Part shown: positions 1 to 64,000 of the stretch, piece by piece
How the letters are laid out: each line of letters starts with the position of its first letter
How positions within the stretch are numbered: position 1 is the stretch's first letter
Source of the DNA: Eledone cirrhosa
Taxonomy: Eukaryota
Direction: 5' to 3'
Assembly: GCA_964016885.1 (NCBI GenBank)
Contig: OZ024741.1
Location: 230,950,001 to 231,014,000, forward strand
Length of the DNA: 64,000 nucleotides
The notes under the pieces: generated by a model
The model's database searches: none
Told to the model about the DNA's origin: nothing
The model's input: only the letters and a program-made list of their open reading frames with translations
Program-made: the position numbers and the translations under genes

Positions 1-20
1 AATAATAATAATAATAATAA

Positions 21-51
<31 letters not shown>

Positions 52-63
52 AAGAAGAAGAAG
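1..63. repeat. (AAT)n followed by (AAG)n microsatellite
   Basis: Direct reading of the sequence. Confidence 0.97.
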
Positions 64-76
64 GAGAGGGAAGGAG

Positions 77-975
77 ACGCACTTGGTGGATAGAGTGTTA
101 TGGATTCGCTCCCGTAATGTTTTGATTTTTAACATATTTAAAACAATTGTGACATAACTATTCTTAGTACAAATGTGACATAAGGCACTAGGCTTAACTT
201 TTAGGAAATGAAGACCAATAATATCCTGTTATATCGCTTAAATATTCAATTTTGTATTATAAATGTTATATTCAAAAAGGCAAATTGTTATAAATGGAAG
301 AAAATCCCCTCTGTCTACACTATATGGAACAGCCAAATAACGGCAATTTCACCACCACGACAACCTAGATACACCACCCATCCCACCACCCCTCGGTGTA
401 CACTAAATACAGCAGCCAGAGAACGGCAATTTCACCACCACCACCACCAATTCCAGAATAATAATAATAATTACTATTATTGTATCTCAAGTTTTCTCAA
501 ATTGTTTCACTCAAATATTAGGCAAATAAGTCAAATAGGCAACAAACCTCATAGATATACAGATCAAACAAACGCACACTAGTTAAAGTCTATTCACCAA
601 AACCCAGTAACGACAACGCGATAACTACATTCACCGCCGCCGCCACTCCATCATTGCGACCACTATCCCATCACCGCCGCCACTACCCCACTACCTTCGG
701 GTTAACTTAAGAAAAGGGAAGGTGGCAGTATCACTACACAAGGCTAGCAAAATATATAAATAGATTAGCAAAATATATATATATAGACTGACGGTATCAC
801 AAGACAAGGCTAGCAAAAGATATAAATAGACTGATTTAGTGACCCGGTCAAACGTCAACGACTGAGGCACTGCTGGATCCCCCCTTCCCCACCAACAATA
901 GAAAAAGCCCCAGCACCACCACCGAGATAGCCAACAACAACAACAGGCAACTTCAACAAAAAGTATATTATATTA
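77..975 (+). mobile_element. Decayed Tx1-derived non-autonomous segment (5' UTR, ORF1 start and low-complexity remnant)
   Basis: Starts ...tggtggatagagtgttatggattcgctcccgtaa, the same leader as 18215 and 42943, which run into a Tx1 ORF1 zinc knuckle. 181-960 is repeated at 24651 and 47522. Confidence 0.6.
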
Positions 976-978
976 TTA

Positions 979-1165
979 AGGATTGGCAGTATCGGTAAAG
1001 GGTCGGACGCCATGCTTTGCAGCACAGTTACGTCCCTTTACGGACTGAGTTCAAAACGCGGCGAGGTTAACTTTGCCTTTCATCCTTAAGGGGTCGATAA
1101 AATAAAGTACCAGTAATACACTGGGATAATTGCTGGCCTTGTGCCAAAAGTAGAAACAATTATTA
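979..1165 (+). mobile_element. tRNA-derived SINE
   Basis: A-box-like tggcagtatcggta, B-box gagttcaaa, conserved core gaggttaactttgcctttcatcc...ggggtcgataaaataaagtaccag, (TTA) tail. Absent at the paralogous sites ~25450 and ~48320. Confidence 0.9.
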
Positions 1166-1256
1166 ATAGTAATTGCCTTCTTAAGCCACGCAGTGCTCAC
1201 ATTAAGGAAGCACTCATGATAATAACAATTTAAAAAACAAACAAAAAAAAAGAAAA

Positions 1257-4200
1257 CCCCGTGACCAAGAAATACCGGGATGGCGGCCGTCGGGGAATAG
1301 CCGTGTATCTAGGGGAGGAAGACACCTCTAGACTTGGTTGACACTCGTCCTAGGAGTGGTAACACGAAATGATTACCCCTTGGCGGTTAAGGATAAAACG
1401 CAACAAAATAAAGTAAATGTCAAATGATAAAATCTCATACCGGATCGGCAGACACCCGGGATTAAAAAGAGCCGCGTCCATCAGAGAGGAACCAGACTGG
1501 GGTTGAAAAATCAGCTAATGGTTCAAACCTCCCCATCAATTCGGAGCTGGAGACGTCTAATAACCGGAATACTCCTACTGTTGGCCCTCCATGCTCACCA
1601 CCAAGAAATCCAAAGAAAAAGAGAGAAAAATGGTCAAGGGAAGACAATAAATCAGTCCTTGAGACTTTCTACACTGCCATGTACTACCCATCAAATACAT
1701 CGAATACAGAACAGACATATATTAACTGGAAAAATAAACTTCCCGAAAACAGAGGCTATATTGACTGTAACAAACTAGCCAATATACGAGGAAATATTGT
1801 TTAAAAATAGATACTAACTGATATAGAAATTGATCAGATCAAGCAATCAGCACAAAGTCAGCGAAGGGAAAATGAAACATGTGTCAGTGAAAACGAGGTA
1901 AATTGTAGCACTTCGAATCCCAGGGTTGGGGCGGAATCACTGACAGCAGAACAAATTAATGAAAGGATCGAAAAAATGGAGGAAGTGCATTATCGAGATG
2001 AAACTCAAAATGAAAACTATGAGATCGTAAATGATAAAGAAATGAATGAGAATGAACTTGCCAACTTGAAGAATAAAATTATTATCGAATGGATGAAAAT
2101 GAAAGAATCTGACAGGGGGGAACGAGACACTCTCCCTAAGATCCAGAACTCCAAACAGAACCAAATGATAATACACAAGACGAAAATAGTTCTCAAAAAC
2201 ATTATCATCACAAACAAACTAAACATTACTGATCTAAATCATCTATATTAAGCATCGACTAACGTCACCACTCACTTATGTGTAGTGAAAATGAAAAAAA
2301 AACAAAGGAATTCCCACAAGAAACCTACTTGGAAAGAGAACATCAATCGCCAAATAAACCTCCGATCTGACATAGAAATTTTAACAAACAACGAAGTAGG
2401 TGAACATGTTAAACAAACTAAACTTAGAAAATTGAAAAGAAAATACAGTATAAAATCCACAAGTGACATAGACATGCTGATAGAAATAATCAAGCAAAAA
2501 GTGTCGGCCAAAGCTGCACGTATAAGGCGCTTTGAAAAAGGATCTAAATTCTGTAAGGACAATAATATGTTTAAAAACAACCAAAGAAACTTCTACAGAA
2601 AAATTGGCAAGTCAACAATAACTGATAAATCAATACCACCCAAGGAGGAAGTGCAAGAATTCTGGGAAAAGATCTGGGCCGCAGAAAACGTTCATAATAT
2701 ACATGCCCATGGATAGACAGACAAATGAAAGATACATTTCACCTTGAGGAACAAACATGGGAAAATATAACAGTTTAACAGTTGCGTTTAGCTCTTAGAA
2801 AAAACAGCAAATGGAAATGCCCAGGAAAAGACAAAATACCACATTTTTTTATAAATGCCTTCACAGAGTCTCATAACCTGTTAGCCCAACTTTTCAATGA
2901 AATGGTTAAGGAGACAGAAAAGATACATCATGGCTAGTTAACGGCATTACATTCCTACTTTCGAAGAATGATGAGACAAACAATCCCCAAAATCAAAGAC
3001 CGATTACTTGCTTGATCACAATGTATAACATGTTAACATCAGTCCTAACTGAATAAACATATAATCACCTGATAACAAATGATCTATTTCCCAATTAGCA
3101 GAAAAAGTGTAAACGAGGCTCACATGGCTGTAAAGATCAGCTTTTGGTTAACAAAATGATACTGGAAGATTGTCATAATAGACACAAAAATCTATCGATT
3201 GCTTGGATAGATTATAAAAAAGCATTCGATAGTTTGCCACACAGTTGGATTGAAAAATGTTTAGAGATTTTTAAAATATCCCCCGTTGTCAGGAGGTTTT
3301 TGTCATTCAGTATGAAGACATGGAAAACGACACTCCTTTTGAACAGTGAAACAAAATCACTGGAAGCTGGAGAAGTTAATAATAATTGTGGAATTTTTCA
3401 GGTTGACTCTTTATCACCGCTTTTATTCTGCATCGCACTTATACCATTAAGTAAAATGCTCAATGAAACAAAACATGGATATAAAGTCTATGACAAAACC
3501 ATTAATCACTTGTTCTACATGGATGACCTGAAACTATTTGCAAAAAATGATGAACAATTGCAAGGTCTACTATCTACTGTGAAGCAGTTCAGTGATGACG
3601 TTAAAATGGAGTTTGGACTAGATAAATGCGCCAAAGCAACGTTCACTTGAGGAAAGCTTCTGAAAATTCAGACATTAATCTTGATCGGGGGAATGTGATA
3701 AGAGAACTTGATCAAGAAGAAACATACAAATATCTAAGTGTTTGTGAAGGAGACGGAATCAAGCACTCGACAATGAGGGAAAGGATAAGTAAAGAATGTA
3801 ACCGCAGAGTAAGATCAATCTTAAGAACGAAATTGAATGGAAGGAGTAGGATCGATGCTATAAACACGTTTGCCATACCAGTAGAAACCTACAGTTACAA
3901 TGTCATCAAATGGTCAAGCACAAAGATCCGTAGGCTCGATACAAAAATTAGAAAATTCTTAAGCATGTACAGAATGCATCACCCTAAGGCAGATTCAGAT
4001 AGAATATATCTCCCAAGGAAAGAGGGAGGATGTGCGTAAATCCAGTTAGATACTGCGTTGAAAACTGCAACAATTGGATTATCTACATATCTAAGGGTAT
4101 CACATGATTGGATGATCAAACTCGTTTTGAAACACGAAAGCATCAAATGATCATACTCCATTACAAAAGATGCACGAAGATACAGTAATAGACTACCAAT

Positions 4201-5130
4201 TTCAGAAGTTCCATTTACTGCTGAAATGAAAAACACTGAAAACGCAAAGCAGGTAAAAGTAATTGCAAAGAGAGAACTTCTACAAAAACTAGTTAAGAAA
4301 TGGCAAGAAAAACCTCTCTATGGAAAATACCCAGAAAGAGCTAACAATCCTGATGTTGACAACATTTTAACCTATCAATGGACTGAAATCGGAGACTTAA
4401 GGGCTAATTATATCAGCACAAAATCAGTGTCTGCCAACAAAAAATTACCAAGCCAACATAATAAAAAATGGATGCAACCCATTATGCCGTGTATGTAAAA
4501 ATTCAACCAGAGACCATTGATCACATAATTTCAATGTTCAGTCCTCTAGCTCCAACCGAATAACTAAACAGGCACGATAGAGCTGCACAATACATACATT
4601 GGATAATGTGTAAGCATTTTGACCTGCCCCATCAAAATAATTGCTGGGAGCATCAACAACCTAACGTACTTGCAAAGAACACATCTCAATCTTGTGGAAC
4701 TTTAGCATCCACACAGACCGAAACATAGATGCAAATAGACCTGATATAATACTGAAGCACTTTAAAAAGAGGGTATGCATGCTAATTGATATGTCCGTCC
4801 CAATAGATAAGAATGTATCTATAAAAACATTTGAAAAATTGAGCCTGTATAAGGACCTGGAGTTAGAAAGTGGACAAATGTGGAAATGGAGAACTAAAAC
4901 AATACCAGTGGTTGTAGGCGCTCTGGGAATGATACCTAAGGTGTCTAATGATTACTTATCGCAAATCCCAGGAAACCCGCGTATAGGAAAAATACAAAAG
5001 ATACTACTAATGGGAACTGCCCATATAATAAGCAAGATTCTGTCAATATAAGTACATCACAAGTCTAAACACCTAAAAATGCATGTGTGTGTATGTGTGT
5101 TTTTTCTTGAAAATGGCGGACCTTGTTGTC
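1257..5130 (+). mobile_element. R4/Dong-type RLE non-LTR retrotransposon, family A, copy 1 (near full length, many stops and frameshifts)
   Basis: RT motifs [10 protein letters not shown], (QGD)SLSP and YMDD (3144-3650). RLE motifs RPDI..LIDMS..K and PVVVGALG (4692-5051). The 3' UTR is truncated at 5130. Confidence 0.92.
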
Positions 5131-5655
5131 TCATCGCAACCGACGTGCTTGCGGCGAGATTGGTACTCGACGAATTCTTCAACACCACACACGAAGGCTG
5201 CGTTGTCAGAACTAGAGCGCGTGCTCTGAAACACGAGGACAAAAGCCGTCCAATGGGCCCGGGTGGCAGAGGCGTGGCGTGGCAACAAAGCCACAATTCG
5301 TTCTTTATCTGACATAAACGGGCGCGTGTTTCTCGTACGCGAGCAGATGTGTGAAGCTTTTCAGCAGCACTTTGCTGAACTGTTCGGGAGCAGCGGCGTG
5401 CCGGAACGGGGTATGGACTTCAGTGCATACCTCGACGGACTGCCTCGGCTCTCAACGACCGCAGAACAGTGTTGCGAAAGGCCAATAACAGCCGGTGAAA
5501 TACGGGAAGCGATGGCTAACTGCACGAGGGGTAAATCGCCAGGTTTGGATGATCTGCCCTACGAGCTTTATGCATGTATGCCAGACTTGTTCGGTGACTT
5601 CTTCGTAGACGTCTACTGTAACTGGAAGCAGAACGGGAGCATTCCCAGTTTTGTG
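5131..5655 (+). mobile_element. Tx1/L1 ORF2 fragment (endonuclease-RT linker)
   Basis: HEGCVVRTRAR...KSPGLDDLPYELY...NWKQNGSIP, homologous to the - strand ORF2 at 14600-15120. Confidence 0.85.
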
Positions 5656-5656
5656 A

Positions 5657-5846
5657 AATTGTTTCTACTTTTGGCACAAGGCCAGCCATTACCCAGTACA
5701 TTACTGGTTCTTTATTTTATCGTCCCCGTAAGGATGAAAGGGAAAGTTAACTTCGGCGGGATTTGAACTCAGAATGGCAAGGGCCGTTACTCTATAGGTC
5801 AAAGCATGACGTCCAACTCTCTACCAATACTGCCAATCCACCACCC

Positions 5847-5848
<2 letters not shown>
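5657..5848 (-). mobile_element. tRNA-derived SINE
   Basis: Reverse complement of the SINE at 979; its head abuts (AAT)n at 5848-5896. Confidence 0.9.
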
Positions 5849-5896
<48 letters not shown>

Positions 5897-5897
<1 letters not shown>

Positions 5898-8596
5898 GCT
5901 GCTCATATAAGGCGCTTTGAAAAACGATCTAGATTCTATAAGGACAATAATATGTTCAAAAACAACCAAAGAAACTTCTACAGAAAAATTGGTAAGTCAA
6001 CAATAACTGCTAAATCAATACCACCCAAGGAGGAAGTGCAAGAATTCTGGGAAAAGATCTGGGCCGAAGAAAAAGTTCATAACATACATGCCCCATGGAC
6101 AGACAGACAAATGAAAGATACAGCTCACCTTGAGGAACAAACATGGGAAAATATAACAGTTGAACAGTTGCACTTGGCTCTAAGAAAAACCAGCAAATGG
6201 AAATCCCCAGGAAAAGACAAAATACAAAACTTTTGGATAAATGCCTTCACAGAGTCTCATGAGCTGTTAGCCCAACTTTACAATGAAATAGTTAAGGAGC
6301 CAGAAAATATAACATCAAGGCTAGTTAACGGCATTACATTCCTGCTTCCGAAGAATGATGAGACAAACAATACCAAAAATTACAGACCGATAACTTGCTT
6401 GACCACAATGTATAAAATTTTAACATCAGTCCTAACTGAATACACATATGACCACCTGATAACAAATGACCTATTTCCCATTGAGCAGAAAGGGTGTAAA
6501 CGAGGCTCATATGGATGTAAGGATCAGCTTCTGGTTAACAAAATGATACTGGAAGATTGTCATAATAGACACAAAAATCTATCGATTGCTTGGATAGATT
6601 ATAAAAAAGCATTTGATAGTTTGCCACACAGTTGGATTGAAAAATGTTTAGAGATTTTTAAAATATCCCCCGTTGTCAGGAGGTTTTTGTCATTCAGTAT
6701 GAAGACATGGAAAACGACACTCCTTTTGAATAGTGAAACAAAATCACTGGAAGCTGGAGAAGTTAATATTAATTGTGGAATTTTTCAGGGTGACTCTTTA
6801 TCACCGCTTTTATTCTGCATCGCACTTATACCATTAAGTAAAATGCTCAATGAAACAAAACATGGATATAAAGTCTATGACAAAACCATTAATCACCTTT
6901 TCTACATGGATGACCTGAAACTATTTGCAAAAAATGATGAACAATTGCAAGGGCTATTATCCGCTGTTAAGCAGTTCAGTGATGACATTAAAATGGAGTT
7001 TGGACTAGATAAATGCGCCAAAGCAACGTTCACCAGAGGAAACCTGCTGAAGAGTTCAGACATTAATCTTGATCGGGGGAACGTGATAAGAGAACTTGAT
7101 CAAGAAAAAAATTACAAATATCTAGGTGTTTGTGAAGGAGACGGAATCAAGCACTCAACCATGAGGGAAAGGATAAGGAAAGAATGTTACCGCAGAGTAA
7201 GAGCAATCTTAAGAACGGAATTGAATGCAAGGAATAGGATCGATGCCATAAACACGCTTGCCATACCAGTAGTAACCTACAGTTACAATGTAATCAACTG
7301 GTCAATCACAGAGATCCGTAGGCTCGATACAAAAATTCGAAAATTCTTAACCATGCACAGAATGCATCACCCTAAGGCAGATATAGATAGAATATATCTC
7401 CCTAGGAAAAAAGGAGGACGTGGGTTAATCCAGTTAGACATTGCGTTGAAAACTGCAACAATTGGATTATCTACATATCTAAGGGAATCACATGATTGGA
7501 TGATCAAACTCGTTTGTAAACACGAAAGCATCAAAAGATCATATTCCATTACAAAAGATGCACAAATATACAGTAATGGACTACAAATTTCAGAGGTCCC
7601 ATTTACTACTGAAATGGAAAACACAGAAAAAGCAAAGCAGGTAAAAGCAACTGCAAAGAAAGAACTGCTACAGAAACTGACTAAGAAATGGCAAGAAAAG
7701 CCTCTGTATGGAAAATACCCAGAGCGAGCTAACAATTCTGATGTTGACAAAACTTTAACCCATCAGTGGTTGGCATCCTCTGGACTGAAATCGGAGAGTG
7801 AAGGACTGATTATATCGGCACAAGATCAGTGTCTGCCAATAAAAAATTACCAAGCCAACATAATAAAAAATGGGTGCAGCCCATTATGCCGTGTATGCAA
7901 AAAAAAACCAGAGACCATTGACCATATAATTTCAATGTGCAGTCCTATAGCTCCAACCGAATACCTAAACAGGCATGACAGAGCCGCACAATACATACAT
8001 TGGATAATGTGTAAGCAGTTTTACCTGCTCCATCAAAAGAATTGGTGGGAGCATCAACCACCTCCCATACTTGAAAAATATCACATCTCAATCTTGTGGA
8101 ACTTTAGCATCCAAACAGACCGAAAAATAGATGCAAATAGACCTAATATAATATTGAAGACTATCAAAAGAGGGTATGCCTGCTAATTGATATGTCTGTT
8201 CCAATAGACAAGAATGTATCTATAAAAACATTTGAAAAATTGAGCAAGTATAAGGACCTGGAGATAGAAATTGGAAAAATGTGGAAATTGAGAACTAAAA
8301 CAATACCAGTTGTTGTAGGCGCTCTGGGAATGATACCTAAGGGGTCTAATGACTACTTATCGCAAATCCCAGGAAACCCGCGTATAGGAGAAATACAAAA
8401 GATAGTACTAATGGGAACTGCCCATATACTAAGGAAGATTCTGTCAATATAAGTACATCACAAGTCTAAACACTAAAGATGCATGTGTGAATATGTATGT
8501 TCTTTCTTGAACATGGCGGACCTTGTTGTCCCTTGAGGTCACTGGTTGTGACTTGGTGATAACTCGTATGAACATAAAGCAAGATAAATGCAACTG
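5897..8596 (+). mobile_element. R4/Dong-type RLE LINE, family A, copy 2 (5'-truncated, youngest-looking; RT-CCHC-RLE open except one frameshift near 8159)
   Basis: ORFs 5763-8186 and 8192-8452: NYRPITCL, QGDSLSP, YMDD, YKYLG, CRVC..ETIDHIISMC, RHD, RPN (catalytic D>N), KLSKYKDL. Flanked by (AAT)n on both sides. Confidence 0.95.
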
Positions 8597-8616
8597 TAAT
8601 AATAATAATAATAATA

Positions 8617-8866
8617 TGGAACTGCCATGAAGTCAAAGTGATCCCGATTGTCATAGGCGCATAGGTTCTATCTCAAACAGTTTCCAGGGATGGTTAAAGA
8701 AAATTGGCCCCTTCACGCTTTTTGGAACGCTTCAAAAGGCATGCTTGCTGGGAACAGCAAGAACCCTCTGATACGTCCTGAATATCTGAGGCTACAGGTC
8801 GTGGCTTGATATTCATTTCAACAAACTTTCCAGTTAACTAACATCAATAACTGAGACTCAAAGAGT
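8617..8866 (+). mobile_element. R4/Dong family B, 3'-end fragment
   Basis: WNCHEVKVIPIVIGA...LQKACLLGTAR plus a 3' UTR matching 37250-37497; lies between (AAT)n tracts. Confidence 0.88.
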
Positions 8867-8890
8867 AATAACAACAATAATAATAATAAT

Positions 8891-9260
8891 AATTGTTTCT
8901 ACTTTAGGCACAAGGCCAGCAATTATCCAGTGCATTACTGGTACTTTATTTTATCGACCCCGTAAGGATGAAAGGCAAAGTGAACCTCGGCGGGATTTGA
9001 ACTCAGATCGTAAAGGGACGTAACTATGCTGGAAAGCATGGCGTCCGACCCTTTACTGATACTGCCAAATAATTGTTTCTACTTTAGGCACAAGGCCAGC
9101 AATTACCCAGTGCATTACTAGTACTTTATTTTATCGCGCCCGTGAGGCTGAAACTCAAAGTCAACCTCGGCGACATTTGAATTCAGATGGTAAGTGGACG
9201 TAACTATGCTGGAAAGCATGGCGTCCGACCCTCTACCGATACTGCCAATCCACCGCCCTT
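8891..9260 (-). mobile_element. Two tandem tRNA-derived SINE copies (8891-9068, 9070-9260)
   Basis: Two ~180-nt reverse-complement SINE units between (AAT)n tracts. Confidence 0.9.
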
Positions 9261-9276
9261 AATAATAATAATAATA

Positions 9277-12200
9277 ATGGAGACTGGAATGTCATGTGAC
9301 AGACTCTCACCCAGCAGGTGCTCCCTGGCTCAGCAGCAGGGACCTGGCTGTCAACCAAATACTGCTGGTGTCGGAGGAAGAAGAAGAAGGAAAGGGACCA
9401 GAATCAACTGGATGAAAGAATTGAATAGAACTGTTATGCAATGTTACCTGAAGAGTAACCCCAAAGAAAAATGCTATAGGAAACGGATGCATAACATCTG
9501 GAACGAGATTGGTCTATTTAAATTAGATGAAGAAAAATTGGCCGTGCAAGCTCGGGTAATAAGAAGTAATGGGTGGATAAGCGAGCTGAAACTGGAGGAA
9601 CTGAGCAGAGAGATTAGGTTGGAAATGGAGAGTGGAGTATACCAGGCAAACGAGCCAGTGGGAAATGAAGGTGAAGAGGTTGAGAGAACGGAGGAACCAT
9701 CCGAAGCTGACAATTATCTGAATGCTGAAATAAATAATACCTGGAACAAAGATACGGCCATTGAGGAGATGAATGCTGACGGGCTAGGACAAAATTTGGT
9801 TGATATCCTAAACTTAGTGGTAGATGAATTTAACAATGATAGTGGGAAATCTATGAACCTAAGATTTGTAAACAAAAAACAGTTAAAAGAAACAACAGCT
9901 AAGGTAAACAAAGTCATCCCATACCTTGAGTCGAGGAGCCTTCACCAGTGCAACAATATCCACAAAGCAACAGCAAATGCGGTGAGGAAATTACATGGCA
10001 TAAAACATAGAGGAAACAACAAACAAAAAAAATCAGAACATTGGTGGAAGAAACGACTGAATGGTCAAATCAGGGAAATGAGAAATAACATTGGAAAGCT
10101 TGAGTCCCTACTGAATGGGACACTATAAAAAAAAGACACTAAAATTAGACTGGAAATAAAGTACAAAACTAGGAGGAAAAAGCTAAATTTATCATAGAGG
10201 AACTGAAGCTACGCATTGTAGCAAAGAGTGCAAAAATTAGGCGATACGAGAGCAGAGTCAGTAAGTATAGACAGAACCACATGTTTGACAACAACCAGAA
10301 AAAGTTGTTTGGACAGCTTGAAGGGAAAGAAAGAGGCTACGATTTGATCCCTGAGGCGGAACGAACTAGGACATTCTGGAGAAGAATATGGGAGTAGGGT
10401 GTTAAACATAATGACCAGGCAGTGTGGATTGAGACAGTACAAAAGGAGATTAGTGAACAGGCACACCAACAAACTGATTTGAGTATCACAGTTGAAATTC
10501 TTAAGGGGCAGGCCAGAAAACTAACCAACTGGAAATCACCAGGCCCAAATGTTGTGCAGGGGTATTGGATTAAAAATATAACATCCCTCAACACGAAATT
10601 GACAACCATGTTCAATGACTGCTTGATGTCAGGTGAAGTACCAGAGCGGTTGACAAAAGGTACCACAGTTCTGGTAATGAAAGACCGAATCAAGGGTAAT
10701 GATGTTACCAACTATAGACCTATCACATGTCAGACCGTAATGTGGAAACTGTTGACAAGCATTGTGTCTGAGGAAATATACCATCACCTCCACACAAACA
10801 ACTTGTTACCCGACGAACAGAAAGGATGCCGAAATAAGTCCCGTGGTACAAAGGACCAGTAACCTATTGATAAAATGGTAATGAGGAATTGCAATAGGAG
10901 ACACACTGGTCTTGCCATGGGATGGATAGACTACAAAAAGGCATTTGACATGGTGCCTCATTCTTGGATCTCCAAAAGCCTAGAGATCTTCAAGGTGGCA
11001 GATAACATCAGACAGTTGTTGGGCAAAAAGTATGAAGTCCTGGAAAACAGAGTTAACATCAGCTGGAGAATCATTGGGAGGCGTGAAGATCAAGAGAGGT
11101 ATCTTCCAGGGAGATAGTCTGTCCCCTCTGTTTTTTGTCCTTGCCCTGATTTCCTTGACCATTATACTGCCAGAGGTGAAAGCAGGATACAAGTTGGGAA
11201 AGGGAGAGCTTACCATCAATCACCTCCTCTTCATGGACGATCTTAAGCTCTTCGGGAAGAGTGAGAAGGAGTTGGATGTGCTTGTTGACACCGTCCGTAT
11301 TTTCAGCAATGATATATGTATCCAATTTGGTATTAGTAAGTGTGGAGTCCTTGTGATGAAGAGGGGTAAATTGAGCAGAAGCAACGGAATCCAGGTACCA
11401 ACAGGTGAGATGATAAAGGAAATTGACACTGAAGAAGGATACAAGTATTTGGGTGTTCTGGAGGCTGATAGCATCAAGAACAAAAAAAATGAAGGAATTG
11501 ATCAGATCTGAACACATTCGGAGAGTAAGGAGCGTATTAAAGTCACATCTGAACAGTAGGAATGCCATAAGGGCAGGAAATTCCCGTGCTGTGTCTATTA
11601 TCAGGTACAGTGCGGGAATTCTGAGATGGAATGTTGCTGAACAAAAAGAAATGGATAGGAAGACTAGGAAGCTATTGACTATCTACATGTTCCACAAGAG
11701 GAGTGATGTCGATCGACTCTACTTAAGGAGATCTGAAGGTGGAAGAGGTCTTATCAGCATAGAGGCCTGTGTTCAGGTGGATACAACAACCTACACAAAT
11801 ACGTGACTGATAGTAAGGAACCAATGCTCAGAATTGTACTGAAGGAGAGGACAATAGACCAGGTGATGTTCAAGGAGGAAATAACAACAAGGAGAAAGAG
11901 CACACTTCATGAAAATTCCCTTCATAGTACCTTCTTTGAGAAAACTGAATTCAGAGATCCACAGACATGTACTGGTTGAAAAGAGGGGACCTTAAAAGGG
12001 TTACAGAAGGAATGCTAATGGCTGCGCAGTAGCAGGCCCTCACAATGAAGTTGTTGAAACACCATATTTTCAAGGAGGAGGCTAGCCCACTGTGCAGGAT
12101 CTGTGGAGAGAGAAAGGAGACTGTGGCTCACATTGTATCCGAGTGTAAACACCTAGCTCAGACTCACTATAAAGGCTGGAGACATGATGTGATGGGCAGG

Positions 12201-12598
12201 GTGATCCACTGGCACCTATGCAAAGTAAACAATTTACCACATTCTGAGAAGTGGTATAAGCATAAGCCAGAGTCGGTGATAGAAAACGATCAGGTGAAGT
12301 TGCTGTGGGATTTTAGGATACCGACGGACAAGAAACTTGAACACAATAGACCTGATCTGGTGGTTTTGGACAAGGAAAAAAGATCGTGCCTGATTGTGGA
12401 TGTGGCCTGCTCATTCAACACGAGAGGAAAGAGAAGGAGAGGGAGAAAATTAACCGATACCAGGACTTAAACTGGGAGGTAAAAAGAAAATTCGCCGTGC
12501 CCCGATACGTCCTGAATATCTGAGGTTGCAGGTAAAGGCTTGATCTTCATTTCAACAAACTTTCCAGTTAAATAACATAAATGACTGAGACTCAAAAA
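9277..12598 (+). mobile_element. R4/Dong-type RLE LINE, family B, copy 1 (degenerate)
   Basis: N-terminus METGMSCDR..W..ELNRTVMQCYLKSNP, RT ([20 protein letters not shown]), CRIC..ETVAHIVSEC, RHD, RPDL..VD. Deletions near 12490; (AAT)n tail. Confidence 0.92.
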
Positions 12599-12599
12599 C

Positions 12600-12630
<31 letters not shown>

Positions 12631-12632
<2 letters not shown>

Positions 12633-15600
12633 GTTTCCTTTATTAACCACAGGGGTTTACATGAAGTAGAAATTAAAGACAATACAGGACAATACAGAAC
12701 GGTACAAATGGGCATTTCTGCGTGTAACAAAAAACAGTGGATGTAATAAAATAACAAAGAAACATTCCCCAATAGGGGGGAGACCTCCGAGGGACATTTG
12801 TTTAGAAAGCCCTTTAAAAGACCACAGTGACCCTGACCACCAGAGCAAGTGCCCTCTCCCAGTTTTCCACCTTTAATTTACAGACACATACTCAGAATAA
12901 ACCCATTCACTCGGGCCATATTTGCTTCTCTCACCCACCTTTCAACAAAATGCTGGTAAGAGAGCACTTCCCACTCAGCCCTGATTTTCCTTTTCAAATG
13001 AAATTTGAAAAAGTTAATCAGGGCATCACCGAAGAGGTAAGTGCTCGTCTTCAGCCCTTTCAAACGTTTCCACCGTACTATCTCTTTCGCCATGGCCACC
13101 AGACAGATAAATACTGCCTGCCCTTCCCGGCTAAAGGTAGAGGGCGAGACAATCCTCACGATGGACTCAGCTGATAGCTGGATACGTCCTACACTTGACA
13201 GAAGGTGTTCGACATAAACCCACATGTCAGCAATGCTCGGACACTGGACGAGTGCGTGCAGGTCAGTCTCGTCGCCCTACGCGCATCTCGGACACGCCCG
13301 GGTGACAGCACCTCCATGCCTGGAGAGTTTATCCCGAACTGGCAAAGCTCCCCAGTAGCACTGCCAGGCCAGGGATTTCTAGAAATTGTCCATAGGCCCG
13401 GCCCGAAAGTCCCTCCGAAGAGATTGGCTAATTGATTTTCGTCGACGCCTAGAGTTTCTCCAAGTACGTCGTCGCTCTTCCTCTCCACTAATCTTCTATA
13501 GAACGCCAAGGTGGAGTTACCACCGATCACATTGCCCGATTGGTCGAGGGCTGCGAGCGCCTGAAAACATTCCAGTCTCCAAGTGCTCCCTCTCGGTCTT
13601 CGCTTGACCCAGGACTGCAGCTCCGTCAAGGAGACGAGCTGGGGAAAGACGCGTCTAGCAAACGGCGACCACACCTGATCACCGTCGAGGAAGAGGTGGA
13701 GATGTCGTAGCCTGAGCGCGTGTCTGCGCATCATCAGCCACGGAATGCCCAGCCCTCCACGTAGCGGGTGTTGAAAGCAGATGTACCGCCTGACCATCGG
13801 AGTCATCCCTTCCACAAAAAGCGAAAGAGCAAATGCTCCAGCGCAGTCAGGCGGGGCTTAGGACAAGGTACGACGGTCAGGTGGTAGTAGATGACGGACG
13901 CGTTGTATGCGTTAGCCACCTCCGCTCGACCTTTCAGGGATAGCTTCCACTCCGCCCATTTCTCGGTGAGAGAAGCCACCCTGCTCGTCACCTCGTCCCA
14001 GTTTTTGTCCGTCTGGAGGTCCGGACCGAACCAGACCCCTAGCAATTTAACCGGTCCGTCCGTCCAGCGTCCGACGACGCTGTTGGACGGCATGCACCTG
14101 CCTCTCCAGGTGCCGAGCTGAAGGCACAGTGACTTTTCCTGGTTGATCATTGCTCCTGTCACCGCTTGGTATTCTCTTAGTGTAGTGCCGATCTCCTTGA
14201 TGTGTTTGGCGTTCGACACCACTACGGTGACATCGTCCGCATATGCTGACACAGATCTTCCGCATCCTAGTTCGCGCGGGACCCCCCTCAACGTCTCCAG
14301 TTTGTGCAGTAATGGCTCGAGAGTCAATACGTACAAGAGGGACGAGAGGGTACATCCTTGGCGGACCGAGCGAATGATGTTGAACGGTTGCGAAAGGTGA
14401 CCATTCACTCTCACCACAGAGCAGATGTCGCTGTGCATGGCAGCGATCCAGCCTCTGAAGACGGGCCCACAGCCAGCCGCCCTCAGGTCTGCCGCTAAGT
14501 AACGATGGTCGACCCTATCGAAAGCTTTCGACTGATCTAAATTGATCAAAGACTCACCCTTTTCGCATCCTTTCTCAGCAGCGCCACAGCTCCTCGGCTC
14601 ACAGAGCTGCGAATTCTCCCCTTCTGTTGCCAGTTGCAGACGTCCTCCAAGAGGCCTCCGAACAAGCCTGGCATCTGTACGTAAAGTTCATAGGGCAGAC
14701 CATCCAAACCAGGCGATTTAACCCTTGTGCAGCCAGTCATTGCCTCCCGTACTTCAGCGGCTGTTATCTGCTTTTCGCAACACTCCTCCTCAGTGGTCAA
14801 GAGCCGCGGCAGTCCGTCGAGATAGACACTAAAGTCCATCCCTCGATCCGGCCCGCCGCTGCCCCCGAACAGCTATGCGAAGTGTAGCTGAAAAGCTTCA
14901 CACATTTGCCCGGGATCGAGTAGCATGCGCCCGTCGTGGACAACCAAAGACCGGATCCTGGCTTTGTTGTCACGACGCGCCTCCGCCACTCTGGCCCATT
15001 GAACGGCTTTCGTCCCCTCGTGTCTGAGAGAACGCACCCTAGCTCTGACAACGCAGCCTTCGTGCTTTGCATTGAAGAATTGTTCAAGGGCCAATTTCGC
15101 CGCAAGTACGTCGGTCGCGATGCCTTTGCTAAGCGCCTCGTCTAATTTTCTAACTAATTCTCCCTCTGCTCTATTTTTCTCTATTGCTAAAGCCTTACTC
15201 AACCTAATGGACTCTATTCTAATTGCTCTTTTCAGAGCAAACCACCACTAGTTGTTGACGATGGCCTTGTGTAGGCCTTGCGCCTTGGTAAGGACGCGTT
15301 TAGCTTCCAGTAGCCGGGTTCTTGTCTATGAAGCCTATCTAAGTCAAGCGCACAGATCACGAAATTGTGGTCCGTGTAGCTGACTATCTTGAATTGTGGA
15401 CAGCCTATGCTAGACCTATTTATTTCCCTTCAAAATACTCTATCTAGATATGACCTGGATGACCCTATGCGATTTGTCCAAGTCCATATTGGCACATTCG
15501 AGAAATCCAATCGGTACCTGTCAGACAGTTCAAAACGCCTGAGCAGGTTGGTGAGACTCTTGCACCCTCCTCCCCTATCCACTAATCGCACACAGTCCCA

Positions 15601-18187
15601 GCGTGCATCTAAGATCCCGTTCCACTAACACTAAAGAGCGGGACGTTCCAAGAAAAGTCTACAGACGCCCGAAGAAATCAGGCCGTCCTGCTGCTGTCGG
15701 GGCATAGACGGCCACTAACCTGGAAGCTTTCCCGTCTCCGCTGGTCACGTCCAGCACCACCAACTTACCTTCTGGGTCCAGGAAGATGGCCCGTATGGCA
15801 AGATCAAAACTTCTCCGAAAAAGCGCAGCAACTCCTCCCCCCGATCCCGGACGGCTGGGGGATGCGTACACATCGTAGCCGACGAAGATCGGTGCGAAAG
15901 CCCGTGCTTCGGAGATTCTGGCTCGCTGATGGCCACTACATCTATGTTTAGTGATCTGAGGTCGTTGAGCAGATGGCCCTGCTTCAATGACGACCCCAAG
16001 CCACGCGCATTTGTGCTGCCTATTCTGAGTGAGGTCATGTTGAAATGGAGTGGAAAAGATGGGAAAGACCACTTACCTTACTTCTCTTAGAGGAAGGATG
16101 GTTTCTCCATCCTTTTCACTGCTTTTGGCCTCCTCAGGAAGGATGTCCTTATAAATCCTCCTGGAGAGTACTTCTCGGAAGGCTCCGATGTCTTTGGGGA
16201 ATTCTTGTTTTAGTGTCATGTACGTTTTCTGGGTGATGCGAGTGATTTGTATGTATGGAGGCGGTGTGAACTTTCGGGTTGTTGTGTAGTCTTTTTCTGT
16301 GATGTTGGTGCTGGTGTTGTGTAATAATTGGTTGTTGTTCGAATTTAATGCTGTGTAGTGTGTATCGTTTTGGTTGTTTTGTTTTGTTTGCGTTTGTTGT
16401 GGGTTTGTTTCTGTTTCACATTTTGGTGACTTTTGTGGTGTAGGTGATGGTGGTGTTTGGGTTAATAATGGTGATGGTGTTGGTGTTTGGGGTGATGGGG
16501 TTGGTGATGCTGGTGTGGATGGTGGCCTGTCTGACCTAACTTTTTTGTTTGATAGTTTATTTGTTTCCCTCTGTATTTTGGTTTTGGAGGGGGAAGGAAG
16601 AGAATTTTTTTCTTTTTTGATTTCTTTTTTTCTTTTTTCCTGATACCGTTTCCCACTCCTCGTCGTCACAATCTGTCGGAAAATCCTCCAAAGGCGTTAG
16701 TTTTGGTTGTGGGGTGGTGGATGGTGTAGGCGCTGGTGCTAGTTCTGGCGCGTTGGGAGGTGGTGGTGTTGGTTTTGCTACTGTTGCTGGGATGGTGCTG
16801 TTACAGTTGCTTCTGTTGTTGCTGCCATCTCTGCCGGTGGTGGTGTTGATGGTTGAGTCACTGGGGTGGGTAGGAAAGGTAGCCTCAACCTTTTAGCCTA
16901 AGGGCAGAAAGCCCATAGGTGGGTTCCTTCACCACAAACGACACGCCTAGGCCTTCTGTCCTCAACAATTACGGTGAGGTGGCTGCCGTCAGTGAGGTCT
17001 ATTACCGCTGGGATGTCATCAATGCTTTTTTGGTCCGCTTGGATCAGGAGCTCCATCCCAGATCCGGACCAGTTCTCCTGCTATTCTTTCGCTATTTCGA
17101 TTATCTTGGTGCTGGCTTCGATGCCGGCGAGGACGGTAGCTATTAGCCAGGGAATTTCGATGGCCGGTGGAACGTGGGTGACCCTGATCTTTATGAGTCA
17201 CTGGCCACAATAGCTTGGGACGAATGTGAAGTCGTCACTTCTTAATGGGGCCATCAGGTCTTCTCTAGCCTCCTGTGGTGTTTCAAAGAACTCGTCCACG
17301 CTTCCATACTTCTGCCCACGTCTGATGTGGTTTTTCTTTGCCCACACATGTCCCAAAGCTTTTTGGATTTGTAATTCGGATGCCCGTTCCACTCGGCGCG
17401 ATTTTATATTAATTGTTCGAAAAGACACGGTGCATAGGCGCCGATGCTCCATTTTATTAGGTGGGGGGGTGAGGCTGACCCTGTACCCATCTTTCCTTAC
17501 CATTTTGTTGGCTGCTTCTAATTCCTCCTGAGTTACCTGAAATGCTTCGCACTGTTTTGCTACTCTGGCAAAACTCAGGGTGGTTTTCTTAATGTCATTG
17601 TTGCTGTTCTTGTTATCGTTATTTTTGTTATTATTAATTTTAGTTTCAGTTGTGGTGGTGGTGGTGGCGTCAGTGGTATTCGGTGTGGAAGAGTTCATTT
17701 TGGTTGAATTCATTTCGATATAACGAGTTAATTTATTTTTTTCTTTTGTTTCTGTTGTCGCGGTGATGGTGGGGCTGGTGGTTGTCGTGGTGGTGGATGT
17801 GGTGGCGGCTTTAACACCTGCAGTCATTGGTAATGGAGGGAAATGAATGTCTGACTGAGACAAATTTAAAATATTGCTACTGCTTATATTTTTTTTAGTG
17901 TTGGCAAACGTAGTAATATTTACAATGGTGGTGTCGGTGTGAGGTGTTAGTTTGTGAGAAAGGAGTGACTCTGAGTCAGACATGATGTTTCAAAAAAAAG
18001 TTTTGATTGATAATTATAAAAGTTTTAATTTCGGGCTCAAGGGCCCAATCTTTTTCGGTGTCCCTTTGAGATAACAATGTATGTGCACTTATATACAATT
18101 AACAATAACATTTTCCATGAATGGCAATTTTGAACAACTGAAAATAACAAACCTTTCCGGAGCTCACGAGTTACTACGTAGGTTGCC
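12631..18187 (-). mobile_element. Tx1/L1-clade LINE, family 1, full-length outline (ORF1 17983-16073, ORF2 16038-~12900, disrupted)
   Basis: ORF1 starts MSDSES and has a CX2CX4HX4C knuckle (~16945-16905). ORF2 has AP endonuclease (NARGL, VYAP, YLD, TDH) and RT (QGCTLS, YADD). AATAAA at 12639-12644 (-). (TTA)n at both ends. Confidence 0.92.
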
Positions 18188-18214
18188 AATAATAATAATA
18201 ATAATAATAATAAT

Positions 18215-19149
18215 GATACGTGGTGGATAGAGTGTTATGGAATCGCTCCCGTAAGTTTTGACTTTTTACATATTTAAAACTATTGTGATAGAATAATTCT
18301 TATTACAAATGGGACATAAGGCACCAGCTTAAGCTCCCAGGAAGTGAGAATCTGTATTTAATTTTGTATTAGAAATTTTATATTCAAAAGAGTAAATGGT
18401 TACAATTGGAAGAAAAAACCCTCAGTGTACACTCAATACAACAGCCAAATAATTTCACCACCAGCGCCACCACAACCAACACCACCACCAACAACACCAC
18501 CATCACCACACAGGTGTGTGGTTTGTGGCGAAGGAACCCACCTAAAGACTGTTTGCCCTCAGGCTAAAAAGTTGAGTCCTCCCCTCCTACGCACCCAGTG
18601 ACGCAACCATCAAATCCACCAGCAGCAGAAATGGCATCAACAACAGAAGCAACTTAGCAGCAACATCCCCATCAACAGTAGCAAAACCAACACCATCACC
18701 CACCGTGCCAGAATTCCCACCAGCGCCTCCACCATCCACCATGCCACAACCAAAACCAACGCCTGTGGAGGATTTTCCACTCTCCGACCTATCCCAATTG
18801 GAGACAGATTGTGACGATGAGGAGGAATGGGAGATGGTATCAGAAAAAAAAAGAAAACGAAAAAAAGAACACAAAAAAGAACAAATCCGTTTCCTTCGCC
18901 CCCCAAAAACAAAATGCAGGGGGAAACAAATAAGCAAACAAACAAAAAAGTTAAGACAGCTATACCACCACCCACACCAGATTCACCAGCCCCATCACCA
19001 CAAACACCAACACCATCACCATCATTAACATACAACCACCATCACAACACCACAAAAAGCACCAAAAAGTGAAACAGAAACAAACCCACAACAAACGCAA
19101 ACAAATCAACCCAAACGATACACACTACGCAGCATTAAATTTGAACAAC
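18215..19149 (+). mobile_element. Chimeric, internally deleted Tx1 5' fragment (5' UTR plus ORF1 zinc knuckle and C-terminal half)
   Basis: RCVVCGEGTHLKTVCPQAKK from ~18511. 18511-19149 is an inverted homolog of 16335-16950. Confidence 0.8.
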
Positions 19150-19349
19150 AAGGGCGGTGAATTGACAGTATCGGTTGAGGGTCCGACGCCATGCTTTAAC
19201 GCATAGAGTTACGGCCCTTGCCATTCTGAGTTCAAATCCCGCCGAGGTTAACTTTGCCTTTCACCCTTACGGGGTCGATAAAATAAAGTACCAGTAATGC
19301 GCTGAGTCATTGCTGGCCTTGTGCCAAAAGTATAAACAATTATTATTAT
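19150..19349 (+). mobile_element. tRNA-derived SINE
   Basis: A box, B box gagttcaaatccc, core and (TTA)n tail. Confidence 0.9.
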
Positions 19350-19700
19350 CTCACGGAGTTGAGAAACAGAGCCCCAGCTATAAACTGGTTTTTGCCAGTC
19401 CCTGACAAAAACAGAATCAACCACCATCATCCTCAGCATCTACAATTGATGGTCTGAGCACAAATCCTGCCTAAGTCAGTCGCTGGCCCTGTGCCAGATG
19501 CAGATACAATTATTATTATCATCAGCATCTACCATTTATGATCCTAGCACAAATCCCGCCGAGATCAACACCGCTCCTCTACGGGGTCAACAAAACAGAG
19601 CACCAGCAATCCACCGGGCCAATCGCCGACCCTGTTCGAAAAGCAGAAGCAATCATTATCATCAGCATCACCACCACCAACATCAATTATCATTTCCATT
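19350..19700 (+). mobile_element. Three partial, T>C-hypermutated SINE copies
   Basis: Align to the SINE 3' half, e.g. tacggggtcaacaaaacagagcaccagcaatccaccggg vs tacggggtcgataaaataaagtaccagtaatgcactggg. Confidence 0.8.
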
Positions 19701-19963
19701 TTCATTTTTCGATGGTAGTAGGTGGTTTTCATTGTAATGTTTGAATGTCTGACATTTTTCGTTCTTTGTTTTTCAAGGCCAGTAACATCGGTTACTAGTA
19801 TTGCTGTTGCTGCTGGTGTTTTTTAATGTTAGCTACGCTAAGCTCGTAGTCAGAGCAACGAGAGAGGTAGGGGGTGTTGCGTTCACAATTTGGGAATTTT
19901 GTTTTTCTTTTAATGTTGCGTTTGTTTTTGTCTGTGTTTTGTCCTGTAATTTCACGACTTGTT

Positions 19964-20147
19964 TGGCAGTATCGGTAGAGGGTCGGACACCATGATTTGC
20001 AGCAAAGAGTTACGGCCCTTTATAGTCTGATTTCAAATCCCGCCGAGGTTAACTTTGCCTTTCATCCTTACGGGTTCGATAAAATAATGTACCAGTAATT
20101 CACTGAATAATTGTTGGCCTAGTGCCAAAAATAGAAACAATTATTAT
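19964..20147 (+). mobile_element. tRNA-derived SINE
   Basis: Same A/B boxes, core and tail as the other copies. Confidence 0.9.
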
Positions 20148-20189
20148 GCAAGTTGACATCGTTTGAACCAAAAATGTTGAAAGAGCTTA

Positions 20190-20546
20190 GAGATACAACG
20201 ACAATAATTATTGTTATTATGGTGTTGTTGTTGGCTATGCCGGTGGTGCTGATGCTTTTTCCGAAGGGAGGAGGAAGAGTTTTAATGTTGGTGGGGTACT
20301 TCAATGCCACTGGAGCTGTTCATTGTGGGATGATCAACATTTTCTTTTGACTGGGTAACTAAATCAGTCTATTTATATATTTTGGGAGCTTCTTCCTTTC
20401 TAGTCTTGTGTAGTGGTACTACAATCTTCCTTCTCCTTAACAGAAGGGGGTGAGGGAATAGTGGTGGTAGCAATGATAGAGTGGTGACGGTGGTGATGGG
20501 GTAGTGGTACTATAGTGATGGTGTTGTTGCCGCTGTTGGTTTTCCT
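20190..20546 (-). repeat. Inverted homolog of the 590-960 / 25070-25430 segment
   Basis: Reverse complement shares cactacacaag.ctag...aaaatatataaatagactgatttagt.acc and gcaccacc...atagccaacaacaac. Confidence 0.7.
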
Positions 20547-23500
20547 CTAGCTAAATTTTGTGGTGTATCGCATGAGGTGGAGATTGTCGTGTATGGACCT
20601 GGATGGGATTGCGCAAGTTTGCGCTTTCCCAACCAAATCCTCGACGACAACCGCCAATCTCTTTGCTAACACCTTGACCAAAATCTTAAACTCTGTGTTG
20701 AGCAGAGTTATGGGCCTGCAGTTGTCTAATGTATCCCTCTTGTTCTCGTCTTTCCTTATCAGCGTCACCACTCCCCTGCTCACAGAACTGGGAATACTCC
20801 CATTCTGCTGCCAATTGCAGTATAGTGCTTCGAGGAGATATGAGAACAAGTCTGGCGTATTTACATAACGTTCGTAGGGCAGGCCATCCAAACCGGGTGA
20901 CTTGCGCCTCCTGCAGCCGACAAGTGCGGCCTGAATTTCGGCTGAAGTAATCGGCCTTTCGCAGCGCTCAGTGTCGACCGAGGAGATGCGCGGCAAACCG
21001 TCAAGGTAGGGACTGAAATCCGCTACTCTCTCTGACACACCATTCTCCCCGAACAACCGAACAAAATGATGGCAAAAGGCCTCACACAATCGCTTGGAAT
21101 CGCTTATCTAGTGTCCGTCTCGGTCCGCCAAAGACAGAATTGTGGATTTATTACCACGCTGCGCCTCCGCCACGCGGGCTCTTCGAACAGCTTTCGTTCC
21201 CTCGTTTCTCAGCGCACGCACCTTGGCTCTGACAATGGAACCTTAGTGTTTCGCATTGAAGAAATGGTCTAATGGCATTCTCGCCGCTAGCACATCAGTT
21301 GCAATGCCACTACAAATAGCCTCGAGTAACTTATCTACCAGCTCCCCCTCCTTTCTATTTTTCTCTAACGCTAGTTCTTTGCTGAACTCTATCGAAGATT
21401 CTCTAATCTCTCTTTTGAGATCCTCCCACCATCTGTTGTTGATGATCTCTGTCAACTTTTGCTTAATTAAATTGTTGACTCGGTCCCTGCAAGCCTTACG
21501 GGCCGGAAATGACATGTTCAGCTTCCACTAACCCGGTCCCAACCTACGCGTTTTATCTAGGTCGACCATACAGATCACACATTTGTGATCTGAATTGGGG
21601 ACCGTTTCAAAAAGTGGGGAGCCTACACTATTTCTATCTATTTTCCTAATGAAGTACCTGTCTATATACGATCTAGATGATCCCATGCGCTTGGTCCATC
21701 TCCATACTGGCGCATTGGGGAAAACTAGTCGATACCTGTCAGACAGATGGAACTGACTGATTAATGGTTGAGGCTTTTGCACACCCCAAAGCTACTATCA
21801 GCTATTCCCACACAATCCCAGCGTGCGTCTAAGAGGCGGTTCCAGTCCCCCGCTAACAGTAAAGGGCGAGACGTACCCAGAAAGGTCTCCATGGTCCCTG
21901 AAGATCGACCTTACCTCGACATTCAGTCCTTTCCAAAACAGCACTGCTACCCCACCTCCCATTACCGGCCTGCTCACAGATGCGAAGATCTAATAGTCGA
22001 CGAAAATGGGGGCTAGTGCGCGTGTGTCAGAAATCCTGGTTTCGCTGACTGCAATTACATCTAATTCCAGCGACTTGATGTCGTTGAGCAGGCGACCCTG
22101 CTTCCAGGGTGACCCAGGCCGCGAACATTTAAACTTCCTACTCTTAATATGGCCATGTTAGCAAGCTAAAAGAGAGAGGGAGGTTTACTTACCTCCCGGG
22201 GTCTTGTGAAGGTGGACGGTTCGACCTCCATGGTTGGTGGGGTTTCTTTTTGGAACCCCTTTAAAAGTCTCGATGTGGGTTTCACTTTCGGGTTCCCACG
22301 TCTTGAGGAAAGCTCTCCCGAATTTCTTTGTAGCAATCGAGCGACATTCGGACCAGAAGCAAATCTTCTGGCACGAAAAATGGGCTCATTTCAAAGATCT
22401 CACCCTCTGTTTGAATGTCCTCGCTTCGGGCTAAGAGGGCCATCAGTTTTTCGTTGGCCCTTCTGACAAGCACGAAGTTTTTATCATTTTGTTGGTGTGG
22501 TTTTATTTGTTTTCGTTTTGGTGACTGTTTGTTGTAGGTGTGGTGATTGCAATTTCAGGGATTTGTATGTTTATTTGTACTTGTGTTTGTTTATGTTGTT
22601 TGCGTTTAGAGGATTGTTGGGGTGTTGTCGATGTGGCTGTTGGTGCTAACGTTATTGGGGAAGTGGTTGCGTTAGTGGTGTCTGTATTCTTTTGTTCAGT
22701 ATGTTTTTGTGTTTTGTTGGGGCTTTTCTTGTGAGTTTTCTCTGTTTTCTTTTTGCACTTTTGGGTTTTCCCTCATCTTCGCTGCTGGAAGACAAAGGGT
22801 CTGTGGCTGTGAGTGTCTCTGTGTCTGTGTGTGCGTTTATTGTTTTGTCTATGTGTATAATTTGTAGGGGGTGTGGGAGAGCTTTCCTCGTTTTCCCCTT
22901 GGATTGGTTTCGGTGTTGGTGGTGGTCCGGTTGTTTTTGATGTTGGTGTCCGTGTCTTTGTTGGTGTTGTTTTTGGTGGTGGTGGTGCAGCTTTCCGTGC
23001 TGACACTGGCGTTGGCAACAAAGGAGGTGTGCGACCCCCTGCATGTTTGCGCTGAGGGCAGAAGTCTTGGAGATGTGTTGCTTCCCCGTAGACGAAGCAG
23101 TGCGGCCTCCTTCAGTGATTAGTTGGATTGTTGTCCTGTCCTGCAGGCGGGCAAAATCTGGAATGTTGTTCATGTCCTCTGGTTTCATTTGGAGAAGAAT
23201 CTCCAAACCCATTCCGGACAGTCTTCTCTCTCTGTCCTTTTGATATCCAGGAGGGTAGTGTCTGTCCCTCTCGATTACGCATCCCAGGAGCCACCATATG
23301 TTCATTCCTGGTAGGATGCTGGGAATGCGGATCCTTACTGTCCTTTTACCCATGTAGGACGGGTGCATGATAATGCGTTCCATTCTGCAGGGTTTCACCG
23401 AGTGCTTAATAGCAAGGGCCTCGGTTTTGAACAGTACCTAGATGGTACCGAACTGTTTGGCCCTTGCTTTATACTCTATGTCACTTCCGATGCACTCCAA

Positions 23501-24080
23501 ACCAGTCTCGAGATCTGCTTGGCTGGCAAGTTCCACTTTGCGTGTCTGCACCGAAATGCATCGAAAATACACCGTACTCCTTTGCATGGGCGCTATTGCC
23601 CCGTCCGGGATGGTCAGGTTTGCCCAAGACTTCTCCCGTTTAATTAACCTCCATGCTTGGGCCAACTGTTCGTCTTTATCAATATTCAATAAGTGCTTTG
23701 ATTTTGCTGCTGCAGCAAAGGCGGTGCCTATGTTGCTCTTGATGTTGGTGTTGTCGGTCTTGCTGCTGTTGTTGTTGGTGTTGTTGTTGCCCGTTTTGTT
23801 TGTTGTTGCTGCTGCCACCGCCATCCATTTGTTATATATATGTATATATATATATATATGTGTATATATATATGTATGTATATATATATGTATGTATATA
23901 TGTATGTATATATGTATATATATATATGTATATATATGTATATATAAATGTATATATATGTATATATATATATATATATAAATGTATATATATATGTATA
24001 TATATGCAAGCATGGAACACGGACGTTAAACGATGATGATGATATAAATGTATATATATATATATATATGTATATATATG

Positions 24081-24165
<85 letters not shown>

Positions 24166-24639
24166 GTATATATAAATGTATATATGTATATATGTATATA
24201 TAAATGTATATATGTATATATACATTTGGTGGTGATGTCGTATTCAGTTGATACATCTCCTAACACAGAAGGGAGCGGTTCTGAGTGTAGCTTTTGAGTT
24301 TTGCCTTCACATCCAGTGGAATGCTCGACAGACATTTCTGTAGTAGTCGTAGATGTGGTGAGATCTACAGTGGCTGCTTTTTCACTTTTGACCTGAACGT
24401 TGTTTCCCGTTTCAAGGTCGAAAATGTCCCTTTTTTTTTGGTGGGGAAGCGATTTTCTTCGAAGTTTTTAAAAATAAATCTGAATATTCGGGCTTAAAGC
24501 CTGAATATTGAAAGGTCTCCCTTACTTGAAACCAATGTTTCGTTAACGACAAGAAAATACAAAAAATGATACTTTAAAACAGCTTAAAGTTACGAACCTT
24601 TTCCCCCGCAGACTTGTACGTCTTCATATATGTGCGTTC
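20547..24639 (-). mobile_element. Tx1/L1-clade LINE, family 2 (5' UTR, ORF1, endonuclease and RT N-terminal half; 3' part lost)
   Basis: ORF2 starts MAILRVGSLNVRGLG (ATG at 22156); SDH, KSPGLDGLPYE, NCRPITLLNTEFKIL; breaks after DNLHLMRY. ORF1 has a degenerate knuckle (CFVYGEATHLQDFC). The 5' end abuts (AAT)n at 24640. Confidence 0.9.
23833..24222. repeat. Imperfect (TA)n tract interrupting Tx1 ORF1, containing a 37-nt retroposon 3' stub with a (GAT)n tail
   Basis: Absent from the paralog at ~46995-47090; stub gcaagcatggaacacggacgttaaacgatgatgatga at 24006-24042. Confidence 0.9.
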
Positions 24640-24650
24640 AATAATAATAA

Positions 24651-25540
24651 GGCACCAGGCTTAGCCCTCAGGAAATGTGGACCAATAATATACTATTATA
24701 TCGCTCAAATATTCAATTTTGTATTATAAATTTCATATTCAAAAAAGAAAATGGTTATCAATGGAAGACAATCCCCTCTGTCTACACTATATAGAACAGC
24801 AAAATAATAGCAATTTCACCAGCACGACAACCTAGATCACCACCTATCCCACCACCCCTCTGTGTACATTAAATACAACAGCCAGATAACGGCAATTTCA
24901 CCACCACCACAACCAATCCCAGCATAATAATAATAATTACTATTATTGTATCTCAAGTTTTCTAAAAATATTTAATTAGAATATTAAGGAAATATGTCAA
25001 CATATATATTAAACATAGGCGAAAAACCGCATAGATATACAGATCAAAGAAACGCATACTATCTACAGTCTATTCAAAATAACTAAGTAGCGATAACGCC
25101 ATAATTTCAGTTACCGCCCCCCATCACTCCATCACTGCTACCGCTATCCCATCACCGCCGCCACCATTACTACCCCACTACCTTCGGCTTAACTTAAGAA
25201 AGGGGAAGGTGGCAGTGTCACTAGAGAAGGCTAGTAAAAGATATAAATAGACTAGCAAAATATATATATAGACTGACGGTATCACTAGACAGGGCTAGCA
25301 AAAATATAAATAGACTGAATTAGTGACGCGGTCAAACGTCAAGAACTGTGTCACTGCTGGATCCCCCCTTCCCCAGCAACGATAGAAAAAGCCCCAGCAC
25401 CACCACCGACATAGCCAACAACAACAACAGGCAACTTCAACAAAATGTATATTAATTATTAATAATAATTTCATTTTTAAGCCAGGCAGTTCTCACATTA
25501 AGGAACCACTCATGATAATAACAATTTAAAAAACAAAAAA
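24651..25540 (+). mobile_element. Tx1-derived non-autonomous segment, copy 2
   Basis: Homologous to 181-1250, lacking the SINE. Confidence 0.6.
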
Positions 25541-25546
25541 AGGAAA

Positions 25547-28500
25547 CCCCGTGACCAAGAAATACCGGGATGGCGGCCAATGGGGAATAACCGTGTCTTT
25601 AGGGGAGGACGACCCGTCTAGTCTTGGTAGACACTCTTCCTAGGAGTGGTAACACGAAATGATTACCCCTTAGCGGTTAAGGATAAAACGCAACAAAATA
25701 AAGTCAATGTCAAAAGATAAAATCTCATACTGGATCGACCGTCACTCGGGTTAAAAAGGGCCGCGTCCCTCAGAGAGGAACCAGACTGGGGTCGAAAATC
25801 AGCTAATGGTTCAAACCTCCCCATCAATTCGGAGCTAGAGACCTCCTATAACCGGAATACTCCTACTGTTGGCCCTCCATGCTCACCACCAAGAAAAAGA
25901 GAGAAATATGTTCAAGGGAAGACAATAAAGAAGTCCTTGAGGCTGTTTACACTGCCATATACTACCCATCAAATAGATCGAATACAGAACAGACATATAT
26001 CAATTGGAAAAAGAAACATCCCGAAAACAGAGGCTATATTGACAGTAAGACACTAGCCAATACACGAAGAAATATTGTTAAAAAAAGTTACTAACTGAAT
26101 TAGAAATAGATCAGAACAAGCGATCAGCACCACTTCAGCGAAGGGAAAATGAAACATGTGTCAGTGAAAACGAGGTAAATTGTAACACTTCGAATCCCAG
26201 GGTTGGGGCCGAATCATTGACAGCAGAACAAATTAAAGAAAGGAACGAAAAAGTGGAGGGAGTGCATGCTCAAAATGAAACTCAAAATGAAAACAATGAG
26301 ATCGTAAATGATAAGGAAATGAATGAGAATGAACTTCCCAACTTGAAGAATCAAATTATGATTGAATGGATGAAAATGAGAGAATCTGACATGGGGGACC
26401 AAGACACCCTCCCTAAGATTCAGAACTCCAAACAGAACCAAATGATAATACACAAGACTAACATAATTCTCAAAAACATTATCATCACAAACAAACTAAA
26501 CATTACTGATCTAAATCATATCTAATATGCGTCACTTAAAGTCACCACTCACTTAAGTGGAGTGAAAATGAAAAAAAACAAAGGAATTCCAACAAGGAAC
26601 CTACTTGGCAAGATAACATCAATCGCCAGATAAACCTTCCCCGATCTGGCATAGACATTTTACCAAACTACAAAGTAGGTGAACATGTTAAACAAACTAA
26701 ACTTAGAAAATAGAAAAGAAAATACAGTATAAAATCAACAAGTGACACAGACATGCTGATAGAAATAATCAAGAAAAACGAGTCGGCCAAAGCTGCTCGT
26801 ATAAAACGCTTTGAAAAACGATCTAGATTATATAAGGACAATAATACGTTCAAAAACAACCAAATAATCTTCTACAGAAAAATTTGAAAGTGAACAATAA
26901 CTGATAAATCAATACCACCCAAAGAAGAAGTTAAAGAAGACTGGGAAAAGATATGGGCCGACGAAAAAGTCCATAGTATACATGCCCCATCGATAGACAG
27001 ACAGACAAAAGATACAGCTCACCTTGAGGAACAACCATTGGAAATATAACAGTTGAACAGTTGCGTTTGGCTCTTAGAAAAGCCAGCAAATGGAAATCCC
27101 TGGGAAAAGACAAATACCAAATTTTTGGATAAATGCCTTCACAGAATCTCATGAGCTGTTAGCCCAACTTTACAATGAAATGGTTAAGGAGCCAGCAAAG
27201 ATACCAACATGGCTAGTTAACGGCATTACATTCCTACTTCCGAAGATATGATGAGACAAACAATCCCCAAAATTACAGACCGATAACTTGCTTGACGACA
27301 ATATATCAAATTTTAACATCACTCCTATGTGAATAAACATATAATCACCTGATAACAAATGATCTATTTCCCAATTAGCAGAAAGGGTGTAAACGAGGCT
27401 CATATGGTTGTAAATATCAGCTTTTGGTTAACAAAATGATACTGAAGACTGTCATGATAGACACAAAAATCTATCGATTGCTTGGATAGATTACAAAAAA
27501 GCATTCGATAGTTTGCCACACAGTTGCATTGAAAAATGTTTAGAGATTTTCAAAATAACTCCTGTTTTCAGGAGGTTCCTGTCACTCAGTATGAACTCAT
27601 GGAAAACGACACTCCTTTTGAATAGTAGGAAAAACCCACTGGAAGCTGGAGAAGTTATATAATCGTGGAACTTTTCAGGGTGACTCTTTATCACCGCTTT
27701 TATTCTGCATCGCACTTATACCATTAAGTAAAATGCTCAATGAAACAAAACATGGATATAAAGTCTATGACAAAACCATTGATCACTTGTTCTACATGGA
27801 TGACCTGAAACTATTTGCAAAAAATGATGAACAATTGCAAGGGCTATTATCCACTGTGAAACAGTTCAGTGATGACATTAAAATGGAGTTTGGACTAGAT
27901 AAATGCGCCAAAGCAACGTTCACATGAAAAGTTCAGACATTAATCTTGATCGGGGGAATGTGATAAGAGAACTTGATCAAGAAGAAACATACAAATATCT
28001 AAGTGTTTTTGAAGGAGACGGAATCAAGCACTCGACAATGAGGGAAAGGATAAGTAAAGAATGTTACCGCAGAGTAAGAGCAATCTTAAGAACGAAATTG
28101 AACGGAAGGAATAGGATCGATGCCATAAACACGCTTGCCAAACCAGTAGTAACCTACAGTTACAATGTCATCAACTGGTCAATCACAGAGATCCGTAGGC
28201 TGGATACAAACATTAGAAAATTCTTAACCATGTACAGAATGCATCAAACTAAGGCAGATTCAGATAGAATATATCTCCCTAGGAATGAGGGTGGACGTGG
28301 CTTAATCCAGTTAAATACTGCGTTGAAAACTGCAACAATTGGATTATCTACATATCTAAGGGAACGACATGATTGGATGATCAAACTTGTTTTGAAACAC
28401 GAAAGCATCAAAAGATCATACTCCATTACACAAGATTCACCAAGATACAGTAATGGACTAACAATTTCAGAAGTTCCATTTACTGCTGAAATGAAAAACA

Positions 28501-29447
28501 CTGAAAACGCAAAGCAGGTAAAAGTAATTGCAAAGAAAGAACTGCTACAAAAACTAGTTAAGAAATGGCAAGAAAAGCTTCTGTGTGGAAAATACCCAGA
28601 AAGAGCTAAGAATACTGATGTTGACAAAAGTTTAACCCATCAATGGACTGAAATCGGAGACTGAAGGACTAATTATATCAGCACAAATTCAGTGTCTGCC
28701 AACAAAATATTACCAAGCCAACATAATAAAAAATGGATGCAATCCTTTATACCGTGTATGTAAAACTCAACCAGAGACCATTGATCACATCATTTCGATG
28801 TTCAGTCCTCTAGCTCCAACCGAATACCTAAACAGACACGACAGAGCTGCACAATAAATACATTGGATAATGTGTAAGCATTTTGACCTGCCCCATCAAA
28901 AGGATTGGTGGGATCATCAACCACCTCCCGTACTTGAAAAGGATCACTTCTCAATCTTGTGGAACATTAGCATCCAAACTGACCAACAAATAGATGCAAA
29001 TAGACCTGATATAATACTGAAGCACTTTAAAAAGAAGGTATGCCTGCTAATTGATATGTCCATTCCAATAGACAAGAATGTATCTATAAAAAACATTTGA
29101 AAAATTGAGCAAGTATAATGATTGGAAAAATGTGGAAATTCAGAACTAAAACAATACTAGTGGTTGTAGGCGCCCTAGGATTGACGCCTAAGGGGTCTAA
29201 TGATTACTTATCGCAAATCCCAGGAAACCCGCGTATAGGAGAAATACAAAAGAAAGTACTAATGGGAACTGCCCATATACTAAGGAAGATTCTGTCAATA
29301 TAAGTACAACCCAAGTCTAAACACCTAAAGATGCATGTGTGAATATGTATGTTCTTTCTTGAACATGGCGGACCTTGTTGTCTCTTGAGGTCACTGGTTG
29401 TGACTTGGTGATAACTCGTATGAACATAAAGCAAGATAAATGCAACT

Positions 29448-29448
<1 letters not shown>
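25547..29448 (+). mobile_element. R4/Dong family A, copy 3 (full length, degenerate)
   Basis: Same leader ccccgtgaccaag; RT YMDD (27733-27927); RLE; 3' end gcaactg(TAA)n. Confidence 0.92.
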
Positions 29449-29531
<83 letters not shown>

Positions 29532-29541
29532 CTGGTCCACC

Positions 29542-29593
<52 letters not shown>

Positions 29594-29769
29594 CACACAC
29601 ACATACACACGCGTACATCAACATACTAGGAGACTTATATATACACACACACACACGCACTTCACCATATAAGACAAAAGCTGAAAAATATCTTTTGACA
29701 TGCTAAAATACCCCCCATTGCTTTCAAACACATTCGTACTGACCATCCCTGCCACCACAAATTACTCTG

Positions 29770-29851
<82 letters not shown>

Positions 29852-30306
29852 ATCTTAATAGCCATTTGACACACATCGCTGCTAGCCATTATCACACCAT
29901 CGAACACCTTACTACTACTACTACACGCACACACACACACACACACACACATATTTGTTGTGAAAGAGTCATTTCTCAATCTTGGCGCAAAACCAATTTT
30001 TTATTCACATGACCTCTACCGACCAATCAAAATTGTTTTGACCACAAGAATTTTTGCAAATTGGAGCCACTTTTTTTAACATAAAAACAGGTAGAATTCC
30101 CAAAACTAATCAGATCAGAGCAAACAGCACGGACACTCTATCTCAAAATTATTTTTGAAAAGCAATTAGAAATGCGCAACCGGTAAAAACTTAAAAACTT
30201 AAAACGACAACTGAATACTAACCCATACAGTCACTAATACTCTTTTATTCCTAATTAAACCATTTTTCAACTGTGAACAATTTGTCAGCATTTTATATTC
30301 CGTTTA

Positions 30307-30387
<81 letters not shown>
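29449..30387. repeat. Compound microsatellite block (TAA, TA, CA) enclosing unclassified sequence (~29660-29770 and ~29950-30310)
   Basis: Direct reading; the paralogous site at 52021-52058 has only (TAA)n and a short TA run. Confidence 0.85.
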
Positions 30388-30390
<3 letters not shown>

Positions 30391-30412
30391 AGTTATGTAT
30401 ACACTTTTTCAG

Positions 30413-30556
30413 AATGCAAACCCGGATATTACGGACTTATGTGTGAAGATAATTGTATAGATTGTGTAGACATGGCATGTGATAGTTTTAATGGGAAATG
30501 TCACTATGGTTGTAACTCAGGAATGGAGTGGGATGTCACAAGTAAAAGATGCAAAG
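30413..30556 (+). CDS. EGF-like (MEGF/CED-1/SCARF-type) exon 1: ECKPGYYGLMCEDNCIDCVDMACDSFNGKCHYGCNSGMEWDVTSKRCK
   Basis: ttttcAG| and |GTAAGT, 144 nt, phase 1-1, 8 Cys, no stop codon. Confidence 0.85.
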
Positions 30557-32132
30557 GTAAGTAAACTCTTCGTTGGGAAGATATTAGTTTTTACCTGGCC
30601 GTACTATACATGCTGTGTTTCGGAAGAGTTGTTAGAGTATAGAACAAAATGTCTTGGGGCACTTGTTCAGATTCTGTATCCATCTAGGGCTGAAATTGTT
30701 TAAGAATTTTGATGACATACGTGATGGCAATATTTGTTTCGGCAATACGCATTCTGAGCTTACATACCATAAATCCTATTAGGTAAGTGAGATGTAAAGT
30801 TTCACTTGGTTCATCCCAACCTGGCACTTGGTTGCTTTTAGCAGAGTTTATTCTCTTAGAAGAAATTGAACCTGCCTCTGATTTCACGATACATTCACTG
30901 GTATAATAAGTCATTTAGTGATAGTTAAACTTACTCTTCTCTGTTAACACAAGTCGCTGATTCTTTTGCGTTCCGTTGTGTCTGATCGTCTGAGTAAGGA
31001 TAACTTACAACTTTATCTTGTAAGTCCGGGAAACCTTGACATGGATCATCGGCTCCATCTTCCATGCTTTGATTAAGCAAAAAGAAGAAAAAATGTGGCA
31101 AAACATAGTTTATAAAGAGAGCTCCGCAGAAATCATCACTCTGATAACATTTTTATCTCCTTTTGAAAGCAATACACTTTACTTACATCATACAATTTAG
31201 CAAGTATAATATATTGAGTCGCTAAACCAAGTAATATAGAGGCTAATCCAATGCATCACAACCCGTAATTCGTTCTTCTGCTGTTGCAGTTGCATCTTGG
31301 AGACGTTCAATTCATCAATTATTTTTAATGTCGTTGATCTGGTAGACCGAATATACGGTCAGCCTGGTAGAACCTTAGTTCTGCCATTATTATTTATAGC
31401 AGTTGTGATTTTCTCGCCACAAAATTTATTTATTTATTTTGTTTTCGTAAAATATGTTCTCCAGGTGATCTTTTGTTATCTTTCTGAGGCATATTTGATG
31501 GAACACATTTAGCTTTCTGGCAATCTTTGCTGTGTTTTCAGATCACAGTGGCAGACTGAGCTGTGTGGAGAATGAATTTGTTGTATAGAGAAATGTTGAT
31601 ATCTGCACTCATTGTTGAGGCTGATCAAACAATGTGCATTCACTGGAACACATTTACCGCCTCACTAATTCTGCTAATGACGACCACTTCATTGTTGCTA
31701 TTGTTGGATCACCTCACTGCGGTTTCCTAATTGGTGTTATTGCCCACCATAATCAAATAACCCAGATTTGTCTGTTCTCTCCATGGAATTCATTGGCTGT
31801 TTCCACCATATCTGTGCGCACCTGTATGTGTTGTTGCATATATGAGTTTTTAATTGTTATCTAGCAAAATTATCCCGTTTATTTAGGCATACGCAATCCC
31901 TTTGAAAGACATTAGTTTGTCAATCGGTATGTGGTCCGGAGAAGTCTGAAGCGATTTGTGTATATCTGAGAGATTCCTCCTCTCGAAAAATAGTCAGTAA
32001 TTATGAACTTTGACATAAAATGACCTTCTATTGTGCCCGAAAGCTATCCCTTCTAGCCTTGCTAAGCTTCCAATGGATAATATCTGTATATATATATATA
32101 TATTCATGATAGTTGTATATTCTCTTTCACAC

Positions 32133-32276
32133 GATGCAAACCCGGATATTACTGATTTATGTGTAAAAGTAATTGTACTGATTGTATAGACATGGCATGG
32201 GAGAGTTTTATTGCTAAATGTGACGATGGTTGTAACCTACTTTTGGAGTGGGGTGACGAAATTAAAAGATGTAAAT
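32133..32276 (+). pseudogene. EGF-like pseudo-exon
   Basis: 144-nt homolog with acceptor AG>AC, an in-frame TGA, one Cys>Trp and donor GT>GA. Confidence 0.85.
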
Positions 32277-32854
32277 GAGAGTGATATTTTCGTTGTGAAT
32301 ATATTACTTTTTACCTGGTCGTTCTCTAAATGCTGTGTTTCGGTAGAGTTATTAGAGTGTAGAAGAAAATATCTTGGAGTACTTGTTCCGTTTTCTGTGT
32401 TCATCTATGAGTGGAATATCTTTTAGAATGTTGATGACATGCGTGGTGGCAATATTTATCTCCGCATGATGCATTCTGAGCCTACATTCCAATATATCCT
32501 ATTAGGGTGAATTGTTCTAAAATGTTCACTCAGTTTATTTCAGCCTGTTCTTTGGTAGCTTTTTGGAGAGTTTAGTCTGTTACAAGGATTTGAATATGTC
32601 TCTGGTTTCACGATACATCCATTGGTATAGCAAGTCAACTTAGTGATAGTTAAACTTAATCCTTCTCCCAGTTAACAATCAGCATATGGACCGGTTTGTG
32701 TATATCTGACAGCCCCCTTCTCTCGGAAAACCCTCAGTAATCATGAACTATGACATGAGTGGACCTTGTATTGTGCCAGAAAGCTATCCCTTCTAACGTT
32801 GCAAAGCCTCCAATGGAGGATCTCACTATGATAAATGTGTATTCACTTGCACCG

Positions 32855-32983
32855 AATGCAAACCCGGATATTACGGATTTATGTGTGAAAATATTTGTAC
32901 AGATTGTAGAGACATGGCATGTCAAAATTCTATTGGTTGTATCAAAGGTATGCATTGGAATCGCACAATTGAAACATGCAAAG
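32855..32983 (+). pseudogene. EGF-like pseudo-exon (closest to exon 56967)
   Basis: Acceptor CAG>CCG, donor GT>TT, 15-nt deletion; shares GMHWNRTIE with exon 56967. Confidence 0.85.
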
Positions 32984-33086
32984 TTAAGTGAAATTTTCGT
33001 TGGGAAGATATTAATTTTTACCTGGTCGTTCTAGAAAAGTTGTATATCGGAAAGGTTGTTAGAGTGTAGAGCAAAATGAATCTGTA

Positions 33087-36000
33087 TCAGCAGCAGGGAC
33101 CTGGCTGTCAACCAAATACTGCTGGTGTCGGAGGAAGAAGATGAAGGAAAGGGACCAGAACCAACTGGATGAAATAATTGAATAGAACTGTTATGCAATG
33201 TTACCTGAAGAGTAACCCCAAGGAAAAAGGCTAGAGGAAATGGATGCATAACATCTGGAACGAGATTGGTCTATTTAAATTAGATGAACAAAAATTGGCC
33301 GGGCAAGCTCGGGTAATAAGAACTAATGGGTGGATAAGCGAGCTGGAACTGGAGGAACTGAGTTGAGAGATTAGGTTGGAAATGGAGAGAGGAGTATGCC
33401 AGGCAAACGAGCCAGTGGGAAGTAAAGGTGAAGAGGTTGAGAGAACGGAGGAACCATCCGAAGCAGACAATTATCTGAATGCTGAAATAAATAATACCTG
33501 GAACAAAGATACGGCCATTGAGGAGATGAATGCTGACGGGCTAGGACAAGATTTGGTTGATATCCTAAACTTAGTGGTAGATGAATTGAACAATGATAGT
33601 GGGAAACCGATGAACCTAAGATTTGTAGACAGGAAACAGTTAAAAGAAACAACAGCTAAGGTAAACAAAGTCATCCCATACCTTGAGGCGAGGAGCCTTC
33701 ACCAGTGCAACAATATCCACAAAGCAACAGCAAATGGGGTGAGGAAACTACTTGGCATAAAACCGAGAGGAAACAACAAACAAGAAAAATCAGAACCTTG
33801 GTGCAAGAAACGACTGAATGGTCAAATCAGGGAAATGAGAAATAACATTGGAAAGCTTGAGTCCCTACTGAATGGGACATTAAAAAACATAGACACTAAA
33901 ATTAGACTGGAAATAAAGTACAGAACTAGGAGGAAAAAGCTAAATATTATCATAGAGGAACTGAAGCAACGCATTGTAGCAAAGAGTGCAACAATTAGGC
34001 GATACGAGAGCAGAGTCAGTAAGTATAGACATAACCGCATGTTTGACAACAACCAGAAGTTGTTTGGACAGGATGAAGGGAAAGAAAGAGGCAACGACTT
34101 GATCTCTGAGGCGGAACAAACTAAGACATTCTGGAGAGGAATATGGGTGCAGGATGTTAAACATAATGACCAGGCAGTGTGGATTGAGACAGTACAAAAG
34201 GAGATTAGTGAACAGGCACACCAACAAACTGATTTGAGTATCACAGTTGAAATTCTTAAGAGGCAGCCCCCAAAACTAACCAACTGGAAATCACCAGGCC
34301 AAGATGTTGTGCAGGGGTATTGGATTAAAAATATAACATCCCTCCACCCGAAACTGACAACCATGTCACAATGACAGCTTGATGTCAGGTGAGGTACCAG
34401 AGTGGTTGAAAAAAGGTACCACAGTTCTGGTAATGAAATACCGAATCAAGGGTAATGATGTTACCAACTATAGACCTATCACATGTCTGTCCGTAATTTG
34501 GAAACTGTTGACAAGCATTGTGTCTGAGGAAATCTACCATCACCTCCACACAAACAACTTGTTACCGGACGAACAGAGAGGATGCCGAAAGAAGTCCCGT
34601 GGTACAAAGGACCAGTTACTTATTGATAAGATGGTAATGAGGAATTGCAAGAGGAGACACACTGGTCTTGCCATGGGATGGATAGACTACAAAAAGGCAT
34701 TTGACATGGTGCCTCATTCTTGGATCACCAAAAGCCTAGAGATCTTCAAGGTGGCACATAACATCAGACAGTTGATGGGCAAAAGTATGCAGTCCTGGAA
34801 AACAGAGATAACATCAGCTAGAGAATCCTTGGGAGGCGTGAAGATCAAGAGAGGTATCTTCCAGGGAGATAGTCTGTCCCCTCTGTTGTTTGTCGTTGCC
34901 CTGATTTCCCTGACCATTATACTGCGAGAGGTGAAAGCAGGATACAAGTTGGGAAAGGGAGAGCTTACCATCAATCACCTCCTCTTCTTGGACGATCTTA
35001 AGCTCTCGGGAAGAGTGAGAAGGAGTTGGATGCGCTTGCTGACACTGTCCGTATTTTCAGCAATGATATACGTATGCAATTTGGTATTAGTAACTGTGGA
35101 GTCCTTGTGATGAAGAGAGGTAAATTGAGCAGAAGCAACGGATCCAGGTACCGACAGGTGAGATGATAAAGGAAATTGACACTGAAGAAGGATACAAGTA
35201 CTTGGGTGTTCTGGAGGCTGATGACATCAAGAACAAAACAAATGAAGGAATTGATAAGATCTGAATACATTCGGAGAATAAGGAGCGTATTAAAGTCACA
35301 TCTGAACAGTAGGAATGCCATAAGTGCAGGAAATTCCCGAGCTGTGTCTATTATCAGTTACAGTGCGGGAATTCTGAGATGGAATGTTGCTGAACAAAAA
35401 GAAATGGATAGGCAGACTAGGAAGCTATTGACTATCTACAACATGTTCCACAAGAGGAGTGATGTCGATAGACTCTACTTAAGGAGATCTGAAGGTGGAA
35501 GAGGTCTTATCAGCATAGAGGACTGTGTTCAGATGGAGAAAAACAACCTACACAAATTCGTAACTGATAGTAAGGAGCCAATGTCCAGAATTGTATTGAA
35601 GGAGAGGACAATAGACCAGGGGATGTCCCAGGAGGAAATAACAAGGAGAAAGAGCACCCTTCATGAACATTCCCTTCATAGTACCTGTTTTGAGAAAACT
35701 GAATTCAGAGATCCACAGACATGTACTGGTTGAAAAGAGGAGACCTTAAAAACGTTACAGAAGGAATGCTAATGGCTGCGCAAGAGCAGGCCCTTAAAAC
35801 AAAGTGGTTGAAACACCATATTTACAAGGAGGAGGCTAGCCCAATGTGCAGGTTCTGTGGAGTGAGAGAGGAGCCTGTGGCTCACATTGTATCCGAGTGT
35901 AAACAGCTAGCCCAGACTCACTATAAAGGCTGGAGATATGATGTGATGGGCAGGGTGATCCACTGGCACCTATGCAAAGTAAACAATTTACCACATTCTG

Positions 36001-36496
36001 AGAAGTGGTATAAGCATAAGCCGGAGTCGGTGATAGAAAATGATCAGATGAAGTTGCTGTGGGGTTTTAGGATACCGACGGACAAGAAACTTGAACACAA
36101 TAGACCTGATCTGCTGGTTTTGGACAAGGAAAAAAGATCGTGCCTGATTGTGGATGTGGCCTGCCCATTCGACACGAGAGTGAAAGAGAAGGAGAGGGAG
36201 AAAATTAACCGATATCAGGACTTAAAGTGGGAGGTAAAAAGGATTTGCAACTGCCATGAAGTCAAAGTGATCCCGATTGTCATAGGCGCAATAGGTACTA
36301 TGTCAAAAAGTTTCCAGGGATGGTTAAAGAAAATTCGCCCCGCCTCGCTTTTTGGAACGCTTCAAATGGCATGCTTGCTGGGAACAGCAAGAACCCTCCG
36401 ATACGTCCTGAATATCTGAGGTTGTAGGTAAAAGCTTGATGTTCATTTCAACAAACTTTCCAGTTAAATAACATAAATGACTGAGACTCAAAGAAC
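33087..36496 (+). mobile_element. R4/Dong family B, copy 2 (degenerate)
   Basis: Paralog of 9330-12598; RT 34379-35110, CCHC/RLE 35721-36419; (AAT)n tail. Confidence 0.92.
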
Positions 36497-36543
36497 AATA
36501 ATAATAATAATAATAATATTAATAATAATAATAATAATAATAA

Positions 36544-37497
36544 AAACAACCTATACAAATACGTGACCTATAGTAAGGAGCCAATGCTCAGAACTGTACT
36601 GAAGGAGGGGACAGTAGGCCAGGGGATGTCCAAGGAGGAAATAACATCAAGGAAGAGCAGCCTTAAGAGAAAATCCCTTCATAGTACCTTCTTTGAGAAA
36701 ACTGAATTTAGAGATCCACAGGCATGGAACTGGTTGAGAAGAGGAGACCTCAAAAAGGCTACAGAAGGAATGCTAATGGCTGCGCAGGAGCAGGCCCTCA
36801 AAACGAAGTGGCTGAAGCACCATATCTACAAGGAGGAGGCTAGCCCACTGTGCAGGATCTGTGGAGAGAGAGAGGAGACTGTGGCTCACATTGTGTCCGA
36901 GTGTAAACACCTAGCCCAGACCCACTATAAGGGCTGGAGACACGATGTGATGGGCAGGGTGATCCACTGGCACCTGTGCAAAGTAAACAATTTACCACAT
37001 TCTGAGAAATGGTATGAGCATAGGCCAGAGGCGGTGATGGAGAACAATCAGGTGAAGGTGCTGTGGGATTTTAGGATACAGACGGACAAAAAACTGGAAC
37101 ACAATAGACCTGACCTGGTGGTTGTGGACAAAGAAAAAAGATCGTGCCTGATTGTGGGTGTGGCCTGCCCGTTCGACACGAGAGTGCAAGAGAAGGAGAG
37201 GGAGAAAATTAACCGATACCAGGACCTAAAGTGGGAGGTGAAAAGGATTTGGAACTGCCATGAAGTCAAAGTGATCCCGATTGTCATAGGCGCACTGGGG
37301 ACTATCTCCAAAAGTTTCCAGGGATGGTTAAAGAAAATCGGCCCCTTCACGCTTTTTGGAACGCTTCAAAAGGCATGCTTGCTTGGAACAGCAAGAACCC
37401 TCCGATATGTCCTGAATATCTGAGGCTGCAGGTAGTGGCTTGATATTCAATCCAACGGACTTCCCAGTTAACTAACATCAATGACTGAGATTCACGG
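36544..37497 (+). mobile_element. R4/Dong family B, copy 3 (5'-truncated, open CCHC-RLE frame)
   Basis: ORF 36563-37423: CRIC..HIVSEC, RHD, RPDL, KINRYQDL. Inserted in the (AAT)n tail of copy 2. Confidence 0.92.
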
Positions 37498-37530
37498 AAT
37501 AACAATAACAATAATAATAATAATAATAAT

Positions 37531-40500
37531 GTTTTCTTTATTAACCACAAGGGTTTACATAAAGTAGACATTAAGCACAGTACAGGACAATACAGGACGG
37601 TACAAATGGGCATTTGTGCGTGTAAAAAAAAACAGAGGATGTAATAAAAATAACAATGAAAAATTCCCCAATACGGGGGGAGACTTACGAGGGACATTTG
37701 TGGAGAAAGCCCATTAAAAGGCCACAGTGACCCTGACCACCAGGGCAAGTGCCCTCTCCCAGTTTTCCACCTTTAATTTACAAACACATACTCAGAGTAG
37801 GCCCATTCACTCGGGTCATACTTGCTTCTCTCACCCATCATTCAAAAATATGCTACGAAGAGAGCACTTCCCTCTCTGCCCTGATTTTCCTTTTCAAATG
37901 AAATTTGAAAAAGTTAATGAGGGCATCACCGAAGAGGTAAGTGTTCGTCTTCAGCCCTATGAAACGTGTCCACCATACTATCTTTTTCGCCATGGCAACC
38001 AGACAGATAAATACTGCCTGCCCTTCCCGGCTAAAGGAAGAGGGCGAGGCAATCCTCACGATGGACTCAGCTGATAGCTGGATCCCTCCTACACTTGACA
38101 GAAGGTGTTCGACATAAACCCACAAGTCAGCAATGCTCAGTGCGTGCAGGTTGGTTTCGTCGCCCTGCGCGCATCTCGAACATGCCCGGCTGACGCCACC
38201 TCCATGCCTGTAGAGTTTATCCCGAACTGGCAAAGCTCCTCGGTAGCACTGCCAGGCCAGGGATTTCTGGAAGTTGACCATAAGCCCCGGCCCGAATGTC
38301 CTTCCGAAGAGATAGGCTAGTTGATTTACGTCGACGCCTAGAGTTTCTCCAAGTACGTCGTCGCTCTTCTCCTCCACTAATTCTCTATAGAACACCAAGG
38401 TGGAGTTTCCACCGATCACATTGCTCGATTGGTCGAGGGCTATGAGCACCTGAAGACATCCCAGTCTCCAAGCGCCCCCTCTCGGTCTTCGCTTGACCCA
38501 GGACTGCAGCTCCGTCAAGGAGACGAGCTGGGGAAAGACGTGTCTAGCAAACGGCGACCACACCTGATCACCGTTGAGGAAGAGGTGGAGATGTCGTAGC
38601 CTGAGCGCGTGTCTGCACATCATCATCCACGGCATGCCCAGCTCTCCACGTAGCGGGTGTTGACAGCAGATGGACCGCCTGACCATCGGAGCGCGTCTCT
38701 TCCACAAAAAGCGAAAGAGCAAACGCTCCAGCGCAGTCAGGCGAGGCTTAGGACAAGGTACGACGGTCAGGCGGTAGTAGATGACGGACACGATGTACGC
38801 GTTAGCCACCTCCGCTCGACCTTTCAGGGATAGCTTCCTCTCCGCCCATTTCTCGGTGAAAGAAGCCACCCTGCTCGTCACCTCGTCCCAGTGTTTGTCC
38901 GTCTGGAGATCCGGACCGAACCAGATCCCTGGCAATTTAACCGGTCAGTCCGACCAGCGCCAGTCGACGCTGTTGGACGGCATGAACCTGCCTCTCCAGG
39001 TGCCGAGCTGCAGGCCCACTGACTTTTCCTGGTTGATTATTGCTCCTGTCACCGCTTCGTATTCTCTTAATGTAGTGCCGATCGCCTCGATGTGTTTGGC
39101 GTTCGACACCACTACGGTGGCATCGTCCGCATATGCTGACATGGATCTTCCGCATCCTAGTTCGCGCGGGACCCCCTCAACGTATCCAGTTTGTGCAGTA
39201 ATGGCTCGAGAGTCAATACGTACAAGAGGGACGAGAGGGGACATCCTTGGCGGACCGAGCGCATGATGTTGAACGGTTCCGAAAGGTGACCGTTCACTCT
39301 CACCACAGATCATATGTCTTTGTGAATGGCAGCGATCCAGCCTCTGAAGACGGGCCCAAAGCGAGCCGCCCCGCTAGGTAACGATGGTCGACCCTATCGA
39401 AAGCTTTCGACTGATCTAGATAGATCAAAGACCCACCTTGTTCGGATCCTTTCTCAGCAGCCCCACAGATCCTCGGCTCACAGAGCTGGGAATTCTCCCG
39501 TTCTGTTGCCAGTTGCAGTAGACGTCCGCTAAGAGGCCTCCAAACAAGTCTGGCATCTGTACGTAAAGTTCATAGGGCAGACCATCCAAACCAGGCGATT
39601 TATCCCTTGTGCAGCCAGTCATTTCCCCCCGTACTTCAGCGGCTGTTATCGGCTTTTCGCAACACTCCGCCTCAGTGGTCGAGAGCCGCGGCAGTCCGTC
39701 GAGGTAGACACTAAAGTCTATCCCGCGATCTGGCGCGCCGCTGCCCCCGAACAGCCGTGCGAAGTGTCGCCGAAAAGCTTCACACATTTGCCCGGGATCG
39801 AGTAGCATGCGCCCGTCCTGGACAACCAAAGACCGGATAGTGGCTTTGTTATCAGGACGCGCCTCCGCCAATCGGGCGCATTGAAGGCTTTCGTCCCCTC
39901 GTGTCTGAGAGAACGCACTCTAGCCCTGACTACGCAGCCTTCATGCTTTGCATTGAAGAATTGGTCAAGGGCCAATTTCCCCGCAGGTACGTCGGTCGCG
40001 ATGCCTTTGCTAAGCGCCTCGTCTAATTTTCTAACTAATTCTCCCTCTGCTCTATTTTTCTCTATTGCTAAAACCTAATGGACCCTATTCTAATTACTCT
40101 TTTCAGAGCAAACCACCACTTGGTGTTGACGATGGCTCCCGTCAACGCTCGCTTAACTAGTTCGCTAATCCGGTCTCTGTAGGCCTTGCGTCCTGGTAAG
40201 CACGCGTTTAGGTTCCAGTAGCCGGGTCCTCGTCTATGAAGCCGATCTAAGTCAAGCACACAGATCACGAATTTGTGGTCCGTGTAGCTGACTATCTTGA
40301 ATTGTGGACAGCCTATGCTAGACCTATCTCTTTCCCTACAAAATACTCAATCTAGATATGATCTGGATGACCCCATGCGATTTTTCCTGGTCCACATTGG
40401 CACATTCTGGAAATCCAATCGGTACCTGTCAGACAGTTCAAAACGCCTGAGCAGGTTGGTGAGACTCTTGCACACTCCTCCCCTATCCACTAATGCCACA

Positions 40501-42903
40501 CAGTCCCACCGTGCATCTAAGATCCCGTTCCAGTCGTCCACTAACACTAAAGAGCGGGACGTTCCAAGAAAAGTCTCCAGACGCCGGAAGAAATCAGGCC
40601 ACCCTGCTCTTGTCGGGGCATAGACGGCCCCTAACCTGGAAGCTTTCCCGTCTCCGCTGGTCACGTCCAGCACCACCAATTTACCTTCTGGGTCCAGGAA
40701 GATGGCTCGTATAGCAAGATGCAAACCTTTCCGAAAAAGCACAGCAACTCCTCCCCCGATCCCGGACGGCTGGGAGATGCGTACACATCGTAGTCACCGA
40801 AGATCGGTGCGAGGGCCCGTGCTTCGGAGATGGTGCATCTCGGAAATCTCCGATGACTTTGGTGAATTTTTGTTTTAGTGTCATGTAGGTTTTCTCTGTG
40901 ATGCGAGTGATTTGTATGTGTGGAGGTGGTGTGAACTTTTGGGTTGTTGTGTAGTCTTTTTCTGTGATGCTGGTGTTGTGTTGGATGTAGTGTAATAAGT
41001 GGTTGTTGTTCAAATTTAATGCTGTGTAGTGTGTATCGTTTTGGTTGTTTTGTTGTGTTTGCGTTTGTTGTGGGTTTGTTTCTGTTTCGCATTTTGTTGA
41101 CTTTTCTGTAGTAGGTGATGGTGGTGTTGGGGTTAATGATGGTGATGGTGTTGGTGTTTGGGGTGATGGGGTTGGTGATGCTGGTGTGGATGGTGGCCTG
41201 TCTGTCCTAGCTTTTTTGTTTGATAGTTTATTTGTTTCCCTCTGTATTTTGTTTTTGGAGGGGGAAGGAAGATAATTTTTTTCTTTTTTGGTTTCCTTTT
41301 TTCATTTTTCCTGATACCGTTTCCCACTCCTCGTCATCATAATCAGTCCCCAGTTGTGATAGGCCGGGGAGTGGAAAATCCTACACAGGCGTTAGTTTTG
41401 GTTGTGGCGTGGTGGATGGTGTATGTGCTGGTGCTAGTTCTGAAGCGTTGGGTGGTGGTGGTGTTGGTTTTGATAGTGTTGCTGGAGTTGTTCCTGTTAC
41501 AGTTGCTTCTGTTGTTGCTGCTACAGTTGTTGCTGCCATCTCTGCTGCTGCTGGTGTTGATGGTTGAGTACTGGGGTGGGTAGGAGAGGTGGCCGCAACC
41601 TTTTAGCCTGAGGGCAGAAAGCCCTTAGGTGGGTTCCTTCACTACAAACGACACACCTAGGCCTTCTACCCTCGACAATTACGGTGAGGTGGCTGCCGTC
41701 AGTGAGGTCTATTACCTCTGGGATCTCCTCAATGCTTTTTTGGTCCGCTTGGATCAGGAGCTCCATCCAAGATCCGGACCAGTTCTCCTGCTTTTCTTTC
41801 GCTATTTCGATTATCTTGGTGTTGGCTTCGATGCCGGCGAGGACGGCAGCTATTAGCCAGGGAATTTCGATGGCCGGTGGAACGTGGGTGACCCTGATCT
41901 TTACGATTCTCTGGCCACAATAGCTTGGGACAAGTGTGAAATCGTCACTTCTTAATGGGGCCATGGAGTGTTCTCTAGCCTCCTGTGGTGTTTCAAAGAA
42001 CACGTCCACGCTTCCATACTTCTGCCTACGTCTGATGTGTTTTTTTTTGCCCACACATGTCCCAAAGCTTTTTGGATTTCTGATGTGGATGCCCGTTCCA
42101 CTCGGCGCGAGTTTATATTAATTGTTCGATAAGACACGGTGCATAAGCGCCGATGCTCCATTTTATTAGGTGGGGGTGTGAGGCTGACCCTGTACCCATC
42201 TTTCTTTACCATTGTTTTGGCTTTTTCTAATTCCTCCTGTGCTACATGAAATGCTTCGCACTGTTTTGCTACTCTGGCAAAACTCAGGGTGGTTTTCTTA
42301 ATGTCATTGTTGCTGTTCTTGTTATCGTTATTTTTGTTATTATTAATTTTAGTTTCAGTTGTGGTGGTGGTGGTGGCGTCAGTGGTATTCGGTGTGGAAG
42401 TGTTCATTTTGGTTGAATTCATTTCGATATCACGAGTTAATTTATTTTTTTCTTTTGTTTCTGTTGTCGCGGTGTGGTGGGGGTAGGGATCGTCGCGGTG
42501 GTGGTGGTGGTGGCGGCTTTAACACCTGCAGTCATTGGTAATGGCGGGAAATGAATATCTGACTGAGACAAATTTAAAATATTGCTACTGCTTATATTTT
42601 TTTTAGTGTTGGCAAACGTAGTAATATTTACAATGGTGGTGTCGGTGTGAGGTGTTAGTTTGTGAGAAAGGAGTGACTCTGAGTCAGCCATGAAATTTCA
42701 AAGAAAAATTTTTGTTTGATAATTATAAAAGTTAAATTTTGGGCTCAAGGCCCCAATCTTTTTGGGTGTCCTTTTCAGATAACAATGTATGTGCACTTAT
42801 ATACAATTAACCATACAATTTTCTATGAATGGCAATTTTGAATAACTGAAAATAACAAACCTTTGCGGAGCTCACGATTATACGAGTTACTACATAGGGC
42901 GCC

Positions 42904-42904
<1 letters not shown>
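37531..42904 (-). mobile_element. Tx1 family 1, duplicate copy (ORF1/ORF2 junction deleted near 40835)
   Basis: Paralog of 12631-18187; RCVVCSEGTHLRAFC, endonuclease and YADD; (TTA)n at both ends. Confidence 0.92.
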
Positions 42905-42942
<38 letters not shown>

Positions 42943-42944
<2 letters not shown>

Positions 42945-43847
42945 TACGTGGTGGATAGAGTGTTATGGAATCGCTCCCGTAAGTTTTGAATTTTTACATA
43001 TTGTGATAGAATAATTCTTATTACAAATGGGACATAAGGCACCAGCTTAAGCTCTCAGGAAGTGAGTATCTGTATTTAATTTTGTATTAGAAATTTTATA
43101 TTCAAAAGAGTAAATGGTTACTATTGGAAGAAAACCCCTCAGTGTACACTCAATACAACAAACAAATAATTTCACCACCACCGCCACCACAACCAACAGC
43201 ACCAACACCACCACCACCACCACCACACAGGTGTGTGGTTTGTGGCAAAGGAACCCACCTAAAGACCGTCTGCCTTTAGGCTAAAACGTTGAGGCCACCT
43301 CTCCTACGCACCGTGACGCAACCATCAAATCCACCAGCAGCAGAAATGGCATCAACAACAGAAGCAACTTAGCAGCAACATCCCCAGTAACAGTAGCAAA
43401 ACCAACACCACCACCACCACCACTCACCGTGCCAGAATTAGCACCAGCGCCTCCACCATCCACCATGCCACAACCAAAACGAACGCCTGTGGAGGATTTT
43501 CCACTCTCCGACCTATCCCAATTGGAGCCAGATTGTGACGATGAGGAGGAATGGGAAATGGTATCAGAAAAAAAGAAAAAGAAAAAAAGAACACAAAAAA
43601 GAAAAATCCGCTTCCTTCGCCCTCCAAAAACAAAATGCAGGAGGAAACAAATAAGCAAACAAACAAAAAAGTTAAGACAGCTATGCCACCACCCACACCA
43701 GAATCACCAGACCCATCACAACAAACACCAACACCATCACCATCACAACACCACAAAAAGCACCAAAAAGTGAAACAGAAACAAACCCACAACAAACGCA
43801 AACAAATCAACCCAAACGATACACACTACGCAGCATTAAATTTGAAC
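42943..43847 (+). mobile_element. Chimeric Tx1 5' fragment, duplicate
   Basis: Paralog of 18215-19149. Confidence 0.8.
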
Positions 43848-44145
43848 AAGGGCGGTGAATTGACAGTATCGGTAGAGGGTCGGACGCCATGCTTTGACGC
43901 ATAGAGTTACGGCCCTTGCCATTCTGAGTTCAAATCCCGCCGAGGTTAACTTTGCCTTTCATCCTTACGGGGTCGATAAAATAAAGTACCAGTAATGCGC
44001 GGGGTCATTGCTGGCCTTGTGCCAAAAGTATAAACAATTATTATTATCTCACGGAGTTGAGAAACAGAGCCCCAGCTATAAACTGGGATAATTGCCGGTC
44101 CCTGACAAAAGCAGAATCAACCACCATCATCCTCAGCATCTACAA
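43848..44145 (+). mobile_element. SINE (43848-44047) followed by a hypermutated SINE fragment (44048-44145)
   Basis: Paralog of 19150-19445. Confidence 0.85.
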
Positions 44146-44344
44146 TTTTTTTCAAGGCCAGTAACATCGGTTACTAGTGTTGTTGTTGCTGCTGGTGTTT
44201 TTTAATTTTAGCTACGCTAAGCTCGTAGTCATAGCAACGAGGGAGGTAGGGGGTGTTGCGTTCACGATTTTGGAATTTTGTTTTTCTTTTAACGTTGCGT
44301 TTGTTTTTTGTCTGTGTTTTGTCCTGGTAATTTCACAACTTGTT

Positions 44345-44529
44345 TGGCAGTATCGGTAGAGGGTCGGACGCCATTATTTGCAGCAAAGAGTTACGGCCCT
44401 TTATGGTCTGAGTTCAAATCCCGCTGAGGTTAACTTTGCCTTTCATCCTTACGGGTTCGATAAAATAATGTACCAGTAATTCACTGAATTAGTTGTTGGC
44501 CTTGTGCCTAAAATAGAAACAATTATTAT
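44345..44529 (+). mobile_element. tRNA-derived SINE
   Basis: Paralog of 19964-20147. Confidence 0.9.
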
Positions 44530-44927
44530 GCAAGTTGACATCGTTCAAACTAAACATGTTTAAAGAGCTTAGAGATACAACGACAATAATTATTGTTATT
44601 ATGGTGTTGTTGTTGGCTATGCCGGTGGTGCTGATGCTTTTTCCGAAGGGAGGAGGAAGAGTTTTAATGTTGGTGGGGTACTTCAATGCCACTGGAGCTG
44701 TTCATTGTGGGATGATCAACATTTTCTTTTGACTGAGTAACTAAATCAGTCTATTTATATATTTTGGGAGCTTCTTCCTTTCTAATCTTGTGTAGTGGTA
44801 CTACAATCTTCCTTCTCCTTAACAGAAGGGGGTGAGGGAATAGTGGTGGTAACAATGATAGAGTGGTGACGGTGGTGATGGGGTAGTGGTACTATAGTGA
44901 TGGTGTTATTGCCGCTGTTGTTTTCCT

Positions 44928-47513
44928 CTAGCTAAATTTTGTGGTGTATCGCATGAGGTGGAGATTGTCGTGTATGGGCCTGGATGGGATTGCGCAAGTT
45001 TGCGCCTCCCCAACAAAATCCTCGACGACAAGCGCCAATCTCTTTGCTAACACCTTGACCAAAATCTTAAACTCTGTGTTGAGCAGAGTTATGGGCCTGA
45101 AGTTGTCTAATGTATCCCTCTTGTTCTCGTCTTTCCCTATCAGCGTTACCACTCCCCTGCTCACAGAACTGGGAATACTCCCATTCTGCTGCCAGTTGCA
45201 GTATAGTGCTTCGAGGAGATATGAGAACAAGTCTGGCATATTTACATAACGCTCGTAGGGCAGTCCATCCAAACCGGGTGACTTGCGCCTCATGCAGCCG
45301 ACAATGGCAGCCTGAATTTCGGCTGAAGTAATCGGCCTTTCGCAGCGCTCAGTGTCGACCGAGGAGATGCGCGGCAAACCGTCTAGGTAGGGACTGAAAT
45401 CCGCTACTCTCTCTCTGACACACCATTCTCCCCGAACAACCGAACAAAATGATGGCAAAAGGCCTCACACAATCGCTTGGAATCGCTTATCTCGTGTCCG
45501 TCTCGGTCCGCAAAAGACAGAATCGTGGTTTTATTACCACGCTGCGTCTTAGCCAGGCGGGCCCATCGAACGGCTTTGGTTCCCTCGTTTCTCAGTGCGC
45601 GCACCTTGGCTCTGACAATGGAACTTAGTGTTTCGCGTTTAAGAAATGGTCTAATGGCATTCTCGCCGCTAGAACGTCAGTTGCAATGCCACTACAAATA
45701 GCCTCGAGTAACTTATCTACCAGTTCCCCCTCCTTTCTATTTTTCTCTAATGCTAGGTCTTTGCTGAACTCTATCGAAGATACTCTAATCTCTCTTTTGA
45801 GATCCCCCAACCATCTGTTGTTGATGATCTCTGTCAACTTTTGCTTAATTAAATTGTAGATCGGTCCCTGCAAGCCTTACGTGCCGGAAATGACATGTTC
45901 AGCTTCCAGTAACCCGGTCCCAACCTACGCGTTTTATCTAGGTCGACCATAGAGATCACAGATTTGTGATCTGAATTGGCGACCGTTTTAAAAAGTGGGC
46001 AGCCTACACTATTTCTATCTATTTTCCTAATGAAGTACCTGTCTATATACGATCTAGTTGACCCCATGCGCTTGGTCCATCTCCATACTAGCGCATTGGG
46101 GAAAACAAGTCGATACCTGTCAGACAGTTGGAACTGGCTGATTAGGTGCTTGAGGCTTTTGAACACCCCCCCCTCCGGTCCTATCAGCTATTCCCACACA
46201 ATCCCAGCGTGCGTCTAAGATGCGGTTCCAGTCCCCCTCTAACAGTAATGGGCGAGACGTACCCAGAAAGGACAACAGGCGCCTAAAGAAGCCCTGTCTT
46301 CCGGCCCCTGTAGGGGCGTAGACGGCCATCTTCCCTACTGCTCACATCAAAGACTCAACATGCCGTGCGGGTGCCGGAAGATCGACCTTACAGTCTTCTC
46401 TCTCTGTCCTTTTGATATCCAGGAGGTTAGTGTCTGTCCCTCCTCGATTACGCATCCCAGGAGCCACCATATGTTCATTCCTGGTGGGATGCTGGGAATG
46501 CGGATCTTTACTGTCCTTTTACCCATGTAGGACGGGTGCATGATAATGCGTTCCGTTCTGCAGGGGTTCACCGAGTGCTTAATAGCAAAAGCCTCTGTTT
46601 TGAACAGTACCGAGATGGTACCGAACTGTTTGGCCCTTGCTTTATACTCTATGCCACTTCCGATGCACTCCAAACCAGTCTCGAGATCTGCTTGGCTGGC
46701 AAGTTCCACTTTGCGTGTCTGCACCGAAATGCATCGAAAATACACCGTACTCCTTTGCATGGGCGCTATTGCCCCGTCCGGGATGGTCAGGTTTGCCCAA
46801 GACTTCTACCGTTTAATTAACCTCCATGCCTGGGCCAACTGTTCGTCTTTATCAATATTCAATAAGTGCTTTGATTTTGCTGCTGCAGCCAAAGTGGTGC
46901 CTATGTTGCTCTTCATGTTGGTGTTGTCGGTCTCGCTGTTGTTGTTGGTGTTGTTGTTGCTGTTTTGTTTGTTGTTGCTGCTGCCACCGCCATCCGTGTT
47001 TACATTGAAGTTGTCGGTGTTATGATCGTTGTTGTTCTGAGTTATTGTTGTGGTGATTGTTGTGGTGGTGGCGGGGGTTGCAGTGGTGGTGTTGATGTCG
47101 TATTCAGTTGATAGAGCTCCTAACACAGAAGGGAGCGGTCCGATTGTAGCTTTTGAGTTTTGCCTTCACATCCAGTGGAATGCTCGACAGACATTTCTGT
47201 AGTAGTCGTAGATGTGGTGAGATCTACAGTGGCTGCTTTTTGACTTTTGACCTGAACGTTGTTTCCTGTTTCAAGGTCGAAAATGTGTCTTTTTTTTTTG
47301 GTGGGGAAGCGATTTTCTTCGAAGTTTTTAAAAATAAATCTGAATATTCGGGCTTAAAGCCCGAATATTGAAAGGTCTCCCTTATTTGAAACCAATGTGG
47401 ATACCTTATGTTTCGTTAACGACAAGAAAATACAAAAAAATGATACTTTAAAACAGCTTAAAGTTACGAACCTTTTCCCCCGCAGACTTGTACGTCTTCA
47501 TATATGTGCATTC
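44928..47513 (-). mobile_element. Tx1 family 2, duplicate (large deletion joining ORF1 to the endonuclease near 46390)
   Basis: Paralog of 20547-24639 with the same DNLHLMRY|TTKFS breakpoint. Confidence 0.9.
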
Positions 47514-47521
47514 AATAATAA

Positions 47522-48405
47522 TAAGGCACTTGGCTTAGCCCTCAGGAAATGTGGACCAATAATATCCTATTATATCGCTCAAATATTCAATTTTGTATTA
47601 TAAATTTTATATTCAAAAAAGAAAATGGTTATAAATGGAAGACAATCCCCTCTGTCTACACTATATGGAACAGCCAAATAACAGCAATTTCACCAGCACG
47701 ACAACCTGGATCCCCCACCTATCCCACCACCCCTCTGTGTACATTAAATACAACAGCCAGATAAGGGCAATTTTACCACCACCACGACCAATCCCAGCAT
47801 AATAATAATAATTTCTATTACTGTCTCTAAAAATGTTTAATTAGAATATTAAGGAAATATGTCAACATATATATTAAACATAGGCGACAAACCGCATAGA
47901 TATACAGATCAAAGAAACGCATACTATCTACAGTCTATTCAAAATAACTAAGTAGCGATAACGCCATAATTTCAGTTACCGCCCCCCATCACTCCATCAC
48001 TGCTACCGCTATCCCATCACCGCCGCCACCATTACTACCCCACTACCTTCGGCTTAACTTAAGAAAGGGGAAGGTGGCAGTGTCACTAGAGAAGGCTAGT
48101 AAAAGATATAAATAGACTAGCAAAATATATATATAGACTGACGGTATCACTAGACAGGGCTAGCAAAAATATAAATAGACTGACTTAGAGACCCGGTCAA
48201 ACGTCAACGACTATGACACTCCTGGATCCCCCCTTCCCCAGCAACGATAGAAAAAGCCCCAGAACCACCACCGACATAGCCAACAACAACAACAGGCAAC
48301 TTCAGCAAAATGTATATTAAATTATTAATAATAATTTCATTTTTAAGCCAGGCAGTTCTCACATTAAGGAACCACTCATGATAATAACAATTTAAAAAAC
48401 AAAAA
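47522..48405 (+). mobile_element. Tx1-derived non-autonomous segment, copy 3
   Basis: Near-identical to 24651-25540. Confidence 0.6.
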
Positions 48406-48412
48406 AAGGAAA

Positions 48413-51400
48413 CCCCGTGACCAAGAAATACCGGGATGGCGGCCAATGGGGAATAACCGTGTCTTTAGGGGAGGACGACCCGTCTAGTCTTGGTAGACAC
48501 TCTTCCTAGGAGTGGTAACACGAAATGATTACCCCTTGGCGTTTAAGGATAACACGCAAAAAAATAAAGTCAATGTCAAAAGATAAAATCTCATACTGGA
48601 TCGGCCGTCACTCAGGTCAAAAAGGGCCACCTCCCTCAGAGAGGAACCAGACTGGGGTCGAAAAATCAGCTAATGGTTCAAACCTCCCCATCAATTCGGA
48701 GCTGGAGACCTCCCATACCGGTAAATTGTAACACTTCGAATCCCAGGGTTGGGGCGGATTCACTGACAGCAGAACAAATTAATGAAAGGATCGAAACAAT
48801 GGAGGAAGTGCATGATCGATATGAAACTCAAAATGAAAACAATGAGATCGTAAATGATAAAGAAATGAATGAGAATGAACTTGCCAACTTGAAGAATCAA
48901 ATTATGATTGAATGGATGAAAATGAAAGAATCTGACATGGGGGAACGAGACACCCTCCCTAAGATCCAGAACTCCAAACAGAACCAAATGATAATACACA
49001 AGACTAACATAATTCTCAAAAACATTATCATCACAAACAAACTAAACATTACTGATCTAAATCATATCTATTATGCGTCGGTTAAAGTCACCACTCACTT
49101 ATGTGGAGTGAAAATGAAAAAAACAAAGGAATTCCCACAAGCAACCTATTTGGCAAGATAACATCAATCGCCAGATAAACCTTCTCCGATCTGGCATAGA
49201 AATGTTACCAAACTACAAAGTAGGTGAACATGTTTATCAAACTAAACTTAGAAAATAGAAAGGAAAATACAGTACAAAATAAACAAGTGATAGAGACATG
49301 CTGATAGAAATAATAAAGAAAAACGAGTCGGCCAAAGCTGCTCGTATAAAACGCTTTGAAAAACGATCTAGATTCTATAAGGACAATAATATGTTCAAAA
49401 ACAACCAAAGAAACTTCTACAGAAAAATTCGCAAGTCAACAATAATTGATAAATCAATACCACCCAAGGAAGAAGTTAAAGAAGACTGGGAAAAGATCTG
49501 AGCCAACGAAAAAGTCCATAGTATACATGCCCCATCGATAGACAGACAAATGAAAGATACAGCTCACCTCGAGGAACAACCATGGGAAATATAACAGTTG
49601 AACAGTTGCGTTTGGCTCTTAGAAAAGCCAGCAAATGGAAATCCCTGGGAAAAGACAATAACCAAATTTTTGGATAAATGCCTTCACAGAATCTCATGAG
49701 CTGTTAGCCCAACTTTACAATGAAATGGTTAAGGAGCCAGCAAAATTACCATCATGGCTTGTTAACGACATTACATTCCTACTTCCGAAGAATGATGAGA
49801 CAAACAATCCCCAAAATTACAGACCGATAACTTGCTTGACGTCAATATATCAAATTTTAACATCACTCCTATCTGAATGTACATATGATCACCTGATAAC
49901 AAATGATCTATTTCCCAATTAGCAGAAAGGGTGTAAACGAGGCTCATATGGTTGTAAATATCAGCGTTTGGTTAACAAAATGATACTGGAAGACTGTCAT
50001 GATAGACACAAATATCTATCAATTGCTTGGATATATTACAAAAAAGCATTCGATAGTTTGCCACACAGTTGCATTGAAAAATGTTTAGAGATTTTCAAAA
50101 TAACTCCTGTTCTCAGGAGGTACCTGTCACTCAGTATGAACACATTGAAAACGACACCCCTTTTGAATAGTGGGAAAAACACAGTGGAAGCTGGAGAATT
50201 TAATATTAATTGTGGAATTTTTCAGGGTGACTCTTTATCACCGCTTTTATTCTGCATCGCACTTATACCATTAAGTAAAACTGTCAATGAAACAAAACAT
50301 GGATATAAATTCTATGACAAAACCATTAATCACTTGTTCTACATGGATGACCTGAAACTATTTGCAAAAAATGATGAACAATTGCAAGGGCTATTATCCA
50401 CTGTGAAGCAGTTCAGTGATGACATTAAAATGGAGTTTGGATTAGATAAATGCGCCAAAGCAACGTTCAATGAGGAAAGCAGATGAAAAGTTCAGACATT
50501 AATCTTGATCGGGGGAATGTGATAAGAGAACTTGATCAAGAAGAAACATACAAATATCTAAGTGTTTTTGAAGGAGACGGTATCAAGCACTCGACAATGA
50601 GGGAAAGGATAAGTAAAGAATGTTACCGCAGAGTAAGAGCAATCTTAAGAACGAAATTGAACGGAAGGAATAGGATTGATGCAATAAACACGCTTGCCAA
50701 ACCAGTAGTAACCTACAGTTACAATGTCATCAACTGGTCAATCACAGAGATCCGTAGGCTGGATACACAAATTAGAAAATTCTTAACCATGTACATAATG
50801 CATCACACTAAGGCAGATTCAGATAGAATATATCTCCCTAGGAATGAGGGTGGACGTGGATTAAACCAGTTAAATACTGCGTTGAAAACTGCAACAATTG
50901 GATTATCTACATATCTAAGGGAACGACATGATTGGATGATCAAACTCGTTTTGAAACACGAAAGCATCAAAAGATCATACTCCATTACACAAGATGCACC
51001 AAGATACAGTAATGGACTAACAATTTCAGAAGTTCCATTTACTGCTGAAATGAAAAACACTGAAAACGCAAAGCAGGTAAAAGTAATTGCAAAGAAAGAA
51101 CTGCTACAAAAACTAGTTAAGAAATGGCAAGAAAAGCTTCTGTGTGAAAAATACCCAGAAAGAGTTAAGAATCCTGATGTTGACAAAAGCTTAACCGATC
51201 AATTGACTGAAATCGGAGACTGAAGGACTAATTATATCAGCACAAAATCAGTGCCTGCCAACAAAATATTACCAAGCCAACATAATAAAAAATGGATGCA
51301 ACCCCTTATGCCGTGTATGTAAAACTCAACCAGAGACCATTGATCATATAATTTCAATGTGCAGTCCTACAGCTCCAACCGAATACCTAAACAGACACGA

Positions 51401-52019
51401 CAGAGCTGCACAATACATACATTGGATAATGTGTAAGCATTTTGACCTGCCCCATCAAAAGAATTGGTGGGATCATCAACCACCTCCCATACTTGAAAAG
51501 GATCACTTCTCAATCTTGTGGAACATTAGTATCCAAACTGACCAACAAATAGATGCAAATAGACCTGATATAATACTGAAGCAGTTTAAAAAGAAGGTAT
51601 GCCTGCTAATTGATATGTCCGTTCCAATAGACAAGAATGTATCTATAAAAACATTTGAAAAATTGAGCAAGTATAATGACCTGGAGTTAGAAATTAGAAA
51701 AATGTGGGAATTGAGATCTAAAACAATACCAGTGGTTGTAGGCGCTCTGGGAATGACACCTAAGGGTTCTAATGATTACTTATCGCAAATCCCAGGAAAC
51801 CCGCGTATAGGAGAAATACAAAAGAAAGTACTAATGGGAACTGCCCATATACTAAGGAAGATTCTGTCAATATAAGTACAACCCAAGTCTAAACACCTAA
51901 AGATGCATGTGTGTCTATGTATGTTCTTTTTTGTACATGGCGGACCTTGTTTTCTCTTGAGGTCACTGGTTGTGACTTGGTGATAACTCGTATGAACATA
52001 AGGCAAGATAAATGCAACT

Positions 52020-52020
<1 letters not shown>
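48413..52020 (+). mobile_element. R4/Dong family A, copy 4 (degenerate, ~320-nt deletion at 48720)
   Basis: RT 49968-50486, RLE 51357-51875, (TAA)n tail at 52021-52050. Confidence 0.92.
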
Positions 52021-52052
<32 letters not shown>

Positions 52053-52082
52053 TATATAATAGTTGTGTATACAATTTTACAG

Positions 52083-52226
52083 AATGCAAACCCGGATATT
52101 ACGGAATTATGTGTGAACATAATTGTGTAGATTGTATAGACATGGCATGTGAACGTTTTAATGGGGAATGTCACAATGGTTGTAACTCAGGAATGGAGTG
52201 GGATGTCACAATTAAAAGATGTAAAG
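52083..52226 (+). CDS. EGF-like exon: ECKPGYYGIMCEHNCVDCIDMACERFNGECHNGCNSGMEWDVTIKRCK
   Basis: ttttacAG|, 144 nt, |GTAAGT, 8 Cys. Confidence 0.88.
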
Positions 52227-53230
52227 GTAAGTAAACTCTTCGTTGGGAAGATATTAGTTTTTACCTGGCCGTACTATACATGGTGTGTTTCGGAAGAGTT
52301 TTTAGAGTGTAGAACAAAATGTCTTGGGGCACTTGTTCAGATTCTGTATCCATCTAGGGCTGGAATTGTTTAAGAATTTTGATGACATACGTGATGGCAA
52401 TATTTGTTTCGGCATTACGCATTCTGAGCTTACATACCATAAATCCTATTAGGTAAGGTGAGATGTAAAGTTTCAGTTGGTTCATCTCAACCTGGCATTT
52501 GGTTGCTTTTAGCAGAGTTTATTCTCTTAGATGAATTTGAACCTGCCTCTGATTTCACGATACGTTCACTGGTATAATAAGTGACTTAGTGATAGTTAAA
52601 CTTACTCTTCTCTGTTAACACAAGTCGCTGATTCTTTTGCGTTCCGTTGTGTCTGATCTTCTGAGTAAGGATAACTTACAACTTTATCTTGTAAGTCCGG
52701 ACAACCTTGACATGGATCAGTGGCTCCATCTTCCATGCTTTGATTAAGCAAAAAGAAGTACAAATATGTGGCAAAACATAGTTTATAAAGAGAGGTCCGC
52801 AGAAATCATCACTCTGATAACATTTTCATCTCCTTTTGAAAGCAATACACTTTACTTACATCATACAATTTAGCAAGTATAATATATTGAGTCGCTAAAC
52901 CAAGTAATATAGAGGCTAATCCAATGCATCACAACCCGTAATTCGTTCTTCTGCTGTTGCAGTTGCATCTTGAAGACGTCCAAGTCAGCAATTATTTTTA
53001 ATGTCGTTGATCTGGTAGACCGAATATACGGTCAGCCTAGTAGCCTTATTTATAGCAGTTGTGATTTTCTCGCCACAACATTTTTTTTTCGTAAAATATG
53101 TTCTCCAGGTGATCTTTTGTTATCTTTCTGAGGCATATCCCTTCTAACTATCCCTTCTAACCTTGCAAAGCTTCCATCGTACGATATCTGTGTATATATA
53201 TTTATGATAAATGCGTATTCTATTTCACAG

Positions 53231-53374
53231 GATGCAAACCCGGACATTACGGATTATTGTGTGTAGATAGTTGTACAGATTGTATAAACCAGGCATGTGA
53301 AAGTGTCTATGGGAAATGTGGCGATGGTTGTAACGTAGGTTTAGTGTGGGATGAAGTAATTAAAAGATGTAAAG
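53231..53374 (+). CDS. EGF-like exon: GCKPGHYGLLCVDSCTDCINQACESVYGKCGDGCNVGLVWDEVIKRCK
   Basis: tttcacAG|, 144 nt, |GTAAGT, 8 Cys. Confidence 0.88.
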
Positions 53375-54993
53375 GTAAGTGACATTTTCGTAATGAAGAT
53401 AATACATTTTATCTGGTCGTTCTATAAATGCTGTGCCTCGGAACTGTTGTTAGAGTGTAGAACAAAATGTCTTGGGGTACTTTTTCCGTTTTCTGTGCCC
53501 ATCAAGGCTGGAATAGTTTAAGAATTTTGACGACATGCAGTGTGGCAACATTTTTCTTCGCACTAGGCATTCTGAGCTTACATTCCAACATACGTTATTA
53601 AGGTAAAATGAGTCTTAAACTTTTATTCGGTTTATATCAACCTGGCCCTTGCTTGCTTTTAGTAGAGTTTATTATCTTACAATCCTTTTAACATACCTCT
53701 AGTTTCAAAATACGTTCAATGGTATAACAAGTCAATTTAGTGAATGTTAAATTCAATCCTTCTTTTTGTTAACACAGTCAATCATTTTTTGTTTTCCATT
53801 GCCTCTAATCTTCTCTGTAAGGAGAACGTACAACTTAATCTGTTGAGCCCGGGAAGCCTGGCATGGATCATGAGCTCTATATTCCATGCTTTGATTAAGT
53901 TAAGCAAAAAGAAGAAAAATATGTGGTAAACCATAGCTTATAATGAGAGCTCCCACGAAATTATCACCCTCATAATATGAACTTCATTTTGCATTGAAAT
54001 CAATACACTTTACTTGAATCATACAATTTAGCTTGCATAGTACAGAGAGTCACTAAACCTAGTATAATAGATACTAATTAAAAGCATCGCCTGTCGAAAT
54101 TTGGTCTCTTCCTCTCTTAGTTGCATCTTGGAATCGTTAAAATGATCCCTATTCTTGAGTGTTGTTGGCCTGATAGATGGAAACTACGCTCTGCCAGGTA
54201 GAACCTTCTTTCCACCATTTTTCCTTCTAGCGATTGTGATTTGCTCTTCACAGAATGTTTTTATTTTTAAACCCGCTTCACCAGATCCTTTGTAATATTT
54301 CTGAGGCACCCTTGATGGACACATTCAGCTTTCTTGCAATCTTTGCTGTGGCTTCATGTCACTTTGGCATACTGAGCTGAAGTGGAGAACGACTTTGTTG
54401 TACAGACACATTTTCATATCTGTGCTCATATGTGAGGGAGAAAAAACAAGACGCATTCACTGGAACACTTTCACAGCTTTTCCAATTCTGCTGTTGACGT
54501 CCAGTTCATTGTTGCTTTTGTTGGATCACTTCACTGCGGCTTCCTGAAATTGTGTTGTTTCCCTCCATTGTCAATAAAGCAATATTTAGCTGCTACAGAC
54601 TTGAACTGGTTCTTGCTATAAAGGTGACGTTGACAGACTTGTCTGTTCTCTCATTGGAATTCATCGGCTGCTTCTCCCATGTGTGTGCGTGTATCTGTGT
54701 GTTGGTGTATATATGAGTTTTTAATTATTATTTTACAACATTTTCGCATTCATTTAGGCATACGCAATCCCTTTGAAAGACATTAAGTTGTACATTGGTC
54801 TATGGTCCGGAGAAACCTGAAGCGGATTATGTGCATCTGGTAGCTTACGTCTCCCGGAAAGCCGTCGGTAATCATGAATTTTGACATGAGTTGACCTTAT
54901 ATTGAGCCCGAAAGCTATCCCTTCTAACCTTGCAAAGCTTCCATCGTACGATATCTGTATATATTTATGATAAATGCGTATTCTATTTCACAG

Positions 54994-55137
54994 AATGCGA
55001 ACCCGGACATTACGGATTAATGTGTGTAGATAATTGTACACATTGTATGAACCAGACATGTGAAAGTGTCTATGGGAAATGTGACGATGGTTGTAACCCA
55101 GGTTTTGAGTGGGATGAAGAAATTAAAAGATGTAAAG
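54994..55137 (+). CDS. EGF-like exon: ECEPGHYGLMCVDNCTHCMNQTCESVYGKCDDGCNPGFEWDEEIKRCK
   Basis: tttcacAG|, 144 nt, |GTAAGT, 8 Cys. Confidence 0.88.
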
Positions 55138-56729
55138 GTAAGTGAAATTTTCGTGATAAATATATTACATTTTACCTGGTCATTCTATAAATGCTGTGTG
55201 TCGGAACTGTTGTTAGAGTGTAGAACAAAATGACTTGGGGTACTTGTTCCGTTTCTGTGCCCATCAAGGCTGGAATTGTTTAAGAATTTTGACGACATGC
55301 ATGGTGGCAACATTTTTCTTGGCATTAGGCATTCTGAGCTTACATTCCAATATACGTTATTAAGGTAAAATGAGTCTTAAACTTATATTCGGTTTATATT
55401 AACCTGGTCCTTCGTTGATTTTAGGAGAGTTTATTATCTTACAATCCTTTTAACATACCTCTGGTTTCACAATACATTCAATGGTATAGAAAGTCAATTT
55501 AGTGATAAGTAATCTAAATACTTATGCAACTTAACACAAGACCCTGATTGTTTGCTTTATTTTGCGACTGATCTTCTCTTCCAACTTAATCTTGTAAGAC
55601 CGGGAAACCTTGACATTGATCTTTGGCTCCCTCTTCTAGTATTTGATTAAGCAGACATTAGAAAAATATGTGACAAAACATAGCTTATAAAGGGCGCTCC
55701 CCAGAAAATATCATCCTGCTAATATAATCTTCCTTTGCTATTGAAAGAAATACACTTTTCTTGCATCATACAAGTTAGCATGCATAACACATACAGTTGC
55801 TAAACTTAGAGAAGTAGACACTAATTAAATCCATCACCAGCTGAAATTCTGTCTGCTCCTATTTCAGTTGCAGCTTGGAGACGTTCAAATCATCACTATT
55901 GTCAAATGCCGTTGAACTGTTAGACGGAATATATGGTCAGCCAGGTAGAACCTTCCGTCGGCCATTTTTCTTACAGAGGTTGTGATTTGACCTCATGGAA
56001 TTGTTTTACTTGTAAACTAGGTGCGCAAGGTTATCTTTAGCAATCCATCTGGGAGATATTTGATGGAACTAATTCAGATTTCTGGTAATCTTCGCTATGT
56101 TTTCAGGTCCCTTTAGCATACACAGCTGTGTGGATAACGAATGTGTCATATAGACAAATGTTGATATCTGCACACATAGTTGAGACTGAGCAAACAAAGC
56201 GCATTCACTGGAACACTTTCACAGCCTTACCAATTCTGCTGATGACGTCCACTTCATTGTTGCTATTGTTAGATCAATTTACTGCGGCTTCCTCTTTGGT
56301 GTTATTGCCCACTATAATCAAGTAATCCAATATTTAGCTGCTACAGATTTGAACTTGTTACTGCTACTAAGGCGACGTTGTCAGAATTGTCTGTTCCCCC
56401 CATGGAATTCATTCATTGGCTGCTTCGTCCATGTCTGTGTGTTTTGGTGCATATATGACCTTTTAATTGTTATATACCAACATTTTCGCGTTTGTTTAGG
56501 CATACGTAATCCGTTTTAAATACGTCAGTTTGTACATAGGTATGTGGGCCGGAGAACGCTCAACCGGTTTGTGTATATCCGACAGCCACCCTCTCTCGGA
56601 AAACCCTCAGTAATCATGAACATTGACATGAGTTGACCTTTTATTGTACCCGAAAGCTATCCCTTCTAACCTTGCAAAGCTTCCAATGGAAGATTTCTCT
56701 CTAAGATAAATGTGTATTCACTTTTACAG

Positions 56730-56873
56730 AATGTAAAATCGGATATTACGGATTAATGTGTGTAGAAAATTGTACATATTGTATAAACCAGACATGTGAA
56801 AGTGTCTATGGGAAATGTGACGGTGGTTGTAACGTAGGATTTGAGTGGGATGAAGAAATTAAAATATGTAAAG
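56730..56873 (+). CDS. EGF-like exon: ECKIGYYGLMCVENCTYCINQTCESVYGKCDGGCNVGFEWDEEIKICK
   Basis: ttttacAG|, 144 nt, |GTAAGT, 8 Cys. Confidence 0.88.
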
Positions 56874-56966
56874 GTAAGTGAAATTTTCGTGATAAATATA
56901 TTACATTTTACCTGGTCGTTCAATGGAGGATCACTCTCTAAGATAAATGTGTATTCACTTTTACAG

Positions 56967-57110
56967 AATGTAAAATCGGATATTACGGATTTATGTGTCA
57001 AAGTATGTGTACAGATTGTTTAGGCATCGTATGTGACATTTATATTGGTGAATGTAACAATGGTTGTGTCAGAGGTATGCATTGGAATCGCACAATTGAA
57101 AGATGTAAAG
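56967..57110 (+). CDS. EGF-like exon: ECKIGYYGFMCQSMCTDCLGIVCDIYIGECNNGCVRGMHWNRTIERCK
   Basis: ttttacAG|, 144 nt, |GTAAGT, 8 Cys; preceded by a 93-nt intron. Confidence 0.86.
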
Positions 57111-58716
57111 GTAAGTGAAATATTCGTGTTGTAGATATTATTTTTTACCTGGTCTTTCTATAAATGCTGTAGAAGTGTTCTTAGGGTTTAGAACAAAATG
57201 TCTTGGGGGTACTTGTTCCGTTTTCTGTATTAATCTAAGATTGGAATTGTTTAAGAAATTTGATGACATGATTCAAGTCAATATTTGTTTCGGCATTACG
57301 CATTTTGAGCTTACATTCCAATGTATCCTATTAGGGTGTACTGAGAATCAATCTTTCACTCAGTTTATATCAACCTGGTTTACGTTGTTTTTAGCAGAGT
57401 TAATTCTATTGCAAGCATTTGAATATCTCTTTTGTTTGAAGATAAATTCATTGGTATAACGAATCAACTTATTGATATTTAAATTGAATCATTCTTTCTG
57501 TTAACAAATTCAATAATGTTTGTTTTCCATTGCCTCTGATCTTATCTGTAAGGAGAACGTACAACTTAATCTTTTAAGTCCGGGAAGCCAGGCATGGATC
57601 ATGAGCTCTGTCTTCCATGCTTTCATTAAGCAAAAAGAAATAATATGTGGCAAACCATAGCTTATAAAGAGAGCTCCCAAGAAATCATTACTCTCATAAT
57701 ATACTTTTCATCTTCCTTTGAAATCAATACAATTTACTTGCATCATACAATTTAGTTTGCATACCACATAGAGTCACTAAACCTAGTATAATAGACACTA
57801 ATTAAAGCATCGCCAGCCGAAATTTGGTGTGCTATTCCTTTAGTTGCACCTTGGAGACGTTCAAGTTATCACTATTGTTAAGTGTTGTTAACTGGTAGAT
57901 GGAAAATACGCATAACCAGGTAGAACCTTCTTTCTGCCTTTATTACTTATAGCGGTTGTGAATTGCTCCTCGCCGAATTTTTTTATTTTTAAACTAGCTT
58001 CACCAGGAGACCTTTTGTAATCTTTCTGAGGCACCCTTGATGGAAAACATTCAGGTCTAGTGCAATTTTTGCTGTGGTTTCAAGTCGCTTTGGCATATTG
58101 AGCTGTGTGGGGAACGACTTTGTCGTATACACAAATGTTGATATCTGTGTTCATATGTAAAGGTGAAAAAAACAAAACGCATTCACTGGAACACTTTCAC
58201 AGCATTTCCAATTCTGCTGATGACCTCCAGTTCATTGTTACTTTTGTTGGATCACTTCACTGCGGCTTCCTTAAATGGTGTTGTTTCCCTCCATCGTCAA
58301 TTAAGCAATATTTAGCTGCTACAGATTTGAACTGGTTCTTGCTATACAGGTGACGTTGACAAACTTGTCTGTTCTCTCCTTGGAATTCATCGGCTGCTTC
58401 CCCCATGTCCGTGACTGTGTGCGTTGGTGCATATCTGAGTTTAAAATTGTTATTTTGCCAACTTTTCGCGTTTGTCTAGGCATACGCAATTCCTTTCAAA
58501 GACATAAGTTTGTACATAGGTCTATGGTCCGGAGAGAGCTGAAGCCGGTTGTGTGTCTCTGGTAGCCTCCGTCACCCGGAAAGCTGTCGGTAATCATGAA
58601 GTTTGACATGAGTTGACCTTTTCCAGTGCCCAAAAGCTATCCCTTCTAACATTGCAAAGCTTCCATCGTACGATATCTGTAAATATATATTTATATGTAT
58701 GTATTCTATTTCACAG

Positions 58717-58860
58717 AATGCGGACCCGGATATTATGGATATTTGTGTAAACATGTTTGTTCAGATTGCATGGACGAGGTATGTGAAGGTTACTATGGGA
58801 AATGCGATGGTGGTTGTAAACCAGGTTTGATGTGGGATGAAGATATTAAAAGATGTATAA
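58717..58860 (+). CDS. EGF-like exon: ECGPGYYGYLCKHVCSDCMDEVCEGYYGKCDGGCKPGLMWDEDIKRCI
   Basis: tttcacAG|, 144 nt, |GTAAGT, 8 Cys. Confidence 0.88.
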
Positions 58861-59479
58861 GTAAGTGGAATTTTCGTGGTAAAGATATTTCATTTTACCT
58901 AGTCGTTCTATAAATGATGTGTGTCGGAACTCTTGTTAGAGTGTAGAACAAAATGTCTTGGTATACTCGATCCGTTTTCTGTGTCCATCAAGGGCTTGAA
59001 TAGTTTAAGAATTTTGATGACATGCGTGGTGGCAATATCTGCTTTGGCATGACGCATTCTGAGCTTACATTCCAATATATCCTTTTAAGGTAAAATGAGT
59101 CTTACACTTTTATTCGGTTTATATCAACCTGGCCCTTTTGTTGCTTTTAGGAGAGTGTATTCTCTTACTATCCTTTGACCATGCCTCTAGTTTCACAATA
59201 GATTCAATGGTATAACAAGTCAATTTAGTGATAGGTAATCTTAATACTTCTGCCACTTAACACAACACACTGATTGTTTGCTTTACTGGGCGACTGATCT
59301 CTCTACGGATAACTTTCAACTCAATCTTGTAAGACCGGGAAACTTGACATAGATCTTTGGCTCCATCTTCTAGTCTTTGATTAAGCAAACATTAGAAAAA
59401 TATGTGACAATCCATAACTTATAAAGAGAGCTCCCTAGAACTCATAAACTCTGATGATATAATCTTCCTCTCCTTTTGA

Positions 59480-61600
59480 AATCAATTCACTTTACTTGCA
59501 TCATACATTTACATGCATAACACATAGAGTCGCTAAAGATAGTAAATTTGACACTAATTAAATCCATCACCAGCTGAAATTCAGTCTGCTCCTATTTCAG
59601 TAGCAGGTTGGAGACGTTCAAGTCATCACTATTGTTGAATGTCGCTGATATGGTAGACGGAAAATACTGTCAGCCAGTTAGAACCTCCTTTCCACAATCT
59701 TTACTTGCAGCGGTTGTGATTTGCTCTTCACGGAATCTTACTTTTCCCTTTTTTGTAAAGTATATTTACCTGATGAACTTTTGAAATATATCTGAAGCAC
59801 CGTTGATGAAAAAATCTCAGTTTTCTTGCAATATTTGCTGTGTTTTCAAGTCTCTTTGTCACACGCGGCTGTGTGGAGAATGTGTGTGTCGTGTAGACAA
59901 AGCTTGATATCTGTGCTCATAATTGAGACTGAGCAAACAAAACACATTCACTGGAACACTTTCACGGCTTTTCCAATTCTGCTGATTACCTGCTGTTAAT
60001 TTTTGCTGTTGTTGCATCTCTTCACTGCCGCTTCCTAATTGGTGTTGTTGCCCACCATTGTCAACTAACCCAAGATTTAGTTGCAGTGATGTCGTTAACT
60101 GTTACAGATTTGAACTGGTTCCTGCTATTAACCCCACGTTGATAGACTGGTGTGTTTTCCCCATGTAATTCATTGGCTAGTTCCACCATCAGTTCTTTTA
60201 AACCAACGTCAGCAACCAGTAGTAATAGAGGGAAGAGAGGAAGCACTCTTGCTCGACTCCACAAACAATTTTAACTTAATCCGTTATTCCAGGAATAATT
60301 GTCATAAGACACTTGAAGTAGAAGGACAATCTCCTAATGTTGCTGAAAAAGACAAACATAGTGGGACAATGAATAATAAAACAATGCTTCAGGGTCACTT
60401 ACTTTGCACACTTTGAAAAGCATTCTCGATGATATTAAACCTCTAGTGGTCTCTGCTATTCGATACACTGTTCAATGAAGCTAGTCAGAATGAACATTTG
60501 ATCAAGGAATAAGTTGCTGTTTCGAAAGGCAGCAATAACTTCCCATGGGACATAACCTACAGCTTGGCATAGTCAACTAAGTAACAACGTGCAGAAAACA
60601 TTGTATGGGACCAAAAATAAATGTGATCCCTCGTCAGTCTCTGCAAGTTATCAGATTTCCTTTCTTTGGTTACTTCAGAATAATCACTTGCTGACTCTAG
60701 AAGTGGCCCTTATGTCCAGTTGTTGTTCATCAGCTTGGTCATTGCTAAAGTTATTCGGCCGTTGCCATACTTCAGAAGCTCATTTAAGTTCTCATTCAGC
60801 CTAGCAGATTTGTTATTCTACAAAGACTTTAGTGCAATTATCATCTCCCTTACTATAAATCTTTCCCTGGGAGGCATACAGAGATGTGTTGGCAGCTAGT
60901 GTATCAAAGCTGAATTCAAACAAACTCGCTGGGGGTGGCTAGTTTATCTCCTGGAAGTGTTCGATCCATCTATATCTTGCTCTTTACTTTTCACCAGCCT
61001 TTATATTATTTGCATTTATTGTCATGTTCCCATTTCATGGGGCACCTGTTAACTCACTTACAATGTTGAACATGTTTGTTGATTCATTTCGACCCGCCGC
61101 TTTTTCACCTTCTGTGCACGTGTGCTCTCGCGAGGGCAATCTACTTTGATTAGATATGCATCATCTGTTTTTCCATCGTTTCTATTCTTGCCATGACCCT
61201 TAAGAATGTTTGCCATCAATCTACCATCGATTATTGCTAAGTTTGTTCCCGGACGCACGCCTCTCTTTTCGATCCCCTTTGTCTCTTGGTTTACAATTCT
61301 TCAGTCCCAACCTCACTGTAACAAATGTTAGGCTGATCGGATGCCTCCACCACTGCACACCCTGGCATCCCCATCATTGATTTATGTTAATATAATCGAT
61401 TTTGTTTTTCTTGCAAACATTTCTCTCCGGTGACTCCAACATCGATTTATGGATTAGTATGTACTGGAAGCAGCTGTAGCAAAGTCTGTGGTTGTTGATG
61501 CAGCAGAAAAACAGCAGGCGTTCTCCGTTGTCTTTGTCTGCTGGACAGAACCTAACGGTACAGTGTCATATTCAGACCTATGAATATTTCCTCCTGATGA
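59480..61600 (-). mobile_element. Ancient RTE-type LINE remnant
   Basis: Degenerate RT and C-terminal peptides on the - strand: DQMFILTSFIEQC, GVEQEC, ISRIGKAVKVFQ, KLRFFHQRCFR. Boundaries approximate. Confidence 0.65.
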
Positions 61601-62159
61601 ATATTTTGATTCCATCTCTTCTGGTATGTCCTCTTGTTAGATGTGAGACTATTGTTCAGATTGACGTAGCTTAGTTAGACTGAATGTCGGTCCGAATGTG
61701 TTTTGGATGAGATGATGTAAAAAGGAGGCAGTCTGCAAGTTTGAAATATATATATATATATATATATATCAGTGTCTACTCATGTTTCGTTTATTATTTG
61801 TATATTTAATATGGTGCGTTTCGCGATAGGGATGTCCGTAGTGAATTGGGTGTTAGAATTTATATTGTTGATAAGGTTGGAAAATATTGTAATTCATCAA
61901 AATTATCCTTCCCAAAACAAAGCAGTTGACAGAGATCTTTTCCAGTTTTCTTTCATATAACAGCTTGATTTATCCCATACACTTGTCATAATTGTCTGCA
62001 GATACATAATACATGCAAACCTATGTGCTAGATGGTTGAGGAAATCAAGAACATATTGCATGAAGGCATAGGAAGTCTATGGGCAAGCTCCAGAAGTATC
62101 TGGTCTGGCACTAATAACGAGAAGTGCTAGCAATTTGAGATGAATACTACATGTCATGT

Positions 62160-62650
62160 GCTGTTGTCATATAAGCCTGTTTGAAGAGATGCACATATTG
62201 TGAATAAGTTACCGTGACCGCATTCGTTCTGTCTCTGGCAAACTTCTGTCGCGTGTACAGCATGTCCAGTTATCGACCGAATATTTTACGAACATCGCTG
62301 CCCCTCCATTATTTAATTGTGGAGGGCAGTAGTTCTTTGTCTTTTTCTGATGGCGATAACAAATGTGGTCGTGTAGTAAGACCATTGAGAAGAATGGTGT
62401 GTGAGATTTTACTCTTTTTAGAGTTTTTAGTTTCATTTGTAAAAGAAAATGCGAGTGAAAGAGGAAAAGTGAGCTGATTTCCTCTGGTAAAGTTTAGAAA
62501 ATATATGTGACTCGTGAAAATGGGCTTGTTTATTTGTTCTATGTAATCACATAGGCATTATGAACCTTCGTTTTAATGTGCCCTCATTCTGTCCACATGC
62601 GGCAAATAAAAGACGTCATCATCATCATGGTCATCATTATCATCCCCATC
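62160..62650 (+). mobile_element. Old Tx1 3'-end fragment with AATAAA (62605) and (CAT)n tail
   Basis: QLSTEYFTNIAAPPLFNCGGQ resembles QLSAESIVRIASPSSFSREGQ, and FHL*KKMRVKEE resembles FHLKRKIRAERE, of the family 1 ORF2. Confidence 0.65.
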
Positions 62651-62749
62651 ATCAATAATTACAAAAGCTGAAGAAGGGAGGTAGGCCTAAAATCCAAACT
62701 CGCTCTCTTCAATTCTATTTATTCTCAAACCCTTACCTATCGTCATGAC

Positions 62750-63203
62750 TCTTAGGGATGACCGAAAGAATACGATCTGGAATACAAGCAACCGGAATGG
62801 GTTTCCTCCGAAAGGTCTTTGGAGTAACGTTACTCGATAAAGTACAAAGCTCGGAGATCAAAGAGTCACTTCAGGTAGAGCCGCTACTTCTCTGAATTGA
62901 GAGATCACAGCTCCGCATGTGGTTAAAATGTCTCAGCAAAGAATCGCTGGACAGATTTTATGGGCAAAGCCAACTGGCAAAATACTCAAGGGTAGACACG
63001 GAGCAATATATTTGGATAACATACATGAGCTTGGCTGGTCACGCTTTGGGATACAGCCGGATCAGCTTGAGATGGTTGCTTCTGTCAGGAACCGCTTGAA
63101 GGAGTGTTGTAGAACTATGCCCACCCCTACCCTCTTAGGAATGAGCGGGCGAAGAAGAAGAAGAAGAAGAAGAAGAAGAAGAAGAAGAAGAAGAAGAAGA
63201 AGA
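62750..63203 (+). mobile_element. RTE-clade (Expander/Rex3-like) LINE 3' end with (GAA)n tail
   Basis: FGVTLLDKVQSSEIKESLQVEPLLL.IERSQLR..HVVKMSQQRIAGQILWAKPTGK..KGR. Confidence 0.75.
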
Positions 63204-63322
63204 ATGATGATGATGAGGAGGAGGAGGAGGAGGAGGAGGGGGGGGGAGGAGGGGGAGGAGGAGGCTGAGGTTTAGGATGCGGAGGTGGAGGTGGTGGTGG
63301 TGGTGTTGTGTTTGAATCAGAC

Positions 63323-63540
63323 CGGTGAATTGGTAGTATCGGTAGAACAGCGGACACATTGCTTCCCGTCTTAGAATTACGGCCCTTTAGGCTCTGATTT
63401 CATATCTCGCTGAGGTTAATTTCATTCTGACGGGCGTCGATAAAATATAACACCAGTAACGCACCGGGATCGATTTCATCGAAGTTTCCTTTTCACAAGT
63501 TGTTGGCATAGTGCCTAAATTGAAAAATCATTAGTATTGT
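63323..63540 (+). mobile_element. Older, diverged tRNA-derived SINE
   Basis: ggtgaattggtagtatcggtaga...gaggttaat...gtcgataaaat...ggcatagtgcctaaa. Confidence 0.75.
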
Positions 63541-63550
63541 TGTTGTTGTT

Positions 63551-64000
63551 GATATTGTCATCTGCAACAAAGGAGATGTTTTTTCTCAATTAAAGATGGA
63601 AATCAAGTAATAGCTATCCACATTTAACACATGATTTGATGATTTTGTGTAGTATCTGAACAGTCCCAACGAATGCTGTTTTATGAAGGTGTTCAACCCT
63701 TAAACTGACTCAAATCTTCCCAATCCACTTAGGAATTTCAGTAAATATACTGCTGAGAGCACCTATAACTATGGGAACATCTTCCTCGTTCTTCATTGTC
63801 CACACCTGGTAAAATTCCTGTTCTATGCTGTAATTATCTTTCAACCTTTCATTTTGTTTTCAAACCACTCTGTTGTGCCCAGGTCACAGAGTATCTATAA
63901 TTATATAGGTTCTCTCTTTCTTGCTTATTTGCTCAATGTCCAGTTTCACGTTGGGAATTTTGTGACCAAAGTGTATCACACCTCATGGTTTTTGGTTTGT
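63551..64000 (-). mobile_element. Old R4/Dong-type RLE 3' end (third family)
   Basis: - strand: VWTMKNEEDVPIVIGALS...LHKTAFVGTVQIL; an (AAC)n tail abuts the SINE tail. Confidence 0.7.

What the first reader, a model, noticed from the sequence alone, without database searches (positions are those of the whole stretch)
19350..19700. Strand-biased T>C hypermutated SINE patch: possible DNA fossil of ADAR A-to-I editing
SEEN: three partial SINE copies follow an ordinary SINE. Aligned by eye to the local consensus over 19580-19653, about 10 of 17 T are C (gataaaataaagtaccagtaatgcactggg > aacaaaacagagcaccagcaatccaccggg; attgctggccttgt > atcgccgaccctgt; agtagaaac > agcagaagc). There are only about 2 A>G, 2 G>A and 3 transversions. 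The (ATT)n tails have become (ATC)/(ACC)n. The neighbouring SINEs at 19150 and 19964 show no such bias. Part of the patch recurs with the same changes at 44048-44145, so it is not a read error and predates the duplication. KNOWN: ADAR hyper-edits A>I in dsRNA made by inverted repeats, disfavours a 5' G neighbour, and is exceptionally active in coleoid cephalopods; reverse transcriptase reads I as G. INFERENCE: T>C on + equals A>G on the - strand, the sense strand of the adjacent Tx1 element, downstream of it. A hyper-edited RNA may therefore have been reverse-transcribed into the genome, writing RNA edits into heritable DNA. Many changes are at TA (UA in the RNA), which CpG decay cannot explain. 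The 5'-G avoidance rests on too few sites to weigh.
Basis: partly seen in the sequence, partly recalled or inferred. Interest (0 to 1): 0.78.

Follow-up and report, generated by a model that had tools for sequence, protein, structure and literature searches.

The report
RNA edits inherited through jumping genes
Pieces of a short repeat (SINE) carried inside several retrotransposon families of this animal genome show 30-60% A-to-G change on one strand only, confined to the paired stem where they form a hairpin, which likely means that RNA edits made by ADAR were copied back into germline DNA and inherited many times over.

Summary
Observation confirmed: 10 of 17 T>C at 19580-19653, neighbouring SINEs clean. 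The patch is not unique. It is part of the 5' leader of a dispersed R2/R4-like LINE (34 of 40 inspected copies adjoin its 5' end), not of the Tx1, and T>C equals A>G on that LINE's RNA. The oldest subfamily differs from the SINE by 17/34 T>C against 0/35 A>G. After the lineage deleted the patch, it captured new antisense SINEs that changed the same way (49 of 63 loci). A second carrier family holds an inverted SINE pair: both arms carry A>G on one strand (64/124 A; 46/107), the loop hardly any (5/76), with no compensatory change; 21 of 22 single-SINE copies of that carrier are clean. Adenosines after G are spared (6/40 vs 91/222, p=0.0013). No abundant C-rich SINE subfamily exists (21 vs 119,883 matches). 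Best reading: ADAR-edited RNAs were retrotransposed in the germline, repeatedly (0.87). Not shown: edited RNA reads, the enzyme, or the pairing partner of the leader copies.

The parts
19152..19346 (+). Young full SINE, unchanged (T>C 1/52); inferred to have inserted after this copy's last passage through RNA
   Evidence: 0-6 such SINEs at this place in other copies
19350..19424 (+). F1: 3' SINE fragment (SINE positions ~115-190), antisense in the LINE leader; T>C 7/16 in this copy
   Evidence: still T at several of these sites in the oldest copies
19425..19447 (+). F1 tail, (ATT)n turned to (ACC/ATC)n, and linker
   Evidence: sequence
19448..19527 (+). F2: short piece that joins the 5' part of F3 to the 3' part of F1; read as an internal duplication, absent from the oldest subfamily
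   Evidence: T>C 4/10 in its 3' part
19528..19657 (+). F3: oldest captured SINE fragment (SINE ~63-190); T>C 15/29, A>G 2/36
   Evidence: 33 copies pooled 516/1099 vs 75/1160
19658..19700 (+). F3 tail, (ATC/ACC)n
   Evidence: sequence, shared by the family
19700..19958 (-). Non-SINE part of the LINE leader, A-rich on the RNA strand yet without A>G gain (0/142 A in leader positions 3-602 between oldest and youngest patch-bearing groups)
19963..20147 (+). Young SINE, unchanged (T>C 0/51)
20148..20546 (-). Further upstream module of the LINE leader
   Evidence: same order in other copies
44038..44147 (+). Tandem-duplicate copy of F1 and tail only; 19448-19768 is missing there
9330..12630 (+). A separate, younger copy of the carrier LINE body (RT, C-terminal cysteine-histidine and nuclease-like motifs, (TAA)n tail); the patch at 19350 has lost its own body

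Best explanation
SINE pieces that sit inside mobile retroelements here carry strand-specific A>G changes, confined to paired sequence, which were likely made as A-to-I edits by ADAR on the element's double-stranded RNA and then likely fixed in germline DNA when reverse transcriptase read inosine as G. Shown: SINEs insert antisense into AT-microsatellites of the LINE leader; only SINE-derived sequence changes; the change is A>G on the carrier's RNA strand; it spares A after G; it recurs in independent captures; in hairpin copies both arms change on one strand and the loop does not; SINEs that dropped into dead copies stay clean. Inferred: the RNA duplex (in cis for the hairpin family; with free SINE RNA or a flanking inverted SINE for the leader copies), the enzyme, and the germline timing. 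Edited daughters that became new source elements passed the changes on, so a lineage collects edits over rounds.
For: Oldest subfamily F3: 17/34 T>C, 0/35 A>G, p=4e-7; youngest patch group 21/35 vs 2/36. 34 of 40 patch loci adjoin the LINE spacer/ORF on the opposite strand; the body's majority line has no stop in 3149 nt, which fixes the RNA strand. Patch deleted in a nested clade (SH-aLRT 99.9); a three-site T>C pattern then finds 65 matches, 49 of 63 loci in the same leader at a new site. Nine captures judged independent by junction: 97/262 vs 4/273; 5'G 6/40 changed vs 91/222, p=0.0013. Hairpin family, 5 dispersed copies with different 5' ends: long arm A>G 64/124 paired, 5/76 loop (union 19/25 vs 1/15, p=4e-5), T>C 0/107 in its paired part; short arm T>C 46/107, A>G 1/124; 13 sites changed in only 1-3 of 5 copies. 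Same carrier with one SINE: 1 of 22 changed, the rest 5/862 vs 4/776. Changes at TA 37/68, so not CpG-driven. PF02137 domains at 4 loci. 5'G depletion is the ADAR motif (PMC4365171, PMC5625713, passages).
Against: No edited RNA was seen and no unedited hairpin parent was found (4 of 4 junction matches are changed copies). No long perfect stem within the leader itself, so its partner strand is unshown. The 3' neighbour favours G (32/59) over A (22/78), whereas PMC5625713 (passages) reports A preference downstream for invertebrate hyper-editing. The stepwise gain in F3 along the lineage (rho 0.65, p=0.001, 21 copies) is lost when TG sites are left out (rho 0.22, p=0.33). Five of the nine captures were picked for >=4 T>C or by a T>C pattern, so the pooled ratio is inflated; F3, F1 and the hairpin long arm were not so picked. 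All sites come from one 190-nt SINE, so context counts are not independent. The long arm has only 2 GA sites, 1 changed. The LINE ORF shows no synonymous A>G excess (10/286 vs 5/256, p=0.31).
Confidence: 0.87

Rival explanations
1. The reverse transcriptase itself errs towards A>G when it copies through double-stranded template, with no deaminase involved.
For: Would also need passage through RNA and could be confined to stems; non-synonymous A>G in the ORF is in excess while the patch was present (11/815 vs 0/379, p=0.02).
Against: About half of all A change and almost nothing else; 5'G is spared; at least two unrelated carriers give the same pattern. I recall no RT with such a spectrum (own knowledge).
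Confidence: 0.05
2. Another deaminase or chemical process acts on DNA or on the RNA:DNA hybrid during insertion (for example ADAT-like or ADAR on hybrids, or adenine deamination in extruded DNA hairpins).
For: PF02137 also covers ADAT1/ADAD-type proteins (own knowledge), and 4 loci match.
Against: Deamination of the first cDNA strand would give the opposite polarity; single-strand damage would hit the loop, which is spared (5/76, one site); a genomic cruciform would change both strands, but one strand only changes.
Confidence: 0.04
3. The fragments are relics of an older C-rich SINE, or were shaped by selection (loss of complementarity to SINE RNA, or an antisense reading frame) or gene conversion.
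For: The patch is multi-copy and old (terminal branches 3-15%); one antisense frame is open over 360 nt in two group majorities; the lineage later deleted the patch.
Against: 21 exact matches of the C-rich 16-mer vs 119,883 of the ordinary one; 9 of 10 new matches are ordinary SINEs with 2-3 chance changes; F1 is T in the oldest copies and C later; young SINE subtypes captured later change too; A>G leaves G-U pairs and is not compensated, which fits neither conversion nor selection on pairing.
Confidence: 0.03
4. Sequencing or assembly artefact.
For: Clustered same-type mismatches can be a sequencing error (PMC2873906, passages); one search did not isolate the patch letters in raw reads because SINE flanks swamped it.
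Against: The same changes recur in dozens of dispersed copies that otherwise differ by 10-25% and follow the ORF tree.
Confidence: 0.01

Closest known systems
ADAR-type A-to-G hypermutation of avian retroviruses (Rous-associated virus, avian leukosis virus; seen as passages in review PMC12925331)
   Same: A>G at nearly half of the adenosines, in an inverted-repeat region, carried into DNA through reverse transcription.
   Different: Those are infectious retroviruses; here the carriers are non-LTR retroelements, the changes are fixed in the host genome, amplified by source lineages and repeated in several captures and families.
APOBEC DNA editing of LTR retrotransposons (PMC4866542, PMC2873906; passages)
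   Same: Clustered, strand-biased, motif-dependent changes preserved in genomic copies of retroelements.
   Different: G>A from cytidine deamination of cDNA, vertebrate LTR elements; invertebrates served as negative control there. Here A>G, tied to RNA pairing, in non-LTR elements.
ADAR hyper-editing of repeats in animal transcriptomes, very high in octopus (PMC4365171, PMC5625713, PMC9068888; passages)
   Same: Dense A>G in SINE duplexes, G depleted upstream.
   Different: Known as RNA-versus-DNA differences that are not inherited; here the marks are in DNA. Downstream neighbour favours G here, A in the invertebrate motif reported.
R4/Dong clade non-LTR retrotransposons (PMC3774820, passages; clade features otherwise recalled)
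   Same: Single long ORF, RT closest to R2 structures, C-terminal zinc-knuckle and nuclease-like motifs, (TAA)n end.
   Different: Long leader that repeatedly captures SINEs; clade placement, target-site duplications and 5' ribozyme not established here.

Membership tests
ADAR A-to-I hyper-editing signature | Dense single-class A>G change on one strand | tested here: met
   17/34 vs 0/35; 64/124 and 46/107 with all other classes <=6%
ADAR A-to-I hyper-editing signature | The changed strand is the transcribed strand | tested here: met
   LINE strand fixed by its ORF; second carrier has a fixed 3' end and variable 5' ends. Not known for the third carrier and singletons
ADAR A-to-I hyper-editing signature | Confined to double-stranded regions | tested here: met
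   Met for the hairpin family: paired 19/25 vs loop 1/15 sites. For the leader captures the partner is unshown, though adjacent non-SINE sequence is spared
ADAR A-to-I hyper-editing signature | G depleted 5' of edited A | tested here: met
   6/40 vs 91/222, p=0.0013; F3 alone 1/6 vs 22/30, p=0.016
ADAR A-to-I hyper-editing signature | 3' neighbour preference (G in most vertebrates, A in invertebrates per PMC5625713) | tested here: inconclusive
   G 32/59, C 27/67, A 22/78, U 16/58: fits the general motif, not the invertebrate one; sites from one short sequence
ADAR A-to-I hyper-editing signature | Inosine or RNA-DNA difference observed in RNA, dependent on ADAR | not testable with these tools
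   No RNA run was available for the stretch
ADAR A-to-I hyper-editing signature | ADAR-type deaminase genes in the genome | tested here: met
   PF02137 over cut-off at 4 loci; domain also covers relatives, dsRNA-binding domains not checked
APOBEC-type DNA editing of retroelements | G>A clusters on the sense strand | tested here: not met
   G>A and C>T at background
R4/Dong clade LINE (carrier) | Single ORF with RT of the R2 group | tested here: met
   No stop in 3149 nt; RVT_1; best PDB hits are R2 proteins, E 6e-21, L1 1e-7
R4/Dong clade LINE (carrier) | C-terminal CCHC motif and restriction-like nuclease; (TAA)n association | tested here: inconclusive
   Motifs read by eye (labels recalled), zf-RVT below cut-off; (TAA)n end seen
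R4/Dong clade LINE (carrier) | Phylogenetic placement with R4/Dong; target-site duplication; 5' HDV-like ribozyme | not tested
   No reference tree built; Rfam found nothing in 17900-20600
   Constant neighbour is the R2/R4-like LINE; Tx1 pieces come and go

The most novel reading that the evidence does not exclude
ADAR acts as a recurrent germline mutator in this lineage: any retroposing RNA that picks up a SINE duplex is edited and written back, so the genome keeps a dated, site-resolved fossil record of A-to-I editing across several element families, and editing pressure drives a cycle of SINE capture, A>G erosion and deletion in LINE leaders. The same route could fix edits in retrocopied host genes.
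Probability: 0.6. Interest if true: 0.9.

Novelty: new variant of a known kind. Interest (0 to 1): 0.82.

Why it matters
A-to-I editing is treated as a non-heritable change. These loci suggest it is written into the germline genome repeatedly, in what is probably the animal group with the highest editing levels. They give DNA-only evidence that ADAR meets retrotransposon RNA in germline cells and that heavily edited RNA can still be retrotransposed, a question PMC9068888 (passages) calls unexplored for cephalopods. They also give a simple genome screen (one-strand A>G in both arms of a hairpin, loop spared) that can be run on any assembly to date editing activity and motif through time.

Tried and rejected
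Tx1 as carrier: rejected. One-off local event: rejected. LINE-wide A>G bias that switches off after patch loss: looked strong in raw counts (22 vs 3) but is p=0.07 after base composition (21/1128 vs 5/651) and absent at synonymous sites; not claimed. 5'G avoidance in the ORF: explained by coding constraint (synonymous 4/188 vs 22/655, p=0.48). First mirror pattern gave 0 matches but was too strict; a fairer one gave 4, three hairpin arms and one new A>G-rich SINE, so the 65-to-0 contrast is not used as evidence. L124/L157 and L163 as pre-editing states: set aside as likely recombinants with young SINEs. Rfam and tRNA scans: nothing. Sequencing runs: no RNA holder listed; laying four runs on 19150-20150 was swamped by SINE copies and says nothing on the patch letters. 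Global alignment of flanks was too noisy and was replaced by reference-anchored local alignments. Atlas look-up only returned RT-family clusters. Earlier scan notes: none relevant. L042, L045, L082 left out of groups as chimeric; L095, L133, L146, L151, L153, L155-L157 left out of patch counts; L236, L237, L239, L240, L258 dropped as repeats of loci already held, L257 as mis-oriented.

Full report
Observation. Against a SINE majority line from 44 full copies, 19580-19653 has T>C at 10 of 17 T, A>G at 2 of 25 A and G>A at 2 of 16 G; the flanking SINEs have 1/52 and 0/51 T>C. 170 ordinary copies (of 300 hits; >=84% identity) show T>C 1.03% and A>G 1.10%; that identity filter would hide heavily changed copies, so it describes the background only. 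The duplicate at 44038-44147 covers 19340-19447 only and is part of a ~24.5-kb tandem duplication.

What the patch belongs to. A genome search gave 49 matches from 40 scored candidates, and a second query returned largely the same places, on 9 contigs. In 40 ten-kb loci the order is constant: LINE body on the minus strand, a spacer, 0-6 young SINEs, the patch, then non-SINE modules that match 19700-19958 and 20148-20546; 34 of 40 have spacer or ORF next to the patch. The body matches window 9330-12630, has a stop-free majority frame of 3149 nt, an RT closest to R2 proteins and a (TAA)n end; I call it R4/Dong-like from recalled features, untested by phylogeny. So the patch is three antisense SINE pieces (F3, F2, F1) in this LINE's 5' leader, and T>C on plus is A>G on its RNA. 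Tx1 pieces are inconstant neighbours. In this window the body has been lost.

History in the lineage. The tree of ORF and non-SINE columns from 55 copies is comb-like. In the oldest group F3 differs from the SINE by 17/34 T>C and 0/35 A>G (p=4e-7); in the youngest patch-bearing group by 21/35 and 2/36; 33 copies pooled give 516/1099 vs 75/1160. F1 still has T at positions 133 and 144 in the oldest copies and C later (6/17, then 8/17). Non-SINE leader sequence gains no A>G (0/142 and 1/68). The rise in F3 with ORF age is significant (rho 0.65) but not without TG sites (rho 0.22), so stepwise gain rests mainly on F1. A nested clade (SH-aLRT 99.9) deleted the whole patch. Direction of change rests on group majorities.

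No C-rich SINE subfamily. The ordinary 16-mer has 119,883 exact matches, the F3-type one 21; 11 were known leader loci, and of 10 new ones 9 are ordinary SINEs with two or three chance changes and 1 is a leader locus.

Independent repeats. A pattern with three T>C changes gave 65 matches in 63 loci; 49 lie in the same LINE leader, in later sublineages, at a new site. They fall into captures X1 (25 fragments), X2 (16), Y1 (20), Y2 and a single one. X2, Y2 and the single capture carry most of their changes outside the pattern: 9/26 vs 1/27, 13/46 vs 0/40, 12/41 vs 0/37. Of the 14 other loci, 4 belong to a hairpin family, 4 share a third small carrier, 3 are singletons with 6-19 T>C and no A>G, and 3 look like old ordinary copies.

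The hairpin family. A small element with a fixed 3' end and variable 5' ends (RTE-derived by recalled motifs) carries a full SINE and an inverted 3' half. Five dispersed copies were found. On the element's RNA strand both arms show A>G: long arm 64/124 A in the paired part against 5/76 in the loop (one site), short arm 46/107; the partner bases stay unchanged (0/107, 1/124), so pairs become G-U and the stem still folds. Nineteen sites are changed in 4-5 copies and 13 in 1-3 copies. Of 22 copies of the same element with a single SINE, 21 are clean (5/862 vs 4/776); one antisense copy has 14/46 vs 0/40. No unedited parent was found: 4 of 4 junction matches are changed copies.

Context. Over nine antisense captures, with pattern-fixed sites left out, T>C is 97/262 and A>G 4/273; adenosines after G change at 6/40, others at 91/222 (p=0.0013); after U 37/68, so CpG effects do not explain it. 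Upstream G depletion is the ADAR motif (PMC4365171, PMC5625713; passages). The 3' neighbour favours G, not the A reported for invertebrates. Five of the nine captures were picked for T>C, the F3 and F1 rows were entered by hand, and all sites come from one short sequence.

Mechanism. Shown: one strand, one class, SINE-restricted, stem-restricted where a stem is visible, recurrent, and absent from SINEs in copies that show no sign of later movement. Inferred: ADAR edits the duplex, the RT reads I as G, and edited daughters become sources. For the leader there is no long internal stem; free SINE RNA or a flanking inverted SINE is the likely partner, and the changed (ATT)n tails fit pairing with a whole SINE end. 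PF02137 domains occur at 4 loci. The ORF shows no synonymous excess. No RNA data were available; read-level support for the patch letters is open. That the animal is an octopus is inferred from recalled SINE likeness and genome size, not shown.

Comparison. Avian retroviruses with nearly half their adenosines changed in an inverted repeat are the closest precedent (PMC12925331, passages); APOBEC fossils in LTR elements are the genomic analogue (PMC4866542, PMC2873906; passages). Eight searches returned no report of inherited ADAR marks in non-LTR elements; the library lacks most subscription papers and matches words only, so this is weak evidence of absence. PMC9068888, PMC3774820 and PMC8382921 were seen as passages; other listed papers as search listings only; no supplements were opened.

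Verdict. Real, stronger than first read, with the carrier corrected. ADAR edits fixed by retrotransposition 0.87; new variant of a known kind; interest 0.82.

Noticed in passing
window 1-52000: The window is largely a ~24.5-kb block of nested LINE pieces repeated two to three times at 90-96% identity.
   Followed up: partly
L130-L152: A younger LINE clade deleted ~500 nt holding the whole patch, then later sublineages captured SINEs again at another leader site; a capture-erosion-deletion cycle is possible.
   Followed up: partly
L031-L050, L080-L099, LINE leader: The leader is a strong hotspot for young SINE insertions (0-6 in tandem), almost all antisense to the LINE; (ATT)n versus (TAA)n tail polarity may explain it.
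   Followed up: no
window 19345-19700 family majorities: One frame antisense to the LINE has no stop over 360 nt in two group majorities; probably a by-product of T>C at TA sites.
   Followed up: no
LINE ORF, oldest to youngest patch-bearing group: Non-synonymous A>G 11/815 vs T>C 0/379 (p=0.02) while the patch was present, not afterwards (12/1663 vs 5/786); unexplained.
   Followed up: partly
L217, L218, L231, L233 around 1350-1750: A third small carrier element with T>C-rich SINE pieces; polarity and family unknown.
   Followed up: partly
L185:1377-1564, L207:1384-1565, L265:1425-1563: Single heavily changed SINEs with no recognised carrier: 19/46 T>C, 12/44 T>C, and an A>G-rich copy inside an inverted tandem-repeat frame.
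   Followed up: no
L197:1492-2269: Long inverted duplication holding two copies of an already changed SINE piece, same changes in SINE orientation, so duplicated as DNA.
   Followed up: no
L241-L263 around 1690-1950: The second carrier has a short natural palindrome with an AT-rich centre that takes independent SINE insertions of several subtypes.
   Followed up: no
L272-L273 (G000:C6:13644405-13646174): A PF02137 deaminase domain lies in a 700-aa open frame without introns, unlike the split matches at the other three loci.
   Followed up: no
L032, L033, L049, L112, L113, L116: Tx1-like elements often sit at or inside the 5' end of this LINE, suggesting a preferred target.
   Followed up: no

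Follow-up and report, generated by a model that had tools for sequence, protein, structure and literature searches.

Expansion and positive selection of an EGF-like exon array in a predicted receptor-type phosphatase gene of Eledone cirrhosa

The window analysed here is a stretch of 64,000 nucleotides from Eledone cirrhosa (assembly GCA_964016885.1, contig OZ024741.1, forward-strand positions 230,950,001 to 231,014,000). It contains seven intact 144-nt exons of a long-hairpin EGF-like type, W1 (30413..30556), W4 (52083..52226), W5 (53231..53374), W6 (54994..55137), W7 (56730..56873), W8 (56967..57110) and W9 (58717..58860), all on the plus strand, with AG/GT ends, phase 1-1, an open frame and eight cysteines that are invariant across the seven. 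W7 is followed by a 93-nt intron, and W9 is the last exon of the array. Two dead copies were located on the same strand. The copy at 32133..32276 has an in-frame TGA, has lost one cysteine and shows AC at the acceptor and GA at the donor, while the copy at 32855..32983, the sister of W8, carries a 15-nt deletion taking out one cysteine and has CG and TT at these sites. This inventory, with its phases and cysteines, had been given in a preliminary description and was confirmed. No indel was present in the seven intact exons, whereas about 2.4 per 144 nt were found in the inter-unit introns (42 gap openings in 5 pairs of 500 nt), and the integrity of the array is therefore not due to chance. W9 keeps a consensus donor, and no further 144-type copy was found beyond it in the downstream stretches read. 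The sequence at 59171..61428 is an intronic stretch common to the paralogous modules C, D and F, where it lies 3' of the last 144-nt exon; it has many stops and indels and is not an exon. Conserved blocks 3' of the arrays were also considered as possible exons and rejected, being old transposon or intergenic sequence.

The last hairpin of the array exon has 12 residues, with a Trp, between the last two cysteines. Among solved structures the repeat matched SCARF1 best (8hna, E=0.004; positions 1 to 29), with Tie2 weaker. Like the repeats of SCARF1, Tie2 and MEGF10, it is an eight-cysteine repeat on 1-1 exons, but it differs from them in its longer last hairpin and in that no Pfam EGF family reached the threshold in any of the seven exons. 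Sub-threshold Pfam matches to beta-defensin and CAF1A in the scan of the seven exons were rejected. A homolog search with a single exon as query gave no match, and for one unit modelled with AlphaFold (pLDDT 78, pTM 0.46) Foldseek returned no structure at E<1. A regular-expression count of long-hairpin units (0 of 52 homologs) was discarded, as the known unit in P0047 was also missed.

W1 and W4 are recent twins. They differ at 10 of 144 nt, nine nonsynonymous (L>I, D>H, I>V, V>I, D>E, S>R, K>E, Y>N, S>I) and one synonymous, and the first 370 nt of the introns 3' of them show 13 aligned differences and two gaps (3.5%); the earlier counts were the same for the exons and about 14 positions (~4%) for the introns. 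Both exons lie in a tandem segmental duplication of about 22 kb, identified by self-BLAST and containing RT domains, of which the first copy (9330..31494) comprises a LINE-filled intron and W1 and the second (33087..53138) a LINE-filled intron and W4. Haplotype mis-assembly was considered as a cause of this duplication. However, there is no gap in the assembly, an older third partial copy is present at 81-5132, and the two copies have different neighbours, which makes a real duplication the likelier cause. The twin exons diverge by 6.9%, more than the intron next to them (p=0.026) but no more than the duplicated block as a whole (2.8-7.0%, p=0.24).

The array lies directly 3' of a fucolectin-type (FTP) domain in a predicted gene of about 1 Mb. 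From 5' to 3' this gene comprises a signal-peptide exon, three Cys/other N-terminal exons, two FTP exons (the second at C2:230,895,557), the array, an EGF stalk, TM and PTP. Annotation of flanking exons had been proposed earlier, and signal-peptide, TM and PTP exons were indeed located outside the window. The 64-nt signal-peptide exon (C2:230,794,492) was recognised by its ATG, hydrophobic core and phase-1 donor. The first FTP exon matches PF22633 at 28.3 bits (cut-off 27.8), and the domain has the hDGx cation motif; the fucose motif HX24RXD..(R/K) (PMC5712786) is absent from the FTP of modules W, C, D and F. At least 25 canonical EGF stalk exons follow from C2:231,073,453, all but about 146 kb of the array-TM interval having been read. 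Two lone intact signal-peptide first exons (C2:231,050,176 and 231,059,851) lie between the array and the stalk, and searches of the genome with signal-peptide, N1, FTP and 144-type exons turned up no other lectin module in the interval from the array to the TM exon. The TM exon (91 nt; 231,422,269) is separated by a 200-N gap from the PTP exons, which comprise those of D1 (231.45-231.79 Mb) and one D2-like exon (231,802,445), D2 being traced in part. The C-x5-R motif of D1 has Glu instead of Arg, the exon junction there being placed from splice sites; paralogs F and G keep the Arg. All located coding exons of the gene are on one strand, open and in phase. From this order, strand and phase, and from collinearity with the full-length paralog F from FTP to PTP, we infer that all parts would belong to one transcript.

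Judged by its sequence, the gene is a member of the molluscan MEGF/galactose-binding/RPTP family, in agreement with the earlier assignment to EGF-containing molluscan receptor phosphatases. Members such as Biomphalaria SudRes1 (PMC12297450) and LG5R subgroup 1C (PMC13712769) are receptor-like PTPs of a family tied to parasite resistance in Biomphalaria. They share with the Eledone gene a signal peptide, a galactose-binding/fucolectin domain, multiple EGF units, one TM and a PTP tail, as well as a tandem paralog cluster with duplications, in which EGF domains are gained and lost and nonsynonymous differences are numerous. In contrast to these systems, with which it was compared by architecture, the Eledone gene has an arrayed lectin-proximal EGF exon for which positive selection is formally supported; it spans about 1 Mb, its first PTP domain has no catalytic Arg, and there are more 5' modules than TM/PTP regions. 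Oyster bindin (PMC5712786) is a further F-lectin-type protein with positive selection and repeat-number change; it is a secreted gamete protein, diversified by proven alternative splicing as well, and repeats the lectin domain, whereas in the Eledone receptor it is an EGF exon that forms the array, and the lectin has no fucose-binding motif.

Rates of change were compared among the copies. In site models of the seven exons neutrality was rejected (M1a versus M2a, p=1.3e-4, 1.1e-3 and 3.8e-4 under three frequency models), with omega of 3.5-4.5. About 30% of codons had omega near 0; the cysteine scaffold is kept, and about half of the remaining codons change faster than neutral. All 18 plain and all 18 mosaic null simulations stayed below the observed statistic. 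Tree length was 0.62 for introns and 1.25, 0.78 and 0.53 for exon codon positions 1, 2 and 3, although whole-exon tree length (0.79-0.82) did no more than equal the highest of the intron windows (range 0.45-0.81). The intron and mosaic controls agree with the site models. The diversifying selection proposed in the preliminary description is borne out once all seven copies are modelled, but not by the twin pair alone, as its 9:1 ratio is compatible with neutrality (binomial p=0.32). The proposed codon-model check with more copies gave dN/dS above 1 in the site models and in M0 of 27 exons (omega 1.6), while gene-wide omega above 1 for the seven exons was significant in only one of three models (p=0.08, 0.08 and 0.016). 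Rapid change extends beyond the array; exons of the FTP domain and of the cytoplasmic part likewise diverge faster than their own introns, and PTP omega (1.39) was no different from 1.

Based on these results, the array probably represents a birth-and-death expansion of one post-FTP long-hairpin EGF exon in a single-pass receptor gene, the seven copies being likely serial, with some skipping possible, and forming a sequence-variable distal stalk. Units would be gained and lost by unequal crossing-over, and broken copies would persist only once their splice sites are gone. Parasites or other ligands would drive the variation of the surface, and the tail, with Glu for Arg in D1, might signal as a pseudophosphatase or decoy. 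Such a pattern would be in keeping with a receptor for immunity or recognition, an immune role being suggested by family resemblance. In snails, parasite resistance maps to clusters of lectin-EGF receptor phosphatases, whose diversification is little described; at this locus birth and death can be followed at the exon level, and positive selection can be measured on the lectin, on the neighbouring EGF units and even in the cytoplasmic tail.

Beyond the window, the paralog cluster offers a bolder and rather speculative lead, which we regard as possible but not probable. It contains eight first exons of signal-peptide type (seven read and intact, one located by DNA match) against three TM exons and three PTP sets, and intact 5' modules, each opened by a first coding exon of its own, stand in tandem ahead of a single constant region. 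For modules C and D, the EGF/TM exons that might be shared lie at 232.53-232.58 Mb. In chelicerate sDscam and vertebrate clustered protocadherins (PMC4835542), tandem multi-exon 5' modules precede one TM/cytoplasmic region, and the variable cassettes of these genes resemble the Eledone cluster in that a separate first coding exon heads each module. However, only 3-4 starts per constant region are found here, several of them degenerate, and the domains are unrelated. The cluster could be a third independent invention of this design, in which tandem lectin-EGF modules, each with a promoter and a selected array of its own, would be spliced to a common stalk-TM-(pseudo)phosphatase region through choice of promoter and skipping over long distances, making a combinatorial recognition receptor in a cephalopod. 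If true, a shared constant region of this kind would give molluscs a new way of diversifying their receptors; exact junctions at the locus could tell it apart from a serial stalk and from an exclusive cassette.

The exclusive cassette, in which one or few of the seven exons would enter each transcript and vary the domain beside the lectin, was suggested in the preliminary description and is unlikely. Insect Dscam1 has mutually exclusive arrays of tandem homologous exons that give variable surfaces. In favour of a similar arrangement, the copies are divergent and positively selected, any subset of exons keeps the frame, neighbouring modules have arrays of 4, 8 and 9 copies, and the exon type is position-specific, a single unit directly after FTP in paralogs A and F and in an Octopus sinensis protein, as the seed of an array would be. 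However, phase 1-1 is common to every ectodomain exon of the gene checked, and every array exon is a self-contained eight-cysteine set, as in serial stalk repeats, rather than half a domain as in Dscam1. There was also no frameshift or sub-50-nt intron that would force exclusivity, the shortest intron being that of 93 nt, and no docking/selector RNA duplex above shuffled controls in four candidate docking regions (a coarse scan with six shuffles each, covering part of the 83-kb upstream intron). All three broken exons found in the gene are without an acceptor, and the neutral loss of all four splice sites in the two dead copies of the window has p ~0.002. Since, in addition, all 32 splice-intact repeats located in the gene (7 array and 25 stalk) are open with eight cysteines, default inclusion is favoured and the seven exons are likely joined in series, not picked singly. 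Molluscan relatives have many EGF repeats within one annotated chain. In a neighbouring gene, both splice sites are intact in the stop-containing exons E2, E4 and N0 of module G, so skipping or decay does occur in the cluster, and the lack of the 144-type unit in an O. vulgaris protein model may reflect skipping or prediction error. Three sequencing runs match intronic stretches letter for letter and therefore behave as DNA, uninformative for expression or splicing; two skip joints in them, with 22-28 letters on the short side, were left out.

It is equally doubtful that the module in the window arose as a truncated 5' duplicate and encodes a secreted lectin-EGF protein that ends after the array, with the stalk-TM-PTP part driven by the two lone signal-peptide exons. 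The position of these intact exons between array and stalk would fit, the post-array sequence matches the region 5' of the gene's own first exon, and neither module C nor module D has its own stalk or TM. However, splicing by default passes over a first exon that lacks an acceptor, and the donor kept by W9 and the collinear paralog F also speak against this reading. Very improbable is a relaxed or decaying gene, in which high dN/dS would mean lost constraint and not adaptation: it could account for the degenerate PTP motifs, the pseudogenic modules B, G and parts of E, and the PTP omega near neutrality, but not for codons with omega near 0, indel-free exons where 2.4 indels are expected per pair, the frame kept in all located coding exons, or exons that outpace their flanking introns, which relaxation alone would not give.

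The array of seven intact and two dead 144-nt EGF exons (30413 to 58860) is real and looks functional, an exon expansion under positive selection within a molluscan receptor family that is already known. The coordinates and counts of the preliminary description all held when the sequence was rechecked. A profile of 28 exons of this type matched 42 proteins, 39 of them with a molluscan name, and most carried F5/8-type C, EGF and phosphatase (PTP) domains. These domains, together with the traced signal-peptide, transmembrane (TM) and PTP exons, bear out the earlier assignment to EGF-containing receptor PTPs; the novelty is a variant form inside a known family, not a separate kind. SCARF1 is the closest solved relative of the unit, in the ESM Atlas it lies next to molluscan EGF clusters of laminin/PEAR1-like type, and the best named matches of the fucolectin-type (FTP) exon are Octopus proteins (44% identity). 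Paralogs A and F and the Octopus sinensis homolog P0047 each have just one unit of the 144-nt type; in P0047 it lies directly behind the FTP domain (residues 164-210; hhalign 95%). The array is thus an expansion, specific to its lineage, of a unit that belongs to one position. Comparison drew on work on molluscan MEGF/galactose-binding receptor PTPs of LG5R subgroup 1C (PMC13712769), SudRes1, MEGF/GBD RPTPs and EGF loss (PMC12297450), chelicerate sDscam and clustered protocadherins (PMC4835542), and F-lectins and oyster bindin (PMC5712786). Among the titles and abstract openings searched, in which subscription journals were thinly covered, no cephalopod receptor PTP was described as having a comparable exon array or 5' modules in tandem.

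The predicted gene was traced on the forward strand of C2 in ~1.97 Mb around the window (C2:230,950,001-231,014,000; host genome 3.0 Gb), leaving out 231.224-231.232, 231.242-231.298, 231.308-231.390, 232.600-232.695 and 232.735-232.840 Mb, with 200-N gaps at 230,718,114 and 231,441,867. It runs from a signal-peptide exon (230,794,492) through N-terminal exons N0 (230,813,815), N1 (230,873,626) and EGF0 (230,886,588), two FTP exons (230,894,983 and 230,895,557), the array, and 25 intact canonical EGF exons (231,073,453 to 231,415,939) to the TM exon (231,422,269) and cytoplasmic and PTP exons up to 231,802,445. The symmetric phase 1-1 noted earlier for the array is real but no special mark of it, since every ectodomain exon checked in this gene is phase 1-1. 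Twelve of the 25 canonical EGF exons are near-identical (135 nt, 258-bp period, 231,112,966-231,115,938), a very recent stalk amplification. Intact signal-peptide first exons within the gene, at 231,050,176 and 231,059,851, could be starts of lectin-less receptor isoforms. The first PTP domain has Glu in place of the C-x5-R arginine, a residue of PTP catalysis that paralogs F and G retain.

The nine copies are parts of repeated ~1.7-kb units of exon plus intron (75-80% identity). The twins 30413 and 52083 arose because a ~22-kb LINE-filled intron block was duplicated along with the exon. Their 6.9% divergence and 9:1 nonsynonymous excess were confirmed, yet are little proof by themselves, since the block copies differ by 2.8-7.0% (exon against adjacent intron, p=0.026; against the whole block, p=0.24; 9:1 ratio, p=0.32). 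At 5751-8186 a young LINE, one of four window copies (~90% identity), has an 811-codon open reverse-transcriptase frame.

The diversifying selection proposed earlier was upheld by codon models, run with purpose-written code. In the seven intact exons, Nei-Gojobori dN/dS exceeded 1 in 20 of 21 (non-independent) pairs, M0 omega was 1.75-2.13 (p=0.084, 0.083, 0.016), and M2a was preferred to M1a (p=1.3e-4, 1.1e-3, 3.8e-4), with omega 3.5-4.5 on 52-69% of codons and ~30-40% of codons constrained. For 27 open cluster exons (28 aligned minus the copy from pseudogenic module B), M0 omega was 1.58-1.64, a somewhat liberal test because branch lengths were scaled from M0, and M2a gave p<1e-8. None of 18 plain and none of 18 three-segment mosaic null simulations reached the observed 13.2 (maximum 6.4). 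In six of the seven units (56730, with its 93-nt intron, left out), tree length was 0.62 over 494 intron columns and 1.25, 0.78 and 0.53 at codon positions 1, 2 and 3; the whole exon came to 0.79-0.82, and 141-nt intron windows spanned 0.45-0.81. The fast change is family-wide and extends beyond the array: omega was 1.69 (p=0.015) in FTP exons, 1.39 (p=0.28; M2a p=0.005) in PTP exons, 0.76 in 17 canonical EGF exons (where a minority class reached 2.6), 0.96 in N1 and 0.67 in EGF0. Exons diverged more than their 160-nt flanks in 11/12 FTP and 11/11 TM/cytoplasmic pairs, but in only 5/10 cross-module 144-nt pairs. The cytoplasmic exons at C2:231,425,289-231,756,928 differ from their paralogs by 25-34%, against 10-14% in the flanks, with frames kept, and thus show fast change in the intracellular domain.

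As to splicing, indirect evidence favours default inclusion of the array exons, because in this gene the repeats bearing AG/GT are open with 8 Cys (32/32) and the broken ones have lost the acceptor (3/3). In the two dead window copies all four splice sites are gone (neutral expectation ~0.002, a post hoc figure). On the other hand, stop-bearing exons of the neighbouring gene retain their splice sites. Serial inclusion is, on this sequence evidence, the somewhat more probable arrangement. The cassette or mutually exclusive splicing suggested earlier, with array exons as alternatives, is unlikely; docking sites are a Dscam1 feature, and in a coarse test of four candidate docking regions, with six shuffles each, no docking/selector duplex was found above shuffled controls. 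A secreted product of the window's module is equally doubtful; first exons, having no acceptor, are by default skipped. Decay of the gene is very improbable.

The interval 230.79-233.05 Mb contains eight signal-peptide-type exons (seven read, all intact; one placed by DNA match) against three TM exons and three PTP sets. At the second locus, modules B, C, D, E and G are followed by EGF, TM and PTP exons. B is dead; C and D are complete 5' modules with four and eight array exons, and keep all frames despite introns 6-10% apart with frequent indels; E has a signal peptide and nine array exons (two with stops) without FTP; G has a signal peptide, N0 with stops and a frameshifted FTP. In both multi-start loci the module adjoining the constant region has degenerated. 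Downstream of the arrays of C, D, E and the window's own module, the sequence corresponds to what lies upstream of the first exon, which suggests a single ancestral 5' partial duplication. The cluster may, tentatively, offer a choice of promoters that feed one common constant region, a reading that would be compatible with serial inclusion and is the part most deserving experiment. Joining of the modules in series within one chain remains an alternative, the protein P0043 carrying two such modules in a single chain, as does a cluster of secreted truncated paralogs. In modules D and E (C2:232,203,261-232,410,800), array exons are often directly trailed by a 5'-truncated second copy without acceptor, fused right behind the donor.

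Very large canonical EGF exon clusters with signal-peptide-like first exons lie at C10:25.8-27.3 Mb and C2:310-315.5 Mb; of 1254 candidates across the genome, 150 were scored. Two similar FTP-EGF-PTP paralog copies ~4.2 Mb apart on the reverse strand (C2:257.5-257.6 and 261.7-261.9 Mb) are either a recent duplication or a haplotype duplicate. Intronless PTP domains with open frames of 387-1254 codons occur at C22:17,643,413, C10:12,086,702 and C14:9,149,860-9,164,507, the last being three in tandem.
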